From NCBI RefSeq assembly GCF_028368995.1, contig NZ_JAQNDL010000003.1, forward strand, positions 1,024,001-1,088,000: a DNA stretch of 64,000 nucleotides. The letters are read 5' to 3'. Origin of the DNA: Nannocystis bainbridge (GTDB lineage: Bacteria > Myxococcota_A > Polyangia > Nannocystales > Nannocystaceae). Positions 1 through 64,000 of this stretch are shown here, piece after piece. Numbering within the stretch: the first letter of the stretch is position 1; every line of letters begins with the position of its first letter. The translations under genes and the position numbers were made by a program. Under the pieces are notes generated by a model, which saw only the letters and a program-made list of their open reading frames with translations, did no database searches and was not told the origin of the DNA.

Positions 1-1056
1 CCACTGCACGCCAAACTGCTGACGATCACCACCGAGCGTCGCGGCGTCATCACCACCTACGTCCTCGTCGGCTCTCCCAACGCCTCTGGCCGTGCCCTGC
101 TGCACCCGCCACCGCACGGCAACGTCGAGCTCGCCATGGTCTTCTCGGCCGAGGGCGCATGGGCCCTCCCCGATCTGGCACCCGAACTGATCGCCTGTCC
201 ACGCGACCAGCTTCAACTCGCCGAGCCTGTCTTCCCGGCGACCGGCGTCAACCTCGGTCGCTGGATCGCCGACGCCACCTACGACCCTCGCGCCCGCGAG
301 CTCCGCGTCGTCTGGGCCGATGGCATCGCGGCGGCACCGACCTCCTGGCGCCTCCTGTACGTCGAGCGCCAGCTGGCCCACGGTGACACCCCGCCGTTCG
401 GCGAGCTCCGCCTCGGCGGATTCGATCTCCTCGCGATCTGCTGCGAGCTGACGCTCGAGATCGCCGGCGTCTTTTACAGCGTCCCGATCCGCGTCACCGA
501 CCTCGGTGCCCTGCCCGCCGACCCGGTCGAGGCGCAGTACGGCCTCGCCGAGTTGATCGCCCTGCTCAGCCGCCGGATCGGTCGTGAGCGCCTGCGCCAC
601 GTCGCCACCCAGGCCGGCCCACAGGGCACTTCCGCCGTCCTCGAGACCATCTTCGGCGAAGGCTTCACCCCGACCGACATCTTCCGCACGTGGAAGAACC
701 TCGCCCGCGACCTCCGCGAGGAGAACATCACCCTCGCCGCGTTCCGCCACATCCTCGCCGGCCCGATCGGTGTCCGCGCCGTCTGGCAGCGCATGCGCGA
801 CGCGATCGGCGGCGCCCTCACCCGCGAGGTCGTGTGGTTCTACGGCGCCGAACTTCTCAAGACCTTCAGCGAGCTCGAGCTGCCCGCGGACCCCGACCAG
901 CCGAGCAAGCTCGCCGAACTCGCCGGGTTCCTGAACGACCTGCGCGCCGACCTCGGCGCGCTCGCGCCCGACATTCAAGGTCGCCCGTGGATCGGTCCGA
1001 TCCTGCGCTTCTATCAACCACTGACTGCCCCGAGCGAACGCCATGACCCTGCGTGA
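1..1056 (+). CDS. PLD-superfamily (HxK) nuclease-like protein, 5'-truncated by window edge
   Basis: Frame 1 is open from base 1 and reads PLHAKLL...VLVGSPNAS...GNVEL, i.e. HxK...GSxN...NxE PLD motifs, upstream of the ATG at 136. It overlaps the helicase start by 14 nt. Confidence 0.75.
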   Translation, partial: PLHAKLLTITTERRGVITTYVLVGSPNASGRALLHPPPHGNVELAMVFSAEGAWALPDLAPELIACPRDQLQLAEPVFPATGVNLGRWIADATYDPRARELRVVWADGIAAAPTSWRLLYVERQLAHGDTPPFGELRLGGFDLLAICCELTLEIAGVFYSVPIRVTDLGALPADPVEAQYGLAELIALLSRRIGRERLRHVATQAGPQGTSAVLETIFGEGFTPTDIFRTWKNLARDLREENITLAAFRHILAGPIGVRAVWQRMRDAIGGALTREVVWFYGAELLKTFSELELPADPDQPSKLAELAGFLNDLRADLGALAPDIQGRPWIGPILRFYQPLTAPSERHDPA

Positions 1057-3976
1057 CCAAGCCTGGCTCCGCACCTTCCTCGACCTCGGCGCGCACGCCC
1101 AGCAGGGCAACATCTCCTCGCGTGACATCGAGCGGCAGGAGGACACCGTCCTCCGCGCCCTCGACATCTTGCAGGACCACCCCGGCGTCGTGCTCGCCGA
1201 CGAGGTCGGCATGGGCAAGACCTTCGAGGCGCTCGGCGTGCTCGCAGCCCGCGCTCACGTCGCGCCCGACAGCCGCTTCCTCGTCATCACGCCCGGCCCC
1301 GACCTCAACAAGAAGTGGACCCGAGAGATCCGGCGCTTCATCGCCGACGCCGGCGGCGGTCGCAAGATCTACGGCGGCCTCGAGCCCGACGCGATCCTGG
1401 ACGTCGGTCGTCTCGGCGACCTCCTGGTCGAGGCCCCGCGCCGTCGCGTGCTGATCGCCCCGATCAGCCTGTTCTTGCGCGGCGTCCGCGAGGACCACGC
1501 CGACCTGCTCGACCTCTTCTGTCGCTACAAGCGCCTCTCCGGCCCGACGCGCGCCGCCATCTTCCGCCGCTTCCGCGACGGCGCCTGCCAGCGCGAACCC
1601 GCCGAGACCTTCTTCGGAAAGTTCGACTACGCCGCCCTCGAGCCGCACCTCGCGGCCGCCTTCGCGCGCGCCGACGGCAACGAGCCCACGCTCGACGCCG
1701 CCTACGCCGAGCACGGCAACGAGCTCTTCGCCGCCGACAACAAGGTCGGCAAGATCCTCGACCTCCTCGACCTCGCCCGCTACCGGCTCGCCCGCGCCCT
1801 GCTCCCGACCTTCGACCTGCTCGTCGTCGACGAGGCCCACAAGCTCAAGAACCGCGAGACCAAGCGCGCCCTGTCGCTGAGCCAGGCCCTGCGCCAGCGC
1901 TTCCGCAACGCCCTCTTCTTGACCGCGACGCCGTTCCAGCTCGGCATCGACGAGCTGCGTCAGGTCTTCGCCCTCTTCTCTCTCGCCCAGACCGCGCCTC
2001 CCGACCTGCAAGAGCGCGCCGAGCAGCTGCTGACCGACATCCGCGATTATCAGGGCACCTACGCCGCCTTCGAGCGCGACTGGGGCCGCGTCGATCCGGT
2101 GCTCGCCGCCGAGCTCGGCCAGCACCTCGAGCGTTCGCCCGATCTCTCACAGCTCCCCGACAACCCCGCTCTCCGCCCGGTCGCGCTGCACGTGCGGCGG
2201 CTGATCGAGCTCAAGGACGCGCGCATCGAACCGGCCTTCCGCCGCTGGATGGTCCGCAGCCGCCGTGACGACCGCTTCCTCTACCGGGACCACTGCCCCA
2301 GGCACTTGCCCGTCGCGGGTCCGGCGATGATCCCCTTCCTCGCCTACGAGCGGCTGATCGCCGAACTGTTCGACCAGAAGCATCCGACCCACAAGGCCGC
2401 AGTCGAGATCAACATGGTCTCGTCCTACAGCGCCGCCCAGAAGAGCGAGATGCTCTCGAACGAGAAGACCGCCGCGATCCCGTCGATCGAGCGCTACCGC
2501 GGCCTCTTGCGCGACATCTTGAAGAACCTCTCCGACGAGCGCGACAGTCATCCCAAGCTCTCGCACGTCCTGGGCGACGTCCTGCGCGCCGCCGAGGAGC
2601 GTGGTGAAAAGACGCTGATCTTCTGCGCCCGGATCCAGACGCTGCACGAGCTCCAGCGCAAGCTGCACGACGCCTGGGAGGACCGCCTCCTCGACCGCTG
2701 GCGCCACGCCTACCCCGATGCCGACCACGAGGGCATCTTCGGCGAGCGCGGCGAGGACCGCCACGCCCGCGGCCGCCATGCCCTGCTACAGCAGCGATTC
2801 CACCGCACCCAGGACCTCCTCTACTTCGCGCTGCGCGAGCGCTACCTGCAGACGTTGCTCGACTTCGGGGACTGGGGCGAGCGCCACCTCGACGCGATCG
2901 TCGAACGCGCCGAGCCGCTGCTCCGCCAGGTCCGCACCGGCCCGACCTCCGCCGAACGCATCAACTTCTGCATCCTCAAGCGGGTCGTCGAGCGCGCCGC
3001 CGTCGAACTCCGCCGTGAACACGACCCGGCCTGGGCCAGGGAATTCTCCGAGGTCATCCAGCGGGTCTGCGACCCGCGCTTCATCCCCCACGGCTACGAC
3101 CTCGTGAAGGACGAGCTCGAGGAGTCCGAGGACGGGCACCACACCCCGACCTGGAACATCTCGCGCGAGCACGCGCAGCTCGTCGTCAGCGCGCAGCCCC
3201 ATCTGTGGACGTACTTCCGTGGCAACATGTACGGCCTCCCCGACGAGCGCCGGATCCAGCTCGTCGAACGGCTGGCCCGCTACCTCACCGCGCGCTACGT
3301 CCCGTTCATCGCCGACGTCATCGCCGCAGCAAGTTCGTCCGGTCTCGCCGTCGATCCCGTCCCCTCGCGCGAGCTCCTCGACCTCGTCGACGGCTTCTGG
3401 CAGACCCCTGTCGGACGCGGCTATGTCATTCAGCTGCGGCAGTTCCTGCAGTATTTCCATTACGAGCTCTCCGAGGAGTCGCAGGACAAGCTCCTCGACG
3501 GCGAGCTGCTCGAGGGCCGGTTCGTCCGCCAGACCAGCGACGGCGAGGCGCGCGAGCGCCTGCGCGAGGCCTTCAACACCCCGCTGTACCCGATGGTACT
3601 GATCGCCAACGAGGTCATGCAGGAGGGCCTCGACCTGCAGCGCTCGTGTTGCCGCATCATCCACCACGACCTGCCCTGGAACCCCGCCCAGCTCGAGCAA
3701 CGCGTCGGCCGCATCGACCGCCTCGGCGGCCGGATCCACAAGCTGCGCGACAAGAACGCCGACGCCAAGCTCGAGATCCTCTACCCGCTGATCCAGCAGA
3801 CGATCGACATGCGGATCCACCAGGTCGTCCGCCAGCGCGAGAAATGGCTCGAGTTCCTGCTCGGCGCGCCGCCCGATCCCCAGGAGTACGCCGAGGTCGA
3901 CACGCCGCCGCCGCCGCTCCCCACGGCCCTCGCCGACCGCCTCCGCATCGACCTGCGCCCGCGCTCTCCTTCCTGA
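1043..3976 (+). CDS. SNF2-like/DEAH superfamily 2 helicase
   Basis: 977 aa. ADEVGMGKT (Walker A), VVDEAHK, LTATP, QEGLDL, DLPWNPAQLEQRVGRIDR. Confidence 0.92.
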   Translation: MTLRDQAWLRTFLDLGAHAQQGNISSRDIERQEDTVLRALDILQDHPGVVLADEVGMGKTFEALGVLAARAHVAPDSRFLVITPGPDLNKKWTREIRRFIADAGGGRKIYGGLEPDAILDVGRLGDLLVEAPRRRVLIAPISLFLRGVREDHADLLDLFCRYKRLSGPTRAAIFRRFRDGACQREPAETFFGKFDYAALEPHLAAAFARADGNEPTLDAAYAEHGNELFAADNKVGKILDLLDLARYRLARALLPTFDLLVVDEAHKLKNRETKRALSLSQALRQRFRNALFLTATPFQLGIDELRQVFALFSLAQTAPPDLQERAEQLLTDIRDYQGTYAAFERDWGRVDPVLAAELGQHLERSPDLSQLPDNPALRPVALHVRRLIELKDARIEPAFRRWMVRSRRDDRFLYRDHCPRHLPVAGPAMIPFLAYERLIAELFDQKHPTHKAAVEINMVSSYSAAQKSEMLSNEKTAAIPSIERYRGLLRDILKNLSDERDSHPKLSHVLGDVLRAAEERGEKTLIFCARIQTLHELQRKLHDAWEDRLLDRWRHAYPDADHEGIFGERGEDRHARGRHALLQQRFHRTQDLLYFALRERYLQTLLDFGDWGERHLDAIVERAEPLLRQVRTGPTSAERINFCILKRVVERAAVELRREHDPAWAREFSEVIQRVCDPRFIPHGYDLVKDELEESEDGHHTPTWNISREHAQLVVSAQPHLWTYFRGNMYGLPDERRIQLVERLARYLTARYVPFIADVIAAASSSGLAVDPVPSRELLDLVDGFWQTPVGRGYVIQLRQFLQYFHYELSEESQDKLLDGELLEGRFVRQTSDGEARERLREAFNTPLYPMVLIANEVMQEGLDLQRSCCRIIHHDLPWNPAQLEQRVGRIDRLGGRIHKLRDKNADAKLEILYPLIQQTIDMRIHQVVRQREKWLEFLLGAPPDPQEYAEVDTPPPPLPTALADRLRIDLRPRSPS

Positions 3977-4376
3977 CGCGCGGTGCGCAGGTTCAGCTCG
4001 TCGCGCCGTCCTACAATCAATGGTTCGCCGAGGCTGTCATTGCAGCCTCGCGCTTTTTTAGGTGCGAATGATGTGCCCGATCGGTGCGTCGATACAGTGA
4101 AGGATGGCCGGGCCAACGCGCGAACGGATCGAGCCATCCCAGCGCTATCATGATAGCGATCGAGCAACAGACCGCAGAATGGCGCGCTCCACTCGTATCG
4201 TCCCCTGAGCCCCTCGCGCTCGACGCGAACGCCCCGGTTCCGGCCGGTTCATGGGGTCTCCCGCCGACACCTGTGAGCGATATCGCCCCGTGCGAAGATG
4301 CGCCTGCCGGGCCACTCCGATCCTTGTGAGCGCCACCGCGCTGTGCGAGGATGCGCGCTCGCAGGTCGGAGGTCTC

Positions 4377-5306
4377 ATGAGCCATCGCCGCCGAAAACTC
4401 GCTCTTTCTGCCGTGGGCGTGGGGCTGCCTGGGGTCGACGACCCGGCGCTGCCGCTGCCGGTGTCTGGTTTTGCGCACTCGGCGCTGCGGTGGCCGGACG
4501 CTTCCGCGCTCATCGGCTCCACCTGGTCGGCTGCGCGCACAGCGCATTCCGGCATGAGCGACCCGGGGACCCGGCGCGTGCTCAACGAGGATGCCTTCCT
4601 CGCCGACGGTCGGCTCGGGCTGTTCATCGTCGCGGATGGTGTGGGTGGCAGGCCATTCGGCGGTCTCGCTGCTGGCGAGGCGGTGTCGGTGCTGTGGGAG
4701 TGGATCTTGCGCGAGACGAAGGCGCTCGGCGCACCGATGCGTGGGCCTGGCCAGCCATCCGGGAATGGCAGCAGTGTCGTGCAGCTCGGGTCCGTCGTTC
4801 GCACCGCCCTGCAGAACGCGTCGCGGACGCTCCGCACGATGGCCACGGCCGATCCGCGCTATGCGGGCATGTGCACGACCGCCTCGGTCGTGCTCGTCGC
4901 CGGCGACGTCGCGGTGGTCGGGCAGGTCGGAGATTCGCGGGTGTACCACGCACGCGGCGCGGCGGTGCGGCAGGTGACCGAGGATCACACGCTGCTGGGC
5001 TTGCAGGTGAAGCGAGGGCTCGTGGCGCCCGAGCAGGCGCGCGGACGACGATCGCCGATCATCCGCGCGCTCGGCCTCGCCGACGAACTCGAGGTCGACA
5101 TTCACGCGGTGCCGGTCGCCCGCGGCGATCGGCTGCTGCTGTGCTCCGACGGCCTGCACGAGCACTTCCAGCGCGAGGGTGTCCTGCAGCACCTGTTCCA
5201 GCTCGACATCCGCACCGCCGCTCCTGCCGCGGTTCACCACGCCCGACGTCGCGGCGGCCGGGACAACATCACCGCGCTGTTCGTGGAGATCCTCGGGCCG
5301 GGCTAG
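4377..5306 (+). CDS. PP2C-family Ser/Thr protein phosphatase
   Basis: NEDAF, VADGVGG, VGDSRVY, LLCSDGL, GGRDNIT motifs. GGAGGT RBS before ATG 4377. Confidence 0.9.
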   Translation: MSHRRRKLALSAVGVGLPGVDDPALPLPVSGFAHSALRWPDASALIGSTWSAARTAHSGMSDPGTRRVLNEDAFLADGRLGLFIVADGVGGRPFGGLAAGEAVSVLWEWILRETKALGAPMRGPGQPSGNGSSVVQLGSVVRTALQNASRTLRTMATADPRYAGMCTTASVVLVAGDVAVVGQVGDSRVYHARGAAVRQVTEDHTLLGLQVKRGLVAPEQARGRRSPIIRALGLADELEVDIHAVPVARGDRLLLCSDGLHEHFQREGVLQHLFQLDIRTAAPAAVHHARRRGGRDNITALFVEILGPG

Positions 5307-5551
5307 GGGGCCGAGCGATGCGCCATCGTGACCTGACCGCGGCGCGGGGACGACGGTGTCTTCATCGCCTCGCCGGGTGGACCTCGGGCGAGCTCACGCG
5401 AGCGACGGCGGGCTCGTCAGCACCTCCGCGAGCTCGCACCTCGATGCGCCCGTTGCGATCAGGGTCCGCTCCACGGTGCTTTTGGACCTCGATCCCGCGG
5501 CTCCGTGCAGGCGCTTGCCCCGGGGCCTGCGCCGGATGTTATGGTCGCCGC

Positions 5552-6697
5552 ATGCTCCGCACCACCGTCACTCTGTCTGCGATTGCGATGACCGTGTTTA
5601 CCGCCTGCGGGGGGGCCGACTCCGGGCGCGGGGACACGAGCGTGGCGACGGCGCCGACGGGCGCGACCACGGTGCCCGTGACCACCGACGCCACCAGCAC
5701 CAGCGACGTCGCGCCCACCTCTTCGGGCACCACGAGCAGCACCGGCGAGCCGACCTCCACGTCCACCACCTCCTCCACCAACCCCTCGGGCGTCGACACT
5801 GCCAAGTTCGACCTCGGCGCCAGCGACCTCGGCGCGGGCACCACCGGCGGCGACAACGGGTGCAAGAAGGTCGATTTCCTGTTCGTGATCGACAACTCGA
5901 CCAGCATGGAGGACAACCAGGACGCGCTGATCGACAGCTTCCCTGGCTTCATCGACGCCATCAAGACCGCCCTCGGCGACGTCGACGACTACCACATCAT
6001 GGTCGTCGACACCGACGCGAACGGCCGGTGCGCGAAGCCTTGCGACGAGAGCGACCCCGATTACGTCAAGTTCTGCGCCGCGGCCAACTACCACGCCTGC
6101 ACCACGGAGCTCGAGCCGTGCGACACGCAGCGCGGCGCCGGGGTCATCCACCCGGTCGGCTCCTTCTCCAGCAACACCAAGTGTCCGGTGGCCGGTGGCC
6201 ACCGCTACATGTTGCCCGATCAGCCCGACCTCGCCTCGACGTTCGCCTGCGTCGCCAAGGTCGGCACCGCCGGCAACGCCTCGGAGCGGCCGATGAACGC
6301 CATCGAGGAGGCCGTGAGCGAGGAGCTCAACTTCCCCAACGGTTGCAACGGCGGGTTCCTCCGCGACGACGCGATCCTCGTCATCACCTTCATCAGCGAC
6401 GATCCCAACAAGCCCGACCAGGGCGATCCCGCCTCCTGGAAGGCGTCGGTCGTCGCGGCCAAGAACGGCGACGAGAACGCCGTCGTGGTGCTCGGCCTCA
6501 TCCCCCACCCCGAGCTCGACTGCATCACCGGCAACGACCCGAACCTGACCCAGGGCGCCCACTGGCAGGAGTTCATCGAGTCGTGGGGCTCGCACGGGAT
6601 CTCCGGCTCGGTCTGCGAGGCCGACTACGCGCCCTTCTTCCTCCAGGCGATCCAGGCCATCGACCAGACCTGCGACGAGTTCAACCCGCCGGGTTGA
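5552..6697 (+). CDS. Lipoprotein with Thr/Ser linker and vWA-like (MIDAS DxSxS) domain
   Basis: Lipobox FTAC, Thr-rich linker, KVDFLFVIDNSTSM, LVITFISD. Paralogue of 47138..48283. Confidence 0.8.
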   Translation: MLRTTVTLSAIAMTVFTACGGADSGRGDTSVATAPTGATTVPVTTDATSTSDVAPTSSGTTSSTGEPTSTSTTSSTNPSGVDTAKFDLGASDLGAGTTGGDNGCKKVDFLFVIDNSTSMEDNQDALIDSFPGFIDAIKTALGDVDDYHIMVVDTDANGRCAKPCDESDPDYVKFCAAANYHACTTELEPCDTQRGAGVIHPVGSFSSNTKCPVAGGHRYMLPDQPDLASTFACVAKVGTAGNASERPMNAIEEAVSEELNFPNGCNGGFLRDDAILVITFISDDPNKPDQGDPASWKASVVAAKNGDENAVVVLGLIPHPELDCITGNDPNLTQGAHWQEFIESWGSHGISGSVCEADYAPFFLQAIQAIDQTCDEFNPPG

Positions 6698-6725
6698 CCG
6701 CGCGGCCACGAACCTGCTCTGCGTC

Positions 6726-6767
6726 TGGCGGCAGGAGCATGTCCCTGAGGACATGTCTCAAGTATCA
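6726..6767. repeat. Phased array of 14-bp TGTCC-N4-GGACA units
   Basis: Perfect TGTCCCTGAGGACA at 6740-6753, flanked in phase by degenerate TG...CA units, between convergent genes. Confidence 0.8.
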
Positions 6768-6826
6768 GGCCGATGCGCAGGCGCTGTCTCGACGCCGTGG
6801 GCTTGCTCGCCCGTCGGGCGGCCGGG

Positions 6827-7402
6827 TCAGCCGGCGCCGGCCTCCAGCACCGGTTGCCAGAAATAGCAGTTCGCGGGCACCTCTTCGCCCTTGAGCGCCC
6901 TGCTCAGCTTGCAATCGCGGCCGGCGAGCGTGTCCATCGTATCGATGATGGTCTGCATCGGGATGTTGGACTCCGCGGAGATGGTCACGGTCGTCTCGTG
7001 CGGGAAAGCCTGCTTGTAGCGCTGCACCCGCTCCTCGAGGGCCGCGTAATCGTAGCGGCTGTAATCGCCGAGCGGCGTGCCGGGCCTGGCCAGCGGGATC
7101 GTCGGCGCTTTCGAATCGGTCGCCTTGCCGGCCTCGGCGCCGTCCTGCTGGGCGTCGGCGGAGATCCGGAAGCCGTCCTCGAGGACCATGACCTTGAGGT
7201 TGAGCGGCTTGTCCTGGGGCGCGTCGTCGGGCTTGGTCTCGGCGCTGGCGGCCGAGAAGCGCGGCGGCGAGACGTTGATCGACGACATCGACGCGTACTC
7301 CATCACCGACAGCAGGAGGGGAATTAATAAAAACATGACGTTCATGACCGGGAGGAGGTCGGCTTCGATCTCCACTCCTTCGAATTTTTTACGCCTGCGC
7401 AT
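6827..7402 (-). CDS. ExbD/TolR-family biopolymer transport protein
   Basis: DLLPVMNVMFLLIPLLL TM segment, VTISAESNIPMQTIIDTMD C-terminal motif, AAGGAGGTGA RBS. Confidence 0.85.
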   Translation of the reverse strand: MRRRKKFEGVEIEADLLPVMNVMFLLIPLLLSVMEYASMSSINVSPPRFSAASAETKPDDAPQDKPLNLKVMVLEDGFRISADAQQDGAEAGKATDSKAPTIPLARPGTPLGDYSRYDYAALEERVQRYKQAFPHETTVTISAESNIPMQTIIDTMDTLAGRDCKLSRALKGEEVPANCYFWQPVLEAGAG

Positions 7403-7810
7403 CGCTTCACCTCCTTGCCCCGGAGCGGGGGTGACCGCAATGAGAGCGGATGATTGGGTACACACGCTGTATGAACTCCATGGACGTGGATCCTCCTTCG
7501 CGCCGGATCGAGAGACCGGCGCGGCGCACCATATGAATGTCGAAATTGCCGGACCGCGCTCCGCGGAGCAGGCGGGCGTCAGCGACGACTTCGCAAGAGC
7601 CGTGTCACGTCGCCGCTCGCGGGCCGTGACACGGGCCACGGCGCCGGGCGGCGCCTGCCCGCCTGGCCGCGAGCGAGAGGAGTACGGGCGCGTTGCGTGC
7701 TCCGGTGAGTACAGTGCCGGGGCCGCGGCCGACCCTACACGCGCCGGGAAGAAATCTCGCGGCGCCGGTCGGAGCGCCACCAAGAGCGCCAGCGGCTCGG
7801 CCGGGACCGC

Positions 7811-8755
7811 TCACGCGCCGGCGCAGACCTTCGTCGTGCCGTCGAACACCTGCGGTCCCTTGCACGCGGCCGCGCTGGAGCAGTGGCAGATCCCCTCCAC
7901 GCACGTATCGGCGCGCAGCGTGTCGACGCAGTCGGCGTCCTGGCCGCAGCCGCACACGCCGGCGATGCAGACCGCGTAGCCGCCGATGCCGGACGTCGCG
8001 CAATCGGAGTCTTCGCCGCACTCGCAGCGCTGCGTGCGAGGATTGCACACCGGGTGGCCGGTCTGCGTCGCGCAATCCGAGCCGTTCGCGCACGGGTCGA
8101 AGCAGACCCCGTCGTCGCAGCGGGTCTCGGTCAGGCCGCAGACCGTGACCGGCGCCCCGCCCTCGATTGGTTCGACCTGGAGCTCCTCGCCGACCAGCAC
8201 GTCGCACGGGGCGCCGTCGCTGGGCCGCGGCGCGCACTTGCCAGCGCCGTCACCGATGGCGACGCAGGCGTAGCTGTTGCCGCAATCGGCCTGGGCCGCG
8301 CAGGTGATCGTCCAGCCGCTGAGGATGACGTCACATTGCTCGTCGGTCGAGCAGACCGTGACGACATCGTTGACGCAGCGCTGGTCCTGACAGGTGTAGC
8401 CGGCATCTTCGCCGAAGACGAAGCAGTCGGTATCGCTGGCGCAGGCCTCCTGGCAGAACTGGCCGGCGCCGCCGGTGGTCGTGGCCTCCGTGGTGGGCGC
8501 GGTCGTCGTGGTGGTCGCGGGCGGTTCGCTCGTGACGGTGCCGGTCGTGGTGAAGGTGCCGGTCGTGCTCACCGAATCGTCGCTCGAGGTGCCCATCGTC
8601 TGCGTGGCCTGCGTGGCCTGCGTGGCCTGCGTCGAGTCCGTCGTGACGCCGGAGGTCTCCGTGCCGCTGCCCTTGTCGGCGCCGCAGGCGAGCGGCGCGA
8701 GCACGGCCGCGAACAGGAGGATCACCGGCGTCTTCACGAGAAATGAGCGTTGCAT
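7811..8755 (-). CDS. Cys-rich secreted lipoprotein with Thr-rich linker
   Basis: Lipobox LAC, Thr-rich linker including a 9-bp tandem repeat at 8600-8632 (TQA x3), repeated CxxDxDC modules. Confidence 0.8.
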   Translation of the reverse strand: MQRSFLVKTPVILLFAAVLAPLACGADKGSGTETSGVTTDSTQATQATQATQTMGTSSDDSVSTTGTFTTTGTVTSEPPATTTTTAPTTEATTTGGAGQFCQEACASDTDCFVFGEDAGYTCQDQRCVNDVVTVCSTDEQCDVILSGWTITCAAQADCGNSYACVAIGDGAGKCAPRPSDGAPCDVLVGEELQVEPIEGGAPVTVCGLTETRCDDGVCFDPCANGSDCATQTGHPVCNPRTQRCECGEDSDCATSGIGGYAVCIAGVCGCGQDADCVDTLRADTCVEGICHCSSAAACKGPQVFDGTTKVCAGA

Positions 8756-9008
8756 GGCCGCGAGGGTACCCCACGCGGCGAGATGGCGATGGGCGCCGCA
8801 TTCTTCGTCGGCGGTGAAACAGGTTTCGCAAGACCCCGGCTTCGCGTGCGTATGGCGGCTCGCTGGCAATGGGCAGTCACGGCCGGCGAATGCACGGCGG
8901 GCTCGGCCGTGACGCTCTGGTGAATGCACGCTCGCGGTCTGTTGTCCCCACTCGAGGTCGCGCGGCAGCGGTTCGGCGCCTCGTGGTGGACGCTCGCTAC
9001 GCGGCGGC

Positions 9009-9419
9009 TCACGCGGCGACGCCGGGCTCGCGCGCGAAGGGCCGGACCTCGCGAAATTCGACCACCGCGAGCGAGCCGACGAACAGCGCCTCGAAGCCGA
9101 CGTGCACGACGCCGAAGATGCTCGCGGTGCCCGCGGTCGTCGCCAGGATCGCGGCGCAGGCGACGACCCACGCGGCGTTGGCGGCCACGAGGAGGTCGAT
9201 CGCGCGGCGCGACGGGGTGCGCCCGCGCGACGCCCGGACCGCGAGCGAGCCGGAGTAGCAGGCGTAGGCGAGGTTGACCGCGCCGATGAAGCCCACGAGC
9301 GCCGGCGAAAAGGCGTGCAGCTGCGCCAGCGGGCCGCGCAGCGCGAGCACCACGAGACCGGCGATGCAGGCGGCGGAGCCGTCGAGCCAGAGGATCGCGC
9401 GGGCGCGCCGGGGCATCAT
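9009..9419 (-). CDS. Small 4-TM membrane protein
   Basis: Four hydrophobic segments, GC3-rich codons. Confidence 0.7.
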   Translation of the reverse strand: MMPRRARAILWLDGSAACIAGLVVLALRGPLAQLHAFSPALVGFIGAVNLAYACYSGSLAVRASRGRTPSRRAIDLLVAANAAWVVACAAILATTAGTASIFGVVHVGFEALFVGSLAVVEFREVRPFAREPGVAA

Positions 9420-9528
9420 CGCGGGCGAGGGTAACGCGGATCCGCGGGGGTCGTCACGGCTCGCCGCCGCGCCGGACGCGGAGACGCCGGGCGCTGGCCG
9501 CGGACGGGGCGTGTGCCATACAGGGGCC

Positions 9529-10326
9529 ATGCTCGCCGTCACCGGTCCGCCGCGCCGCCTCTACGCGCTCCGCTTCGGCTGGGAGCCGGTGCCCGAGGCC
9601 GTGTCGCTGCGCGGTGGCTCGAAGGATGTGTATTTATTCGAGCCGGTGACCGGCGCCGCGGTCGAGTACGACGACGGCTGGGTCCTGATCGACACCGGCC
9701 TCAACCCGGACATCCTGCGCGACCCGGCGCTGCGCGCCGCGCATTACGTCAAGGCGGCCGTCGGCTGCGTGCCCGAGGGCGATCCGCTGCTGCGCCAGAT
9801 CGACGCGGCCGGGCTGGCGCTCGCCGACCTCAAGGGCTGCGTGCTCTCGCATCTCCACTGCGATCACGGCGGCGGCTTGCGGCACCTCGAGGGCGGCCCG
9901 CCGATCGTGATTCAGGCCCGCGAGCACGCGTTCGCCATGGACGAGGCGACCCTCGAGCACTGCTATTTTAAGAGCGACTACGACCGCCCCGGGCTGCGCT
10001 GGCGGCTCATCGAAGGCGAGGTCGAGCTCGCCGCTGGTTTGCGCACGATCCCGACCTTCGGCCACACGCCCGGGCATCAATCGATCGCCGTCGAGCTGCC
10101 GGTCGGCGGCACCGTCGTGCTCGCCTGCGACGCCGCCGATCTGCGGCGCAACATCGACGCGCTGATCCCGTGCGGCGAGCTCACGCACCCGCACCTCGCC
10201 GCGGCCGCGGCGCGGTCGATCGAGCGCCTGCACGCGCTCGATCGCCAGCCTCGCACCGAGGTCTGGCCCGGCCACGATCCCGACTTCTGGGCCACACGCC
10301 TGGCGCCGCCGGCGGCCTACGGCTGA
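9529..10326 (+). CDS. N-acyl homoserine lactonase family metallo-beta-lactamase-fold hydrolase
   Basis: LIDTG, SHLHCDHGG, GHTPGH, ACDAA and PGHD motifs as in AiiA/AttM-like enzymes. Confidence 0.82.
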   Translation: MLAVTGPPRRLYALRFGWEPVPEAVSLRGGSKDVYLFEPVTGAAVEYDDGWVLIDTGLNPDILRDPALRAAHYVKAAVGCVPEGDPLLRQIDAAGLALADLKGCVLSHLHCDHGGGLRHLEGGPPIVIQAREHAFAMDEATLEHCYFKSDYDRPGLRWRLIEGEVELAAGLRTIPTFGHTPGHQSIAVELPVGGTVVLACDAADLRRNIDALIPCGELTHPHLAAAAARSIERLHALDRQPRTEVWPGHDPDFWATRLAPPAAYG

Positions 10327-10346
10327 CGCGCGCCTTCGCTGGGGCC

Positions 10347-10360
10347 TGTCTCTGGGGACA
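10347..10360. repeat. 14-bp palindrome unit TGTCTCTGGGGACA
   Basis: One mismatch to TGTCC-N4-GGACA, GCC/GGC flanks, between convergent genes. Confidence 0.7.
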
Positions 10361-10372
10361 GGCGGTCGCGGC

Positions 10373-11743
10373 TCAGCCGTCGCCGAGGCGCTGGCGGACG
10401 TCCTGGGCGTAACGGCTGCGGGGGAAGCGGCGCAAGAACTCGGCGCCGGCCTGGGCGGCCTGGGTGGCGCGACCGAGGCGGTGCAGCGCCTCGACGCGGC
10501 CGTGCAGGGCCTCCTCCGCGAGGGCGCCCTGCGGGGCGTCGCGCAGGTAGGCGTCGAACGCCGACAGCGCGCCGCGTGGATCGCCGAGCGGGCCGAGCGA
10601 CAGCTGGCCGAGCGTGACCTGGGCGGTGCGGGCCAGCGAGGTGTCGCCGTGCTCACGCAGCAGACGGCGGTAGATGCGGGCGGCCGCGCGGTAGTTGCCG
10701 GCGCCGCGCAGCGCGTGGGCCTCGTCGATGAGCTGCCCGGGGTCGCTGGCCGGGCGCGCTTTGGCCGGAGCGCTGCGCTCGGCGGCGGCGGGGACCGCCC
10801 GGGCCAGCGAGTCGGCCGTCTCGCCCTCGGCGAGCAGGCGTTCGCCGTCGGGGCCGTGCAGGCGATGGGTGCCGTGGACCGCGGTGATCCGCCAGCGCTC
10901 GGGCTCCGCGATCACTCGCAGGGCGCCCGGCCCGTCGCTGACGATCGCCACGCCGGCGACCTCGATCCACACCACGCCGACGGCCGCCGGCGTGACCTCG
11001 ACGTGCAGGTCGCCGCGCTCGACCGCGAGGACGGCCCCGCGCACCCGCAGCTCGGCCTCGCCCGCGGCGCAGGCGGTGAACAGGTCAGTTGCGCCGACGC
11101 AGGCGGCGTCGTCGAGGCGCAGCGGGCCGTCGGCGAGCGGCTGGTGGAGGGCGAGCGGAGCCTGGCCGTCGCTGCCGCCGCCGCCGCCGCGGAGCAGGCG
11201 CAGCTCGGCGGGCATGTCCTTCGAGACAGGCGCTTCGGCTCGACCGGGGCTGTCCTTCGGGGCATGGGCGACGAGGTCGAGCGCGGTTCTGTCCTTTGGG
11301 ACAGGTGGTTCGAGGTCGAGCTTCGCGCCGGGCGCGACCTGGGCGGCGCGCGATGACATGTCCTCGGGGACATGTCCGAAAGGACGGATGATCAGCAGCC
11401 ACGCGGCGGCCGCGGCGAAGGCGACGCCGAGGCCGATGCCGAGGGCCGAGCGCCGGCCGGGGCCCGACGCGGCCGGGTGGCCGGCGAGGAAGCGGTCGAC
11501 CGCGCCGGCGACGATGGCGTCGTCGGCGGCGGTGACTTCGGGCTCGCCGCGGCGGAGCTCGTCGAGCAGCTCGCGCTCGCGTCGGGTCGCCGCCCCGTCG
11601 CCGCGGTGGGCCGCGAGGAAGGCGGCGTCGTCGGCCGCGAGCGGGTCGCCGGCGAGGGACGCGTCGACGAGTCGGCGCCAGCGTCGGTCCGCGGAGGTGT
11701 CGTCGATTGCTTCGGGTTCGTGGTGCATGGGAGGCTCCGTCAC
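10373..11743 (-). CDS. Putative anti-sigma factor (single TM, FecR-like beta domain, C-terminal TPR)
   Basis: Overlaps the ECF stop by 4 nt. TM LGIGLGVAFAAAAAWLLII. C-terminal TPR ending FLRRFPRSRYA. Confidence 0.78.
   Translation of the reverse strand: MTEPPMHHEPEAIDDTSADRRWRRLVDASLAGDPLAADDAAFLAAHRGDGAATRRERELLDELRRGEPEVTAADDAIVAGAVDRFLAGHPAASGPGRRSALGIGLGVAFAAAAAWLLIIRPFGHVPEDMSSRAAQVAPGAKLDLEPPVPKDRTALDLVAHAPKDSPGRAEAPVSKDMPAELRLLRGGGGGSDGQAPLALHQPLADGPLRLDDAACVGATDLFTACAAGEAELRVRGAVLAVERGDLHVEVTPAAVGVVWIEVAGVAIVSDGPGALRVIAEPERWRITAVHGTHRLHGPDGERLLAEGETADSLARAVPAAAERSAPAKARPASDPGQLIDEAHALRGAGNYRAAARIYRRLLREHGDTSLARTAQVTLGQLSLGPLGDPRGALSAFDAYLRDAPQGALAEEALHGRVEALHRLGRATQAAQAGAEFLRRFPRSRYAQDVRQRLGDG
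11215..11386. repeat. Five 14-bp palindrome units inside the anti-sigma linker
   Basis: Units at 11215, 11251, 11290 (perfect), 11359 (perfect) and 11373. Confidence 0.8.
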
Positions 11744-12366
11744 GGGGCCGGACGGCCGAGGTTGAGGTCGCGGCGGATGAGCTTGCGGAGGGTCTCTTCG
11801 GCCTTGAGGACCCGCGACTTGACGGTGGGCACCGGGGCTCCGGTCAGCTCGGCGATCTCGGGCAAGGTGTGGTCGAGCGCGTGGCGGAGCACGAGGGCGA
11901 TCCGCTGGGGCTCGGGGAGGAGGGCGAGGTAGTCGGCGACGGCCCGCGGGATGTGCTCGCGCAGGTCGTCACCGGGTTCGAGGGGCTCGTTGCCGGGGTC
12001 GTCCTCGTCGTGGCTGACGAGCGCGAGCCGACGCCCGCGCTTCAGCCAGCGGAGGGTGACGCGCACGGTGATCCGGCGCGCCCACGCCTCGAGCGGGCCC
12101 TGGCCGGCGTAGGTGCGGGCCGACTCGAGCAGCTCGACGAGGGCGGTCTGGGAGAGGTCGTCGGCGTCGCTGCCGGCGCCGAGCAGCGCCCGGGTGACGC
12201 GCCGCGCGACCGGGAGCAGCCGGCGAGCGAAGGTGGTGGCGGCCTGGCGATCGCCGGCGGAGGTGGCCCGCGCGAGGGCCCGGGCCTCGGCGTGCTCGGC
12301 GGTCCCGTCGGACGGAGCATCCGCGGCGACGGCGACGAGCGCAGGTGCGGGGGCCTTGGCGAGCAA
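11740..12366 (-). CDS. ECF RNA polymerase sigma factor
   Basis: Region 2 DADDLSQTAL...LEAWARRI. Region 4 LPEPQRIALVL...EIAELTGAPVPTVKSRV. Confidence 0.92.
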   Translation of the reverse strand: MLAKAPAPALVAVAADAPSDGTAEHAEARALARATSAGDRQAATTFARRLLPVARRVTRALLGAGSDADDLSQTALVELLESARTYAGQGPLEAWARRITVRVTLRWLKRGRRLALVSHDEDDPGNEPLEPGDDLREHIPRAVADYLALLPEPQRIALVLRHALDHTLPEIAELTGAPVPTVKSRVLKAEETLRKLIRRDLNLGRPAP

Positions 12367-12377
12367 TCAGCGGTAGG

Positions 12378-12410
12378 GTGGCGCGACCGCCGGGCGGCGG
12401 ATGAAAAAAA
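12378..12410 (-). promoter_or_regulatory. Candidate ECF promoter TTTTTTTCATCC-N14-GCGCCAC
   Basis: Identical bipartite motif and spacing at 17538-17570. Lies just upstream of the ECF start. Confidence 0.7.
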
Positions 12411-12431
12411 GCGACGGCACGGGCGCCGGGG

Positions 12432-12548
12432 AGCCCCGCGCGCCCCGGGGGCCTCGCTTCGTCGTCCTGGCGCCTCCAGGCGAAGCTCAGACTTGCCGAG
12501 CGCGGATAGCCCCGCGCCCCCGGGGGCCTCGCTGCGCCGCCCTAGCGC
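12432..12548. repeat. Imperfect ~42-bp direct repeat x2 (REP-like)
   Basis: AGCCCCGCGC(G)CCCCGGGGGCCTCGCT.CG.CG.CCT.GCGC at 12432-12473 and 12508-12548. Confidence 0.7.
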
Positions 12549-13645
12549 ACCCAGGTGAGGCCGAGGCCCGCGGTGGCGCCGAGGGTCGGCGGGCGCACGA
12601 GCGGGGTGGTGCCGACCGGGGTGCGGGCGACGAGGTCGAAGTTGCGCAGCCAGATGTCGAGGCCGGCCGCGAGGACGAGGGCGAAGCCGCGCCCGAGCTC
12701 GAAGCCGAGGCCGAGGGTAGGCGCGACGCCGAACCGCAGCCCCGCGCCCGCGCGCGCCTGCGAGCCGGCGGTCGGCCGCCACACCAGCGCCTCGCCGCGC
12801 CCGGCCAGGGCAGGCTCGACGAACACCCGCCGACGCGCCCCGAGCCCGATCCGATAGCCGAGCCGCACGCCGAAGCCGAGCCGGCCGAGCCGCAGGCGAG
12901 CGTCGTCGAAGCGCTGCCCGCCGAGCTCCGGGGTGAGCGCGGCGTGCAGCAGGCCAGCGCCGCCGACGGCGAACACGAGGCCGCGGCGGCCGAGCAAGCC
13001 GAGCTCGAGCCCGAGACCGCTGGCCCACGGCAGCTGCGCGGCGTAGCTCGAGCCGACGTACCCGAAGCCGAGCAGGAGCCGCACGGCAGGCGCAGGCGCG
13101 GGCTTCGGCGCGGGCGCGACGGGGGCCGGGGCAGGCTCCGGGGCCACGGGCGGCGGCGCCTCGACCGGCACGGCGAGCACCTCCATGTCGAGCGGCGCCT
13201 CGCGGGTCGCCAGCGAGGCGACGAGGCCGCGGATCACCACGCCGAGGATCTCCCGCGTCTCGAGCGGATCGTCGGGCGTGTCGAGGTGGCGCGTGTAGAG
13301 CCGCTCGGGCGCGCCGAGCAGCAAGTAGACGGCGCTGCCCTGCCCCGCGGCCTCGACCCACACGACCGCGCCGGCGCCCCCGGCCAGGCGCTCGCGGGCC
13401 CACACGAGTTGGTCGGCGAGCGCGGCCGCCGGGCGGACCTCGACCGCCGGGCCGACGCCGAGATCGGCGAGGTGACCGCGCAGGGCCTGGGCGACGGCGA
13501 CGGCGTCGATGCGGCCGGCCTCGATCACGCCGACGGCGATCTGCGGCGCCTCCGTGACCTCGGCGGCCGGGCCCGGGGCGCTCGCGGGCGACGGTTCGCC
13601 GACGACGAGCGCGAGGGCCAGAGGGACGGCGACCACAGGGGGCAA
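12542..13645 (-). CDS. Exported protein with Pro-rich linker and probable C-terminal beta-barrel
   Basis: Signal-like N-terminus, PAP linker, alternating Gly/hydrophobic strands ending GLGLTWVR. Confidence 0.65.
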   Translation of the reverse strand: MPPVVAVPLALALVVGEPSPASAPGPAAEVTEAPQIAVGVIEAGRIDAVAVAQALRGHLADLGVGPAVEVRPAAALADQLVWARERLAGGAGAVVWVEAAGQGSAVYLLLGAPERLYTRHLDTPDDPLETREILGVVIRGLVASLATREAPLDMEVLAVPVEAPPPVAPEPAPAPVAPAPKPAPAPAVRLLLGFGYVGSSYAAQLPWASGLGLELGLLGRRGLVFAVGGAGLLHAALTPELGGQRFDDARLRLGRLGFGVRLGYRIGLGARRRVFVEPALAGRGEALVWRPTAGSQARAGAGLRFGVAPTLGLGFELGRGFALVLAAGLDIWLRNFDLVARTPVGTTPLVRPPTLGATAGLGLTWVR

Positions 13646-13690
13646 GTTGTATCCCGCCCGGTCAGCGGGGACCAGCCGGGGCGCGGCGGG

Positions 13691-14101
13691 TCAGCACTCC
13701 AGGCAGGCGCCGACGACGGCGACGCCCTGCGGGTCGAGCTCGATGTTGTAGGACTCGGAGATCCCCCGCCACTCGGAGAGGCCGCCGCCGAGGTCGGTGG
13801 CGGCGTGATTCCAGCGATCGACGACGGCGGCATCGCTGGCGAGCTGGACCCACCAGGCGGCCCGCGCGGCGCTGGTGTTGGTGATCGTGAACTCGTAGCA
13901 GGAGCCGCTCTCCCAGTCGCTGGTGAGCAGGCGCGCGACAGTGAGCGCGGGGGCGGCTTCGACGACGACGAGGCCGCAGCGACCGTCAGCCGGCTCGCCG
14001 CCCGCGAGCTCGAAGACCTCGCCCTCGCCGCGACAGCCGAGCCCGAGCGCGAGGCCGAGCAGAGCGATGCGAGAGCGGCTACGAGAGCGAGCGGCGCGCA
14101 T
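13691..14101 (-). CDS. Small lipoprotein with CBM2-like (cellulose/chitin-binding) domain
   Basis: Lipobox LGC. SDWESGSCYEFTITNT...WWV...WN resembles the CBM2 Trp pattern. Confidence 0.65.
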   Translation of the reverse strand: MRAARSRSRSRIALLGLALGLGCRGEGEVFELAGGEPADGRCGLVVVEAAPALTVARLLTSDWESGSCYEFTITNTSAARAAWWVQLASDAAVVDRWNHAATDLGGGLSEWRGISESYNIELDPQGVAVVGACLEC

Positions 14102-14242
14102 GCCCTCTTCTAGCGGGCCAGCCGCGAGCAAGCAACGGCGCGCAGCCGCGCCGCACGACTCGATGCCGCACTCACGCATCACCACGATCGACGCAGCGCG
14201 ACGCCTCACTCGCGCCGCGCTGCGTCTCGCTCCCGCGCCGTC

Positions 14243-15970
14243 TCACTCCGCGCGGCGGACGAAGTGCTCGCTCGCGGCCAGCTGCACGTAGAACTCGCGC
14301 AGGCCGAGCTCGCCCTCCTGCAGGGCGGTGCGGGCCTCCTCGGCGAGGCAGTTCTCCTCGACGCCGTAGGCGAAGTTGGCGAGCAGGCCGCTGACGCAGT
14401 CGGTGGTCTGCGGCAGCTCGGCCAGCTTGCTCGCCATGTCGGTGAGGCCGTCGAAGGTGACGAGCGGCACCAGCTTCGAGTCGACCGCCTGGCCGGTGGC
14501 GTCGATCGTCAGCCCGTTCTCGTCGGCGCGGTAGCGGCCCGCTTGATCGAAGTGCTCGAAGCCGAAGCCGATCGGGTCGAAGTACTGATGACACGACTGG
14601 CAGGCGGGATCGCCGGCGTGGGCGACCTCGTAGCGCTCGCGGGTGGTCTGCGCGCCGGGCATCGGCGGATCGATGGCCGGGATGTTCATCGGCGGCGGGA
14701 TGTGCGGGCCGCACAGCAGGCGGTCGTAGACCAGCAGGCCGCGCTTGGTCGGCGACGAGCTGTCGGCGTGGGCCTGGCCCGCGAGCACCGAGCCCTGGGC
14801 CAACAGGCCGATGCCCCAGTCGTCCGGCCGCTCGACGACGACGCTCTCGCCGGCGATCTGGCCGAAGCCGTAGAACTGCGACAGCGTCGCGTCGAGCACC
14901 GTGAACGACGCCGTCAGCAGGGCCCGCACGTCGCCGTCCTGGGCGAACACCACCTCGTCGACGAAGCGCCGCGTCTCGTCGATCATGCGCATGCGGATGC
15001 CGTCGAACCCGGCGATGTCGATCTTCACCTTGCTCTCGACCTGCGGGTACTTGGCCCACTGGCGGAAGAACAGGTGCAGCACGCCCTTGCCGCGCGCGGT
15101 CGCCAGCAGCGCCTCGGCCTCGGCCATGCGCGCCTCCGGGGTCGCCAGCGCGCCCTGCTCGGCCTTCGCCAGCAGCTCCGGGCTCGGGGTGCTGCCGCCG
15201 TAGGTGTACGCGAGCGCGGTCGCGACCTCGTAGGGCGTCAGCGCGTGACCGCCGTCGACCGGCTCGCCGAGCTCGCTGCGGTACACGGCGTGCGGTGACT
15301 GGATCAGGCCGACGAGGGTCCACTTCAGCGCGATCGGGAACGCGACCTCGGCGGCGATGCCGGCGAAATGCGCCTCGTAGCGCCCGCGCTCGTCGCCGCT
15401 GAGCGGGCGGCGGAACAGCCGCTCGCCGTACTTGCCGATGAACTCGGCGGCGCAGGCCGAGTCGGGCTTCTGGGCCGCGCACGGCAAGATCGTCGACAGC
15501 ACCGCGGGCGCGGTGACGGCGTCGCCGACGGCCTCGGCGGTGGCGAGCCACTCCTTCGCGGTCTGGTCGCCGACCAGCAGCGTCGCGGCGTCGTTGGTGA
15601 ACCCGTGCTTCGACGCCGGATCGATGCCCAGCGCCACCCCGGACCACGTCGCCTCGATCTCGGGGAAGATGTCGCGCAGCGTGCTCTCGAGCTCGACCTG
15701 CGACAGGCGCCGCAGCACCCGCGCGCCCAGGCGCGACTGCTCGCAGCGGCCGGACGGGTTGATCGGCGGCGGATCGTCGCCGGTGTCGCTGGTGCCGGCG
15801 GTCGGATCGTCGCCGGTGGTCGGCACGCCCGCGGTGCCGCCGGTCTCGGTGTCGCTGCCGCCGGGGTCGGAGTCGGTGCCGGCGCCGCCGCCGCTGCTCG
15901 GACAACCTGTCCCGAAGGCCAGGCCGAGCGCGAGGTACAGATGTCGGGAGGAGAGGTCGATGCGTGTCAT
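14243..15970 (-). CDS. DUF1592/DUF1588-family lipoprotein with CxxCH motif
   Basis: LRRLSQVELESTLRD, RLFRRPL, SSPTKRG, CQSCH, DPIGFGFEHFD. ATGA overlap with the DUF1552 gene. Confidence 0.88.
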   Translation of the reverse strand: MTRIDLSSRHLYLALGLAFGTGCPSSGGGAGTDSDPGGSDTETGGTAGVPTTGDDPTAGTSDTGDDPPPINPSGRCEQSRLGARVLRRLSQVELESTLRDIFPEIEATWSGVALGIDPASKHGFTNDAATLLVGDQTAKEWLATAEAVGDAVTAPAVLSTILPCAAQKPDSACAAEFIGKYGERLFRRPLSGDERGRYEAHFAGIAAEVAFPIALKWTLVGLIQSPHAVYRSELGEPVDGGHALTPYEVATALAYTYGGSTPSPELLAKAEQGALATPEARMAEAEALLATARGKGVLHLFFRQWAKYPQVESKVKIDIAGFDGIRMRMIDETRRFVDEVVFAQDGDVRALLTASFTVLDATLSQFYGFGQIAGESVVVERPDDWGIGLLAQGSVLAGQAHADSSSPTKRGLLVYDRLLCGPHIPPPMNIPAIDPPMPGAQTTRERYEVAHAGDPACQSCHQYFDPIGFGFEHFDQAGRYRADENGLTIDATGQAVDSKLVPLVTFDGLTDMASKLAELPQTTDCVSGLLANFAYGVEENCLAEEARTALQEGELGLREFYVQLAASEHFVRRAE

Positions 15971-17337
15971 GCCTTGAGCTCCTGGATCGCAGAGACCGAC
16001 TGACCACCGATCGAGCCGAGCGGGACGTCCATCGCGTCGGCGAGGGTCGCGAGCATGTCGATGTGACTGCGATCGACCTGGACCACCCGCCGGGTCTTGA
16101 GGTAACCACCGCCGCCGCCGATCAGGATCGCCGGCAGGCTCGAGCTGACCGGCTGGCCGTCGATCCACACGTCCGAATGATCGGAGTTGTGATTGGCGCC
16201 GTCGGACACCTCGCTGCACACATAGACCAGGCTGTTGTCGAGCACCGTGCGCGTCGGGTCCTCGAGGTCGAGCGGGTCGGGCTGGTCGAGCACCGCCAGG
16301 AACTTGCTGGCGAGCCGCTCGAAGAACCACTTCTGGCACTGCGCGAACTCGGCCCGGCCGGCGCCGTCCCACGAGTGCGAGACCGGGTCGTGGTGCCCCT
16401 TGGCGATCCCCGGGCCGCCCTCGAAGCCGAAGTTGAGGCCGGCGTTGACCCACATGTTCTGCAGGGTGATGACCCGCGCCGAGCCGCACACGAAGGCGTG
16501 GGCGCTGGCCTCGAGGTGGGCGTCGAGGATCTTGCCGAAGAAGCTCTGGTTGAGCGGGTCGAGCCCGGCGACCGCCTCGACGGCCGGCAGCGCCGGCTTG
16601 CTGTCGCAGCTGACCATCGGCGGCGGCGGGCCCTCGCCCGAGGCCTTGGCCTTGAGGTTGCGGATGGCGTCGAGGTGCAGCGCGAGCTTGTTCTCCTCGC
16701 GCGTCAGCCCCGACACCACCCCCTGCATCGCCTCGATCTCGCCCTCGGTCAGGCCCAGTGTCGCCGCGCGGAACTTGTTCTCGTCGACGCCAGGCATCGG
16801 CATCGGCGCCGGACCGACGCCCTGGAACAGCTGCGTGACGGCCTCGACCGGGCTCTCGATCGGCCGCACCCACGAGCCGTGCTTGACGAGGTAACAGTCG
16901 CTGTAGAAGCCGGCCCCCTTGTCGTACGGGATGGCGCCGAGCACGTGCGGGGTGACGCCCATGCCGTCGGCGATCAGGTGATCGATCGAGTTGCTGCCCT
17001 CACCCTCGGCGAAGCCGGTCAAGGTGGCGCGGATGGCGACGTGGTTGGAGATCCCGCCGTTCATCGACAGGCCGCGGACGACGGCGACGCGGTCGCGGTA
17101 CGGCATGAGCGGGCTCAGCACGTTCGAGCCCTGCAGGAAGGTCTCGCCCTCGCCGTACGGCATCAGGTGCTCGGGCGGCATGCCGTGCGGCACGTAGAAG
17201 ATGAAGAGGCGCTTGGGCCGGTCGCCAGGGCCGGCGACGGCCAGACGGGACATCTTGGCCGCGAGCGGGGCGGCGATGCCGAGCCCCAGCGCCTGCAAAA
17301 AGGTGCGGCGCATCAGTCGTTGCTGCGATCGGTGCAT
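15967..17337 (-). CDS. DUF1552-family protein with Tat signal
   Basis: MRRTFLQALG twin-Arg signal, KRLFIFYVPHG, HHDPVSH, TVLDNSLV, SEVSDG. Confidence 0.88.
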   Translation of the reverse strand: MHRSQQRLMRRTFLQALGLGIAAPLAAKMSRLAVAGPGDRPKRLFIFYVPHGMPPEHLMPYGEGETFLQGSNVLSPLMPYRDRVAVVRGLSMNGGISNHVAIRATLTGFAEGEGSNSIDHLIADGMGVTPHVLGAIPYDKGAGFYSDCYLVKHGSWVRPIESPVEAVTQLFQGVGPAPMPMPGVDENKFRAATLGLTEGEIEAMQGVVSGLTREENKLALHLDAIRNLKAKASGEGPPPPMVSCDSKPALPAVEAVAGLDPLNQSFFGKILDAHLEASAHAFVCGSARVITLQNMWVNAGLNFGFEGGPGIAKGHHDPVSHSWDGAGRAEFAQCQKWFFERLASKFLAVLDQPDPLDLEDPTRTVLDNSLVYVCSEVSDGANHNSDHSDVWIDGQPVSSSLPAILIGGGGGYLKTRRVVQVDRSHIDMLATLADAMDVPLGSIGGQSVSAIQELKA

Positions 17338-17453
17338 GCGTTCCTCCGCGATGTTCGACAAGGAGAGTGACTGGAGATCGAGGCCCGGCAGGGCGGCATG
17401 GACGCGCGACCAGGCGCCGCCCGGCCGGCGCCGCAAGGTCGCCTCGAGTCAGC

Positions 17454-17495
17454 TGACTCGAGGGTCATGTCGTAAAGTTCATGTCGTAAAGTTCA
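17454..17495. repeat. Phased 14-bp array: TGACTCGAGGGTCA + (TGTCGTAAAGTTCA)x2
   Basis: Exact 14-bp tandem duplication with CATG junctions every 14 bp. Confidence 0.75.
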
Positions 17496-17537
17496 TGCTG
17501 CCCTGCCCGCGCGACCGGGCGACGCCTCTCTCCCCCT

Positions 17538-17570
17538 GTGGCGCAGGGGCGGCGAGGTGGATGAAAAAAA
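17538..17570 (-). promoter_or_regulatory. Candidate ECF promoter TTTTTTTCATCC-N14-GCGCCAC
   Basis: Second copy, about 200 nt upstream of the DUF1552 start, same strand as the operon. Confidence 0.7.
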
Positions 17571-18110
17571 TCGAAGGGCGAGACCGCGCCCGGGCCGCGC
17601 GGCCCCGCGCCAATTGCTGCGGCGAGCTCTGCCGTGGGCCGGAGGAGCGCGAGCCAGGCGCGACGCTCGAGCGGCCGCATCGGCGAGCGAGAACCTGCGT
17701 GCTGCATCGGCAAAAGCCGAGCCTCCGCACCGCATCGGCTCGACTGCCTGCGGCTCGACGTCGAGCCGCGCGTCACTGGCACGACCCCCGAGATCATCAC
17801 CCTCATCGAGACCGCTCGACCTCGTTGACCGACTTACCCGAGCGCGCGCCCGGCGTCGGACCGCGCCCGCACCTCGCGATGCGACGAGCGGCTCTCGTCC
17901 ATTCGTAGGAGCCGCCGCCGAACGCCCTGCCCGACCCGCTCGACGCGCGCTATGGCGTATGACCATTGCCCGCTGCGTCCAGGGGACCCGGAGCGCCGAG
18001 CATTCGGCCTCGCATCAACAAGCCGCGCCAGCTGCGAGCAGGCGCAGCTTGAGAGCAAGCACCCGGCCGCAGCGGCCGGCGCGAATCACCGAGGACGCGC
18101 CTCTCCCGTG

Positions 18111-19343
18111 TCACCGCCGAGCCGGCCAAAGCCGCACCGCCAGCGCCCCGAGCCCCGCCACCGCCCCCAGCCCTGTCACCCCTTGCCAGCCCCACGCTGC
18201 CAGCAGCACCCCGCCGAGCGCCGCCCCGGCCGCCATCCCGAGGAACATCCCTGACAGCAGCACCGCGTTGAGCCGGCTGCGCGCTCCCGGGTCGATGCCG
18301 TACACGATCGTCTGGTGGGCGATCGAAGTCGCTTGCACCCCGAGGTCGAAGCCGAGGGCCCCGAGCGCCAGCAGGATCAGCTGACCTGGCGGTGACAGCA
18401 GCGGGCCTGCCGTCATCGCCACGAACGCGGCCACTGCCACGCCTGCGCCGATACGCGTGACCGGCTCCGGGCCGCGGCGGTCGGCCAGCTTGCCGGCGAT
18501 CGGCGCGGCCAGGGCTCCGGCGGCGCCGGCCAGGCCGAACGCGCCGGCGGCCGTGCTGCCGAGGTGGAACGGCGCTGCGTGCAGCATCACCGCCAGGGTC
18601 GACCAGAACGCGCTGAAGCCGACGCACAGCAGCCCCTGGGCCAGGGTCGCGCGCCGCAGCGCCGGGTGGCGGCGCCACAGCGCGGCCAGCGAGCCGAGCA
18701 AGCGACCGTAGCCGAGGCGGGTCGTCGGCGCCGACGCGGGCAGCCGGGCCCACACCGTCACGCCGATCGCGGCGACGCTGGCGGCCGCGGCCACGAACAT
18801 CGCCCGCCAGTGGAAATGCTCGGCGACGAAGCCGCTGACCACCCGCGACAGCAGGATGCCGAGCAGCAGCCCCGTCATCACCGTGCCGACGACCTTGCCG
18901 CGGCGGGCCTCGGGCGCCAGCGAGGCCGCCGCGGGCACGATGTCCTGCGCCATCGTGGCGGCGACGCCGATGGCCAGGCCGGCGACCTGCAGCACGCCGA
19001 TCGTCGGCGCCCCGGCGGCCACCAGCAGCGCCGCGGCCAGGGCCGAGGTCTTGCCGAGGATGAGGTGGCGGCGGTCGAACCGGTCGCCCAGCGGCGCCAG
19101 CAGCAGCAGGCCCAGCGCGTAGCCGAGCTGCGTCAGCGTCGGCACCAGCGCCAGCGCGCCCGGCGAGGCGCCCATATCGGCGCCCAGCGAGCCGAGGATC
19201 GGCTGGCTGTAGTACAGCGAGGCCACGCTCAGGCCCGCCCCCGCCGCCAGCAGCCCGGTCAGCGCGGGCGTCAGCGCCGGCGCAGCCCGCTCCGGGGCGG
19301 CCCGGGCGGGCAGGATGGCATTCGTTTCTTGCATGGTCGTCAT
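18111..19343 (-). CDS. MFS transporter
   Basis: SLYYSQPIL, PLGDRFDRR (motif A), about 12 hydrophobic segments. Confidence 0.92.
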   Translation of the reverse strand: MTTMQETNAILPARAAPERAAPALTPALTGLLAAGAGLSVASLYYSQPILGSLGADMGASPGALALVPTLTQLGYALGLLLLAPLGDRFDRRHLILGKTSALAAALLVAAGAPTIGVLQVAGLAIGVAATMAQDIVPAAASLAPEARRGKVVGTVMTGLLLGILLSRVVSGFVAEHFHWRAMFVAAAASVAAIGVTVWARLPASAPTTRLGYGRLLGSLAALWRRHPALRRATLAQGLLCVGFSAFWSTLAVMLHAAPFHLGSTAAGAFGLAGAAGALAAPIAGKLADRRGPEPVTRIGAGVAVAAFVAMTAGPLLSPPGQLILLALGALGFDLGVQATSIAHQTIVYGIDPGARSRLNAVLLSGMFLGMAAGAALGGVLLAAWGWQGVTGLGAVAGLGALAVRLWPARR

Positions 19344-19408
19344 GGCGGGTGGACCTCGTTCCCGAGGGCGAGCCGCAGTGTGCAAGCCCGAGCCCGGCGG
19401 TGGTAGGC

Positions 19409-20386
19409 ATGACGGCCGCACATCGGTTATACGCTCGGCGTATGACCGCCTCGGAGGCCCAGACCGGCGACCGCCTGCAGCTCATGGAGACCTTCGTGCG
19501 GATCGTCGAGGCGGGCAGCCTGTCGGCCGCCGCGGCTCAGCTGCGGACCACCCAGCCGACGGTCAGCCGCCGCCTCAAGCTGCTCGAGCGCTCGCTCGGT
19601 GTGCGCCTGCTGCAGCGCACCACCCACGTGATGCGCCTGACCGTCGACGGCGAGCGCTGCTTTCAGCGCGCCAAGGAGCTGCTGGCCAGCTGGGCCGCGT
19701 TCGAGGCCGACCTGCGCGGCGCGCAGGAGGAGCCGGAGGGCACGCTGCGGGTCGCCATGCCCCACGCCTTCGGCCAGGACCGGTTCGTCGCGCCGATGGC
19801 CGCGTTCCTGCGCGAGCACCCGCGCGTCGCGGTCGAGTGGCTGCTGCGCGACGAGGTGCGGGACTTCATCGCCGCCGGCATCGATTGCGCGATCCAGGTC
19901 GGCGAGCCGGCCGACCCCGCGGTCATCGCCGTCAAGCTGTCGGAGGTGCCGCGCATCGTCGTCGCCGCGCCGTCGCTGATCGCCGCCGCCGGCGCCCCGC
20001 CGGAGGACCCGGACGACCTGGCGGCCCTGCCGTGGCTGGCGCTGCGCACGTTCTATCTCAGCGAGGTGGCCCTGACGCACGCGCGCACCGGCGAGACGCG
20101 GCGCCTGCGGATCCGTCCGCGCTTCAGCACCGACAGCCTGTTCGCCCTGCGCAGCGCGGCGCTCGAGGGCCTCGGCGTGTGCGTCGGCTCGGCGTGGCTG
20201 CTGACGCAGGACCTGGCGCAGGGCCGCCTGCTGCACGTGGCCCCGCGCTGGCAGGCGCCGCCGCTGCCGGTGTACCTGACGTACCCGCAGGCCCGCTTCT
20301 ACCCGTCGCGGCTGCTGCGCTTCGTGGCGACGATGCGCGCGGCGGTGCCCGAGCTGCTGGCCGACGATCGCCGCCGAGCGCGCTGA
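19409..20386 (+). CDS. LysR-family transcriptional regulator (start uncertain: 19409 or 19442)
   Basis: FVRIVEAGSLSAAAAQL..TQPTVSRRLKLLERSLGVRLLQRTT HTH. Divergent from the MFS gene. Confidence 0.93.
   Translation: MTAAHRLYARRMTASEAQTGDRLQLMETFVRIVEAGSLSAAAAQLRTTQPTVSRRLKLLERSLGVRLLQRTTHVMRLTVDGERCFQRAKELLASWAAFEADLRGAQEEPEGTLRVAMPHAFGQDRFVAPMAAFLREHPRVAVEWLLRDEVRDFIAAGIDCAIQVGEPADPAVIAVKLSEVPRIVVAAPSLIAAAGAPPEDPDDLAALPWLALRTFYLSEVALTHARTGETRRLRIRPRFSTDSLFALRSAALEGLGVCVGSAWLLTQDLAQGRLLHVAPRWQAPPLPVYLTYPQARFYPSRLLRFVATMRAAVPELLADDRRRAR
19425..19447. promoter_or_regulatory. Palindromic LysR-type box (T-N11-A)
   Basis: GGTTATACGC-TCG-GCGTATGACC, 9/10 arm match. Confidence 0.6.
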
Positions 20387-20451
20387 CACGACGACGCATT
20401 CGCTACGGCCAAGCCAGTCTCTCGAGCTCGGCCTCTCCCGAGCCGCGGCCT

Positions 20452-20823
20452 CTACATCTTCACCACCGCGCTTCGGCGCATCCATCCGATGCCATCTTCC
20501 GCGCTGGCGGTCGTGACCGCCAAATATTCATGCGATCCGTCGTAGTACGTCCAGTCACACCAATCGCCGACGATGTCGCCAGCATTCTTGGTCTTCAGCA
20601 GGTTCCAACCAGGCTTTTCGTACACACCAGCCGTCGGCCAGAGGACCTTGTAGTGACAGTTTGCCGCGGCGGGGCGAGGATTGGCGCTCAACTCGTCCGG
20701 ACCGACGGCGTCCGCATCGGCATCCTGCGCCATCTCTCCCTCCGAGACTTCGAAAAGCTCCTCGTCATCCGGACTATCGCAGGCGATGAAGAATGCAGAC
20801 AAGACAAAGAAGAGGTTTCGCAT
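20452..20823 (-). CDS. Small lipoprotein, possible SH3-like C-terminal domain
   Basis: MRNLFFVLSAFFIAC signal, acidic linker, C-terminus ending GWMRRSAV. GGAG upstream. Confidence 0.7.
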   Translation of the reverse strand: MRNLFFVLSAFFIACDSPDDEELFEVSEGEMAQDADADAVGPDELSANPRPAAANCHYKVLWPTAGVYEKPGWNLLKTKNAGDIVGDWCDWTYYDGSHEYLAVTTASAEDGIGWMRRSAVVKM

Positions 20824-21341
20824 CTTTTCTTCTCCCTGAACGAAGCATGCTTCAATCCCTCGCTGGTGCAAGAGAACAATCGACATAACCTAGTTTTTAT
20901 GCAAGAGACACCTACTTCGTCACGTAACGCTGCGGCGCCGAAGCGCGCTCAAGCCAGACGATATGCAAGAGTCCGCTCGCTTGCCGCGCACCTCGTTTAT
21001 GGACACTACGCGAAGGGAGCTCTATCCATATTGAATAGATCCGTCCAGCCATACGCCGAGCGTCATCAACGCGCAATCACTCCCGTCGAGATCTTTATCA
21101 TGATGCATCTCGCGATACCGACTCGACGTGCCGGACGCATACCGACGAGGGCTGGTTCAGGACAACTGCGATACGAGCTGCTCACGGGCTGCCGTCGACG
21201 CCGGGCGTCGCCGTCGACTCGCCTTCCGTGCCATGGCCGGCGTGATGCCCTCGGCGGCGCTCTCCCGCAGCCTCGAACTCTGACCAACTGGCTGCCGCCC
21301 CTTGCTCGCGGCCGGGCGAGCGTTCACCCTCTTCGAACCGC

Positions 21342-24300
21342 ATGCCGCAGCGACGGGGCTCGAATCCACGCATGGCCGGCCTCACGGCCCTGGGCGCGCT
21401 CCTGGGGCCTCTGCTGGCCTGCGGCGACGGGGGTCCATGCGGCCCGCTGGCGCCGCTGTGCGACGACCCGGGGCGCACCCGGAGCGTGGCCGTGCGGGTC
21501 CAGGACGCGGTGATGCTCGACTTCGACGGCGACGGCAAGGACGAGGCCGTGGTGCTGTCGCGCGACAACCGGCAGCTCACGCTCGGGTACGCCGACGACT
21601 GGCGCTCCTCGATCTACCTCGACAGCGACCCGGTCGGGATCGAGGCGCTGCCCGGCGAGGTCGCGGTGGCGCTGGCCGAGCCGGCACGACGGATCGAGGT
21701 CTTCGCGGTCGACGCAGAGGGCCGGCTCGACCGGCGACGGACCCTCCCGTTGCGCTCCGCTCCGATGGCGCTGCGCGCCGCCGACCTCGCCGGCGACGGC
21801 GCGCCGGAGCTGATCGCCAGCCTGTCCGGGGCGAGCCAGCTCGCGGTCGTCGATCCGGTGACCGGGGCCACGCAGCACTACGCGGCGGGCAGCGGCGCGT
21901 CGGAGCTGGCGATCGGCGACGTCGACGGCGATGCGCGCCTCGACGTGGTCGTGGTCGACGCCTTCGCCGGCGCGCTGCAGGTCCTCCGCGGCACCGGCGA
22001 CGGGCGGCTGCTGCAGGCCGAGCCGAGCCCGTCGTCGCCGGGCACGCGGTGGCTCGAGCTCGCCGATCACGACGGCGACGGCGACCTCGACGCCGTCGCG
22101 CGCGACGAGGCCACCAGCGTGCTGGTCCATCACAACGAGGGCGGCCGGTTCTCGAGCCCCGTCGCGCTGCCGATCGCCGGCGAAGCGCCCACGGGCGCCG
22201 GCCTGGCCGTCGGCCCACCGGCGAAGAACGGCCTGGTCGGGGTCGTCGTGCCGGCAGGGTTGCAGCTGCGGACCTTGTTCGGCAAGGGCGCGGCGTTCCT
22301 CGGGAACTCCGAGCGGTGGCTGCGCGAGCCCTCCGAGTGGGTCGGCACCGATCGCTCGGGCTCCGTGTTGGTCGGCGGGAACCCTTCCCTGACGCGCTTC
22401 ACCTGGGGATCGAGCGCGTCCGCCATCCAGACCTGGCGCGGGGAGCAGGTGGGTGAGTGGATCGGCTCCGGCACGGTGGCGACGGGCCACCTCGACGGCG
22501 ATCACCTGATCGACGTCGCGGTCACCATCGGCGATAGCCTCCACCTGCTCCGCGGCCGCGCCGACCTCGAGCTCGAGCGAATAGCCCAGTTCGAGCTCGA
22601 AGCGTACGCGACCTCGGTGGTGATCGCCGACGTGACCGGCGACGGCCAGCCCGAGGTCATCGTCGGCGACGATGTCCGTGCGCAGGCGTTTTTTCGCGGC
22701 GACGACGGCCAGTTCGTCGCCGGGCCCGGCGTCGCGCCGAGCGTCGCGCCGCTGACGCTGGTGTCGCTCCGGACCGGTCCGGGCCAGCCGCGCGTGATCG
22801 CGGCCATCCCCGATCGAGAGTACGACCTGAGTCAGACGCCCGGAGCTTCGCTGCTGCGCTTCGCCGAAGACGGCGCCGTCACCGTGGTCGAGTTTGCCGA
22901 CGGCCTGTACGTCGACAAACTGATCGCGGTCGACTTCGACGAGGACGGCGTCGACGAGCCGCTGATCCTCGGGCGGCGCGACGAGACCCGGGTGCTCACG
23001 CGCATGACGCCCGCGGGCGACGGCTTCGCGCCCGGCGTCGAGCACGACCTGGCGGCGCTGTCCGGGGTCGCTCTGGAGATCGATGACTTCGCTCAACTCG
23101 CCGCGGCCGACGTCGACGGCGACGGCGACGGCGAGATGTTCGTCGACGCCCCCGGGGGTCACCTCCGCATCGAAGGGATCGCCGACGACGCGCCCCAGGC
23201 GACGCTCGCAAATCAGCTGAGCCCGACGACCGTGCGCGACGTCGACGGCGACGGGCTGCTCGACCTGGTGTACCTCCTCGGGGACAACTTCTTCTACCAT
23301 TCCGGTCTCGGCGGCGGCACGTTTGCGACCGAGCGGCGCGGTCACCGGATGATGGCGACCAAGGCGATGACCTTCGCGGACGACCCGGCAAGCCAGTTCG
23401 ACATCGTCGCTGTGGGGCATGGCATATCCACGCACCTCACCCGCGACACGATGAGCCTCGTCGGCGCGAGCGGCAGCTTCGAGTTCCACGGGGACGTGTC
23501 CCGGTTCATCCGCGCCGACCTCGACCTCGACGGTATCGACGATCTCGTGACCCTGGGCGCGAGCGGCGGCGCCGCGGCGCTGTGGGGCAGCGAGACCGAC
23601 CCACTGGGGCGCGGCGAGGGCATCGCCACCGACGCGACGGCCTTCGGCGACCTCGACGGCGATGGCCGCCCCGAGCTGCTGTCGGGCGAATGGGGCGTCC
23701 TGTTCGCGTACCGCGGATTCCCTGGCCGCCAGGAGCCCGAGGTGGTGTTCGAGGTGTTCCAGCGGCCCGTGCGTCTGGAGGTCGCGGACATCGACGCCGA
23801 CACGCGGCCCGACCTCGTCGCCCTGCGGTACGAGGACGACGATCGCCTCGCGCTCGCCGTGGCCCATGGCACCGCCGTGCCGCTGCGGTTCGACCCGTGG
23901 CAGACGATCGCCACGGTGTCGGAGTATCAGTTCGCGTCCCTGCAGCTCGGCGACGTCGACCGCGACGGCGACCTCGACATCCTCGTCGATCCCGAAGAGG
24001 CGCCCAGCGTGCTCGTGCGCGGGCTCGGCGGCCGCGCGTGGGCCGAGCCCGAGGCGCTGCCGGGCGAGCGCACCCTGTTCAGCCGCGCCGACGCGCGCGG
24101 CCGCGTCGATCTGCTGACGCAGGAGGGGCCGACGATCCATCGCCACGTCGACGGCGACCCCGCTCATCGCAGCCCGCTCGTCACAATCGACGAGGCGGCC
24201 TTGTTGACCGCGGCCGATGCCGACGGCGACGGGCGCTACGACCTCGCGGTCGCCGACGGCAAGCAATTGTTCGTGTGGCTGCTCGGCGACGGCGATCCCC

Positions 24301-24458
24301 GGCGCGTGCAGATCCCGCTCGAAGCTCCGCTCGCCGCGATCGCCGTCGATTTCCCCGACATCGACGGCGACGGCCGCCCCGACCTCGTCGCGCTCGGCAA
24401 ATTCGGCGGCCTGCTGGTCCGCTGCTCTCGCGCCCACGCCCCGGACCCCGCGCCGTAG
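21342..24458 (+). CDS. FG-GAP/VCBS-repeat lipoprotein
   Basis: Lipobox LLAC and many DxDGDGxxD repeats. Confidence 0.9.
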   Translation: MPQRRGSNPRMAGLTALGALLGPLLACGDGGPCGPLAPLCDDPGRTRSVAVRVQDAVMLDFDGDGKDEAVVLSRDNRQLTLGYADDWRSSIYLDSDPVGIEALPGEVAVALAEPARRIEVFAVDAEGRLDRRRTLPLRSAPMALRAADLAGDGAPELIASLSGASQLAVVDPVTGATQHYAAGSGASELAIGDVDGDARLDVVVVDAFAGALQVLRGTGDGRLLQAEPSPSSPGTRWLELADHDGDGDLDAVARDEATSVLVHHNEGGRFSSPVALPIAGEAPTGAGLAVGPPAKNGLVGVVVPAGLQLRTLFGKGAAFLGNSERWLREPSEWVGTDRSGSVLVGGNPSLTRFTWGSSASAIQTWRGEQVGEWIGSGTVATGHLDGDHLIDVAVTIGDSLHLLRGRADLELERIAQFELEAYATSVVIADVTGDGQPEVIVGDDVRAQAFFRGDDGQFVAGPGVAPSVAPLTLVSLRTGPGQPRVIAAIPDREYDLSQTPGASLLRFAEDGAVTVVEFADGLYVDKLIAVDFDEDGVDEPLILGRRDETRVLTRMTPAGDGFAPGVEHDLAALSGVALEIDDFAQLAAADVDGDGDGEMFVDAPGGHLRIEGIADDAPQATLANQLSPTTVRDVDGDGLLDLVYLLGDNFFYHSGLGGGTFATERRGHRMMATKAMTFADDPASQFDIVAVGHGISTHLTRDTMSLVGASGSFEFHGDVSRFIRADLDLDGIDDLVTLGASGGAAALWGSETDPLGRGEGIATDATAFGDLDGDGRPELLSGEWGVLFAYRGFPGRQEPEVVFEVFQRPVRLEVADIDADTRPDLVALRYEDDDRLALAVAHGTAVPLRFDPWQTIATVSEYQFASLQLGDVDRDGDLDILVDPEEAPSVLVRGLGGRAWAEPEALPGERTLFSRADARGRVDLLTQEGPTIHRHVDGDPAHRSPLVTIDEAALLTAADADGDGRYDLAVADGKQLFVWLLGDGDPRRVQIPLEAPLAAIAVDFPDIDGDGRPDLVALGKFGGLLVRCSRAHAPDPAP

Positions 24459-24604
24459 CCTTCGCCTCCGCCGCGCCGGGTCACCATCGCCACTTCGGCG
24501 CGACGGCCGATCACTGAAGCGCCACGACGGCGCCCCGCACCGAGGCGACCGAGTCTCCGGTGCGACGAACGAGCCGCCCGCACGCTCGCCAGCGCCCACC
24601 CCAT

Positions 24605-24652
24605 AATTTTACCCGGGGGATATTGACCCTTCAATAACACCCGGGTATTATT
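24605..24652 (+). promoter_or_regulatory. Sigma70-type promoter with two CCCGGG-centred palindromic operators
   Basis: TTGACC (24623-28), 17 nt, TATTAT (24646-51). Palindromes AATTTTACCCGGGGGATATT (24605-24) and AATAACACCCGGGTATTATT (24633-52). Confidence 0.8.
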
Positions 24653-24658
24653 CCCGCC

Positions 24659-25201
24659 GTGCACGCCCCGCGCAGCTACACCGCCTTTGCCGGCGCTCGC
24701 CGGATCGCCTCCGGCAGCGCGCGGGAGGTCCTCCAGCGGCTCGGCGAGCTCGCCTGCGCCGGGCCCGTCCTCGTCTTCGACGACGCCACCGGGGCCCAGG
24801 TCGAGCTCGACCCGCGGCTCGCCGCTGACGACCCGCCCGCCCGCGCGGGCCCTGGTCGCCCGAAGCTCGGCGTCGTCTCGCGCGAGGTCTCGCTGCTCCC
24901 GCGGCACTGGGAGTGGCTCGAGCAGCAGCCGAGCGGCATCTCGGCCGCCCTGCGCCGGCTCGTCGAGGAGGCCATCCGGCGCGCCCCGGACGCGGAGCGG
25001 GCTCGCCTCGCGCGGGAGGCCGCGCACCGGGTCATGACCGCGCTCGCCGGCGACCTGCCCGGCTACGAGGAGGCCGCGCGGGCCCTGTTCGCGCGCGACG
25101 CCGGGCGCTTCGCCCAGACGACTCGCCGCTGGCCGGCCGACATCCGCGACCACCTCGCTCACATGCTGGGGCACGCCTTTCCGCCCGGAGACGACCCATG
25201 A
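24659..25201 (+). CDS. DUF2239-family protein
   Basis: YTAF.G.RRIASG, VFDDATG, GRPKLGVVSREVSLLPRHWEWL, AGDLPGYEEA. Confidence 0.9.
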   Translation: MHAPRSYTAFAGARRIASGSAREVLQRLGELACAGPVLVFDDATGAQVELDPRLAADDPPARAGPGRPKLGVVSREVSLLPRHWEWLEQQPSGISAALRRLVEEAIRRAPDAERARLAREAAHRVMTALAGDLPGYEEAARALFARDAGRFAQTTRRWPADIRDHLAHMLGHAFPPGDDP

Positions 25202-25578
25202 CCTCGCACCTCACCACCCGCGCCGAGCACAAGCGACAGTACCGCGAGCAGCCGCGGCAGGCCGGCATCTACCTCATTCGCAACACCGTCAGCGATCGCG
25301 TGCTGCTCGGCAGCAGCATGAATTTGCACGGCCCGCTCAACCGCCACCGCTTCCTGCTCTCGATCGGCGGCCACCCCAACCGCGCCCTGCAGGACGACTG
25401 GCGCCGCCTCGGCCCGGACGCCTTCGAGTTCACGATCGCCGAGGTCGTCGCGCCGCAGGACGCAGAGGCCGGCCCGCACGAGGACGAGCTCGCGTTCCTG
25501 GAGGACCTGTGGCTCGAGCGCACGGCGCCGCTCGGCGAACGCAGCTACAACCTGCACCCGCGGATCCGCGACACCTGA
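25198..25578 (+). CDS. GIY-YIG nuclease-family protein
   Basis: AGIYLIRN...LLGSS...LNRHRF.L..G.HPNRALQDDW...F.F. ATGA overlap with DUF2239. Confidence 0.85.
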   Translation: MTSHLTTRAEHKRQYREQPRQAGIYLIRNTVSDRVLLGSSMNLHGPLNRHRFLLSIGGHPNRALQDDWRRLGPDAFEFTIAEVVAPQDAEAGPHEDELAFLEDLWLERTAPLGERSYNLHPRIRDT

Positions 25579-25592
25579 GCGGGTCATCGACA

Positions 25593-25606
25593 TGTCCAAA
25601 AGGACA
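25593..25606. repeat. Perfect 14-bp palindrome TGTCCAAAAGGACA
   Basis: Between convergent genes, CA/TG flanks. Confidence 0.8.
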
Positions 25607-25677
25607 TGGTTGATGATTGACCCGATGCGCCGCGAACGCCGCGAGCGGCTCGCCGCGCGCCGGCTCGGGGCCCAGGT

Positions 25678-26169
25678 TCAGCGCCAGCGCAGCGTGATGA
25701 CCCTGCGCGCTCCGTCGTCGAGGCTCACCAGCTCGCTGGGCTCCGGCCCTTCGTCGTCGGGCATCCCGATCCGGCCCGCATAGGCGTGGACGTGCGCGAT
25801 TTTCGGCCAATGCGCGCGGAGCTGCTCGACGAGCAACCGCTCGATGAGTTCGAGGTCGGGCGTCGTGTCGGCCCCGAACCAGTCGACCCGCCCGAGCGGG
25901 TAGCTGTCGCGCGGATCGAGGAGCGTCCGGCCCGCGAGCAACACCAGGCCGTCGAGCGAGCACTCGTCGTAGTCGTATCCGTGCGCGTCATATGTGAAGA
26001 GCTCGACCGGGAAGCGCTCGAAGGCCCGCTCTGCCTCCACGTTGAACACGGCGAGCGCGACCTCCGGGAGATCACGGAGCGCCCCGGCGATGTTGAGGAG
26101 CTCCGCCTGCAACGCGGGTGACACGGCGGCGAGTGCCGCGCGAACCGACCGCTCGTCGACGCAACGCAT
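25678..26169 (-). CDS. Hypothetical protein
   Basis: 163-aa ORF with globular-protein composition. No family recognised. Confidence 0.6.
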   Translation of the reverse strand: MRCVDERSVRAALAAVSPALQAELLNIAGALRDLPEVALAVFNVEAERAFERFPVELFTYDAHGYDYDECSLDGLVLLAGRTLLDPRDSYPLGRVDWFGADTTPDLELIERLLVEQLRAHWPKIAHVHAYAGRIGMPDDEGPEPSELVSLDDGARRVITLRWR

Positions 26170-26357
26170 GGCCCGACTATAGGGCCGCTCCAGGGCAGGC
26201 GACCAGCGCGCGGACCCGAAGTTCGTCGGGGCTCACGCGGTACGGACGCCTGCTCGAGGGCCGAGCGCCCAATTCTTCGCCACGGCTCTACCCGCTCGGC
26301 GAGGCGGCCGGCTCGAGAAGCGCGTACCGGCTCGTTCGGAAACTACCGGCTCGCGTA

Positions 26358-27320
26358 TCACATCGCTTCAAAAAGATCCTCGTCGAGGTGCACGATCTTG
26401 AACGGCAGGATCGGCGCCTGATTGGTATAGAGCACGCGATAGACCTCGCTGTCGACCATGTAGAGCTGGCCCTCGGCCACCGTCGCGCTCGTCAGGCCTG
26501 TCGGCACCGAAGTCGTCGTGCGGACCGTCGCCTGGGTGTGGTCATTGCCTGAGAACGACAATTGCTGCACCCCGCCGTCGTAGATCACGTACAGCTTCGA
26601 CCCGAGGAATTCGAGCCCGTCCGGGCCGGGGAATCGCGGGTCGCCCGGGACCGAGAACAGGTCGCCGGAGAACGTCACTGCGTCGATCTCGGTCGGGTCG
26701 GACAGCGACACCCGGAAGAGCGCCGGCGGCATCGAGGTCACCACCATCAGGTCCTCGCCGCCGGGGGCGATGTCGAGGCCGTTGAGGCCCATCGCGCCGG
26801 GCGCCTGGGGGGCGAATTGCGGGCTGGTGGCGAACACCTCGGCCGTGTCGTCCTCGCCGATCCGGTAGATGTTCGGCAGCGCCGAATCGGTGGCGTACAC
26901 CGTGCCCGCGGCGTCGGTCGTCAAATCATTGCAGAACGACGGCTCGCCGAGGTCGATGGTCCGCGCGATGGTCCCGGCGTCGATGTCGAACGCGAGCACC
27001 TTCGAGTTCGGGACCGGGTCGGTCTTGACATCGACCTGACAGACCCACAAGAGGCGGCGTTCCGCGTCCACGTGCGCCCCGCTGAACGACACCAGCGGGT
27101 CGGGGGAGGCGTAGAACACCTGCTCGGGGCCCAGCGCGGTGATCCGCGTGATTTCGCCCCCATTGATGGCAGTGGCGAAGAACGAGAACGTCTCCTCGTC
27201 GTAGGCGATGCCCTCGGGCAACGAGGTCTTGCTCGCCAGCTTGTACTGCTCGGGCAGGGGCAGGTCACAGGCGAGGACGGGGAGCGCGGCGGCGATGGAC
27301 AGCAGGATGGGGTGCTTCAT
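26358..27320 (-). CDS. SMP-30/gluconolactonase-like beta-propeller lipoprotein
   Basis: Lipobox LAC. PEGIAYD, FCNDLTTD, YATDS, GLNGL and GPDGL motifs. Confidence 0.85.
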   Translation of the reverse strand: MKHPILLSIAAALPVLACDLPLPEQYKLASKTSLPEGIAYDEETFSFFATAINGGEITRITALGPEQVFYASPDPLVSFSGAHVDAERRLLWVCQVDVKTDPVPNSKVLAFDIDAGTIARTIDLGEPSFCNDLTTDAAGTVYATDSALPNIYRIGEDDTAEVFATSPQFAPQAPGAMGLNGLDIAPGGEDLMVVTSMPPALFRVSLSDPTEIDAVTFSGDLFSVPGDPRFPGPDGLEFLGSKLYVIYDGGVQQLSFSGNDHTQATVRTTTSVPTGLTSATVAEGQLYMVDSEVYRVLYTNQAPILPFKIVHLDEDLFEAM

Positions 27321-28307
27321 GGCGACCTTTCGTCGTCGGCGGTGAGATAACCAGCTGTTTGTGATCTGAAGGAGAGAACGGATCACAGGCCGAGACTACC
27401 CGGGTCCGCGCGGTACATCACGCGAACCACCCGCTGCATTGGCCCTCTGCAGCGGGCTGCCCGTGATGCCGAACGGCGTCCGCGAACCCGTCTTCGGGGC
27501 AGCGGATCGCGGGCCCGTCACGCGCACGCAACATGCGGTTCGTCGTTTGCGGCGGGTCCTTCGCGTCGATTCGCGGTCGAGGCTGGTGCCGACGACATCC
27601 GGGTACCGTGATCGGCGACCCGATGACCGGCAACTGGGTCGGCCAGCACCCGCGCCCGGCCGCCGTCCGCCCCCGTGGCCCCGCGAGCACCACCTTTTGA
27701 CCGGGCCATTCGCAGCCTCGCGGCGATCGCCGATGTTCCTCTCGGCGGCGGGGTCCTCGGGCGACTCGGGGCGGGTCCCGATCGCGGCAGCGCTGCGCGT
27801 CCGCTTTTGTCTCGCAAAGCGCTCGCGCCTCGCCGTCATGGATCGCTTGCGTCGTACGCGCGCAACGGCGAATCGCCGCGACCTCGCCACGCCTACATCG
27901 CGATCCATGTCGTCCTTCGCCCTCGGTCGCGGCCGGCGATCGAGCTCAAAAAATCTGCGGACCCCTGAGCAGCACCGGCGCCGGCGGGGCGCTCGACGAC
28001 GTGGCGATCACCGGCGTGACCTCCTACCGCTCGGCGCTCCGAGCGGACGCGAAGCGCTGCATCCTCCGCAGCATCGCGGGCTCGCCTCGCGTTCAGCCTA
28101 GATCTCGGACCCGCGCGTGGTCCCAGCCAGGGACATGCGCGGGTCTACCTGTCGCGACCCCGAGCAGGACGCGGCTGTGAAGCTCGGCCGCCGGCCCGAA
28201 CCGCGCGCGACGGCGCGGGCCGGTCATCGATGGCGCACAGCTGGGCGTGGAGGCGGCTCCGCATGCGGGCGAGCCTCGCAGGAGGCGGCTCCGAGCGCAA
28301 CCGCGCG

Positions 28308-29312
28308 TCAAGGACGCGGCGCCTCGCCCTCGAGCCGGGCGACGTACGTGCGACGGACCAGGACGAGCCCAAGGGCCGTCAGGGGCACCGCCACGACGAC
28401 CCCCAGCGCGCCGGCCAGCACACCCATCGCCGTCTGCGCGAGGATGGTCAGCGCCGGCGGCAACGACACCGCTCTTCGCTGGATCAGCGGCGTGACCACC
28501 GTGTTCTCGACGACCTGCACCCCGACGTAGAGGACGGCCACCCAGATGGCCGTCTGCGTCCCTTGCAGCAGGGCCAGCAGCAGCGCGGGCACTGCCGAGA
28601 GGATCGGACCGAAGTTCGGCACGAACACCATCACCCCGGCCACGAGCCCGAGGACCAGCGCGAGCGGCACTCCGAGGGCCCACAGCCCCACTGCCGTCGC
28701 CACGGCGACCAGCGTCATCGACACGAGCGAGCCCACGAGCCAGCGGCGCAGCACCTGGCCGCATTCGGCGACGAGCGCCCTCACCCGTGGCCGGGCATCC
28801 ACGGGGAACAGCCGGATCGCGTTGTCGATGTACACCCGCGGCTGCAAGGCCGCCCACAGGCCGACGACCGCGATCACGAACAGGCTGACGACCGCGCCGA
28901 ACGTCGTCGACAGCGCTCGACCGGCGCCCTGCATCGCCTCCGGCTGGGCGCCCTGCACCCGGGCGATCAGCCAGCGACCCCAGCGGTGTTGTTCGAGCAT
29001 CGCCGACAGCTCGCGCCATGCGTCGGGGATCTGCGCCATCATCTCGTCGAATTGCCGGCCGAACTCGGGCGCGATCGCAAACGCCGCGCCCGCCGCGGCG
29101 AGCACCAGCACCACCAATACGAGGGCGATCGACTGATTGGGCGACAGACGGGTGCGCGCGCTCAGCCAGTCCGCGGGGGCGCGCAACAGGACTGCAATCA
29201 GCACACCGGCGAACATCAGCAGCAATACGTCGACCAGCCACCACGCCAGCAGGACCCCCGCCGCCACCATGCCCGCGCGCACGAGGGCCGACGTCAAAGA
29301 TTGCGGCGACAT
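28308..29312 (-). CDS. AI-2E family (PerM-like) transporter
   Basis: FVPNFGPILSAVPALLLAL, QVVENTVVTPLIQ, SLPPAL, AVPLTA. Confidence 0.9.
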   Translation of the reverse strand: MSPQSLTSALVRAGMVAAGVLLAWWLVDVLLLMFAGVLIAVLLRAPADWLSARTRLSPNQSIALVLVVLVLAAAGAAFAIAPEFGRQFDEMMAQIPDAWRELSAMLEQHRWGRWLIARVQGAQPEAMQGAGRALSTTFGAVVSLFVIAVVGLWAALQPRVYIDNAIRLFPVDARPRVRALVAECGQVLRRWLVGSLVSMTLVAVATAVGLWALGVPLALVLGLVAGVMVFVPNFGPILSAVPALLLALLQGTQTAIWVAVLYVGVQVVENTVVTPLIQRRAVSLPPALTILAQTAMGVLAGALGVVVAVPLTALGLVLVRRTYVARLEGEAPRP

Positions 29313-29920
29313 CAAGCGCCGTGCCCCTCTCGCTCGCGCTCGATCGAAGGCCCCGGGAGGGCCGCCGCGGTCCGTGAACGTCGCTTCGTTGTCCGCACCG
29401 GGGGATCCAAGCACAACAATTGCCGCGGTCGAATGCGCGGCTCCGCCAGGCTCGACCGTAGCCGACGAGGGCGAGCGCGCAGCCTTCGACGAGGTGCCGA
29501 GCCTGCTGGGATGCGTCAATTCAGGCATCCGCTTTTCGCCTGCGCCCCCGCGTCCTCGCGCAGCATGCGCGGCGGCGAGGTGTTCGTCGCGCGACGAACA
29601 CCTCGCTCAGGGAGCCCCGCTCTGGAATTCCCGAGATCGCGAACCTCGAGTCCGCGCGCGACTTCATGTCGATTCCACCCATTCGCCCCGCTGTCCCGTT
29701 CGCGAGGCCACCACACCCCGAAGGACCTCGTTCTCGCCGACGTGAAGCCCCGCTAGCCCGGATTTCTCACCACGGGTAGCGGAGCTTGCTGAGCGGCCTC
29801 TATCCGACCAGGCGCTCGGCGCTCGGTCGTCGGTGATAGGAGTCGCGGGCGACGCCGAAGCTTGCGCGAGATCGAGCTGTAGGGTGGATTACAAGCCCGG
29901 CGGGGCCCTTCCGAGCTACA

Positions 29921-29934
29921 TGTCCATGAGGACA
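29921..29934. repeat. Perfect 14-bp palindrome TGTCCATGAGGACA inside the IS
   Basis: In the non-coding end of the IS, downstream of the transposase stop. Confidence 0.8.
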
Positions 29935-29998
29935 TACGAATCCCGGCGCGGAGAGGCGCACCCATGCGGGCAGGAGGTTGTCGAGGATCGTCAGCGTC

Positions 29999-31444
29999 TC
30001 ATGAGCGTGATCGGCGGAGGTTGTCGAGGGCACGCCACCAGACGTGCTGGAAGGGGAAGACCGAGCTGAGGGAGATGTAGATGCGGCGGACCGAGGTCGT
30101 GATGATCGCGCCGATCTTGAGCAGCCGCGTGCGGATCGTGGAGACCTGGGCGTGCGCGAGTTCGGTACCGACGAGCGCGATTCGGCGGAGCTCGTTCAGG
30201 ATCATGTAGGCGACGGACGAGAGCCAGAGGCGGAGCTGGTTGGCGCGCAGCGTGTGCGCGCTCGTGCGGTCGGCGAAGAGGCCGAGCTGCTGCTCCTTGA
30301 TCCGGTTCTCCATGTCGCCGCGGGCGCAGTACAGGTCCTCGTAGAGGCCGCGGGCGTCATACTCGTCGCAGGACAGGTTGGTGGCGACGAAGCGCGGGTT
30401 CTCCTTGTCGGTCGTGTACTCGGCCTTGCCGACCACGCGGCGTTCGCAGGACCAGGACCGGTTCGTCTCGTATCGGAAATCCTTGAAGACCCGCGCGTTC
30501 TTGCCGGTGCGCTCGGCGATGGCGCGGGCCTCGCTCATCTCGGCGTCGATCTCCTCGATCAAGCGCGAGTTCTTCTGCAGGCCGAGGACGAAGTAGAGCC
30601 CGTTGTCCTCGCACCAGCGCATGAGGTCATCGCGGCAGAAGCCCGAGTCCCCACGCACGATGATCCGCACGCTCGGCCAGCGCGCGAGGATCTGCGCGAC
30701 GATCCGCTCCAGCTCCTCGACCGCATGGCTGGCCGGCTGCTCGTTGGCGGTGTTCAGCGCGGCACCGAGGAGGAAGTTGCCACAGAAGACGTACAGCGGC
30801 AGGTAGCAGTAGCCGTCATAGAAACCGTGAAAGAAGCGGTCCTCCTGCTGACCGTGCACCGGGTCGTCGGTCGCGTCGAGATCGAGGACGATCTCCGCCG
30901 GCGGTTCAGTGTGCGCGGCGAGGAAGGTGTCGACGAAGAGGCGTTGGATGCCGTGGTCGTCGTAGCTGATCTTCTTGTAGCGCTCGTCACCCGCGACGAT
31001 CGGCGTCGCCAGCTCCAGGCGGTTCAGCGTGCTCTTGCCGGCCAGCGCGTGGCCCCGGTCGCGCTCCCGCTTGCGCTGCTCGCCGGTCGGATCGGCCTTG
31101 CCGACCGCCAGTGCGAGCAAGGCGTCGTCGCGGAGCGTGTCATGGTCATTCAGGTCTTCGTAGCCGCACAGAAGGCCCAGCACACGCTGCGCCAGCAGCT
31201 CCTCGACGGTGTGCTCGATGCGGCTCGGGTCGCGGTGGTCCCGGAAGCAGGACGCGAACCTTCGAAACACACCTGAGCTCTTGGTCAGCTCGCGCAGCAG
31301 CAGCAAACCGCCGTCCGAGCTGACCCGTCCGGCGTCGAACGCAGCCTCGACCCGGCGCCGTCCGGCAGGTTGAAAATCGAACTCGGTGCGGATACACCTT
31401 GTCGTGTTCCGGCCGTACCCCTGGGTGGCAAGCAATCGTTTCAC
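29999..31444 (-). CDS. IS1380-family DDE transposase
   Basis: SSDGGLLLL, GYEDLNDHD, LDLDATDDP, RGDSGFCR, YCARGDMENRIKEQ. Confidence 0.95.
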   Translation of the reverse strand: MKRLLATQGYGRNTTRCIRTEFDFQPAGRRRVEAAFDAGRVSSDGGLLLLRELTKSSGVFRRFASCFRDHRDPSRIEHTVEELLAQRVLGLLCGYEDLNDHDTLRDDALLALAVGKADPTGEQRKRERDRGHALAGKSTLNRLELATPIVAGDERYKKISYDDHGIQRLFVDTFLAAHTEPPAEIVLDLDATDDPVHGQQEDRFFHGFYDGYCYLPLYVFCGNFLLGAALNTANEQPASHAVEELERIVAQILARWPSVRIIVRGDSGFCRDDLMRWCEDNGLYFVLGLQKNSRLIEEIDAEMSEARAIAERTGKNARVFKDFRYETNRSWSCERRVVGKAEYTTDKENPRFVATNLSCDEYDARGLYEDLYCARGDMENRIKEQQLGLFADRTSAHTLRANQLRLWLSSVAYMILNELRRIALVGTELAHAQVSTIRTRLLKIGAIITTSVRRIYISLSSVFPFQHVWWRALDNLRRSRS

Positions 31445-31532
31445 ACCCGCTCAAACTCGGGAAGTACGGCCGGAATTCCTTACCGTGGTGAGAAATCCGG
31501 GCTAGGGCCCCTGCCGCGACGGTGATAGGCTC

Positions 31533-34172
31533 GTGTCCATCACGATGCGCGACCCGTCGACGTGGCCCGACGCGGCCGGGGACAGCTCGGCCGCGTTGCC
31601 GCTGCGCGACGCCCCCGACGGCACAAATATCGACGGATGGTGCGCCGAGTTGGTCGCGCGCGTGCGGCCCGGCGGGTTCGAGCCCGCGACCGCCTCCGCG
31701 ACCGCGACCCTGGCCGGTCGCTATCGCCTGCTCCACCGCCTCGGCCGCGGCGGCGTCGGCGAGATCTGGTGCGCCGAGCACGTCGCATTGCGCAAAGAGG
31801 TCGCCGTCAAGCTGCTGCGCGACGAGCTGGCCGCCGACCCGCTGGTGCGCCGCCGATTCCTGCGCGAGGGCCGACTCGCGGCCGCCGTGCGTCACCCCGG
31901 CGTGGTCGACATCCTCGACGTCGGCGAGACCGACGACGGCTGCGTCTATCTGGTGATGGAGCGGCTGGTCGGGCGCACGCTCGCGGAGGAGGTCGAGTGG
32001 TCCGGGCCGCTGCCGTGGAGCCGCGCGCGGCCGGTGCTGATCCAGCTGGCAGAGGCCCTCGCCTGCGCGCACGAGCGCGGGGTGGTCCACCGCGACCTCA
32101 AGCCCTCCAACGTGATGCTGGTCGGCAACCGCGAGGACGGCAGCGATCGCTGCATCCTCATCGACTTCGGCATGGCGCGCGGGCTCGTGCGCGCCGACGA
32201 ATCGACCGAGCTGACGCGCACCGGAGTGGTGCTCGGCAGCCCGGCGTACATGAGCCCCGAGCAGTTCCGCGGCGAGGAGGCCGATCCGCGCTCCGACGTC
32301 TACAGCCTCGGCTGCGCGGCCTACTTCGTGCTCGCGGGCCAGCGTCCGTTCGCCGGCACCACCCCGGCCGAGCTGATGTACCAACATTTGCTCGCCCCCT
32401 TGCCGCGGCTGCACGCGCCCGGGCTGCCGGCGAGCACCGCCGCCGCGCTGCGCCGCTGGCTCGAGCGCGCCTGTCACAAGCGGCCCGCGCAGCGGTTTCA
32501 GAGCATGGCGGCGATGCTGGCGGCGCTGCAGGCGATCGACGGCCGCTCGCGCTGGCGCGGCCTGCCGCAACTCGGCAGCGTCGCGCTCGCGCTGGGCCTC
32601 GGTGTCGCGACCGTGGCCGCTGCGGGCGGCTTCGACGACCCGCCACGCGCCGAGCCCTCGCCGCCCGCGAGCGCGACGCAAGACGACGCCAGCCCCGCGA
32701 TCCTCCCTGCCCCGCGCTGCGGCGATGGCCGTATCGACGGCGGCGAGCAGTGCGACGACGGCGACGCCACCCCGGCCGACGGCTGCGAGGTCGACTGCAC
32801 GACCTCGGAGGTCGTCGACCTGCGCGCCGGGCCGCATTACACCTGCGTCCTGACGCGCGCCGGCCACGTGCGCTGCTGGGGCCGACAGGGCGCGCACCTG
32901 GCCCAGCCGGACCACGTCGGTCACATCGGCGACGACGAGCTGCCCCACGCCGTGCCGCCGATCGACCTCGGCCCGCGGCGCGCGCGACAGCTCGAGCTCG
33001 AGTTCCTCGCTTCGCACGCCTGCGCGGTCCTCGACGACGACACCGCCCGCTGCTGGGGCAGCGACGACAGCGAGCAGCTCGGCCTCGGCCCCGGCGTGAC
33101 CCACTGGGGCGACGCCCGCGACGAGGTCCCGGCCCGCCTGCCCCCGCTCGCGCTGCCGCCGGTCCGCTCGATCGTCGCCAACGAGGCCAACACCTGCGCC
33201 CTGGCCGGCGCCCAACCAACGCGGCCCGGCGTGTTCTGCTGGGGCAGCAACAGCCACGGCCAGCTCGGCCGCGGCGACACCGAACCCCGCGCGACGCCCC
33301 CCGCCGAATCGATCGACCTCGGCGGCGCGGTGGCCACTCAGCTGTCGCTCGGGATCGCCAACGTGTGCGCGCGGCTCGAAGGCGGCGCGGTGCGCTGCTG
33401 GGGCGGCAATCGCAACCTGCACCTCGGGACAGGTTGGCCGGTGAACCGCTACGCCGGCGACGGCGTCGGCGACGGCGCCCGCGGCCGCACGCCGGACACG
33501 CCGGAGCTCGACGTCGAGGGCCTCGAGGGCTTCGAGGTGGCGGCGGTGCGCATGAACGGCGGCTGGGCGTGCGTGCTCGGGACCACCGGCGAGGTCCGCT
33601 GCTGGGGCGGCAACGACGACGGCGCGCTCGGCGAGCGCTTCGACCAGATCGCCGGCTGCGACGCGGGCAGCCACGGCGTCGGCTGCCTGGTGCCCCGCCC
33701 CGCCCGCGCGGTCGACCTCGGCGACCTCGGCGGGGCGCGGGTGGTCGACCTGCGAATGGGCCGCAAGCGAGCCTGCGTGCTCGACGACGCCGGCCGCGTG
33801 CGCTGCTGGGGCTGGGGCAAGCGCGGCAGCCTGGGCTACGGGCCGCGGCTGCAGCAGACCACCGGCCACTGGAGCATCGGCCACCACATGACGCCGGCGC
33901 AGGCGTACGCGGCGATGGGCAACGACGGGGTGGTCGACGTCGGCGACCTCGATCACGACGGGCAGATCGATCGGGTCACGCAGATCTCGCTCGGCTACTC
34001 GCACACGTGCGTGCGCACGATCGACGGCAGCGTGCGCTGCTGGGGCAGCAACTCGGAGGGCCAGCTCGGCTACGGCATGACCGAGGACATCGGCGACGAC
34101 GAGACGCCCGGCGAATACTACGCGGCCCACGGCTGCGGCGCGGTGCCAGTGTTCGCCGGCCGCGGCTGCTGA
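31533..34172 (+). CDS. Ser/Thr protein kinase with TM, myxobacterial Cys-rich repeat and RCC1-like repeats
   Basis: GRGGVG, VAVK, HRDLKPSN, DFG. Then CGDGRIDGGEQCDDG and repeated VRCWG..GQLG. Confidence 0.9.
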   Translation: MSITMRDPSTWPDAAGDSSAALPLRDAPDGTNIDGWCAELVARVRPGGFEPATASATATLAGRYRLLHRLGRGGVGEIWCAEHVALRKEVAVKLLRDELAADPLVRRRFLREGRLAAAVRHPGVVDILDVGETDDGCVYLVMERLVGRTLAEEVEWSGPLPWSRARPVLIQLAEALACAHERGVVHRDLKPSNVMLVGNREDGSDRCILIDFGMARGLVRADESTELTRTGVVLGSPAYMSPEQFRGEEADPRSDVYSLGCAAYFVLAGQRPFAGTTPAELMYQHLLAPLPRLHAPGLPASTAAALRRWLERACHKRPAQRFQSMAAMLAALQAIDGRSRWRGLPQLGSVALALGLGVATVAAAGGFDDPPRAEPSPPASATQDDASPAILPAPRCGDGRIDGGEQCDDGDATPADGCEVDCTTSEVVDLRAGPHYTCVLTRAGHVRCWGRQGAHLAQPDHVGHIGDDELPHAVPPIDLGPRRARQLELEFLASHACAVLDDDTARCWGSDDSEQLGLGPGVTHWGDARDEVPARLPPLALPPVRSIVANEANTCALAGAQPTRPGVFCWGSNSHGQLGRGDTEPRATPPAESIDLGGAVATQLSLGIANVCARLEGGAVRCWGGNRNLHLGTGWPVNRYAGDGVGDGARGRTPDTPELDVEGLEGFEVAAVRMNGGWACVLGTTGEVRCWGGNDDGALGERFDQIAGCDAGSHGVGCLVPRPARAVDLGDLGGARVVDLRMGRKRACVLDDAGRVRCWGWGKRGSLGYGPRLQQTTGHWSIGHHMTPAQAYAAMGNDGVVDVGDLDHDGQIDRVTQISLGYSHTCVRTIDGSVRCWGSNSEGQLGYGMTEDIGDDETPGEYYAAHGCGAVPVFAGRGC

Positions 34173-34210
34173 ACAAATACTCGCGGCGAAGTCACCGCTC
34201 GGTCGCGCCG

Positions 34211-34855
34211 TCAGCCGCTGCCGCGCGCGGCGCTCTCGATGCGGTCGCGGATCTCCCGCATGCACGCGTCGAGGCCCGTCAGCGTCGAGTCGATCAGCTG
34301 CGCCGACTCGGCCGCGCGCTGGACCGCCGCCGTCAGTCGCTGGCGCGCGCGGTTGATCCGGCTCGACATCGTGTCGCGGCCGACCTCGTAGACCTCGGCC
34401 AGCTCGCGCGACGTCATGCCCTCGTACTCCTTGAGCTCGAGCACGATCTGGTCGTCGAGCGGCAGCGAGCGCAGGGCCCGGACCAGCAGCGCCTCGCGCT
34501 GGCGGCCCATGAACAGCGAGGTGATCGAGCGCTCGACGTCCGGCAGCTCGACCGAGTGCTCGAGCGGCTCGAAGCGCTCGGCGTGCAGCCGCCGCGACCG
34601 CAGGTGGTGGACCAGCTTCCAGCGGGCGATGCCGAACAGGTAGGTCAGCACGCTCGCCTCGCCGCGGAACACCACCTTCTTGGCGCACAGCGTCTCGAAC
34701 GTCGACTGCGTCAGGTCGCGGCCGAGCTCGGGCCCGACCTTGCCGTAAAAGAACAGCAAGATCCGCCGATAGTGCCGCGTCACCAGCTGCTTGCCGGCCA
34801 CCGCGTCGCCGTCGATCCACGCCAGCAGCAGCGCCTCGTCGGTCCGCTCCGTCAT
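34211..34855 (-). CDS. ECF RNA polymerase sigma factor
   Basis: TDEALLLAW..GD, YLFGIARWKL, LRSLPLDDQIVLEL, ELAEVY...TMSSRINRAR. Confidence 0.9.
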   Translation of the reverse strand: MTERTDEALLLAWIDGDAVAGKQLVTRHYRRILLFFYGKVGPELGRDLTQSTFETLCAKKVVFRGEASVLTYLFGIARWKLVHHLRSRRLHAERFEPLEHSVELPDVERSITSLFMGRQREALLVRALRSLPLDDQIVLELKEYEGMTSRELAEVYEVGRDTMSSRINRARQRLTAAVQRAAESAQLIDSTLTGLDACMREIRDRIESAARGSG

Positions 34856-35626
34856 CGCTGCGGGCCTCCTGCCAAGGGATTGGCGGCGAATCGGCGGTCA
34901 CAGGGATACGAAAAGGTGCACGCGTCGGCCAAGGTCGGCGGCAACGTAGCAAAAAATGAGGCGACCCGCGCCGGAAATCCCGAAGGCCGGCGCCCACCCA
35001 GGCGCGCTCGCGCCTGCACGCCCGCCCAGGCGCGCCCGATCGCCCGCGCGGTCCAGCGAATCAAAGGGAATCTGGGTCGATTCACTGGACCATAATGGTG
35101 ACACTATTCATGTCGAGCGAATCATTCCACCGCAATAGGCATTGCTCGATTGAACAAGCAGGCCGGAGCCGCAAGGTGCAGCCGATGCTCACCAATCCGC
35201 ACACGCACGACAATGAGTCTCCGATCCCGCTCGTGTTGGCGAGCTTGAGTGCAAGCGCGGCGAAGCAAAGGCCAAAAACACAAGCATGGTCACGAGCCGA
35301 GGTCGCGGCTCGAGCGGTGCAGAAATGCGCTCTCCTCGCCCCTGGCACCTGGGACCCAGTGACTTCGTGACAGCCGTCTCGCTGGCCCGTGCGGGCGCCC
35401 CGGCGACGCGTGCTCGGGCGACGACACGACGTCGAGCGAAAGGCCGCCCACGGTGCGCGCGGCCGTCATCGATCGCTCGGTCCCGCCGCGACGCCGTCGC
35501 CACCAACATCAGGCGGACCGGCGAAGCGCCAGGGCGGGCCCGCCTCGCGCGTGGTGCACGCCTGACCTCGATGTCGCCCGGCTGCTCACGGTCCGCGGCC
35601 ACGAATCGGCTATCGTCCCGGCCGAC

Positions 35627-36217
35627 GTGCCACGTTCACTCCGCCTCGGCCTCTCGCTCGCCCTGCTGCTCGCCCCTGCCTGCAGCCCGGCACCCGCGAC
35701 ACCCGTCCCACCCGCGAGCGACGCTCTCCGCGAATTCACCGCGACCGTCCAGCTCGCGAACGACCCCCACGGCAAGCAGTTCCACGGCGTCCTGCTCCAG
35801 CCCGACGACGGCGAGGCATGGGTCGTCTCCTACCAGCCCGAGCCCTGGCTCGCCGCGTTCGCCGACCAGCGCGTGCGCGTCACCGGCGAGCCCTACACCC
35901 CCGAGGGCCAGGCCCTCCTGCGCCCGCACCTGCGCGTGCACACCCTCGCGCTCGTCGATCCCTCCCGGGCCCTCACCGCTCCCTTCGTGATCTCCGTCGG
36001 CCCCGAGAAGTCCCTGCGCGGCACCTTCACCGACGAGCCCGGCGACGAACCCCACCGCGTGTTCACCGTCGAGGGTGGCGCGACGTACCAGCTCGCCAAT
36101 GCCCCCGACGACGCTCGCCCCGGTCAGCCGCAGCAGATCGTCGCCCGCGAGGTCGAGCTGGCGCCGCAAGGCGCCCGTCATGACGGCCCGACGCTGTGGG
36201 TCCTGGCGATCCAGTGA
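35627..36217 (+). CDS. Hypothetical lipoprotein
   Basis: LALLLAPAC lipobox-like signal, GC3-rich codons. Confidence 0.7.
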   Translation: MPRSLRLGLSLALLLAPACSPAPATPVPPASDALREFTATVQLANDPHGKQFHGVLLQPDDGEAWVVSYQPEPWLAAFADQRVRVTGEPYTPEGQALLRPHLRVHTLALVDPSRALTAPFVISVGPEKSLRGTFTDEPGDEPHRVFTVEGGATYQLANAPDDARPGQPQQIVAREVELAPQGARHDGPTLWVLAIQ

Positions 36218-36286
36218 CTCACGACTCCGTCGTGACCTTCGTGGAGCGACTCGAGCGGGACCGCGTCGACCTTCTCTGCGCATTCT

Positions 36287-36329
36287 AAAAAAACGAAAGG
36301 CCGGACCTCGAGCCGGTCCGGCCGCTTCG
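36287..36329 (-). terminator. Rho-independent terminator for the ADYC-like gene
   Basis: GGCCGGACC/GGTCCGGCC stem, 7-nt loop, T7 run on the minus strand, 20 nt after the stop at 36349. Confidence 0.75.
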
Positions 36330-36348
36330 GCAGGCGTCCTGCCTCCTG

Positions 36349-37479
36349 CTACGATTGAGGGTCGCCGCTGCCGTTGTAGATCATGTGCGAGATGGTATAA
36401 AACGCCGCGTCGCCGAACTGCGACAGGTTGCCGCTGCACTCCGGCAGGCTGCTCCAGCCCGCCAGGTTGGCGACGGGCGGGTCGTAGACCGCGTTGCGGT
36501 GCTCGCCGCCCGGGCGCAGCGGGTGGCTGGTGAACTTGCAGCGCGCGCCGCGGCTCACGTTGCCGGTGTCCTTGTACACGGACTCGAGGATCCACTCGTA
36601 CTGGCCGAGGACCGGCGGCGGCAGCGGGATCGGGCCCACGGTGTCGAACAGCGGCGGGCTGTTGGCGGTGTCGACCACGCCGACCTTGGCCCCCAGGTAG
36701 GTCCGCGTCGCGCCGGCGAAGATCGCCTGCCAGCCCTGGACCAGCGAGCTGTAACGGGCGTGGCCGTAGCTGCGCGCGTGGCCCGAGCGCGGGACCACGT
36801 TGAGCTCGGTGACGCCCTTCGCCAGCGCGTGGCCGTCGCAGGCGATCACGAACTCGGTGCTGTCGGAGACGACCGAGCCGATGGAGCCGTTGGCGTTGGC
36901 ATGGGTGTGTGACAACAGCACCGCGTTGTTGATGCCGCCAGGGGTGATCGGGCACACGCTGTACCAGGTCTCGCCGTGGGCGACGTGGGCCGGGTGGCCG
37001 GGGCCGGGGTCGATGTTGGTGCGGATGTCGTAGCGCGTGACGTTGAAGCTCGGGGCCTCGTCGCCTGCGGAGGAGCTCCCGGTCGCGAACCAGATCTTGC
37101 CGTTCGTGGTGGCCGCGCCGTCGTTGATCTCGAGGTCGAAGCGGGCGCCGACGATCGGGACCGTCGCGCCGGTCGAGGTCGCGACGGTGGCCACGCCGTC
37201 GACGCTGACGTTGATCGAGCTGATCGTGGCGCCGCCGATCGTCCCGGTGTGCCACTGCATGCTGTACGCGCCGTCAGGGCTGTCCGCCTCGACGTCGTGG
37301 CGGTACGACTGGTTGGTGATGTCGTAGACGCCGAGGTACGGCGAGTTGAGGCACGGCGTGCCGCAGCGGAAGGCGACCGGCTCGTCAGCCTCGAGCTCGG
37401 AGAGGCCCGGCTCCTCGTCGCACGCGGCGGCGATCAGGGTGGTCAATACGAGCGACGACAGAAAAACCGAGGTACGCAT
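36349..37479 (-). CDS. Secreted lipoprotein, ADYC-domain-like
   Basis: AAAC signal, VAFRC..CLNSP N-terminus, FVIACDGHALAK motif. Confidence 0.6.
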   Translation of the reverse strand: MRTSVFLSSLVLTTLIAAACDEEPGLSELEADEPVAFRCGTPCLNSPYLGVYDITNQSYRHDVEADSPDGAYSMQWHTGTIGGATISSINVSVDGVATVATSTGATVPIVGARFDLEINDGAATTNGKIWFATGSSSAGDEAPSFNVTRYDIRTNIDPGPGHPAHVAHGETWYSVCPITPGGINNAVLLSHTHANANGSIGSVVSDSTEFVIACDGHALAKGVTELNVVPRSGHARSYGHARYSSLVQGWQAIFAGATRTYLGAKVGVVDTANSPPLFDTVGPIPLPPPVLGQYEWILESVYKDTGNVSRGARCKFTSHPLRPGGEHRNAVYDPPVANLAGWSSLPECSGNLSQFGDAAFYTISHMIYNGSGDPQS

Positions 37480-37723
37480 GGCAGTGTCTCAATCCAGGTC
37501 CGAGCAATGGGTCAGGCGGCCGGGTTCGCGCCGCGAGCGCGGCCCCTTGCCCGAACAGTGCCGCGAGCGGCCCGGTCAATTGCGGCCGCGCGAAGAATCC
37601 GGACGGACGCCGATCGGAAATCCAGCCGCGACGCCGGACAAAAAGCCCTCCGCGACCGCGGGCGATCCACGCTTGTGTGCCTGCGCCAGTTGCCGCCATC
37701 ATGGGCGGCCTCGCGGCAGCTTC

Positions 37724-40700
37724 ATGGTGCGTGACGACGACAGCCCGGGCTCGCGCGTCTCGGTCGGCTCGGACACCATGGTCGCCGATACGCTCGAGCA
37801 TTCGGCGTCCGCGGCGAGCACGCCGTCGCCCACCCTCGCGGAGCTCGACGACCGCTCCGGGACCGTCGGCCTGGCCTCGCCGCCGCCCGGCCTCGGCGAT
37901 CCGCTCGGCAAGGATCTGATGCGCCGGGCGCTGTTCCCCCGCCGCGCGCAGCCGGTCCGGATCGGCCGCTACACGGTGCTCAAGCTGCTCGGCGAGGGCG
38001 GTATGGGCGTGGTGTACGCCTGCTTCGACGATCAGCTCGACCGCAAGATCGCCGTCAAGATCTTGCACCTCGCGCGCGTCCGCGACCCCGAGCTGTCGCG
38101 CGTCCGCCTGCTGCGCGAGGCGCAGGCGATGGCCCGCCTGTCACACCCCAACATCATCACCGCGTTCGAGGTCGGGCAGGCCGGCGAGCAGGTCTACGTC
38201 GCCATGGAGTTCATCCGCGGCGCCACCCTCGACGCCTGGACCGCGCAACCTCGCAGCTGGCGCGAGGTCGTCGCCGCGTTCGTGCAGGCGGGGCGCGGGC
38301 TCGAGGCGGCGCACCGGGCCGGGCTGGTGCATCGCGACTTCAAGCCGCAGAACGTGATGATCGACGAGGACGGGCGGGTCAAGGTGCTCGACTTCGGCCT
38401 CGCGCGCGGCCAGGACAGCGCCGAAGACGAAGCGGAGCCGCTGCCGCCGAGCCCCGGGGCGCTGCTGCAGCGGCCGCTCACGCGCACGGGCGTGATGCTC
38501 GGGACGCCGGCGTACATGCCCCCCGAGCAGCGCGCCGGCCTGCCGGCGACTGCGGCGAGCGATCAGTTCAGCTTCTGCGTCGCGCTCTATCAGTGCCTCT
38601 ACGGCGGGCTGCCGTTCGCGACCGACAACTTCGGCGTGCGCATCGAGGACGTGCTGGACGGCCGCGTGATCCCGCCGCCGCCGCGCAGCCCGGTGCCGGC
38701 GCGGGTGTTCAAGGCGCTGCGGCGCGGGCTGACGGCCGCGCCGGCCGGGCGGTTCGGTTCGATGACCGAGCTGCTGGCGGCGCTGCAGCGCGACCCGGCG
38801 GCGCTCTACCGCCGCGTCGGCGCGCTGCTGGGCACGGCCGCGGTCGCCGGCGCGGTCGGCATCTACTTCGCCGGCGGCTCGGCGCTCGCGCCCTGCCCCG
38901 ACGCGCGCGCCGAGCTGGCGGGGATCTGGGACGAGGACCGCGCCCAGGCGGTGCGCGACGCGATCGCGGCGACCGGCTCGCCGCGCGCCGGGGAGGTGCT
39001 CGGGCTCGTCGAGCCGGAGCTGGAGCGCTACGCCGACGCGTGGTCGCGCATGCGCAACGACGCCTGCATCGACCACGCGCTCGGTCGCCAGTCGGCTCAC
39101 ATGTTCGACCTGCGGACCTCGTGCCTCGACCAGCGCCGCGCCGGCCTCGCGGCCACCGTCGAAGCGCTCGCCACGGCCGAGGCCAGCCGCCTCGCCGAGC
39201 TGCGAGCCGCCGTCGGTCACCTGCCGCCGCTCGACGCCTGCGCCGACATCACCGTCCTGACCGCCGCGATCGCCCCGCCCGCGGATCCGCTGCTGCGCGT
39301 GCGGGTCCAGCGGCACCGCGAGGCGCTGGCGCGGGCGCAGGTCTACGAGCACACCGGGCAGCAGGACCGCGGGCTGCAGATCGTCGGCGACGTGCTGGCC
39401 GACGTCGAGGCGGCCGGCTTCGAACCACTGCTGGCCGAGGCCCACCTGCGCCGCGGCAGCCTCGAGATGCAGGGCGGCGACTCGGCCGCGGCCGAGCGCT
39501 CGTTCGACGCCGCGCTGTGGGCCGCGTTGGCCACCGGCCACGGACCGGTCGCGGCCCAGACGAGCTCGCGCCGCGGCTTCTTGCGGGCCGTCCGGCTCGA
39601 GCGACCGGCCCAGGCGCTGGCCGACCTGCCGCTCATCACCGCGCTCAACCGCCGCGTGCAGCACGACGTCGAGCTCTACAGCGAGTACCTCAATTACGCC
39701 GGCACGATCCACGCGACCGCGGGCGACTGGGCCGAGGCGCTGCGGCTGTCCGAGCAGGCCGTCGCGCTGCGCGAGCGACACGGGCGCCTGGCCACGCCGC
39801 AGGGCATCGGCATGCTCTTCAACGTCGGCCTGATGCACCGCGAGGAGGGCCGCTACGAGCAGGCGCAGCCGATCCTCGCGCGGGCGATCGCCCTCTCGGA
39901 CGAGATCCTCGGGCGCCAGCAAGCGGAGCGCACGTTGTTCGAGGTGGTGCTCGCGCTCAACCTGCAGAGCCTGGGCCGACCCCGCGCCGCGCTCGAGGTC
40001 CTGCGGCCGCTGCTGCGCAACCTGGGGGTCGTCGCCAGCAAGGAGTATCGCAAGCTGGCCCTCGCGGTCGCCGGGATGATCGCGCTCGCCGACGGCGACG
40101 CGGCGGCGGCCCGGCGCGACCTCGAGGCGGCGCGCCAGACCAGCCCGGAGCACTTCAACTTCCTCTACTGGCTCGAGCTGATGCGCGCGGCCGCGGCGAC
40201 CGGCGATCCAGCCGCGATGCAGTCTGCCAGCGACGCGGCGCTGGCCCTGGTGACGCGGCCGCTCGACCTCCACGATTTCAACTATCAGGACTTCCTGCTG
40301 GCCCACGGCCGCGCGCTCGGCTCGCTCGGTCGCGCCGGCGCGGCCGTGCAAGCGCTCGAGCGGGTGAAGGAGGCCCTCGCCGAGGCGACAGCCCCCCGCG
40401 ACCTTCGTCGTCGCGCCGCGGTCGCGCTCGAGCTCGGCAAGCTGCGCGCGCGCCTCGACGCGCCGGCGGACGCCGAGCGCGAGCTGCTGGCCGCGCGCGA
40501 GGATCTCGATCGAGTGCTGCCGCCCCGCAACCTCGAGCACGCCGAGGTCCGCCTCGCGCTCGGCGAGCTGGCGCTGCAGCAGCGCCAGTTCGCGGCGGCC
40601 CTCACGTGGCTGAAGCAGGCGGAGTCGATCTACGAGGCCGTCGCCGAGCCCGACTACACGCCGCTCGCCCAGGCCCGCTTCGCGTCGGCGCGGGCGCTGA

Positions 40701-40831
40701 CCGGCGACGCCGCGGCCGCTCCGACCGCCGCACGCGAGGCGGCCCGGCGCGCCCTCGCGGCCCTGCGCGCCCGCTCGCGCGACGCGGCGGCCGAGGCCGT
40801 CACGGCCTGGCTGGCCGAGCACGGCGAGTGA
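37724..40831 (+). CDS. Ser/Thr protein kinase with TM and C-terminal TPR array
   Basis: GEGGMGVVY, HRDFKPQN, DFG, GTPAYMPPEQ, SDQFSFCVAL. Ala/Leu-rich TPR-like repeats. Confidence 0.92.
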   Translation: MVRDDDSPGSRVSVGSDTMVADTLEHSASAASTPSPTLAELDDRSGTVGLASPPPGLGDPLGKDLMRRALFPRRAQPVRIGRYTVLKLLGEGGMGVVYACFDDQLDRKIAVKILHLARVRDPELSRVRLLREAQAMARLSHPNIITAFEVGQAGEQVYVAMEFIRGATLDAWTAQPRSWREVVAAFVQAGRGLEAAHRAGLVHRDFKPQNVMIDEDGRVKVLDFGLARGQDSAEDEAEPLPPSPGALLQRPLTRTGVMLGTPAYMPPEQRAGLPATAASDQFSFCVALYQCLYGGLPFATDNFGVRIEDVLDGRVIPPPPRSPVPARVFKALRRGLTAAPAGRFGSMTELLAALQRDPAALYRRVGALLGTAAVAGAVGIYFAGGSALAPCPDARAELAGIWDEDRAQAVRDAIAATGSPRAGEVLGLVEPELERYADAWSRMRNDACIDHALGRQSAHMFDLRTSCLDQRRAGLAATVEALATAEASRLAELRAAVGHLPPLDACADITVLTAAIAPPADPLLRVRVQRHREALARAQVYEHTGQQDRGLQIVGDVLADVEAAGFEPLLAEAHLRRGSLEMQGGDSAAAERSFDAALWAALATGHGPVAAQTSSRRGFLRAVRLERPAQALADLPLITALNRRVQHDVELYSEYLNYAGTIHATAGDWAEALRLSEQAVALRERHGRLATPQGIGMLFNVGLMHREEGRYEQAQPILARAIALSDEILGRQQAERTLFEVVLALNLQSLGRPRAALEVLRPLLRNLGVVASKEYRKLALAVAGMIALADGDAAAARRDLEAARQTSPEHFNFLYWLELMRAAAATGDPAAMQSASDAALALVTRPLDLHDFNYQDFLLAHGRALGSLGRAGAAVQALERVKEALAEATAPRDLRRRAAVALELGKLRARLDAPADAERELLAAREDLDRVLPPRNLEHAEVRLALGELALQQRQFAAALTWLKQAESIYEAVAEPDYTPLAQARFASARALTGDAAAAPTAAREAARRALAALRARSRDAAAEAVTAWLAEHGE

Positions 40832-40941
40832 ACGCACCGCCCCACGCGCGCAGCGGAGTCATCCATGCTCGACCCGCGAACCTCGTCGCGTCGTCACCTC
40901 GCTCGCCTTGACTCTCCACCCGAGCAAGTCACGGTTCGGAC

Positions 40942-41220
40942 ATGGACCCGCACAAGCGAACCAAACCCTCGCACGACGACACCGATCGTGACCGTGGCGG
41001 ACCGAACACCGGCCTGAACCAGGTCAACCCCAGCGACACCCCTCGTACCCGCGAGGACGGCCAAAAGGGCCACCAGGGCGGTGAGCCGCACGACGTCCGG
41101 CCGAGTCAGCTGCAGCCGAACCGCGACCGCCAGAACGACGGACACCGCGACCTCGGCTTCGACGCCTTCGATCCGCGTGAGATCCGCCGGCGCGGTACGG
41201 ATACGCAGGGCAAGCCGTGA
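40942..41220 (+). CDS. Small hydrophilic, probably disordered protein
   Basis: 92 aa, rich in D/R/G/Q/P, GC3-rich codons. Confidence 0.55.
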   Translation: MDPHKRTKPSHDDTDRDRGGPNTGLNQVNPSDTPRTREDGQKGHQGGEPHDVRPSQLQPNRDRQNDGHRDLGFDAFDPREIRRRGTDTQGKP

Positions 41221-41332
41221 GCGGCCCCCTCGCCGCGACCCCGCGTCCGTGACGGACGCGCGAGCCCTGGCCCGCGCGTCCGTCACGTCGCCGATCGCCG
41301 ACGACCGCCGCCGCCTCGCGCATGAACCGGGC

Positions 41333-42373
41333 ATGCGCGCTCGCATCGGCGTCCTCCTGGGCCTCCTGCTCTGCGGCTGTGCCGAGAGCCTCACCCGTCG
41401 CATGGTCCCTGCCGCGCTCGACGAGGGCGTCGGCTTCTTCGAGGACCCCGAGTCGCAGCGCCGCATCGAGCGCCTGATGCTCGACCCGCAGGTGCAGCAC
41501 GCCGCGCGCGAGCTCAGCAAGTCGATGGTCGGCGGCGTCGTCGACGCGGTGACCGACGACGCCCGCCAGGCCGAGCTGCGCGAGGCCTCGACGAAATACA
41601 TCGAGGCCGTCGCCGGCGCCGCCGCTCGCAGCCTGCGCAGCGACCTCGGCCCGGCCGCGGCCGAGGCCGCCCGCCACGCTGTCGCCCAGGTACTGGCCGC
41701 CGGCCTGTCCCCGGAGACACGTCAGGACATGCGCGCCCTGGCCCAGTCGTTGACGCAGGCGACCGTCGACGGCCTGATGGAGTCGGCCGGCCGCGGCCTG
41801 CGCCACCAGCTCGGCCCGGCCGTGCGCGCGGTGATCGAGGACGATCTCGGCCCGAGCCTGCGCACGATGATCGCCCGCGACGTCGCGCCGAGCCTGCGCC
41901 AGGCGCTGGCGACCGAGCTGACCCCGGCGCTGGCTCTGGCCGCGCGCGAGGTGACGCACCAGATCGTGATCGGCGGCCACGACGGCCTCGAGGAGCTGCG
42001 CTTCCGCGAGCGCGCCGGGCAGTTCCAGGTCGATTTCTGGAGCCGCCTCGACGGGCTGCTCCACAAGGGCATGCAGCTCAGCGCGCTCGTGGCGTGGGGG
42101 CTCGGCGCGGTGGTCCTGGTGCTGGCGATCCTGTTCGGTCGCGCGATCGTCCTGCGCCGCCGCCTCGACGAGGAGCGCCTCCGCAGCGAACGCATGCTGC
42201 TCGGGGTGATGCACGGCCTGCAGCAGGGCAGCGACAAGCCCGACATCGAGGCCTTCCTCGCCCACCTGCGCGAGCGCGACCCCGACCTCGCCGACGAGAC
42301 CTTCATGGAGAGCCTGGCCCGCCGCGTGTCCCAGCCCGGCGGCCGCCCCGGCCGACCCCGCCGCCGGCTCTGA
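41333..42373 (+). CDS. Helical lipoprotein with C-terminal TM segment
   Basis: LLLCGC signal, repeated LGP/VAP helical units, TM LVAWGLGAVVLVLAILF. Confidence 0.75.
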   Translation: MRARIGVLLGLLLCGCAESLTRRMVPAALDEGVGFFEDPESQRRIERLMLDPQVQHAARELSKSMVGGVVDAVTDDARQAELREASTKYIEAVAGAAARSLRSDLGPAAAEAARHAVAQVLAAGLSPETRQDMRALAQSLTQATVDGLMESAGRGLRHQLGPAVRAVIEDDLGPSLRTMIARDVAPSLRQALATELTPALALAAREVTHQIVIGGHDGLEELRFRERAGQFQVDFWSRLDGLLHKGMQLSALVAWGLGAVVLVLAILFGRAIVLRRRLDEERLRSERMLLGVMHGLQQGSDKPDIEAFLAHLRERDPDLADETFMESLARRVSQPGGRPGRPRRRL

Positions 42374-42376
42374 GCA

Positions 42377-42520
42377 TGTCCCTTCGGACATGTTTAATCA
42401 GAGGCCCGCCGCCATGTGTCACATGTCCATCAGGACATGTGACGCATGATCGATTGCATCGAGTCCCATGACCCCGCCGGCGACGATTCACATGGCCTCT
42501 CGGACATGTCCATGGAATCA
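42377..42520. repeat. Cluster of 14-bp palindrome units with a long hairpin
   Basis: Perfect units at 42377 and 42424, degenerate units at 42493 and 42507, 36-bp near-perfect inverted repeat at 42413-42448. Confidence 0.85.
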
Positions 42521-42684
42521 CGACGAGCGACGCCTCGCGCTCGCCTCCCCGATGCCGGCGAGCCGCCCCCGAGCTCCGTCGATCCTCGCAGCCTCGCCGC
42601 GCAGAGGCTCACCCACCGGCTCCGGACGGCGTTTGCAGCGAACGCTTGCGCGCGGTGATGCCGGCATGCACCTTCATCGGGCCC

Positions 42685-45600
42685 ATGGCGCTTCGCACGG
42701 CCCGGTCGCCCCGCCTGCTCTCGTTTTCGCGCCGCGCCACGATCGCGGCCCTCGCGGTGCTGACGGGCGGCTGCGGGGGAGACGACGCGTGCGGGTCGCT
42801 CGCGGCCCTGTGCGCCGGCGAAGCGCGCGGGCTCCAGCTCGCCACCCGGGTCACGGGCGCCGTCGCGGTCGACCTCGACGGTGACGGCGTGGTCGAGATG
42901 GTCGCGACCGGCGACCATCTGGGGCGGCAGCTCGTCGTCGGCAGCCGCGGCGGCCGGCGCTCGAGCGTGACCTTCGAGGAGATCCCGGGGCCCGTCGTGG
43001 CGCTGGAGCGCGAGTTCGCGGTGCTGTTCCCTGGCGCGCAGCGAGTGGCGATCTTCGGCCTCGACGGCGACGGGCGGCTCGAGCGACGGCGGGACATCCT
43101 GCTGGCCGATGCCCCGTCCGGGCTCGTCAGCGGCGATCTCGACGGCGACGGCCGGCGCGAGCTGGTCGTGACGATGCGCCAGCTCGGCACGGTCGCGGTG
43201 ATCGATCCACGGACCGGCGACATGCGGACCTACCCCGCCGGCAAGTTCCCCACCGGGCTCGCGCTCGGCGACGTCGACGGCGACGCGCACCTCGACGTCG
43301 TCGTCCTCGGTCGCGCGGCGCTGCAAGTGCTGCGCGGCGGCGGCGACGGCACGCTGAAGCCTCGGCGCGCGAGCCCGGCTCCGGACGACATGACGACGGT
43401 GGTGCTCGCCGATCACGACGGCGACGGCGACCTCGACGCGCTCACGCGCGGCTCCATAGAGGCCGTCGAGCTGCACCGCAACGACGGCGCGGGCCGGTTC
43501 TCGAGCCCCATCTCGCTGCCGTTCGGCGCCACGCAGCTGAGCGGCGCCGGGCTGGCGGCGGCGCCGGTCACCGCCGCGGGCCTGGCCGGCGTCAGCGTCC
43601 CGGGCGGCAGCGTGCTCACCACCTGGTTCGGCAAGGGCGCGACCTGGCTCGGGCACAGCGACGTGATGCTGCACCGCGAGTCGACCTGGGTCGGCGGCGG
43701 CACGGACAGCGGGCTGCTCGTCGGCGGCGAGGGGTTCGTGACGCCCTACGCGTACGCCCGCGGCCGGCTGCCGGTCGAGATCGGGCAGGCGGGGGATATC
43801 CACGTCACCGATGACGAGCGGGTGCTGGCGACCGGCGATCTCGACGGCGATCACCTGCTCGACGTCGTCGCCGCGGGAGCGGGGCAGGTCGGGGTGTTCA
43901 GCGGCCGCGCCGAGCCCGGGCTGCAAAAAATCACCTCGTGGTCGAGCTCGACGACGTGGGCGCTGACGATCGCCGAGCTGACCGGCGACGGCCGCCCCGA
44001 CGTCCTCGTGATGGGTGAGCAATGGCTGGCCGTCGCCATGGGCGGCGAGCTCGGGCCAGCGCCGCCGCAGGCGCCCGAGATGGTGGATGCGACGGCGCGC
44101 GAGTTGACGCCGCTGCGCACGGGGCCGGACACGCCGGCCGTCGTGGTCGCCGTGGCCGCCAACCACGCCGTCCTGCCGGCGGTGCTCGCTCCGGCGGTGC
44201 TGCTGCGATTCACCGGCGACGGCCATCTGCTTGACGAGCGTGTGCTCGGCGAGGGGCTCGCCGCCGCCCGGGTGCTCGCAGTCGACTTCGACGACGACGG
44301 CGTCGACGAACCATTGATCCTGGGCAAGCGCGACGGTGCGATCGTGCTGGTGCACGCGAGCCCCGACGGCGACGGTTACAGCCTCGGCGCCGAGCACGAC
44401 CTCGCGGCGCTGTCGGGCGTGCCCGCGGAGAAGTTCTACATCGATCGCCTGGCGGTGGGGGACCTCGACGGCGACGGCGCCCCGGAGGTCGTGGCCTCGT
44501 CGTCCGAGGGCGCGGTGGTGGTGTCGGGGCTGGCCGACGACGCGCCGACAGCGACCGTGTCGTCCGAGCTCGGCGTGCCGACCCACCTGCGCGACCTCGA
44601 CGGCGACGGCCGGCTCGACTCGGTCGCGCTCGGCAGCTACAGCTACGGCTTCCGGCGCGGGCTCGGCGACGGCCAGTTCGACGACTCGCAGGCCCCTGTG
44701 GCGATCGCCGGCGGCGCCGTGATCGAGCTGGCGGCCCGACCCGACGCGCAGTTCGACATGGTCACGCTCGGAGGCGCCGGGCTGCGGATCCACCTGCTCC
44801 GCGACGTCATGCGCCCGGCCGAGGCCGACCAGCCGTTCAACTTCCTCGGGCCGGTCGCCGAGCTCGCGTCCGCCGACATCGACGGGGACGGCCACGACGA
44901 CCTCGTGACCGCGTGCCGGCTGGAGAGCGGCGGCGTGGCGGTGGTGTGGGGCAGCGAGGACGCCCGCCTGGACCGCAGCGACGGCGAGAACGGCAGGAGC
45001 GAGAACCGCGGGCTCGCGATCGGCGATCTCGACGGCGACGGCCTGCCCGAGGTGCTTTCGGCGGCCAGCGGTTACTGGGTCCGGATCCACGACGTCGGCC
45101 GCGAACCCGCGGGCAAGTACGCGTCCCTGGACTTCCTCCACTCGCTCGAGCGCGCCGAGGACCTGGCGATCGACGACGTCGACGACGACGGCCTGCCGGA
45201 CATCCTCGCGCTCGCGTACGCCCGCGAGCCGGAAGAGCAGGTGATCCTGTACGTCGCGTACGGCACCGAGCGGCTGAAGTTCGCCCCGTGGCAGCCGGTG
45301 GCGGCGGTGCCCGGGCTCAAGCGGGGCGGGCTCGAGGTCGGCGACGTCGACGGCGACGGCGGGCTCGATCTGCTGATCCGCGCGCCCGTGGAGCACCCAT
45401 CCCTGCTGCTCCGGTCCCAGGGGCCGCGCTCGTGGACCGAGCCGCAGGCGCTGCCGGGGACCACGGCGCTGTTCGGCCCGCGCGACGCCGACGGGCGCGT
45501 CGAGCTCGTCTCGCACGAGGGCACGACGGTCTACCGCCACGTCGACGGCGACCCCGCCCGGCGGGTCGCGCTCGTGCAGCACGAGCTGCTGGTGGAGGGC

Positions 45601-45831
45601 GCGCTGCGGCAGGTCGGCGACGCTGACGGCGACGGTCGCTACGACCTCGTGACCACCGGGCCCGGCGCCACCTATGTGTGGCCGCTCGGCGACGGCGAGC
45701 CGAGGCCGATCGAGCTCTTCGACGAGAAGCTCGCCGCGGTCCAGTTCCCCGACATCGACGGCGACGGCCGCCCGGACATCGTCGGCCTGGACACCCAGGG
45801 CCGGATCGTCGTCCGCACCAGCCGCCGGTGA
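42685..45831 (+). CDS. FG-GAP/VCBS-repeat protein, paralogue of 21342..24458
   Basis: DxDGDG repeats and colinear shared blocks (DGVDEPLILG, EHDLAALSGV, FPDIDGDGRPD). Start uncertain. Confidence 0.9.
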   Translation: MALRTARSPRLLSFSRRATIAALAVLTGGCGGDDACGSLAALCAGEARGLQLATRVTGAVAVDLDGDGVVEMVATGDHLGRQLVVGSRGGRRSSVTFEEIPGPVVALEREFAVLFPGAQRVAIFGLDGDGRLERRRDILLADAPSGLVSGDLDGDGRRELVVTMRQLGTVAVIDPRTGDMRTYPAGKFPTGLALGDVDGDAHLDVVVLGRAALQVLRGGGDGTLKPRRASPAPDDMTTVVLADHDGDGDLDALTRGSIEAVELHRNDGAGRFSSPISLPFGATQLSGAGLAAAPVTAAGLAGVSVPGGSVLTTWFGKGATWLGHSDVMLHRESTWVGGGTDSGLLVGGEGFVTPYAYARGRLPVEIGQAGDIHVTDDERVLATGDLDGDHLLDVVAAGAGQVGVFSGRAEPGLQKITSWSSSTTWALTIAELTGDGRPDVLVMGEQWLAVAMGGELGPAPPQAPEMVDATARELTPLRTGPDTPAVVVAVAANHAVLPAVLAPAVLLRFTGDGHLLDERVLGEGLAAARVLAVDFDDDGVDEPLILGKRDGAIVLVHASPDGDGYSLGAEHDLAALSGVPAEKFYIDRLAVGDLDGDGAPEVVASSSEGAVVVSGLADDAPTATVSSELGVPTHLRDLDGDGRLDSVALGSYSYGFRRGLGDGQFDDSQAPVAIAGGAVIELAARPDAQFDMVTLGGAGLRIHLLRDVMRPAEADQPFNFLGPVAELASADIDGDGHDDLVTACRLESGGVAVVWGSEDARLDRSDGENGRSENRGLAIGDLDGDGLPEVLSAASGYWVRIHDVGREPAGKYASLDFLHSLERAEDLAIDDVDDDGLPDILALAYAREPEEQVILYVAYGTERLKFAPWQPVAAVPGLKRGGLEVGDVDGDGGLDLLIRAPVEHPSLLLRSQGPRSWTEPQALPGTTALFGPRDADGRVELVSHEGTTVYRHVDGDPARRVALVQHELLVEGALRQVGDADGDGRYDLVTTGPGATYVWPLGDGEPRPIELFDEKLAAVQFPDIDGDGRPDIVGLDTQGRIVVRTSRR

Positions 45832-45890
45832 CGGCCGCCCGGACATCGGCCAGATCTTTGTCCGCACCAGCCGCCGGTGACGGCCGCCCG
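45811..45890 (+). repeat. Local duplication of the FG-GAP gene 3' end
   Basis: GTCCGCACCAGCCGCCGGTGACGGCCGCCCG at 45811-41 and 45860-90. Confidence 0.85.
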
Positions 45891-45903
45891 CCTCCGAAGG
45901 GCG

Positions 45904-46055
45904 TGTCCGCGTCGGCATGTCCTCGGAGCCACGTTCGCGGGGCGCCCCGCCCCCGCGCCTCGGTCTTCTCATGTCTTCAAGGACATGATCTCGAGAACAT
46001 GCCCTCGAGAACATGCCCTTCCAGACATGCCCCTTCGGGCATGTCCCTCAGAACC
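45904..46055. repeat. Phased tandem arrays of 14-bp TG...CA units (2 + 6 units)
   Basis: Two units at 45904-45931 and six contiguous units at 45972-46055, with CATG every 14 bp. Confidence 0.9.
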
Positions 46056-46989
46056 GGCCCTGCAGCACGAGCCCGGCCCCGCCGCGCAGCCAGGTCGGCG
46101 CCAGGCCGAGCTCGCGGCGGGCCCGCTGCTGGCCGGCCGCGCCGGCGCCGATCAGGCCGATGCCGGTGACCACCAGCACCCCGCCGGCCACCGCGGTGGC
46201 GATCGCCAGGGTGTTGGCGACGGTGCCCTGGTCGAGCAGGTCGCGATAAACAGTGGGGTCGGTGACCCCGTCGGCCTTGGCGGCCTCGCCGTCGCGGTCG
46301 ACGCGGGCTCCGCGGGCCAGGCCGAAGGCCATCACGCCGAGGGCGATCGCGCCGGCGCCGGTCAGCGCGCCGCCGGCGATCGTGAGCCGGCGCGAGCGCT
46401 TGGCCTCGCGCTCGGCGGCCGCGCGCCGGGCCTCGGCCTCGCGCGACGCGCTGGCTTTCTCGGCCGCAAGGCGGGCCTCGGCCTCGCCGTCGTCGCGGCC
46501 CTCCGCGGCCTCGGTGGCGGCCTTCTTCTCGGCCGCCTCGCGCGCCTCGGCGTCGGCGATCTTCGCCCGCAGCTCGTCGAGCGTGCCCTGCACCTTGGCG
46601 GTCGTGGTCGTGTCCTTGGCGCTGATCGTCTTGAGGTAGTTGTCGAACAGCCGCTCGGCCTTGCGCAGGTACACGAGCTGCGGGTCGAGCTCGTACGCCT
46701 CGACGCACGCCTGGGCGATCTGGTAGGCGAGCACGTTGCGCCGCTTGTCGTACGCGGCCTCGTTCGGCAGCGCCGCGTAGGCCTGCGTCCACAGCTCGAT
46801 CGCGCCGGCGTAGTCGGCCGTCTCGAAGCGCGTCTGCGCCTCCTGCGCGAGCGCGCTGATCTTCGCGTTGAGCTCGTCGCCCGCCTTCGTGGGGGCAGCC
46901 GCGCCAGCCTCGGGCACCGCTGCCGCGAGGGTCAGCGCCGCCGCGAGCCCCGCGGCCAAGCATCGCCGCCCGTGCCTCGCCATCGCCAT
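46048..46989 (-). CDS. Exported TPR protein with C-terminal hydrophobic hairpin/beta region
   Basis: Signal peptide, DYAGAIELWTQAY TPR, ends GAGLVLQGRF. Confidence 0.8.
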   Translation of the reverse strand: MAMARHGRRCLAAGLAAALTLAAAVPEAGAAAPTKAGDELNAKISALAQEAQTRFETADYAGAIELWTQAYAALPNEAAYDKRRNVLAYQIAQACVEAYELDPQLVYLRKAERLFDNYLKTISAKDTTTTAKVQGTLDELRAKIADAEAREAAEKKAATEAAEGRDDGEAEARLAAEKASASREAEARRAAAEREAKRSRRLTIAGGALTGAGAIALGVMAFGLARGARVDRDGEAAKADGVTDPTVYRDLLDQGTVANTLAIATAVAGGVLVVTGIGLIGAGAAGQQRARRELGLAPTWLRGGAGLVLQGRF

Positions 46990-47072
46990 AAGCGGCCTCG
47001 ATACTATGCCGGCGGCCGCCACGGCGACAAGGCTCAGTTCCGCGCGAGCGCGCCGGCGGGACGTTGACCGCG

Positions 47073-47100
47073 TGTCTTTTAGGACAGGTCCGTGCGGACG
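47073..47100. repeat. Two phased 14-bp units in a divergent intergenic region
   Basis: TGTCTTTTAGGACA followed by GGTCCGTGCGGACG. Confidence 0.7.
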
Positions 47101-47137
47101 TTGCACCGTCGGCACTTCCTCGTCGATACTGCCGACG

Positions 47138-48283
47138 ATGGCGCGCCCGCTCCTCGTCGCCTGGGCGCTCGCGCTCAGCGCCTGCTTCACCGGCGGATTC
47201 CTGTCCGGCCAGCCCTGCACCGCCGACAGCGACTGCGGCCCGAGCCTGCGCTGCGAGGCCGGCGTGTGCGGCGGACCGACGGCGCAGACCAGCCCGACTT
47301 CGACCTCGACGGCGACCGCGACGCCGACCTCGACCACCACCGCGGGCGACGCGACCACCGTCGAGCCGACCTCGACTTCGACGACCACGACCACCGGCGA
47401 CACCACGCTGACGCCGCTGACGAGCAGCACGACGTCCACCACCGAGGACGAGACCACCGGCGGCGGCTGCGGGATCGGCCGGTGCAAGGACCTCGACATC
47501 CTGTTCGTCGCCGACAACTCGCCGAGCATGTTGATCAAGACCCTGATCCTGCTCGACTTCATCACCACCTTCGGCACCGAGATGATCCCCGAGCTGCGCA
47601 AGGCCTGCAGCGTGCACCTCGGGGTGATCACCACCGACGCCTACCCGCACAACCCGCCCGAGTGCCAGAAGATCGGCGCGCTGGTGTCCGCCGACAACAA
47701 CGAGAACGCCTGTGTGCTCGCCGAGGGCAAGCCCTACGCGACCATGGCCGACCTCGACATGCCGCTCACGCTCGAGTGCCTGTTCAACATCGGCTCCGAC
47801 GGCGACAACGACGAGCGCCCGGTCGACGCCCTGTTCTCGACAGTCGGCGCGCTCGACCCGTCGCTCAACCCCGGCTGTAACCAGGGCTTCTACCGCCCGG
47901 GCGCGTTCCTCACCATGGTCCTGGTGGCCGACGAGGACGACGACAACAACGACGCCCAGGGCCACGACGGCTCCGAAGAGATCTTCGAGTCGTTCTGGGC
48001 CGGTTCGCTGGCCAACCTCAAGCCGACCGGGATCGACGACCTCTACATGGTCGGCCTGCTCGGGGACCCCAAGATGGGCCAGCAAGCCTGCCCGTGGAAC
48101 CCGAGCGAGGAGCCCGACGGCTTCGGCACCGAGACCACCCCGAAGCTGCGCGGTTTCATCCAATCGCTGCCCCCGGAGCGCTACGCGCTCGGCACGCTGT
48201 GCAACGTGGTGCCGGGCGGCACCGCGTTCAAATCGCTGATGGAAGAGTTCCGCAACGAACTGCGCGTCGCCTGCGGGGCGTGA
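47138..48283 (+). CDS. Lipoprotein with Thr linker and vWA-like domain
   Basis: LSAC lipobox, CTADSDC module, DILFVADNSPSM, LVADEDD. Confidence 0.82.
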   Translation: MARPLLVAWALALSACFTGGFLSGQPCTADSDCGPSLRCEAGVCGGPTAQTSPTSTSTATATPTSTTTAGDATTVEPTSTSTTTTTGDTTLTPLTSSTTSTTEDETTGGGCGIGRCKDLDILFVADNSPSMLIKTLILLDFITTFGTEMIPELRKACSVHLGVITTDAYPHNPPECQKIGALVSADNNENACVLAEGKPYATMADLDMPLTLECLFNIGSDGDNDERPVDALFSTVGALDPSLNPGCNQGFYRPGAFLTMVLVADEDDDNNDAQGHDGSEEIFESFWAGSLANLKPTGIDDLYMVGLLGDPKMGQQACPWNPSEEPDGFGTETTPKLRGFIQSLPPERYALGTLCNVVPGGTAFKSLMEEFRNELRVACGA

Positions 48284-48309
48284 GCGGCGCGGGCTGGCGT
48301 TGCGGTATC

Positions 48310-50664
<2,355 letters not shown>

Positions 50665-50751
50665 CCGCCCATGCCTGTATCTTCCCGCCAGGTGAAGGCC
50701 GCGCCGCGTGCGGGCGACGCCGGACCGCGCGGAGGACCCGATCTCTTCGGC

Positions 50752-50821
50752 TGTCCCTTCATACATGTCGAAAGAAACATGTCTGTGAGCCCATGCCCCT
50801 CAGGGCATGTCCTCTCGAACA
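50752..50821. repeat. Five phased 14-bp TG...CA units
   Basis: TGTCCCTTCATACA TGTCGAAAGAAACA TGTCTGTGAGCCCA TGCCCCTCAGGGCA TGTCCTCTCGAACA. Confidence 0.88.
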
Positions 50822-50946
50822 CCCTCCCCCGCTCCGCCCTTCGGCCCCGGCGCCGGTGGTCGCGTCACGCGGCGTGACCGCGCCCGACCCGGGCAGCGCC
50901 GCCGACGCTCCGCCGGGTCAAGCTCGGCCGTCATGTCCGCCCCGGC

Positions 50947-53397
50947 TCAGCCCGGGCAGATCTGGAAGGCGTCGGCGCCGAGGTTGTTGCCGGGGTGGCA
51001 GTCGGCGATCTTGTCGTCGGGGTCGACGTCGACGAACACGTTGCCCGTGCCGGCGAGGTTGGCGACGCACTGGACGACCTCGCACTGGCCGGGTTGCAGC
51101 AGCATCGTCGTCGCGGCCTCGCAGACGACCGTGGCCATGCTGACGTCCTGGTCCAGGGTCATGGTCTCGAGGAAGGCGACGGTGACGCCGTCCTGGACCG
51201 CGTTGGTGCCGCGGTTGCACACCTCGGCGGTCAGCTCGATCTCGCCGGCCCCGAAGGAGCACAGCTCACCGATCTCCGCCAGCTCGACGGTGAGGTCGGC
51301 GATCTGCAGGGCGCCGACGTCGCCCTGGCTGTTCTGGCGCAGGTCGTTGAGGCCTGGCGTCTGCCAGTTGTTCTTGAACTCGCTGCGCGGCGGGACGCGG
51401 GCGTCGTCGGTGACGTGCGTGACGGAGTAGACGTGCTGGTTCCACACCGGCCGGGAGTTGGCCCAGCGGTCCATCGGATCGCGGTAGATGGCGAAGCCGG
51501 TCGAGGCCTTGAACGGGCCGCCCTCGGGGAACAGCGGGTCGGTCGCCGGGCAGCCGCCGGCCGGGGTGCGCGGGACGATGATCTCGGTGGCGAAGTCGCC
51601 GTCGACGTCGGCGATCGTCGGGTAGTCGAGGCCGGTCGCGCTCGAGGCCGGGGTGCTGAAGAGGACGGCGCCGGACTTGCCGTCGTAGACGCGGAGGTAG
51701 CACTCGTCGCGGTAGACGGCCTCGCCGTCGCCGTCGCCGTCGAAGTCGAAGATCGACGATCCCGTGGTCCTTGACGACTGGTCGTCCGAGGGCTGGGCCC
51801 ACAGGACGCCGTCGGGCAGGTCCTTGGCCACCTGCTCGGGGGCGCGTTCGCAGGTGCCGCCCGGGCGCTCGGGCGGGCTCATGCCCATGAGCGACGCCTG
51901 GCAGTCGGGGTCGTAGACGACGTACTGCTCGGCGCCGGCGGAGGCGAACTCGACCTGGCCGTCGCCGTCGAAGTCGCTGATCGTGATCGGGCCGCCCTCG
52001 TCGGGATCGTCGGCGGGGCCGGTCTTGTAGGTCTCGATCGGGCCCCAGACGACGGCGCCGTCGAGCGTCTGCACGCGGATCTGCCCCTTGTCGCCGGGCG
52101 CCGACAGGACGACGACCTCGGGCTGCTGCGCCGGATCGACGCCGGGGAGGTTCGAGTAGAGGCCGACGTCGGCGACGCCGGTGAAGCCGTTCAGTTGCAT
52201 CGGGTTGGCGACGAACCATGGCTTCTCGACCCACTCGGTGGTCACCTCGTCCCAGCCAGCGACGCTGCGCGCGGTCACGAGGTCCATCTGCCCGTCGAGG
52301 TCGACGTCGGCCGCGTACTCCATGCCGGTGGCCTCGCTCTTCAGCCAGGTGGTGAGCAGGCAGCCCTCGGCGTCGAACACCTGACGGCCGACGAGGATCT
52401 CCGGGCGGTCGTCGTCGTCGAGGTCGACGAGCAGCGGGCTGGCGAGGGTGCTGCCGCTGCTGAAGTAGAGCGCCATGTCGTTGTTGTCACAGTCGCGGCC
52501 GTACCACATGCGCTCGAGCACTGGCGCGTCGACCGTGGAGTCGATGCGCACGGCGTAGAGCCGGACCTCGTCGCCGTCGTCGTCGGAGTTGAGGTGGTAG
52601 CTGACGAGCTCGGGGTGGCCGCCCTGCGGGACATCGCCGTCGAGGTCGCCGACCGCCCAGGTGGCGGCGTAGGCCGGGCGGTTCTTGAAGTCGGGCTCGT
52701 CGACGCCGCCGAGGCGCATCTGCTCCTCGCAGGTGCGGCCGTCGAACACGCGGAGGGTGCCGAGGCGGTTGGCGTTGGCGACATGGAAGGTGGTGACGAT
52801 GATCGAGGGCTGGAGCTTGCCCGGGTCCTTGTCGAGGTTAAGGTCGGCGATCGACGGGGTGGTATAGATGCGGTTCGAGGCCGCGGTCGGGTCGTCGGCG
52901 GCGGTGCCCGTCCACTCGCACTGCAGGGTGGGGGTGACGCCCTCGGGGATCGGGGGCTTGGTGCAGTCGGGGTCGTTGATGACGGAGGGGGGGACGTCGT
53001 AGGGGATGCACACGCCGTCGGCGTCGCAGTAGGAGTCGCCGGGGCAATCGTCGTGGGTGAGGCAAGGACCGAGGTCGGGGATGCAGGTCTCGTACTTGCA
53101 GATGAAGTTGTCGGGGCAGCCGCCGCAGGCGGGGTCACCCGTGGTCTCGACCGTGGTCGCGGTCGGGTCCGTCGAGGTGCCGGTCGGCGGATCGACGGGC
53201 TCGGTCGTGCCGGTGTCGGGCTGAGACGTGCCGGTGGTCAGGGGCAGCGCGGTCGTGCTGCCCGGGCTCCCGGTCGGGTCGCTGGCCGTGGGATCGCCAT
53301 CGGTGCTGGAACCCGCCGAGGTGCTGCCTTCGTCGCCGCATCCGGCCGCCCACGTCACCGCACCCACCAAAACCCACGGACTCCAATGCATTCGCAT
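50947..53397 (-). CDS. FG-GAP-repeat lipoprotein with C-terminal CARDB-like domain
   Basis: AGC lipobox, DFDGDG repeats, WNQHVYSVTHV, ADL...VCNRG...DC..GNN. Confidence 0.85.
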   Translation of the reverse strand: MRMHWSPWVLVGAVTWAAGCGDEGSTSAGSSTDGDPTASDPTGSPGSTTALPLTTGTSQPDTGTTEPVDPPTGTSTDPTATTVETTGDPACGGCPDNFICKYETCIPDLGPCLTHDDCPGDSYCDADGVCIPYDVPPSVINDPDCTKPPIPEGVTPTLQCEWTGTAADDPTAASNRIYTTPSIADLNLDKDPGKLQPSIIVTTFHVANANRLGTLRVFDGRTCEEQMRLGGVDEPDFKNRPAYAATWAVGDLDGDVPQGGHPELVSYHLNSDDDGDEVRLYAVRIDSTVDAPVLERMWYGRDCDNNDMALYFSSGSTLASPLLVDLDDDDRPEILVGRQVFDAEGCLLTTWLKSEATGMEYAADVDLDGQMDLVTARSVAGWDEVTTEWVEKPWFVANPMQLNGFTGVADVGLYSNLPGVDPAQQPEVVVLSAPGDKGQIRVQTLDGAVVWGPIETYKTGPADDPDEGGPITISDFDGDGQVEFASAGAEQYVVYDPDCQASLMGMSPPERPGGTCERAPEQVAKDLPDGVLWAQPSDDQSSRTTGSSIFDFDGDGDGEAVYRDECYLRVYDGKSGAVLFSTPASSATGLDYPTIADVDGDFATEIIVPRTPAGGCPATDPLFPEGGPFKASTGFAIYRDPMDRWANSRPVWNQHVYSVTHVTDDARVPPRSEFKNNWQTPGLNDLRQNSQGDVGALQIADLTVELAEIGELCSFGAGEIELTAEVCNRGTNAVQDGVTVAFLETMTLDQDVSMATVVCEAATTMLLQPGQCEVVQCVANLAGTGNVFVDVDPDDKIADCHPGNNLGADAFQICPG

Positions 53398-53609
53398 CGG
53401 TGCATCGTCGACAACGAGGCGGGCGACGTCAAGCCGCGACCCCGCGCGTGCGCGGTCGTCTGGCCCGAGGGACAGGTGATGAAGAATCGTGGACGGGCGC
53501 CGGGGGACGGAGGCCTCGGTCGCCCTCGACGCGCCGCGTGCACCCGCGAGCGAGCAGCGCTCGCATGCGGCGACTCCCCGCGAACGCGGACATGGCGGAG
53601 GCGCGCACC

Positions 53610-53623
53610 TGTCCCGGGGGACA
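53610..53623. repeat. Perfect 14-bp palindrome TGTCCCGGGGGACA
   Basis: 10 nt downstream of the tssA stop. A degenerate unit also lies at 53461-53474. Confidence 0.8.
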
Positions 53624-53633
53624 GCGAGCGCGT

Positions 53634-56060
53634 TCAGCTCTTCGGCACCAGCGCCGCCGCGCGGACCGGGTCGAGGCCGGCGAGGCGGGCCAGCGCCGCG
53701 TCGACGATCGCCTTCTCGGCCGGCTGGGCCTTCGGCGCGCTGCGGACGTGGCCCTCGAGGCAGCGGGCCGCCAGCTCCGGCTCCCACGTCTCGAGCTGTT
53801 GCCCGTCGATCTCCGCGACCAGCCCGGCGAACAGCGAGCGGGCCAGGCCCATCTCGCCGCCGTCGAGGCACGCCTCGGCCAGCTCGACGCGGCGGAGGAA
53901 GCGGGACCGGCCGCCGGCCGCCGACTGCACACGCGCGGCTCCGAGGCGCAGGCCCTCCTCGCGCTTGCCGCGGAGCAGGCCCTTGATCTGCGCGATCGCG
54001 GCGTCGTCGATCCCGCTGGCCACCGGCGCCGCGATCACGATCTGCGCCGGCCCGCCCGCGGCCACGGCCACCGGCGCACCGCCACCACCACCGCCACCGC
54101 CGCCGCCGCCGCCGCCGAGCGCCTCGCGCTCGAGCAGCGTCCGGGTCGCGTCGTTGCACAGCGGCGCGCCCGAGTTGTCCTTCAGGTCGAAGATCTTCGG
54201 CAGCCGCGTCAGCAGGGCGCCGACCTCGGCCAGCAGGCCGCGCAGCGCCGGGTCGTGATCGGCCCCGAGGTTCTTCAGCGCCTCGACGCTGTAGCGGTGC
54301 AGGTCGAGCGTGAAGCGGTTCATCGGCAGCAGCGACTCGCTGTGCTCGACCAGCTCGGCCCACTTGCCGGCGTTCATCAGCGCCTCGAGGCGGTTGCGTT
54401 CGCCCTCGGGCAGGCCGTTGATCGCCGTGTTGCCGTCGGGCCGCGTCGGCGGCGGCGCGGCGATGTAGATCCACAGGCCCGAGCGCAGCAGCCGGTAGGC
54501 CAGCGCGTCGCTGGTCTTGGCCCGCCGCAGCGCGTGCCCCAGCTTGACCAGCTCCTCGCCGGTGTTGCGCAGGAACCGGTCGACCGCGGCCAGGTCGGCC
54601 GTCGGCGCGGCGGCCACCGTCTTGGGCGGCTCGATTACCGGCGCCGGCTTGGCCGGGCTGGCCTGAGGGACAGGTGGCGGCGCCTGCTGCTGCTGTTGCT
54701 GCTGTTGCGGCGGCGGCGGCGGCGGGGCCTCGACCTTCGGCGGCGGCGGCGGTGGCGGCGGCGCGGCCGGCTTGGGCGGCTCGGGCGCGGGGATCGTCAG
54801 CAGCAGCTGGTCGATCGACTGCAGCATCAGCCGCAGGTTGGGCGCCTGGTCGGCGTAGCGGGCCCGCGTCACCTGCTGCAGCCGCGTCGCGCTGTCCTTG
54901 AGCTGCTCGATCGCCGCGCGCTCGCTCGGCTTCGGCTGCCACGCCGCCAGCTCCGGCTCGATCTGGTCGAGCACCCCGCGCAGCGCCCCCGCGCGGCCGC
55001 GCAGGCGGGCCGCCGGCGGGAACGCGGTGTCCCAGAACGTGTCCGCGACCTCGGCGACGATCGCCAGGCCGAGCGCGAGGCCGGCGATGCCGCGCGTCTT
55101 GAAGCGCGCCAGCGCCTGGTGGCACACGACCCGCAGGTCCTTGGCCTGGGTCTTCAGCACCGTGTCGGCGTCGCGCACGATCGCCGCCCAGTCGATCGCG
55201 CCGCCGGTCGGCGACTGCAGCTTGTCGACCTCGGCCAGCAGGGTCTGGTACTCGGGCGACTCGGTCGGGTCGCGCCCGGCCGGGTTCGGGCCGACGATCG
55301 GCACCAGCCACGGGCCGGCGATGTCCTTCGGGGTCGGCTTCGGCGGCGGCTCGGGCGGCGCGGCCACCGGCGGCGGCGCGGCGGCCTCGGGGGCCTGGGC
55401 GGGCGGCGGGGCCGCGGGCGCGGCGGATGGCTGTTGGGACATGTCCGACGGGACCTGTCCCGAAGACTCTTCGGGCTGCGCCTCGGCCTTGGGCTCGGGC
55501 GGCAGGGTCGCCTGGATGCTGTCGAGGAGGTCGGTCCACTCCTTGAAGGAGGGCACGTGGTCGCCGAGCTTCTCGCGGGCGCGGCCGCGGAGCTGCTTGC
55601 TGGCGGTGACGAGGGCGGTGATCGCCGCGCGGTCGGACACCTGCGGCGTGTAGCTCTGCAGCCCGGCGGCGGCGTGCTCGAGCAGCCACTTGAGCGCGGT
55701 GCCGCGGCCCTTGAGGCGGGCGACCGGCGGGTACATCGTGTCCCAGAAGCGGTCGAACAGGCCGTCGACGACGAGGACGGCGACGGCGAGGCCGTGGATC
55801 CCGCGGGTCTTCTGCAGGGCGAAGCCGAAGTAGGCGGCGACGAGCAGGTCCTTGGCGACCTTGCCGAGGATCTCGCGGCCGAGGCTCTCGACGCGCGGCC
55901 AGCCGACGGCCTCGCCGATCGGCGAGTTCTCCTTGTCGACCTCGAGCCGCAGCTCCTGGTAGCGCTCGTCGGTGTTGGGGTTCTTGCCGCCCGGCTCGGC
56001 GGCGGAGATCGGCGCGAGCAGAGCCTCGGCCTCCTTGATGAACACCTCGGCGATCGCCAC
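53634..56060 (-). CDS. tssA: T6SS TssA with two ImpA_N domains and VasJ-like C-terminus
   Basis: Two copies of L.PI...P.G.....Y..L..EVDK......W......L....KDL. C-terminal AYRLLRSGLW, LDLHR, WEPELA. Confidence 0.85.
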   Translation of the reverse strand: MAIAEVFIKEAEALLAPISAAEPGGKNPNTDERYQELRLEVDKENSPIGEAVGWPRVESLGREILGKVAKDLLVAAYFGFALQKTRGIHGLAVAVLVVDGLFDRFWDTMYPPVARLKGRGTALKWLLEHAAAGLQSYTPQVSDRAAITALVTASKQLRGRAREKLGDHVPSFKEWTDLLDSIQATLPPEPKAEAQPEESSGQVPSDMSQQPSAAPAAPPPAQAPEAAAPPPVAAPPEPPPKPTPKDIAGPWLVPIVGPNPAGRDPTESPEYQTLLAEVDKLQSPTGGAIDWAAIVRDADTVLKTQAKDLRVVCHQALARFKTRGIAGLALGLAIVAEVADTFWDTAFPPAARLRGRAGALRGVLDQIEPELAAWQPKPSERAAIEQLKDSATRLQQVTRARYADQAPNLRLMLQSIDQLLLTIPAPEPPKPAAPPPPPPPPKVEAPPPPPPQQQQQQQQAPPPVPQASPAKPAPVIEPPKTVAAAPTADLAAVDRFLRNTGEELVKLGHALRRAKTSDALAYRLLRSGLWIYIAAPPPTRPDGNTAINGLPEGERNRLEALMNAGKWAELVEHSESLLPMNRFTLDLHRYSVEALKNLGADHDPALRGLLAEVGALLTRLPKIFDLKDNSGAPLCNDATRTLLEREALGGGGGGGGGGGGGAPVAVAAGGPAQIVIAAPVASGIDDAAIAQIKGLLRGKREEGLRLGAARVQSAAGGRSRFLRRVELAEACLDGGEMGLARSLFAGLVAEIDGQQLETWEPELAARCLEGHVRSAPKAQPAEKAIVDAALARLAGLDPVRAAALVPKS

Positions 56061-56083
56061 GGCTACCTCCTATTCCCCTCGGC

Positions 56084-57526
56084 TCACTCGCGCGAGCCCT
56101 GGTTCTTCTCGAGCCGACCGAGCAGCGACAGCGTGAACGAGGCGCTGTTGTGCGTGAGGTGCGGCTGCAGCAGCAGCTGACAGCGGTACCACCCGGTCTG
56201 ACCCTCGACCGCTTCGACCTTGATCGAGGCCTTGCGCAGCGGCTTGCGGGCCCGCGTCTCCCAGTGCGGGTTCTCGACGTCGGACACGAAGCCGCGGAGC
56301 CAGTCGGTCAGCTCCTTCTGCAAGGTCTGGCGGCTGTCCCACTGGCCGAGCCGCTCGCTCTGCACGCGCTTGATGTAGTGCGACAGCCGGCACACCAGGA
56401 ACATGTAAGGCAACTGGGCGCCGAGCCGCTCCGACGCCTGGGCCGCGCGGCCCTCCTCGGTGTCGGCGTAGCGGCGCGGCTTCTGGCTCGACGAGGCCGA
56501 GTGGATCATCGCCCCGCCCGAGGCGCGGTCGTAGACGAGGGCGATGAAGCCCTCTTCGCTGAGCATGTGCTCGATGCGGCTGGTGATCAGGCACTCGAAC
56601 GGGCAGCGCGGCGCCAGCCCGGGCATCGACTGGAACCCGATCTGCGTCAGCCCCTCGATCATCCCGCCGGCGCGCGAGCCGATGATGTACACGCACCAGC
56701 GCGTGCGCGCGAAGCTGTCGATCGCCCGCACCGCGAACGCGAACGAGGCCCGGCCCCACAGGTAGTGGTCGTGGTCGTCCTCGACCCGCTCGCGGTAGCG
56801 CAGCTCCATGAACGGGTCGCCGTCGACGCGGTACGGCAGGCGCAGCAGGAACCGCGGCAGGCACAGGCCGACGTAGCGCGCGTCCTCGGTGTCGCGGAAG
56901 GCGTGCCACAGCCGGTAGCGCGGGCCGCCGAGGATCGCCCGCAGGTCGCGGACGCGTGGCATCTGGTCGAGGCACTCGAGGCCGAAGAACCCGGCCGCGG
57001 CGTTGGCGATGAACGGCGAGTGGGCCATCGCCGCGACCGCGGCGCACTGACGCAGCAGCCCGAGGTCCTCGGCGCCGGGGCCGAAGTCGTAGTCGGCCGA
57101 GATGAGCCCGTACGGCTTGCCGCCGAAGGTCGCGTAGGCGCTCGAGTACACCAGCCGGTACAGCCCCGACTGCGGGATCTCCGGCGCGTCGGCGAAGTCG
57201 TCCGCCAGCTCCTGCTTCGTCACGCTCACCAGCTCGATGAACGTGTTGTCGCCCTCGCGCACGTGCTCGACCACGAACCGCAGCCCGCGCCACGCCGACT
57301 CGAGCGCCTGCACCTTCGGGTGGTGCAGGATCAGGTCGAGCTGGCGGGACAGCCGGCGATCGAGCTCGCCGATCATGCTGTCGACGTGGACGGCGTCGAC
57401 CAGCTCCGGCTGGCGCCAGGCGGCCGCGCGGGCCAGCCCGGCGAGCACCGTCTTCAAGCCCTGGCGGACCCGCGGGCGCTGGCTCTCGGGCACGCTGTCC
57501 AGCAGTCCTTCGAGCACGGTGGCCAC
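56084..57526 (-). CDS. tssC: T6SS contractile sheath large subunit (TssC/VipB family)
   Basis: LSRQLDLILHHPKVQALESAWRGL, FGGKPYG, AAMAHSPFI, RYVGLCLPRFLLRLPY, QLPYMFLVCRLSHYIK. Confidence 0.9.
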   Translation of the reverse strand: MATVLEGLLDSVPESQRPRVRQGLKTVLAGLARAAAWRQPELVDAVHVDSMIGELDRRLSRQLDLILHHPKVQALESAWRGLRFVVEHVREGDNTFIELVSVTKQELADDFADAPEIPQSGLYRLVYSSAYATFGGKPYGLISADYDFGPGAEDLGLLRQCAAVAAMAHSPFIANAAAGFFGLECLDQMPRVRDLRAILGGPRYRLWHAFRDTEDARYVGLCLPRFLLRLPYRVDGDPFMELRYRERVEDDHDHYLWGRASFAFAVRAIDSFARTRWCVYIIGSRAGGMIEGLTQIGFQSMPGLAPRCPFECLITSRIEHMLSEEGFIALVYDRASGGAMIHSASSSQKPRRYADTEEGRAAQASERLGAQLPYMFLVCRLSHYIKRVQSERLGQWDSRQTLQKELTDWLRGFVSDVENPHWETRARKPLRKASIKVEAVEGQTGWYRCQLLLQPHLTHNSASFTLSLLGRLEKNQGSRE

Positions 57527-57528
57527 GG

Positions 57529-60500
57529 TCAGCTGCCTCCGCAGGGGGTCATGTTGGTGAACAGCCGCTTGGGCGGCAGCACGTCGGCGGCGCGGACCAG
57601 CGACAGGAACTGCTTGTTCCCGTTCGGCAGGCCGAAGAACGCGGTGCCGCCGCGGACCCGGCGCGGCCGCACGCGCACGTCGAGCTGGCCGAGGTTGTAC
57701 GACGTCATGTCGAAGCGGAAGCCGATGACCTCGTCGCCCTTGAACTCGGGCACGGTCGACGGCGGCTTCTCGAGCAGCTCGAACAGGCCCCACTCGCCGG
57801 ACATCGCCAGCACCTTGTTGGTCTGGCGGCCGTAGGCCTTGAGCGACGCGCCGTGCTCCTCCTTGCCGGGCCAGCGCAAGAGCGTCGGCTTCTCGTTGCC
57901 GCACGCGAACTCGATCTTCTTGCCCTCGACGGTGACCTCGACCTTGCTGACCTGCGGGTTGCAGGCCAGGATCATCTCGAAGTCGACGCGCAGCTCCTCG
58001 TTCTGGAAGAACACCGTGCCGATGTCCTGGGCCCGGTTGAGGAACCGGATCACGCCGGCGTCGAGCTTGGGCCCGTCGTTGCGGCCGCGGTCGCGCAGCT
58101 CGACGGTGTTGCCCTCGAGCACGACGTAGCCGGACAGCAGCTCCTCGCGGGCCTTGCGGATGAAGCCGTTCTCCGGGTGGAAGAACTCCTCGAAGTCGGC
58201 CACGGCCGCGTCGCTGCGCGAGTCGGCGGCGAACGGGTAGCGGCCGTTGAAGCGCTCGTACATCGGGTCGACGATGCGCGCGCACCAGTCGGCCACCGCG
58301 CCGGTGCCCTGGTCGCGGACCAGCATGCGCAGCAGCTCCTCGAGCGGCGTGACCAGCAGCTTGGTCGTGCCCGCGGTCCAGGTGTCGAGCTCGGCGTCCT
58401 GCACCAGCGACTTGGTGAAGTCGATCGCGCCGCGCAGCTGCTCGACCAGCGCCTTCTCCTCTTCCTTGTTCTCGAGCGCCTTGCCGATCGCGTCGCGCAG
58501 CTCCTTGAGCCGACCGTGGTACTGGTCGAGCCCCGCCATGCCCTCCTTGCCCTCGGGCGCGACGGCGAAGAGCACCAGGCGCGCGAACTCCCGCCGCACC
58601 GCGTCGGCCTTGACCAGCCCGCCGGTGTTCTTGTCCTTGTCCTTGCTCAGCAGGGCCAGCAGCGACTTGTTGTCGCCGTAGTCGTAGTCGTCGACGATCT
58701 CCGAGTGGCGCTTGAGCTCCGCGAACACCCGCCACAGCGGCAGGCGCGGGCCCTTGACCAGCTCGCCCATCAGCCGCTTGCCCTCGTCGAGGCTGGTCGG
58801 CGGGGCGATCCGCGTGCGCTGGATGAAGCGGCGCCACTCCTCCATGTACATCTTGAAGTACTCGGTCCGCATCTCCGCGCCGCGTCGGCGCTGGCGCTGG
58901 CTGGCCTGGGCCTGGTCGAGCCCGAGCACCCACGAGTCGGCCTCGAGCGCGCTCGCCAGCTCGCGCTTGACGTAGGCCCAGCCCTCGATCGTGAACGCCG
59001 GCCGCACCTCGGTGCCGTCGTTCTCGAGGTCCGGCAGGCCGGTCAGCGTGCGCAGGTTGATCTTGGCCAGCTCCTGGATGCCGTTGACCTCGTCGACGAT
59101 CTTGTCGACCTCGGCCCGCACCGAGTCCTCGCGCTTGAGGATCTCCTGCACCTGCTCGATGAGCAGCGGGTCGCGCGGCAGGTTGAAGTCGCTGTCCTGG
59201 GCGAGGTCGATGTACTTGTCGACCGCCCGCTCGATCGCGCCGTACTCGGCGGTCCCGGTCTGCGTGCGCGCGCTGCCCGACCAGCGGATCCGCAGCGTCT
59301 CGCGCAGGAACTTCGACTCGCCGCTGATCGGCTGCATCTCGTAGTTCTTCTTGTCGCCGGTGACGAGCAGGTAGAACCGCAGCGACAGCCGGTTGCGCAC
59401 CCGATCCTCGATGTCGGGGATCAGCTCCGGCGACTCGAAGCGGGCCGCGAAGTCACGCAGCTCGGCCTCGGCCTTGTCGCGCAGCGTCGACGTCACGCCG
59501 GCGAACATCGCGTCCTTGTAGAAGCCGCGCAGCGGCGGCACGACCTCGTCGCGGAACAGGCCCCACTCGCGCACGTGGTCGACGTCGCCGCCGCCCTCGT
59601 CCTCCCAGCGGGCCAGCAGCTCGCGCAGCGGCACGATCTTGCCGCTCTCGACCGGGACGCGGCGGCGCCCGCCGAGCTCGGCCGAGGCGACCGCGCTGGC
59701 GTCGGCGGTCTGCTGGTTGAGGTCGCGGTTGCGTCCGGCCGCGCCGGCCGCGTCGAGCGCGATGTAGAGGCCGACCAGCCCGAGCGACGCGCCGACGACG
59801 ACGCGCTTGACCGTCGACCGCTGCAGCGAGCGCGAGGTCCGGCGGGCCAGGCCGCCGGCCCGCAGCACGTGGGTGCCGATCAGCTCCTCGGTGAAGATGC
59901 GCTTGCTCGGGACCGGGTCGGCCGCGGCAGGCGTGAAGCTGCCGCGGGTCTTTCGGGCCAGGTTCTCGAGCACCGCGTCGACGACCGGCTCGCCGTCTTG
60001 CATCGCGCTGGTGAGGAACACGCCGCGCAGGCGCACCGGGTCGCCGCCGCGGGCCGCGAGCAGGCGCTGGGCGATGGCGGCGAGCGGCTCCTGCATGCCG
60101 GCGATCTGCTGCACGAGCGTGTAGATCCGGCCCTGCCGCGGCGGATCGGGCTCGCGGAAGCGGCTGAGCAGGCGCAGCGCGCGGCGGTCGAGCCAGCCGG
60201 CCAGCGCGTCGAAGCGCGAGCGCAGCTCCTTGACCGCGAGCTCCTCGCTGCGGCCGTCGGGCAGCTCGAAGCCCAGCGGCGAGGTCAGCGTCTCGAACGC
60301 GCCGAGCACGTCGCCGAAGCCCGACAGGCGATCGAGGCGGGTCACGACCAGGAACACCGGCGCGTGGACCTGCAGGCTCGTCACCAGGTCGGAGACCTCG
60401 GCGGCCAGCAGGTCGCCGATCTCGCCGGCGCGGGCGATCGGGTCGGACGCGGAGACGAGGTCGTCGGCGGCGACGCACACGACGATCGCGTGCAGCGGCT

Positions 60501-61092
60501 GGCGGCGCTTGCTGAGCAGCTTGAGCTCCGCGAGCCACGACTTGCGCAGGTCCTCGCGGTGCGCGAGCGCGTGCGGGACCTCGACGAACACCGCCTGGCC
60601 CGGCGCGCTGAACAGCCGCGGCCGGTCCTCCGGCGCCGCGCTGGCGTCGGCGCCCTTGACCGGGCCGTTATGATCGTACTCCGGCAGGCGCTTCGGGTGC
60701 GGCCCGCCGAGCAGGCGCGTCTTGCCCTGGCCCTGCAGGCCGAGCACCGCCACCCACGGGGCGTCGGCGCTGGCGCTGACGAGGCGCGGGCGCGCCGGCG
60801 CGGTGGCCCGCTGGTGGCGCTCGACGTGCTTGAGCGTGGCCGCGACGTCGCGCAGCCGGTTAGCGAAGTCGAGCTGCTCCTGGCTGGCCTTGGGGTTGGC
60901 CTTGTCGACCGCGGCCTTCTTGGCGCGCAGGAAGCTGACGAAGGTGATGATGCCGGCGATGATCACCACCACCGCCATCAGCGCCGCCGTCCACCACACG
61001 TACTCCTGCGGCAGCTTGAGGTAGCGGACCGCGGCGACGACGGCGGCGATCGCCGCGCCGGCGAACGTCAGGACGTAGATCATCCCCTTCAC
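57529..61092 (-). CDS. tssM: T6SS membrane core protein TssM (IcmF)
   Basis: Two N-terminal TMs, GLQGQGKT Walker A, PVFLVVTRLDRLSGF, LRGVFLTSAMQ, GRYPF, GEWGLFELL. GTGA overlap with tssL. Confidence 0.9.
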   Translation of the reverse strand: MKGMIYVLTFAGAAIAAVVAAVRYLKLPQEYVWWTAALMAVVVIIAGIITFVSFLRAKKAAVDKANPKASQEQLDFANRLRDVAATLKHVERHQRATAPARPRLVSASADAPWVAVLGLQGQGKTRLLGGPHPKRLPEYDHNGPVKGADASAAPEDRPRLFSAPGQAVFVEVPHALAHREDLRKSWLAELKLLSKRRQPLHAIVVCVAADDLVSASDPIARAGEIGDLLAAEVSDLVTSLQVHAPVFLVVTRLDRLSGFGDVLGAFETLTSPLGFELPDGRSEELAVKELRSRFDALAGWLDRRALRLLSRFREPDPPRQGRIYTLVQQIAGMQEPLAAIAQRLLAARGGDPVRLRGVFLTSAMQDGEPVVDAVLENLARKTRGSFTPAAADPVPSKRIFTEELIGTHVLRAGGLARRTSRSLQRSTVKRVVVGASLGLVGLYIALDAAGAAGRNRDLNQQTADASAVASAELGGRRRVPVESGKIVPLRELLARWEDEGGGDVDHVREWGLFRDEVVPPLRGFYKDAMFAGVTSTLRDKAEAELRDFAARFESPELIPDIEDRVRNRLSLRFYLLVTGDKKNYEMQPISGESKFLRETLRIRWSGSARTQTGTAEYGAIERAVDKYIDLAQDSDFNLPRDPLLIEQVQEILKREDSVRAEVDKIVDEVNGIQELAKINLRTLTGLPDLENDGTEVRPAFTIEGWAYVKRELASALEADSWVLGLDQAQASQRQRRRGAEMRTEYFKMYMEEWRRFIQRTRIAPPTSLDEGKRLMGELVKGPRLPLWRVFAELKRHSEIVDDYDYGDNKSLLALLSKDKDKNTGGLVKADAVRREFARLVLFAVAPEGKEGMAGLDQYHGRLKELRDAIGKALENKEEEKALVEQLRGAIDFTKSLVQDAELDTWTAGTTKLLVTPLEELLRMLVRDQGTGAVADWCARIVDPMYERFNGRYPFAADSRSDAAVADFEEFFHPENGFIRKAREELLSGYVVLEGNTVELRDRGRNDGPKLDAGVIRFLNRAQDIGTVFFQNEELRVDFEMILACNPQVSKVEVTVEGKKIEFACGNEKPTLLRWPGKEEHGASLKAYGRQTNKVLAMSGEWGLFELLEKPPSTVPEFKGDEVIGFRFDMTSYNLGQLDVRVRPRRVRGGTAFFGLPNGNKQFLSLVRAADVLPPKRLFTNMTPCGGS

Positions 61093-61757
61093 GGCACGCC
61101 CTCCTGCAGTCGGCCGGCCAGCGCCTCGGCGTCTTCGGACAGCTCGCTCTCGTAGCCGCACAGCAGCGCGACCGAGAACAGCAGCGCGAGCGCGCCGAGC
61201 CAGAGCGCCAGGTTACTGGTGTGGCCCGGCCGCTTCCACTCGGCCTCGGCCGGGGCCGGCAGGCCGTCCTCGAACGCCAGCCGGTCCTTCAGCTTGTCCT
61301 CGACGCGGCGACACAATTGGTCGAAGCCCTTCTCGTTCGAGCGGGCGACGTACTTGCCGCGGAAGCCGAGGAACAGGCAGGTCGCGTACACCTGCAGCAC
61401 GTCGAGCGCGTCCTCGTCGTCGCGGCGGGCGCCGAGCAGCTTCTCGAGGTGGACGAAGAAATTCTCGCCGGCCCGGACCTCGTTGAAGTAGTCGCGCTGC
61501 AGCAGGTGGTCGACCCAAAAGTCGGCGACCGGACCCGGGGTGGCCTGGGCGACCTCGTCGATGAAGGCCACCAGCGCGTACTTGATGAGCCGGGCGTTCT
61601 CGGCCCCGAACCCGACCTTGCGCGCCGCGGCCTCGGTCGCCTCGACCTGGTCGACCGCGCTGCGGTGGAGCGTCGCCACGTCGGTGACGCCCTCGGGCTG
61701 GTTCAGCAGGAGCGCGTGGTCGAAGCAGACCCGCGTCACCTCGTAGATCCGGTGCAT
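61089..61757 (-). CDS. tssL: T6SS TssL (DotU)
   Basis: YALVAFIDE, LQRDYF...AGENFF, CLFLGFRGKY, C-terminal TM. Confidence 0.92.
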   Translation of the reverse strand: MHRIYEVTRVCFDHALLLNQPEGVTDVATLHRSAVDQVEATEAAARKVGFGAENARLIKYALVAFIDEVAQATPGPVADFWVDHLLQRDYFNEVRAGENFFVHLEKLLGARRDDEDALDVLQVYATCLFLGFRGKYVARSNEKGFDQLCRRVEDKLKDRLAFEDGLPAPAEAEWKRPGHTSNLALWLGALALLFSVALLCGYESELSEDAEALAGRLQEGVP

Positions 61758-61760
61758 GCG

Positions 61761-63125
61761 CTAGTCCTCCCGCGCCAAGATCCCCATGAGCGTGACCTTG
61801 GCCCGCCGCGGGTCGTAGGGCGGCTTGATGTAGATGGCGATGGTCCGCTCGTTGAGGATCTCGCGCCAGTGCGGGTCGTCGGTGGTGACGAGGAAGTAGA
61901 CCTGCCGCGGACGGATTGGGATCTCGGGCGGCGGGCGGTGAGCGGTCTTCAGCGGCACGCCGAGCACGTTGTTCTTCACGACCAGCGGGATGCGCTTCCA
62001 GCTGGCGATCTTGGCCAGCTCGGGCACCTCGTTGGCGACCTGCTGCTGCTCGCCCTCGGCCTCGACCGCGAGCACCCACTGCGTGCAGCGCTGCAGCCGA
62101 TCGTCGCGCAGCTCGCCGATCCACGAGTTGTCCTGGCGGGCCCGCAGCGGCACCGTCACGAACGCCTCCTGGATCACGAGGCCGAGCAGCCGCTTGATCT
62201 CATTGGTCAGCTTGCCGAACGCGCCCTGCAGGTCGTTGTACTGGAACGCCGGCAGCTCGGCCGGGTCGCCCTCCGACGAGAACGTCATCAGCGAGCCGCA
62301 CAGCCGCGACAGCTCGACGTAGACCGGCCACGGCGAGGTCGCGGGCGCCTCGCTGAAGTGCTTGAGCACCGGGATCGCGCCGCTCAGCGTCTGCAAAAAC
62401 AGGTAGCGCGTGATGTCCTGGGCGTTGAACTCGATGCGCACGCCGTCGCGGGTGCGCCGCTCCTCGGCCAGCCGGCGCCGCTTGGTCACCGAGAGGCTGA
62501 GCAGGTCCTGCAGCGCGGCCAGCAGCGCCGGCGCGGCGCCGATCGTCAGGCACGGCGGGATGTACTCGTCGTTGAGGCGGAACCCGCCGGTCTCGTCGCG
62601 CACGACCTCGGCGACCTTGATCGCGGCGTAGTCGTCGCGCGGCTCGCTGCCGAACAGCAGCACCAGGTTCGGCTCGCTGAACTGCAGCTCGCGCTCGCTG
62701 CGAGCCATCGTCAGGTCGAACACGTTGCGCGTGACCGTCTTGTAGCGCTGCAGCCCCGCGGTGACCTCGGCGCCGGCGTAGTTGGCCACGCCCTCGCGCA
62801 TCGTCGGCAGCGCCAGGAACACCTCGACCGAGCGCATGCTCGGCGGGAACGCCGGCGCGATCGGTCGGCTCGCCGGGCGGCTCTGGCTGGTCGCCTCGAA
62901 CATCACCGCGGTCCCGTCGGGCAGGACGCCGCGGAAGTTGGTGAGCGCGAGCTGGCCCGCCTTGATCGCGCCGGCGTCGAACGAGATCGCCGCGACGCCC
63001 CACGACAGCGCGGTCATCACCCCCAGCCGCGCCGCCAGGTTCTGCTCGTGATACAGGTCCTGCTGCTGCATGTGCTGCGGGCACAGCAGCATCCCCTCGT
63101 TCCACACGGGTCGTCCGCTCAGCAT
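61761..63125 (-). CDS. tssK: T6SS baseplate protein TssK
   Basis: VWNEGMLLCPQHMQQQD, WGV, GVLPDGT, YIPPCL. Confidence 0.93.
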   Translation of the reverse strand: MLSGRPVWNEGMLLCPQHMQQQDLYHEQNLAARLGVMTALSWGVAAISFDAGAIKAGQLALTNFRGVLPDGTAVMFEATSQSRPASRPIAPAFPPSMRSVEVFLALPTMREGVANYAGAEVTAGLQRYKTVTRNVFDLTMARSERELQFSEPNLVLLFGSEPRDDYAAIKVAEVVRDETGGFRLNDEYIPPCLTIGAAPALLAALQDLLSLSVTKRRRLAEERRTRDGVRIEFNAQDITRYLFLQTLSGAIPVLKHFSEAPATSPWPVYVELSRLCGSLMTFSSEGDPAELPAFQYNDLQGAFGKLTNEIKRLLGLVIQEAFVTVPLRARQDNSWIGELRDDRLQRCTQWVLAVEAEGEQQQVANEVPELAKIASWKRIPLVVKNNVLGVPLKTAHRPPPEIPIRPRQVYFLVTTDDPHWREILNERTIAIYIKPPYDPRRAKVTLMGILARED

Positions 63126-63144
63126 CGCGTAATCCTCTCCAGTC

Positions 63145-63921
63145 CTAGCGTCCGGGCAGCTTCGGGGCGGTCGGCGCCGTCGGCTTCGACGGCATGCTCG
63201 GCGCCGATGGGGTGCTCGGCGTCGACGGGGTCGTCGGCGTCGTCGGCGTCTTGGGCATCTGCGGCGTCTTCGGCACCTTCGGCACCTCGGCCTTCTTCTT
63301 CTTCTTCTTCGGCTTCTTCTTGGCGGTCGAAGGCGCCGCGCACACGGTCTCGAAGGTCGACAGCTCGAAGCCCGACGGCGCGAACGCCCCGCCGGCCAGC
63401 TCGCTGCGCTCGAGCGAGACGTAGAGGCACGGCAGCCGCGGCTCCTCGTCCTCGGCCACCGCGGCGCACTGGTCCTCGCGGGTGTTCGGCGGCACCGCCA
63501 TCGAGGCGTACCAGGCCGAGCCGATCTTCTCGCGGAACTGGGCCACGACCACCAGGTGCGTGGTGTTCGGCTTGAGCGCGATCGTCATCTTGTCGCGCGT
63601 CAGCTTGTCGTCGGTCGACGGGTAGGCGACCAGCTCGCGCTTGTCGACGTACTCGTCGCCGAACACCTTCTCGCCCTCGTTGGCGATCGCGTCCGGGTCG
63701 AGCGGCTGGTCGAGGCTGGTGATGCCCTTGAGCTGGTAGACCACCAGCGTCGTCGGCCACGACTCGCCGCCCTCGCCGACGTTGACCACGTCGGACACCT
63801 GAACTAGCGCCTGCACGCCCGGCTGGGCCTCGCACGGCGGCTTCGACTCGTCACCGGCCCGGCAGCCGAACGCCGCCGCAGCCAACACCAGCGCCGCGGG
63901 CCACACGACCGCCGACGGCAC
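63145..63921 (-). CDS. tssJ: T6SS lipoprotein TssJ with low-complexity C-terminal tail
   Basis: AFGC lipobox, VN..EGGESWPTTLVVYQLK, VVAQFRE. Directly upstream of tssK. Confidence 0.8.
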   Translation of the reverse strand: MPSAVVWPAALVLAAAAFGCRAGDESKPPCEAQPGVQALVQVSDVVNVGEGGESWPTTLVVYQLKGITSLDQPLDPDAIANEGEKVFGDEYVDKRELVAYPSTDDKLTRDKMTIALKPNTTHLVVVAQFREKIGSAWYASMAVPPNTREDQCAAVAEDEEPRLPCLYVSLERSELAGGAFAPSGFELSTFETVCAAPSTAKKKPKKKKKKAEVPKVPKTPQMPKTPTTPTTPSTPSTPSAPSMPSKPTAPTAPKLPGR

Positions 63922-64000
63922 CCTTCCCTCGCGCCCTGTCACAGCGGCGAAGGTAGCAGAAACCGTCGCAGCTCCAGCACGGCGATTCACCGTGCGCGAC

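Follow-up and report, generated by a model that had tools for sequence, protein, structure and literature searches.

A high-copy TGTCC-N4-GGACA palindrome on the 3' sides of Nannocystis genes: a candidate lineage-specific punctuation element

Results

Copies of the palindrome in the 64-kb window

The window, that is, the whole 64,000-nt stretch of Nannocystis DNA analysed here, contains nine perfect copies of the interrupted palindrome TGTCC-N4-GGACA, at the very positions (6740, 11290, 11359, 25593, 29921, 42377, 42424, 50280 and 53610) listed in a preliminary description of this DNA. The expected number is 0.03: across 100 dinucleotide-preserving shuffles of the window the mean was 0.03 and the maximum one, in agreement with the earlier estimate of 'well under one' copy per 64 kb. 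A further 13 sites in the window have one mismatch and 38 have two; the 60 sites with at most two mismatches compare with 26.0 ± 5.1 in the shuffles, none of the 100 reaching 60. All 13 one-mismatch sites can be considered solid, and about a dozen of those with two mismatches are in excess of expectation, so that the earlier count of more than 20 degenerate copies is about right; those at 10347, 47073, 50136, 53461, 54659 and 55428/55442 were recovered at two mismatches or fewer. The accompanying GC estimate of ~73% is close to the actual values (71.5% genome-wide, 69–75% across 4-kb windows). Genes and their orientations were taken from a purpose-made GC3-based caller, which is crude and over-extends some ORFs (e.g. 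46048–47634). The copies and clusters are as follows (window positions, no strand being assigned to the motif).

6740–6753, perfect copy, convergent gap, 42 nt past the stop of ORF 5588–6697 (plus strand)
10347–10360, one-mismatch copy between ORFs 9529–10326 (plus) and 10373–11743 (minus)
11215–11386, five-copy cluster (11215, 11251, 11290, 11359, 11373; two perfect) within an ORF
15908–15921, one-mismatch copy within an ORF
25593–25606, perfect copy capping a 13-pair hairpin, convergent gap of 100 bp
29921–29934, perfect copy within an IS, 65 nt past the stop of the DDE transposase gene 29999–31306 (minus)
41706–41719, one-mismatch copy within an ORF
42377–42506, cluster in a tandem gap, beginning 3 nt past the stop of ORF 41249–42373 (plus); 42377 and 42424 perfect (stems of 11 and 13 pairs), 42493 one-mismatch
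45904–46055, 3'-end arrays, convergent: two phased units (45904–45931) and a run (45972–46055)
47073–47100, one-mismatch copy and adjoining degenerate unit, divergent gap
50136–50149, two-mismatch copy in the disordered C-terminal tail of a Ser/Thr kinase ORF
50280–50293, perfect copy in the same disordered tail
50752–50821, cluster of three degenerate units past the stop of the Ser/Thr kinase ORF (50664)
53461–53474, one-mismatch copy, tandem gap
53610–53623, perfect copy, tandem gap, 10 nt past the stop of ORF 53634–56060 (minus)
54659–54672, one-mismatch copy within an ORF
55428–55455, two adjoining degenerate units (55428 and 55442) within an ORF

The cluster at 11215–11386 occupies a low-complexity, indel-rich stretch of an ORF that follows an ECF sigma gene, and its copies at 11359 and 11373 adjoin in 14-bp phase. 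The array previously reported at 45972–46055 is real and consists of six units in 14-bp phase, five of them at two mismatches or fewer, which overlap the stop codon of a minus-strand ORF ending at 46048. The 47073 copy with its adjoining unit lies upstream of a promoter-like TTGCAC...GATACT pair, at a distance of 14 bp. With our own gene calls, the placements given earlier hold for convergent gaps (6740, 25593 and the 45972 array), tandem gaps (53610 and 42377/42424), ORFs (50280 and 11215–11386) and the IS near the DDE transposase gene (29921).

Genome-wide abundance

Among the inverted repeats of the 11-Mb genome, TGTCC-N4-GGACA dominates, with 1987 perfect copies and an excess of about 4000 one-mismatch copies. 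It takes first place among 5-Nk-5 inverted repeats of every kind, reaching 189 times the median for other spacers; the same arms separated by N0–N3 or N5–N12 are found 0–16 times each, and equal enrichment of the N3 and N5 spacings was thus looked for and not seen. The most over-represented hexamer of the genome is ACATGT. Enrichment survives a codon-aware null: called ORFs hold 773 perfect copies, compared with 20–30 in six synonymous-codon shuffles and 3–7 in three codon-order shuffles, and non-coding DNA holds 1198, compared with one or two in Markov-3 simulations. Because synonymous shuffling removes nearly all in-ORF copies, it is their nucleotide sequence that matters rather than the encoded peptide. 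Every full 250-kb bin is occupied, with 12–79 perfect copies, as anticipated for a chromosome-wide site, and no ori/ter gradient or domain of motif density was detected across these bins. The observation made in the preliminary description is therefore confirmed, the enrichment being far stronger genome-wide than is visible in the window.

Constraint on arms and spacer

The palindrome is often lengthened to ACATGTCC-N4-GGACATGT. Of the 956 occurrences of GGACATGTCC, only 33 are solitary, compared with 493 of 1987 for TGTCC-N4-GGACA, and lone half-sites occur at background level in the genome; the unit is therefore the interrupted palindrome. Among one-mismatch variants, the counts rise from 50 at G2/C13 through 432 at T1/A14, 498 at C4/G11 and 1389 at C5/G10 to 1889 at T3/A12, that is, G2/C13 is nearly invariant and T3/A12 is free. 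Single-sided arm changes prevail among these variants, and no compensatory, pairing-restoring changes were found among them genome-wide. The spacer uses 189 of the 256 possible tetranucleotides, with UUCG-type spacers among the commonest. It is not as free as had been proposed: the arms are indeed fixed, but C or T accounts for 78% of first spacer bases, and A or G for 76% of last ones. These spacer preferences and those of the flanks are symmetric and do not covary. AT content is higher in the arms than in the genome (71.5% GC). The motif carries no stop codon in any frame and can therefore be absorbed into ORFs. Since the two halves degenerate independently, under constraint that differs from position to position and without covariation, the pattern of variation matches that predicted for two half-sites recognised in a sequence-specific manner, which supports the dimeric-protein type of site suggested at the outset.

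Placement relative to genes

The density of the motif falls from 1.52 per kb in convergent gaps to 0.62 in tandem gaps, 0.22 in divergent gaps and 0.085 in ORFs, an 18-fold difference between convergent gaps and ORFs. A copy is present in 736 of 1367 convergent gaps (54%) and 993 of 3899 tandem gaps (25%), compared with only 7 of 386 divergent gaps shorter than 150 bp (2%), and no preferred distance to start codons was seen in divergent gaps. Between about a quarter and a third of protein genes carry the motif 0–40 nt past their stop codon. A copy with at most one mismatch follows the stop within 300 nt in 2698 of 8159 genes, and such copies are most frequent at 0–40 nt. Identification as a promoter, ori or ter site was rejected, gap placement marking the motif as a 3'-end element.

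The motif is not followed by a T-run and shows no strand asymmetry relative to transcription. Wobble-compatible changes number 337 versus 286 wobble-breaking ones in tandem gaps, and 257 versus 289 in ORFs, the asymmetry being only marginal. At tRNA genes the terminators are of the ordinary hairpin-plus-T-run type, and a motif lies within 120 nt of only 8 of these 102 genes; it is therefore not the general terminator. After protein genes, a strict scan recovered canonical terminators in 253 of 8158 cases.

About 560 copies (~28% of the perfect ones) are genuinely intragenic. They are located mostly in disordered linkers and occupy all three frames of real ORFs, the 14-bp unit not being a multiple of three. 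Intragenic copies in such numbers sit awkwardly with a reading as strong terminators or roadblocks.

Arrays and hairpins

The motif is found singly, often in 14-bp phased arrays, or topping longer hairpins. There are 1451 doublets genome-wide, and arrays reach eight units, head-to-tail and in exact 14-bp phase; some have arisen recently by tandem duplication, their spacers being identical (e.g. at position 1085845 of contig C3). In convergent gaps, copies often cap longer hairpins that differ from copy to copy, with at least five extra copy-specific pairs in 16.7% of convergent-gap copies versus 3.0% in controls. Predicted RNA folds at motif sites have z-scores of −2.8 to −6.3. Extended stems overlap in the phased arrays, where, consequently, only 5-pair stems can coexist.

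Conservation, turnover and lineage spread

At 13 window sites compared with up to five relatives (43 comparisons, which are not independent), orthologous arms differ at 6.5% of positions (28/430), the spacer at 23% (40/172) and the flanks at 20.6% (256/1241). The arms thus show about threefold better conservation, with constraint acting on individual bases, whereas the spacer and surroundings drift. The copies at 50280 and 47073 are islands of conservation: four of five relatives retain a perfect copy at the former and the fifth a one-mismatch copy, amid flanks full of substitutions and indels, and the latter retains the same 9/10 match, with other spacers, in four of five, the fifth (G010) differing at the mismatched base. 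Within ORFs, the 41706 copy is identical in all five relatives, the 54659 copy has one or two mismatches in all five, and the 15908 copy shows the same mismatch in two of three aligned relatives (G001 and G005) and two mismatches in the third (G007).

Among the gene ends compared in the window, the same ones bear copies in all six genomes, even with differing neighbours. The end at 53610 carries one to several copies in all five relatives despite differing neighbour genes, and the 45904–46055 position bears an array in all five, with differing unit numbers and spacers. When 78 gene ends were matched to their orthologues in one relative, a copy was present in both genomes at three, only here at ten and only in the relative at two. 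Intergenic copies thus turn over fast, which would fit a dispensable or mobile element as well. All 10 same-genus genomes contain 114–2090 copies each, two sister genera have a weak presence (87 and 161 copies) and the remaining genomes have at most seven.

Searches for a partner protein and an earlier description

Neither a Y1/RAYT transposase nor a PadR-family gene was found in the genome. An Ssn-type GIY-YIG nuclease was not found either, the only GIY-YIG matches being UvrC and one small protein that we take to be UPF0213-like, whose distribution across genomes does not track the motif. Since these searches yielded no protein partner, the function of the motif is read here from its placement. 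No published description of a TGTCC-N4-GGACA element was found in the literature searched.

Discussion

The palindrome behaves as a docking site for a putative protein would, and not as terminators of the ordinary kind or known mobile repeats do. Our leading, albeit tentative, interpretation is that it forms the core of a new lineage-specific, REP/BIME- or dRS3-like '3'-end punctuation' element read by a putative sequence-specific protein. The arms would be the recognition site of one, probably dimeric, nucleic-acid-binding protein kept across the genus. Judging from placement, the bound protein and/or the hairpin may delimit transcription units, stopping or buffering read-through between neighbours, convergent ones especially, and/or protecting mRNA 3' ends, a role modelled on that of REP/BIME in enterobacteria. 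The in-gene copies would then be tolerated or co-opted members of the same motif family.

REP/BIME, Neisseria dRS3/NTS and cyanobacterial HIP1 appear to be closer comparators than parS-type sites. In enterobacteria and pseudomonads, the REP/BIME elements (with RAYT transposases) are likewise lineage-specific, high-copy short palindromes located after genes and between convergent genes, arranged in regular composite arrays and forming hairpins in mRNA 3' regions; in the account consulted, they are reported to bind host proteins (PMC2817692). According to the same account, REP has a GTAG/GTGG head and an orientation (PMC2817692), whereas TGTCC-N4-GGACA is fully symmetric and has neither. The present unit spans just 14–20 bp, has a free 4-bp centre and repeats head-to-tail in exact 14-bp phase, with ~28% of perfect copies in genes and no Y1/RAYT gene found in the genome. 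Neisseria dRS3, described as ATTCCC[N8]GGGAAT in hundreds of copies (PMC11893778), shares the fixed inverted arms and variable centre, and dRS3/NTS are presented as hairpin repeats clustering around genes (PMC11893778). Together with the Ssn single-strand nucleases, as described there, they provide a precedent for such repeats being cognate to one dedicated protein (PMC11893778). Arm sequence and spacer length differ, and the Nannocystis repeats are found at gene ends broadly, whereas dRS3 sits around selected loci.

It is unlikely, in our view, that the palindrome is a selfish or mechanically propagated REP/MITE-like repeat with no host function, dispersed either through a putative enzyme or through slippage and gene conversion, and piling up where insertions are least harmful, on gene 3' sides and in disordered linkers. 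Fast turnover (only three shared among 15 copy-bearing orthologous gene ends), recent identical-spacer duplications, the range of 114 to 2090 copies within the genus, a density that tracks permissiveness (convergent > tandem > divergent > coding) and absorbability into ORFs would all fit. However, neutral decay should be even, yet G2/C13 variants are at background (50) and T3/A12 variants number 1889; the orthologous arms are better conserved than their surroundings, the same gene ends retain copies in six genomes, all three reading frames are used by a unit that is not a multiple of three, and neither Y1/RAYT nor Ssn-type GIY-YIG was found.

A site for a nucleoid-organising, segregation or other global protein, of the kind proposed in the preliminary description, read on double-stranded DNA and having no link to transcription, is a rather less probable alternative. 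The symmetric, dimer-like signature without covariation, the lack of transcription-strand asymmetry, the occupancy of every 250-kb bin, the conserved copies within genes and in one promoter region, and phased arrays that could seed cooperative binding are all compatible with it. The parS, NBS, SBS and matS sites are 13–16-bp palindromes read by a dimer on double-stranded DNA, present in few to about a hundred copies confined to ori- or ter-proximal domains. The thousands of copies found here far exceed those numbers, and neither regional confinement nor an ori/ter gradient is present, so the analogy is not supported. Extended, copy-specific hairpins are additionally seen in convergent gaps. 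Because the motif is tied to the stop-proximal 3' flanks of protein genes, with a copy in 54% of convergent gaps but in only 2% of compact divergent ones, a placement-neutral nucleoid site is unlikely; the earlier interpretation is thus supported only in part.

Improbable, too, is a HIP1-like iterated palindrome upheld by a methyltransferase- or repair-linked bias (e.g. very-short-patch-type correction) rather than by per-site function. HIP1 (GCGATCGC) is described as a short palindrome hugely over-represented across a whole cyanobacterial lineage, in genes beyond codon expectation, conserved at orthologous positions and long of unknown function (PMC5861425, PMC4390886). Our motif is comparably over-represented in coding sequence and conserved, and biased correction would likewise conserve a palindrome with free neighbours. 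Nevertheless, HIP1 is a contiguous 8-mer, whereas the 5-N4-5 motif is interrupted, phased in tandem, extended into hairpins in convergent gaps and 18-fold denser there than in ORFs, and a correction drive leaves its proximity to stop codons unexplained.

Marginally more improbable still are plain structural RNA hairpins, acting as protein-independent terminators or exonuclease barriers and common in sequence by descent only. Placement directly after stop codons, strongly negative folding z-scores, the strict 4-nt loop with frequent UUCG-type spacers, stem extension in convergent gaps and the rarity of canonical terminators after protein genes speak for them. Against them stand the absence of compensatory changes and of a T-run, arms whose AT-richness runs contrary to selection for stability at 71.5% GC, extended stems that clash in phased arrays, a wobble asymmetry that is marginal at most and canonical terminators at tRNA genes.

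Finally, it is very improbable that the motif is a conventional transcription-factor operator serving a very large regulon. The copy at 47073, conserved in six genomes just upstream of its promoter-like pair, would fit such an operator. The described CviR (LuxR-type) box CTGNCCNNNNGGNCAG, CTGNCC-N4-GGNCAG (PMC12114271), whose N coincides with the variable third arm base, and the PadR box ATGT-N8-ACAT (PMC4517056) have the same half-site spacing and some of the same bases, but these are promoter sites in tens of copies, whereas here most copies follow genes, promoters are nearly motif-free (7 of 386 compact divergent gaps), copies in divergent gaps show no preferred start-codon distance and the genome search found no PadR-family gene.

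A highly iterated interrupted palindrome

The 14-bp palindrome TGTCC-N4-GGACA, composed of two 5-base arms and a 4-base spacer, is the strongest oligonucleotide signal in the 11-Mb genome of Nannocystis bainbridge and is common to the whole genus. In the window, along which GC content ranges from 69% to 75%, nine perfect copies were recovered against 0.03 expected from shuffles, and these are exactly the nine sites listed in the preliminary description; at up to two mismatches the count rises to 60, against 26 +/- 5 expected, and includes the array at 45972-46055 singled out in the same description, the units of which indeed stand in exact 14-bp phase. Across the assembly (11.05 Mb, 71.5% GC, five contigs), the palindrome occurs perfectly 1987 times, whereas spacers of N0-N3 and N5-N12 give 0-16 copies each; it ranks first among all 5-Nk-5 inverted repeats, at 189 x the median of the other spacers. 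Copies with one mismatch number 4258 (about 100-320 with other spacers) and those with two mismatches 7530 (about 2100-5900), from which the family can be estimated at roughly 6,000-10,000 members. ACATGT is the top over-represented hexamer of the genome under a Markov model.

Codon usage does not account for the signal. Called ORFs contain 773 copies, compared with 20-30 when synonymous codons are shuffled within genes and 3-7 when codon order is shuffled, and non-coding DNA contains 1198, compared with 1-2 in Markov-3 simulations. The signal thus outlasts both a codon-aware null and the comparison with N3 and N5 spacers, two of the three tests to which the preliminary description had proposed to expose it.

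The arms can alternatively be read as GGACATGTCC, which is present in 956 copies. For all but 33 of them, however, a partner arm lies at N4 on at least one side; TGTCC-N4-GGACA, by contrast, stands alone in 493 of 1987 cases. The half-site CATGTCC is found 7160 times, in 5222 cases with a partner at no more than two mismatches; control 7-mers occur 31-3530 times, the closest-matched ones (CATGCTC, CATGACC and CATGCCC) 2337-3530 times, and partnerless half-sites are at this control level. The rarity of partnerless GGACATGTCC and the control-level frequency of lone half-sites identify the interrupted palindrome as the unit, and GGACATGTCC is the product of abutting units. The extended logo, R-C-[A/C]-TGTCC-Y-N-N-R-GGACA-[T/G]-G-Y, is symmetric and has no head. 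The spacer occurs in 189 distinct sequences, which are self-complementary no more often than expected (9.7% observed versus 9.4%). Units are arranged in exact phase in 1451 doublets and 363 triplets, and longer arrays of four, five, six, seven and eight units number 95, 50, 18, 3 and 2, respectively.

At one locus on contig C1 (L075, positions 1233-1450), following an HNH endonuclease gene, every copy of a ~100-bp tandem repeat starts with the motif (TGTCCCGARGGNCAGGTCGC...), recalling composite mosaic elements with short palindromes as boundaries. The genome also harbours a second over-represented word family, TGCGCGCGCT/AGCGCGCGCA and AGCGCCGC/GCGGCGCT, unrelated to the motif.

Location at gene 3' ends

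Genes were called with our own GC3-based likelihood caller, a crude tool that over-extends some ORFs and yields 8159 of them, covering 83% of the genome. Perfect copies are densest in convergent gaps (1.52 per kb), followed by tandem gaps (0.62), divergent gaps (0.22) and ORFs (0.085), an 18-fold bias of convergent gaps over ORFs. Of the 1367 convergent gaps, 736 contain a copy (56-67% of those measuring 60-400 bp); the corresponding numbers are 993 for the 3899 tandem gaps and 225 for the 1473 divergent gaps, and just 7 of the 386 divergent gaps shorter than 150 bp have one. Altogether, 2698 of 8159 genes have a copy with at most one mismatch within 300 nt past the stop codon, with a sharp peak at 0-40 nt. 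Spikes of the stop-relative phase at -3, +2, +11, +16 and +25 indicate that units frequently include the TGA stop.

The preliminary description likened the motif to sites of chromosome segregation or nucleoid organization, such as parS, NBS, SBS and matS. Such sites are limited in number and restricted to domains near ori or ter. For the motif we found neither an ori/ter pattern nor a confined domain: each full 250-kb bin on the five contigs is occupied, with 12-79 perfect copies, and the analogy is a weaker fit than recognition by a protein at gene 3' ends.

Copies within coding sequences

Called ORFs hold 780 perfect copies, and for 671 of them the distance to the ORF ends exceeds 90 nt. These 671 are distributed 382/228/61 over the three reading frames, and the peptides that they encode vary. 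A local GC3 test was passed by 76.5% of them, the pass rate being 91.7% for random positions in ORFs and 1.4% for intergenic ones, implying that about 83% of the tested intragenic copies, equivalent to about 28% of all perfect copies, are truly coding. Their surroundings have the raised GC2 typical of low-complexity linkers, and the flanks of intragenic copies prefer C/G, whereas those of intergenic copies prefer A/T. Peptide stretches that derive from the motif, ...GHVPEGM... and ...GHVPKD... among them, are present in an N-terminal extension of UvrC (L074) and the C-terminal linker of a RecQ-like helicase (L073), showing that the element has entered housekeeping genes.

Base-specific constraint on the arms

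When the remaining eight bases of the arms are kept constant, symmetric arm positions (numbered along the 14-mer) differ widely in the number of variants: 50 at G2/C13, 432 at T1/A14, 498 at C4/G11, 1389 at C5/G10 and 1889 at T3/A12. The two halves degenerate independently, single-sided changes being dominant; compensatory pairs in the arms are not enriched, save for a modest C-G excess, and covariation is almost absent at the flank pair -1/+14. Such behaviour is what base-specific recognition of two half-sites would produce; neither neutral decay of copies nor a structure maintained by pairing would leave this pattern.

Wobble-compatible single changes marginally outnumber wobble-breaking ones in tandem gaps (337 versus 286; p = 0.045) and not in ORFs (257 versus 289). 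Copy-specific sequence adds at least five Watson-Crick pairs to the stem in 16.7% of convergent-gap copies, compared with 3.0% of controls, and at least seven pairs in 7.3%, compared with 0.2%; ORFs and divergent gaps display no such excess. For examples from the window, the z-scores of predicted RNA folds lie between -2.8 and -6.3. Extended stems overlap where units form phased arrays, and five-pair stems are the only ones that can coexist there.

The motif does not have the form of an intrinsic (Rho-independent) terminator, in which a T-run follows a GC-rich stem. The oriented logo shows no asymmetry of spacers or flanks relative to the direction of transcription and likewise no T-run, and only 8 of 102 tRNA genes carry the motif within 120 nt, while by eye these genes have ordinary hairpin-plus-T-run terminators. 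Accordingly, the motif is not a general terminator, nor is it explained by hairpin stability alone. By a strict scan, 253 of 8158 protein genes are followed by a canonical terminator, with no exclusivity with the motif; this 3% is a lower bound, since the scan detects just 8 of the 102 tRNA genes although many of them display a hairpin and T-run on inspection. Numerous stand-alone tRNA genes of this genome are followed by a typical GC hairpin and T-run, with ...TTTGGTC as the recurrent terminal motif.

Distribution and conservation among relatives

All 10 genomes of the genus contain the motif, with 114-2090 perfect copies each. Two other genera of the family have 87 and 161 copies and the remaining 17 genomes at most 7, the reversed-pattern control giving 0-10 across the compared genomes; at the genus level, two sister genera are weakly positive and six are negative. 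The outer ACATG...CATGT flank occurs 924-1472 times in six large genomes and 19-123 times in five smaller assemblies of the genus. Twenty copies from a sister genus (G011) were assigned to coding sequence (10), an ORF edge (1), tandem (1) and divergent (1) gaps or left unclassified (7), in a sample of 61.5% GC analysed with a gene caller tuned for 72% GC.

In syntenic DNA of five relatives, 13 window sites could be aligned, and across the 43 non-independent comparisons orthologous differences affect 6.5% of arm positions (28/430), 23% of spacer positions (40/172) and 20.6% of flank positions (256/1241). An extra 400 kb of one relative, G005, added only 13 alignable sites and gave the same trend, in small numbers. 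At 50280, in a tail rich in indels, four relatives have a perfect copy and the fifth a copy that is one base off. All six genomes have copies at the 3' ends of the three ORFs that terminate at 42373, 46048 and 53634, with varying unit numbers, spacers and neighbour genes. Elsewhere, copy turnover is high: when 78 orthologous gene ends of N. bainbridge and G005 were compared, a copy was present in both genomes at 3, only in N. bainbridge at 10, only in G005 at 2 and in neither at 63.

One conserved copy, at 47073, is promoter-proximal and precedes the following feature:

47101-47140: promoter-like TTGCAC-N18-GATACT, conserved in six genomes and separated by 7 nt from the ATG of the lipoprotein-like ORF that it precedes

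In the relatives this copy lies 14 bp upstream of the promoter-like pair, with its arms kept and its spacers differing; four of five share the same 9-of-10 match, and the fifth (G010) differs at the mismatched base. The distance of only 7 nt to the ATG suggests a leaderless transcript.

Relationship to known repeats and operators

The motif is real, genus-wide and striking, and fits best as a novel member among the highly iterated palindromes to which REP/BIME, dRS3/NTS and HIP belong. With HIP-type palindromes it shares an over-representation that survives codon-aware nulls. Such palindromes, however, are spread over coding and non-coding DNA with no known positional tie to gene ends, whereas the motif is strongly biased to convergent gaps and peaks beside stop codons. 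A cognate DNA methyltransferase that acts on the palindrome would be a further trait of the HIP type. Like REP/BIME, it is a high-copy short palindrome on the extragenic 3' side of genes, though with the above intragenic fraction; REPs differ in their asymmetric GTAG/GTGG-type head, as in the consensus table of PMC2817692, and in their alternating orientations in BIMEs. The dRS3/NTS elements, as described in PMC11893778, are hairpin repeats with fixed arms, a variable centre and hundreds of copies, features that recur here. DUS/USS, in turn, are single asymmetric words enriched alone, with inverted pairs secondary, in contrast to the motif, whose half-sites are not enriched on their own.

No match to a described REP or regulator motif surfaced, so that the third refuting test of the preliminary description does not count against the motif either. 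The CviR box CTGNCCNNNNGGNCAG (PMC12114271) is similar in geometry and free third base, and the PadR consensus ATGT-N8-ACAT (PMC4517056) is contained in the A-flanked form of the motif, but these are resemblances only: LuxR- and PadR-type operators reside in promoter regions of their regulons, where the motif is scarce, as its near absence from short divergent gaps illustrates. Rfam yielded no family on the window at the gathering threshold. The literature matches listed for the motif string were in large part papers on p53 response elements and other eukaryotic subjects, or a mixture of unrelated eukaryotic and bacterial-regulator topics; none concerned a bacterial genome-wide repeat of this kind, in a search that did not properly cover papers on Nannocystaceae.

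A strict 5-N4-5 layout around a free centre, arrays in exact 14-bp phase and a position beside stop codons set the motif apart from these systems, as do the base-specific constraint on its arms, its many conserved intragenic copies and the lack of a known cognate enzyme.

Candidate partner proteins and possible function

Candidate partners of the motif were sought in the N. bainbridge genome (completeness 90.5%). RAYT/Y1 (IS200/IS605-like) transposases (PF01797; 3 candidates scored) and the PadR family (PF03551) gave no matches there. CsrA (PF02599) is present across the family regardless of the motif, including motif-free genera, and is therefore not a determinant. Following the precedent of Ssn, GIY-YIG nucleases that cut at dRS3/NTS hairpin repeats according to PMC11893778, we scanned the genome with PF01541 and found only UvrC and one small protein. 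Ssn is a small GIY-YIG protein (cd10448) whose gene is usually repeat-flanked and co-distributed with the repeat, an association not seen here: close homologues of the small protein occur in G020 and G022, two genomes free of the motif, and in G007, which is rich in it, the protein appears to be split. Copies on both sides were found for 64 genes, mostly for secreted or membrane proteins, with a single nuclease (HNH) among them; homologues of this HNH endonuclease are widespread in motif-free genera and weak or missing in G011 and in another compared genome, G013, and it was rejected as the partner.

Most likely, the motif is recognized by one putative sequence-specific protein, which would act at gene 3' ends. 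It is a more speculative, and on balance improbable, extension that a dedicated genus-specific putative DNA-binding protein coats the phased arrays at a third of protein-gene ends and so provides a genome-wide roadblock or insulator separating transcription units. If so, this would be a sequence-encoded bacterial 3'-end punctuation distinct from intrinsic and Rho-dependent termination, with the intragenic copies as tunable pause or boundary points.

Should one protein read the motif, the pair would be a third kind of partnership beside RAYT-REP and Ssn-NTS, and would define gene-end marking in very large GC-rich genomes, because ordinary terminators are scarce after protein genes. The invariant G2/C13 and free T3/A12 positions offer a ready-made mutant control for pull-downs. 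In this genus of natural-product-rich soil bacteria, the motif could also aid gene-end annotation, serve as a lineage marker when metagenomes are binned and supply a candidate insulator for engineering these organisms.

Other features of the window and the genome

Several loci display features of independent interest:

29839-31505, minus strand: insertion sequence with a DDE_Tnp_1_4 transposase (29999-31306)
11740-12366, minus strand: ECF sigma factor gene (region 10373-12366)
Contig C2, 2556665-2559233: dense tRNA gene array, about 30 tRNA genes in 2.6 kb
Contig C2, 2356727-2357509: dense tRNA gene array, about 7 tRNA genes in 0.8 kb

The insertion sequence is single-copy in N. bainbridge, save for two fragments, and has two copies in one relative. 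The ORF downstream of the sigma factor gene overlaps it by 4 nt and encodes TPR repeats and a linker with five motif copies; its product is a possible anti-sigma factor. At 42646-45831, a gene for a 1061-aa FG-GAP repeat protein, has motif clusters on both sides (42377-42506 and 45904-46055); none of the five compared relatives has this gene in the corresponding convergent gap, and their best matches (65-79% identity) lie elsewhere. Gene content between 50668 and 53634 also varies between genomes: three relatives lack the ORF at 50947-53370, and an extra 1.4-1.6 kb in two others and about 7 kb in one adjoin the gene end at 53634, with which the motif copies stay. Finally, both dense tRNA arrays lie in sequence more AT-rich than the rest of the genome and are possibly of mobile or phage origin.
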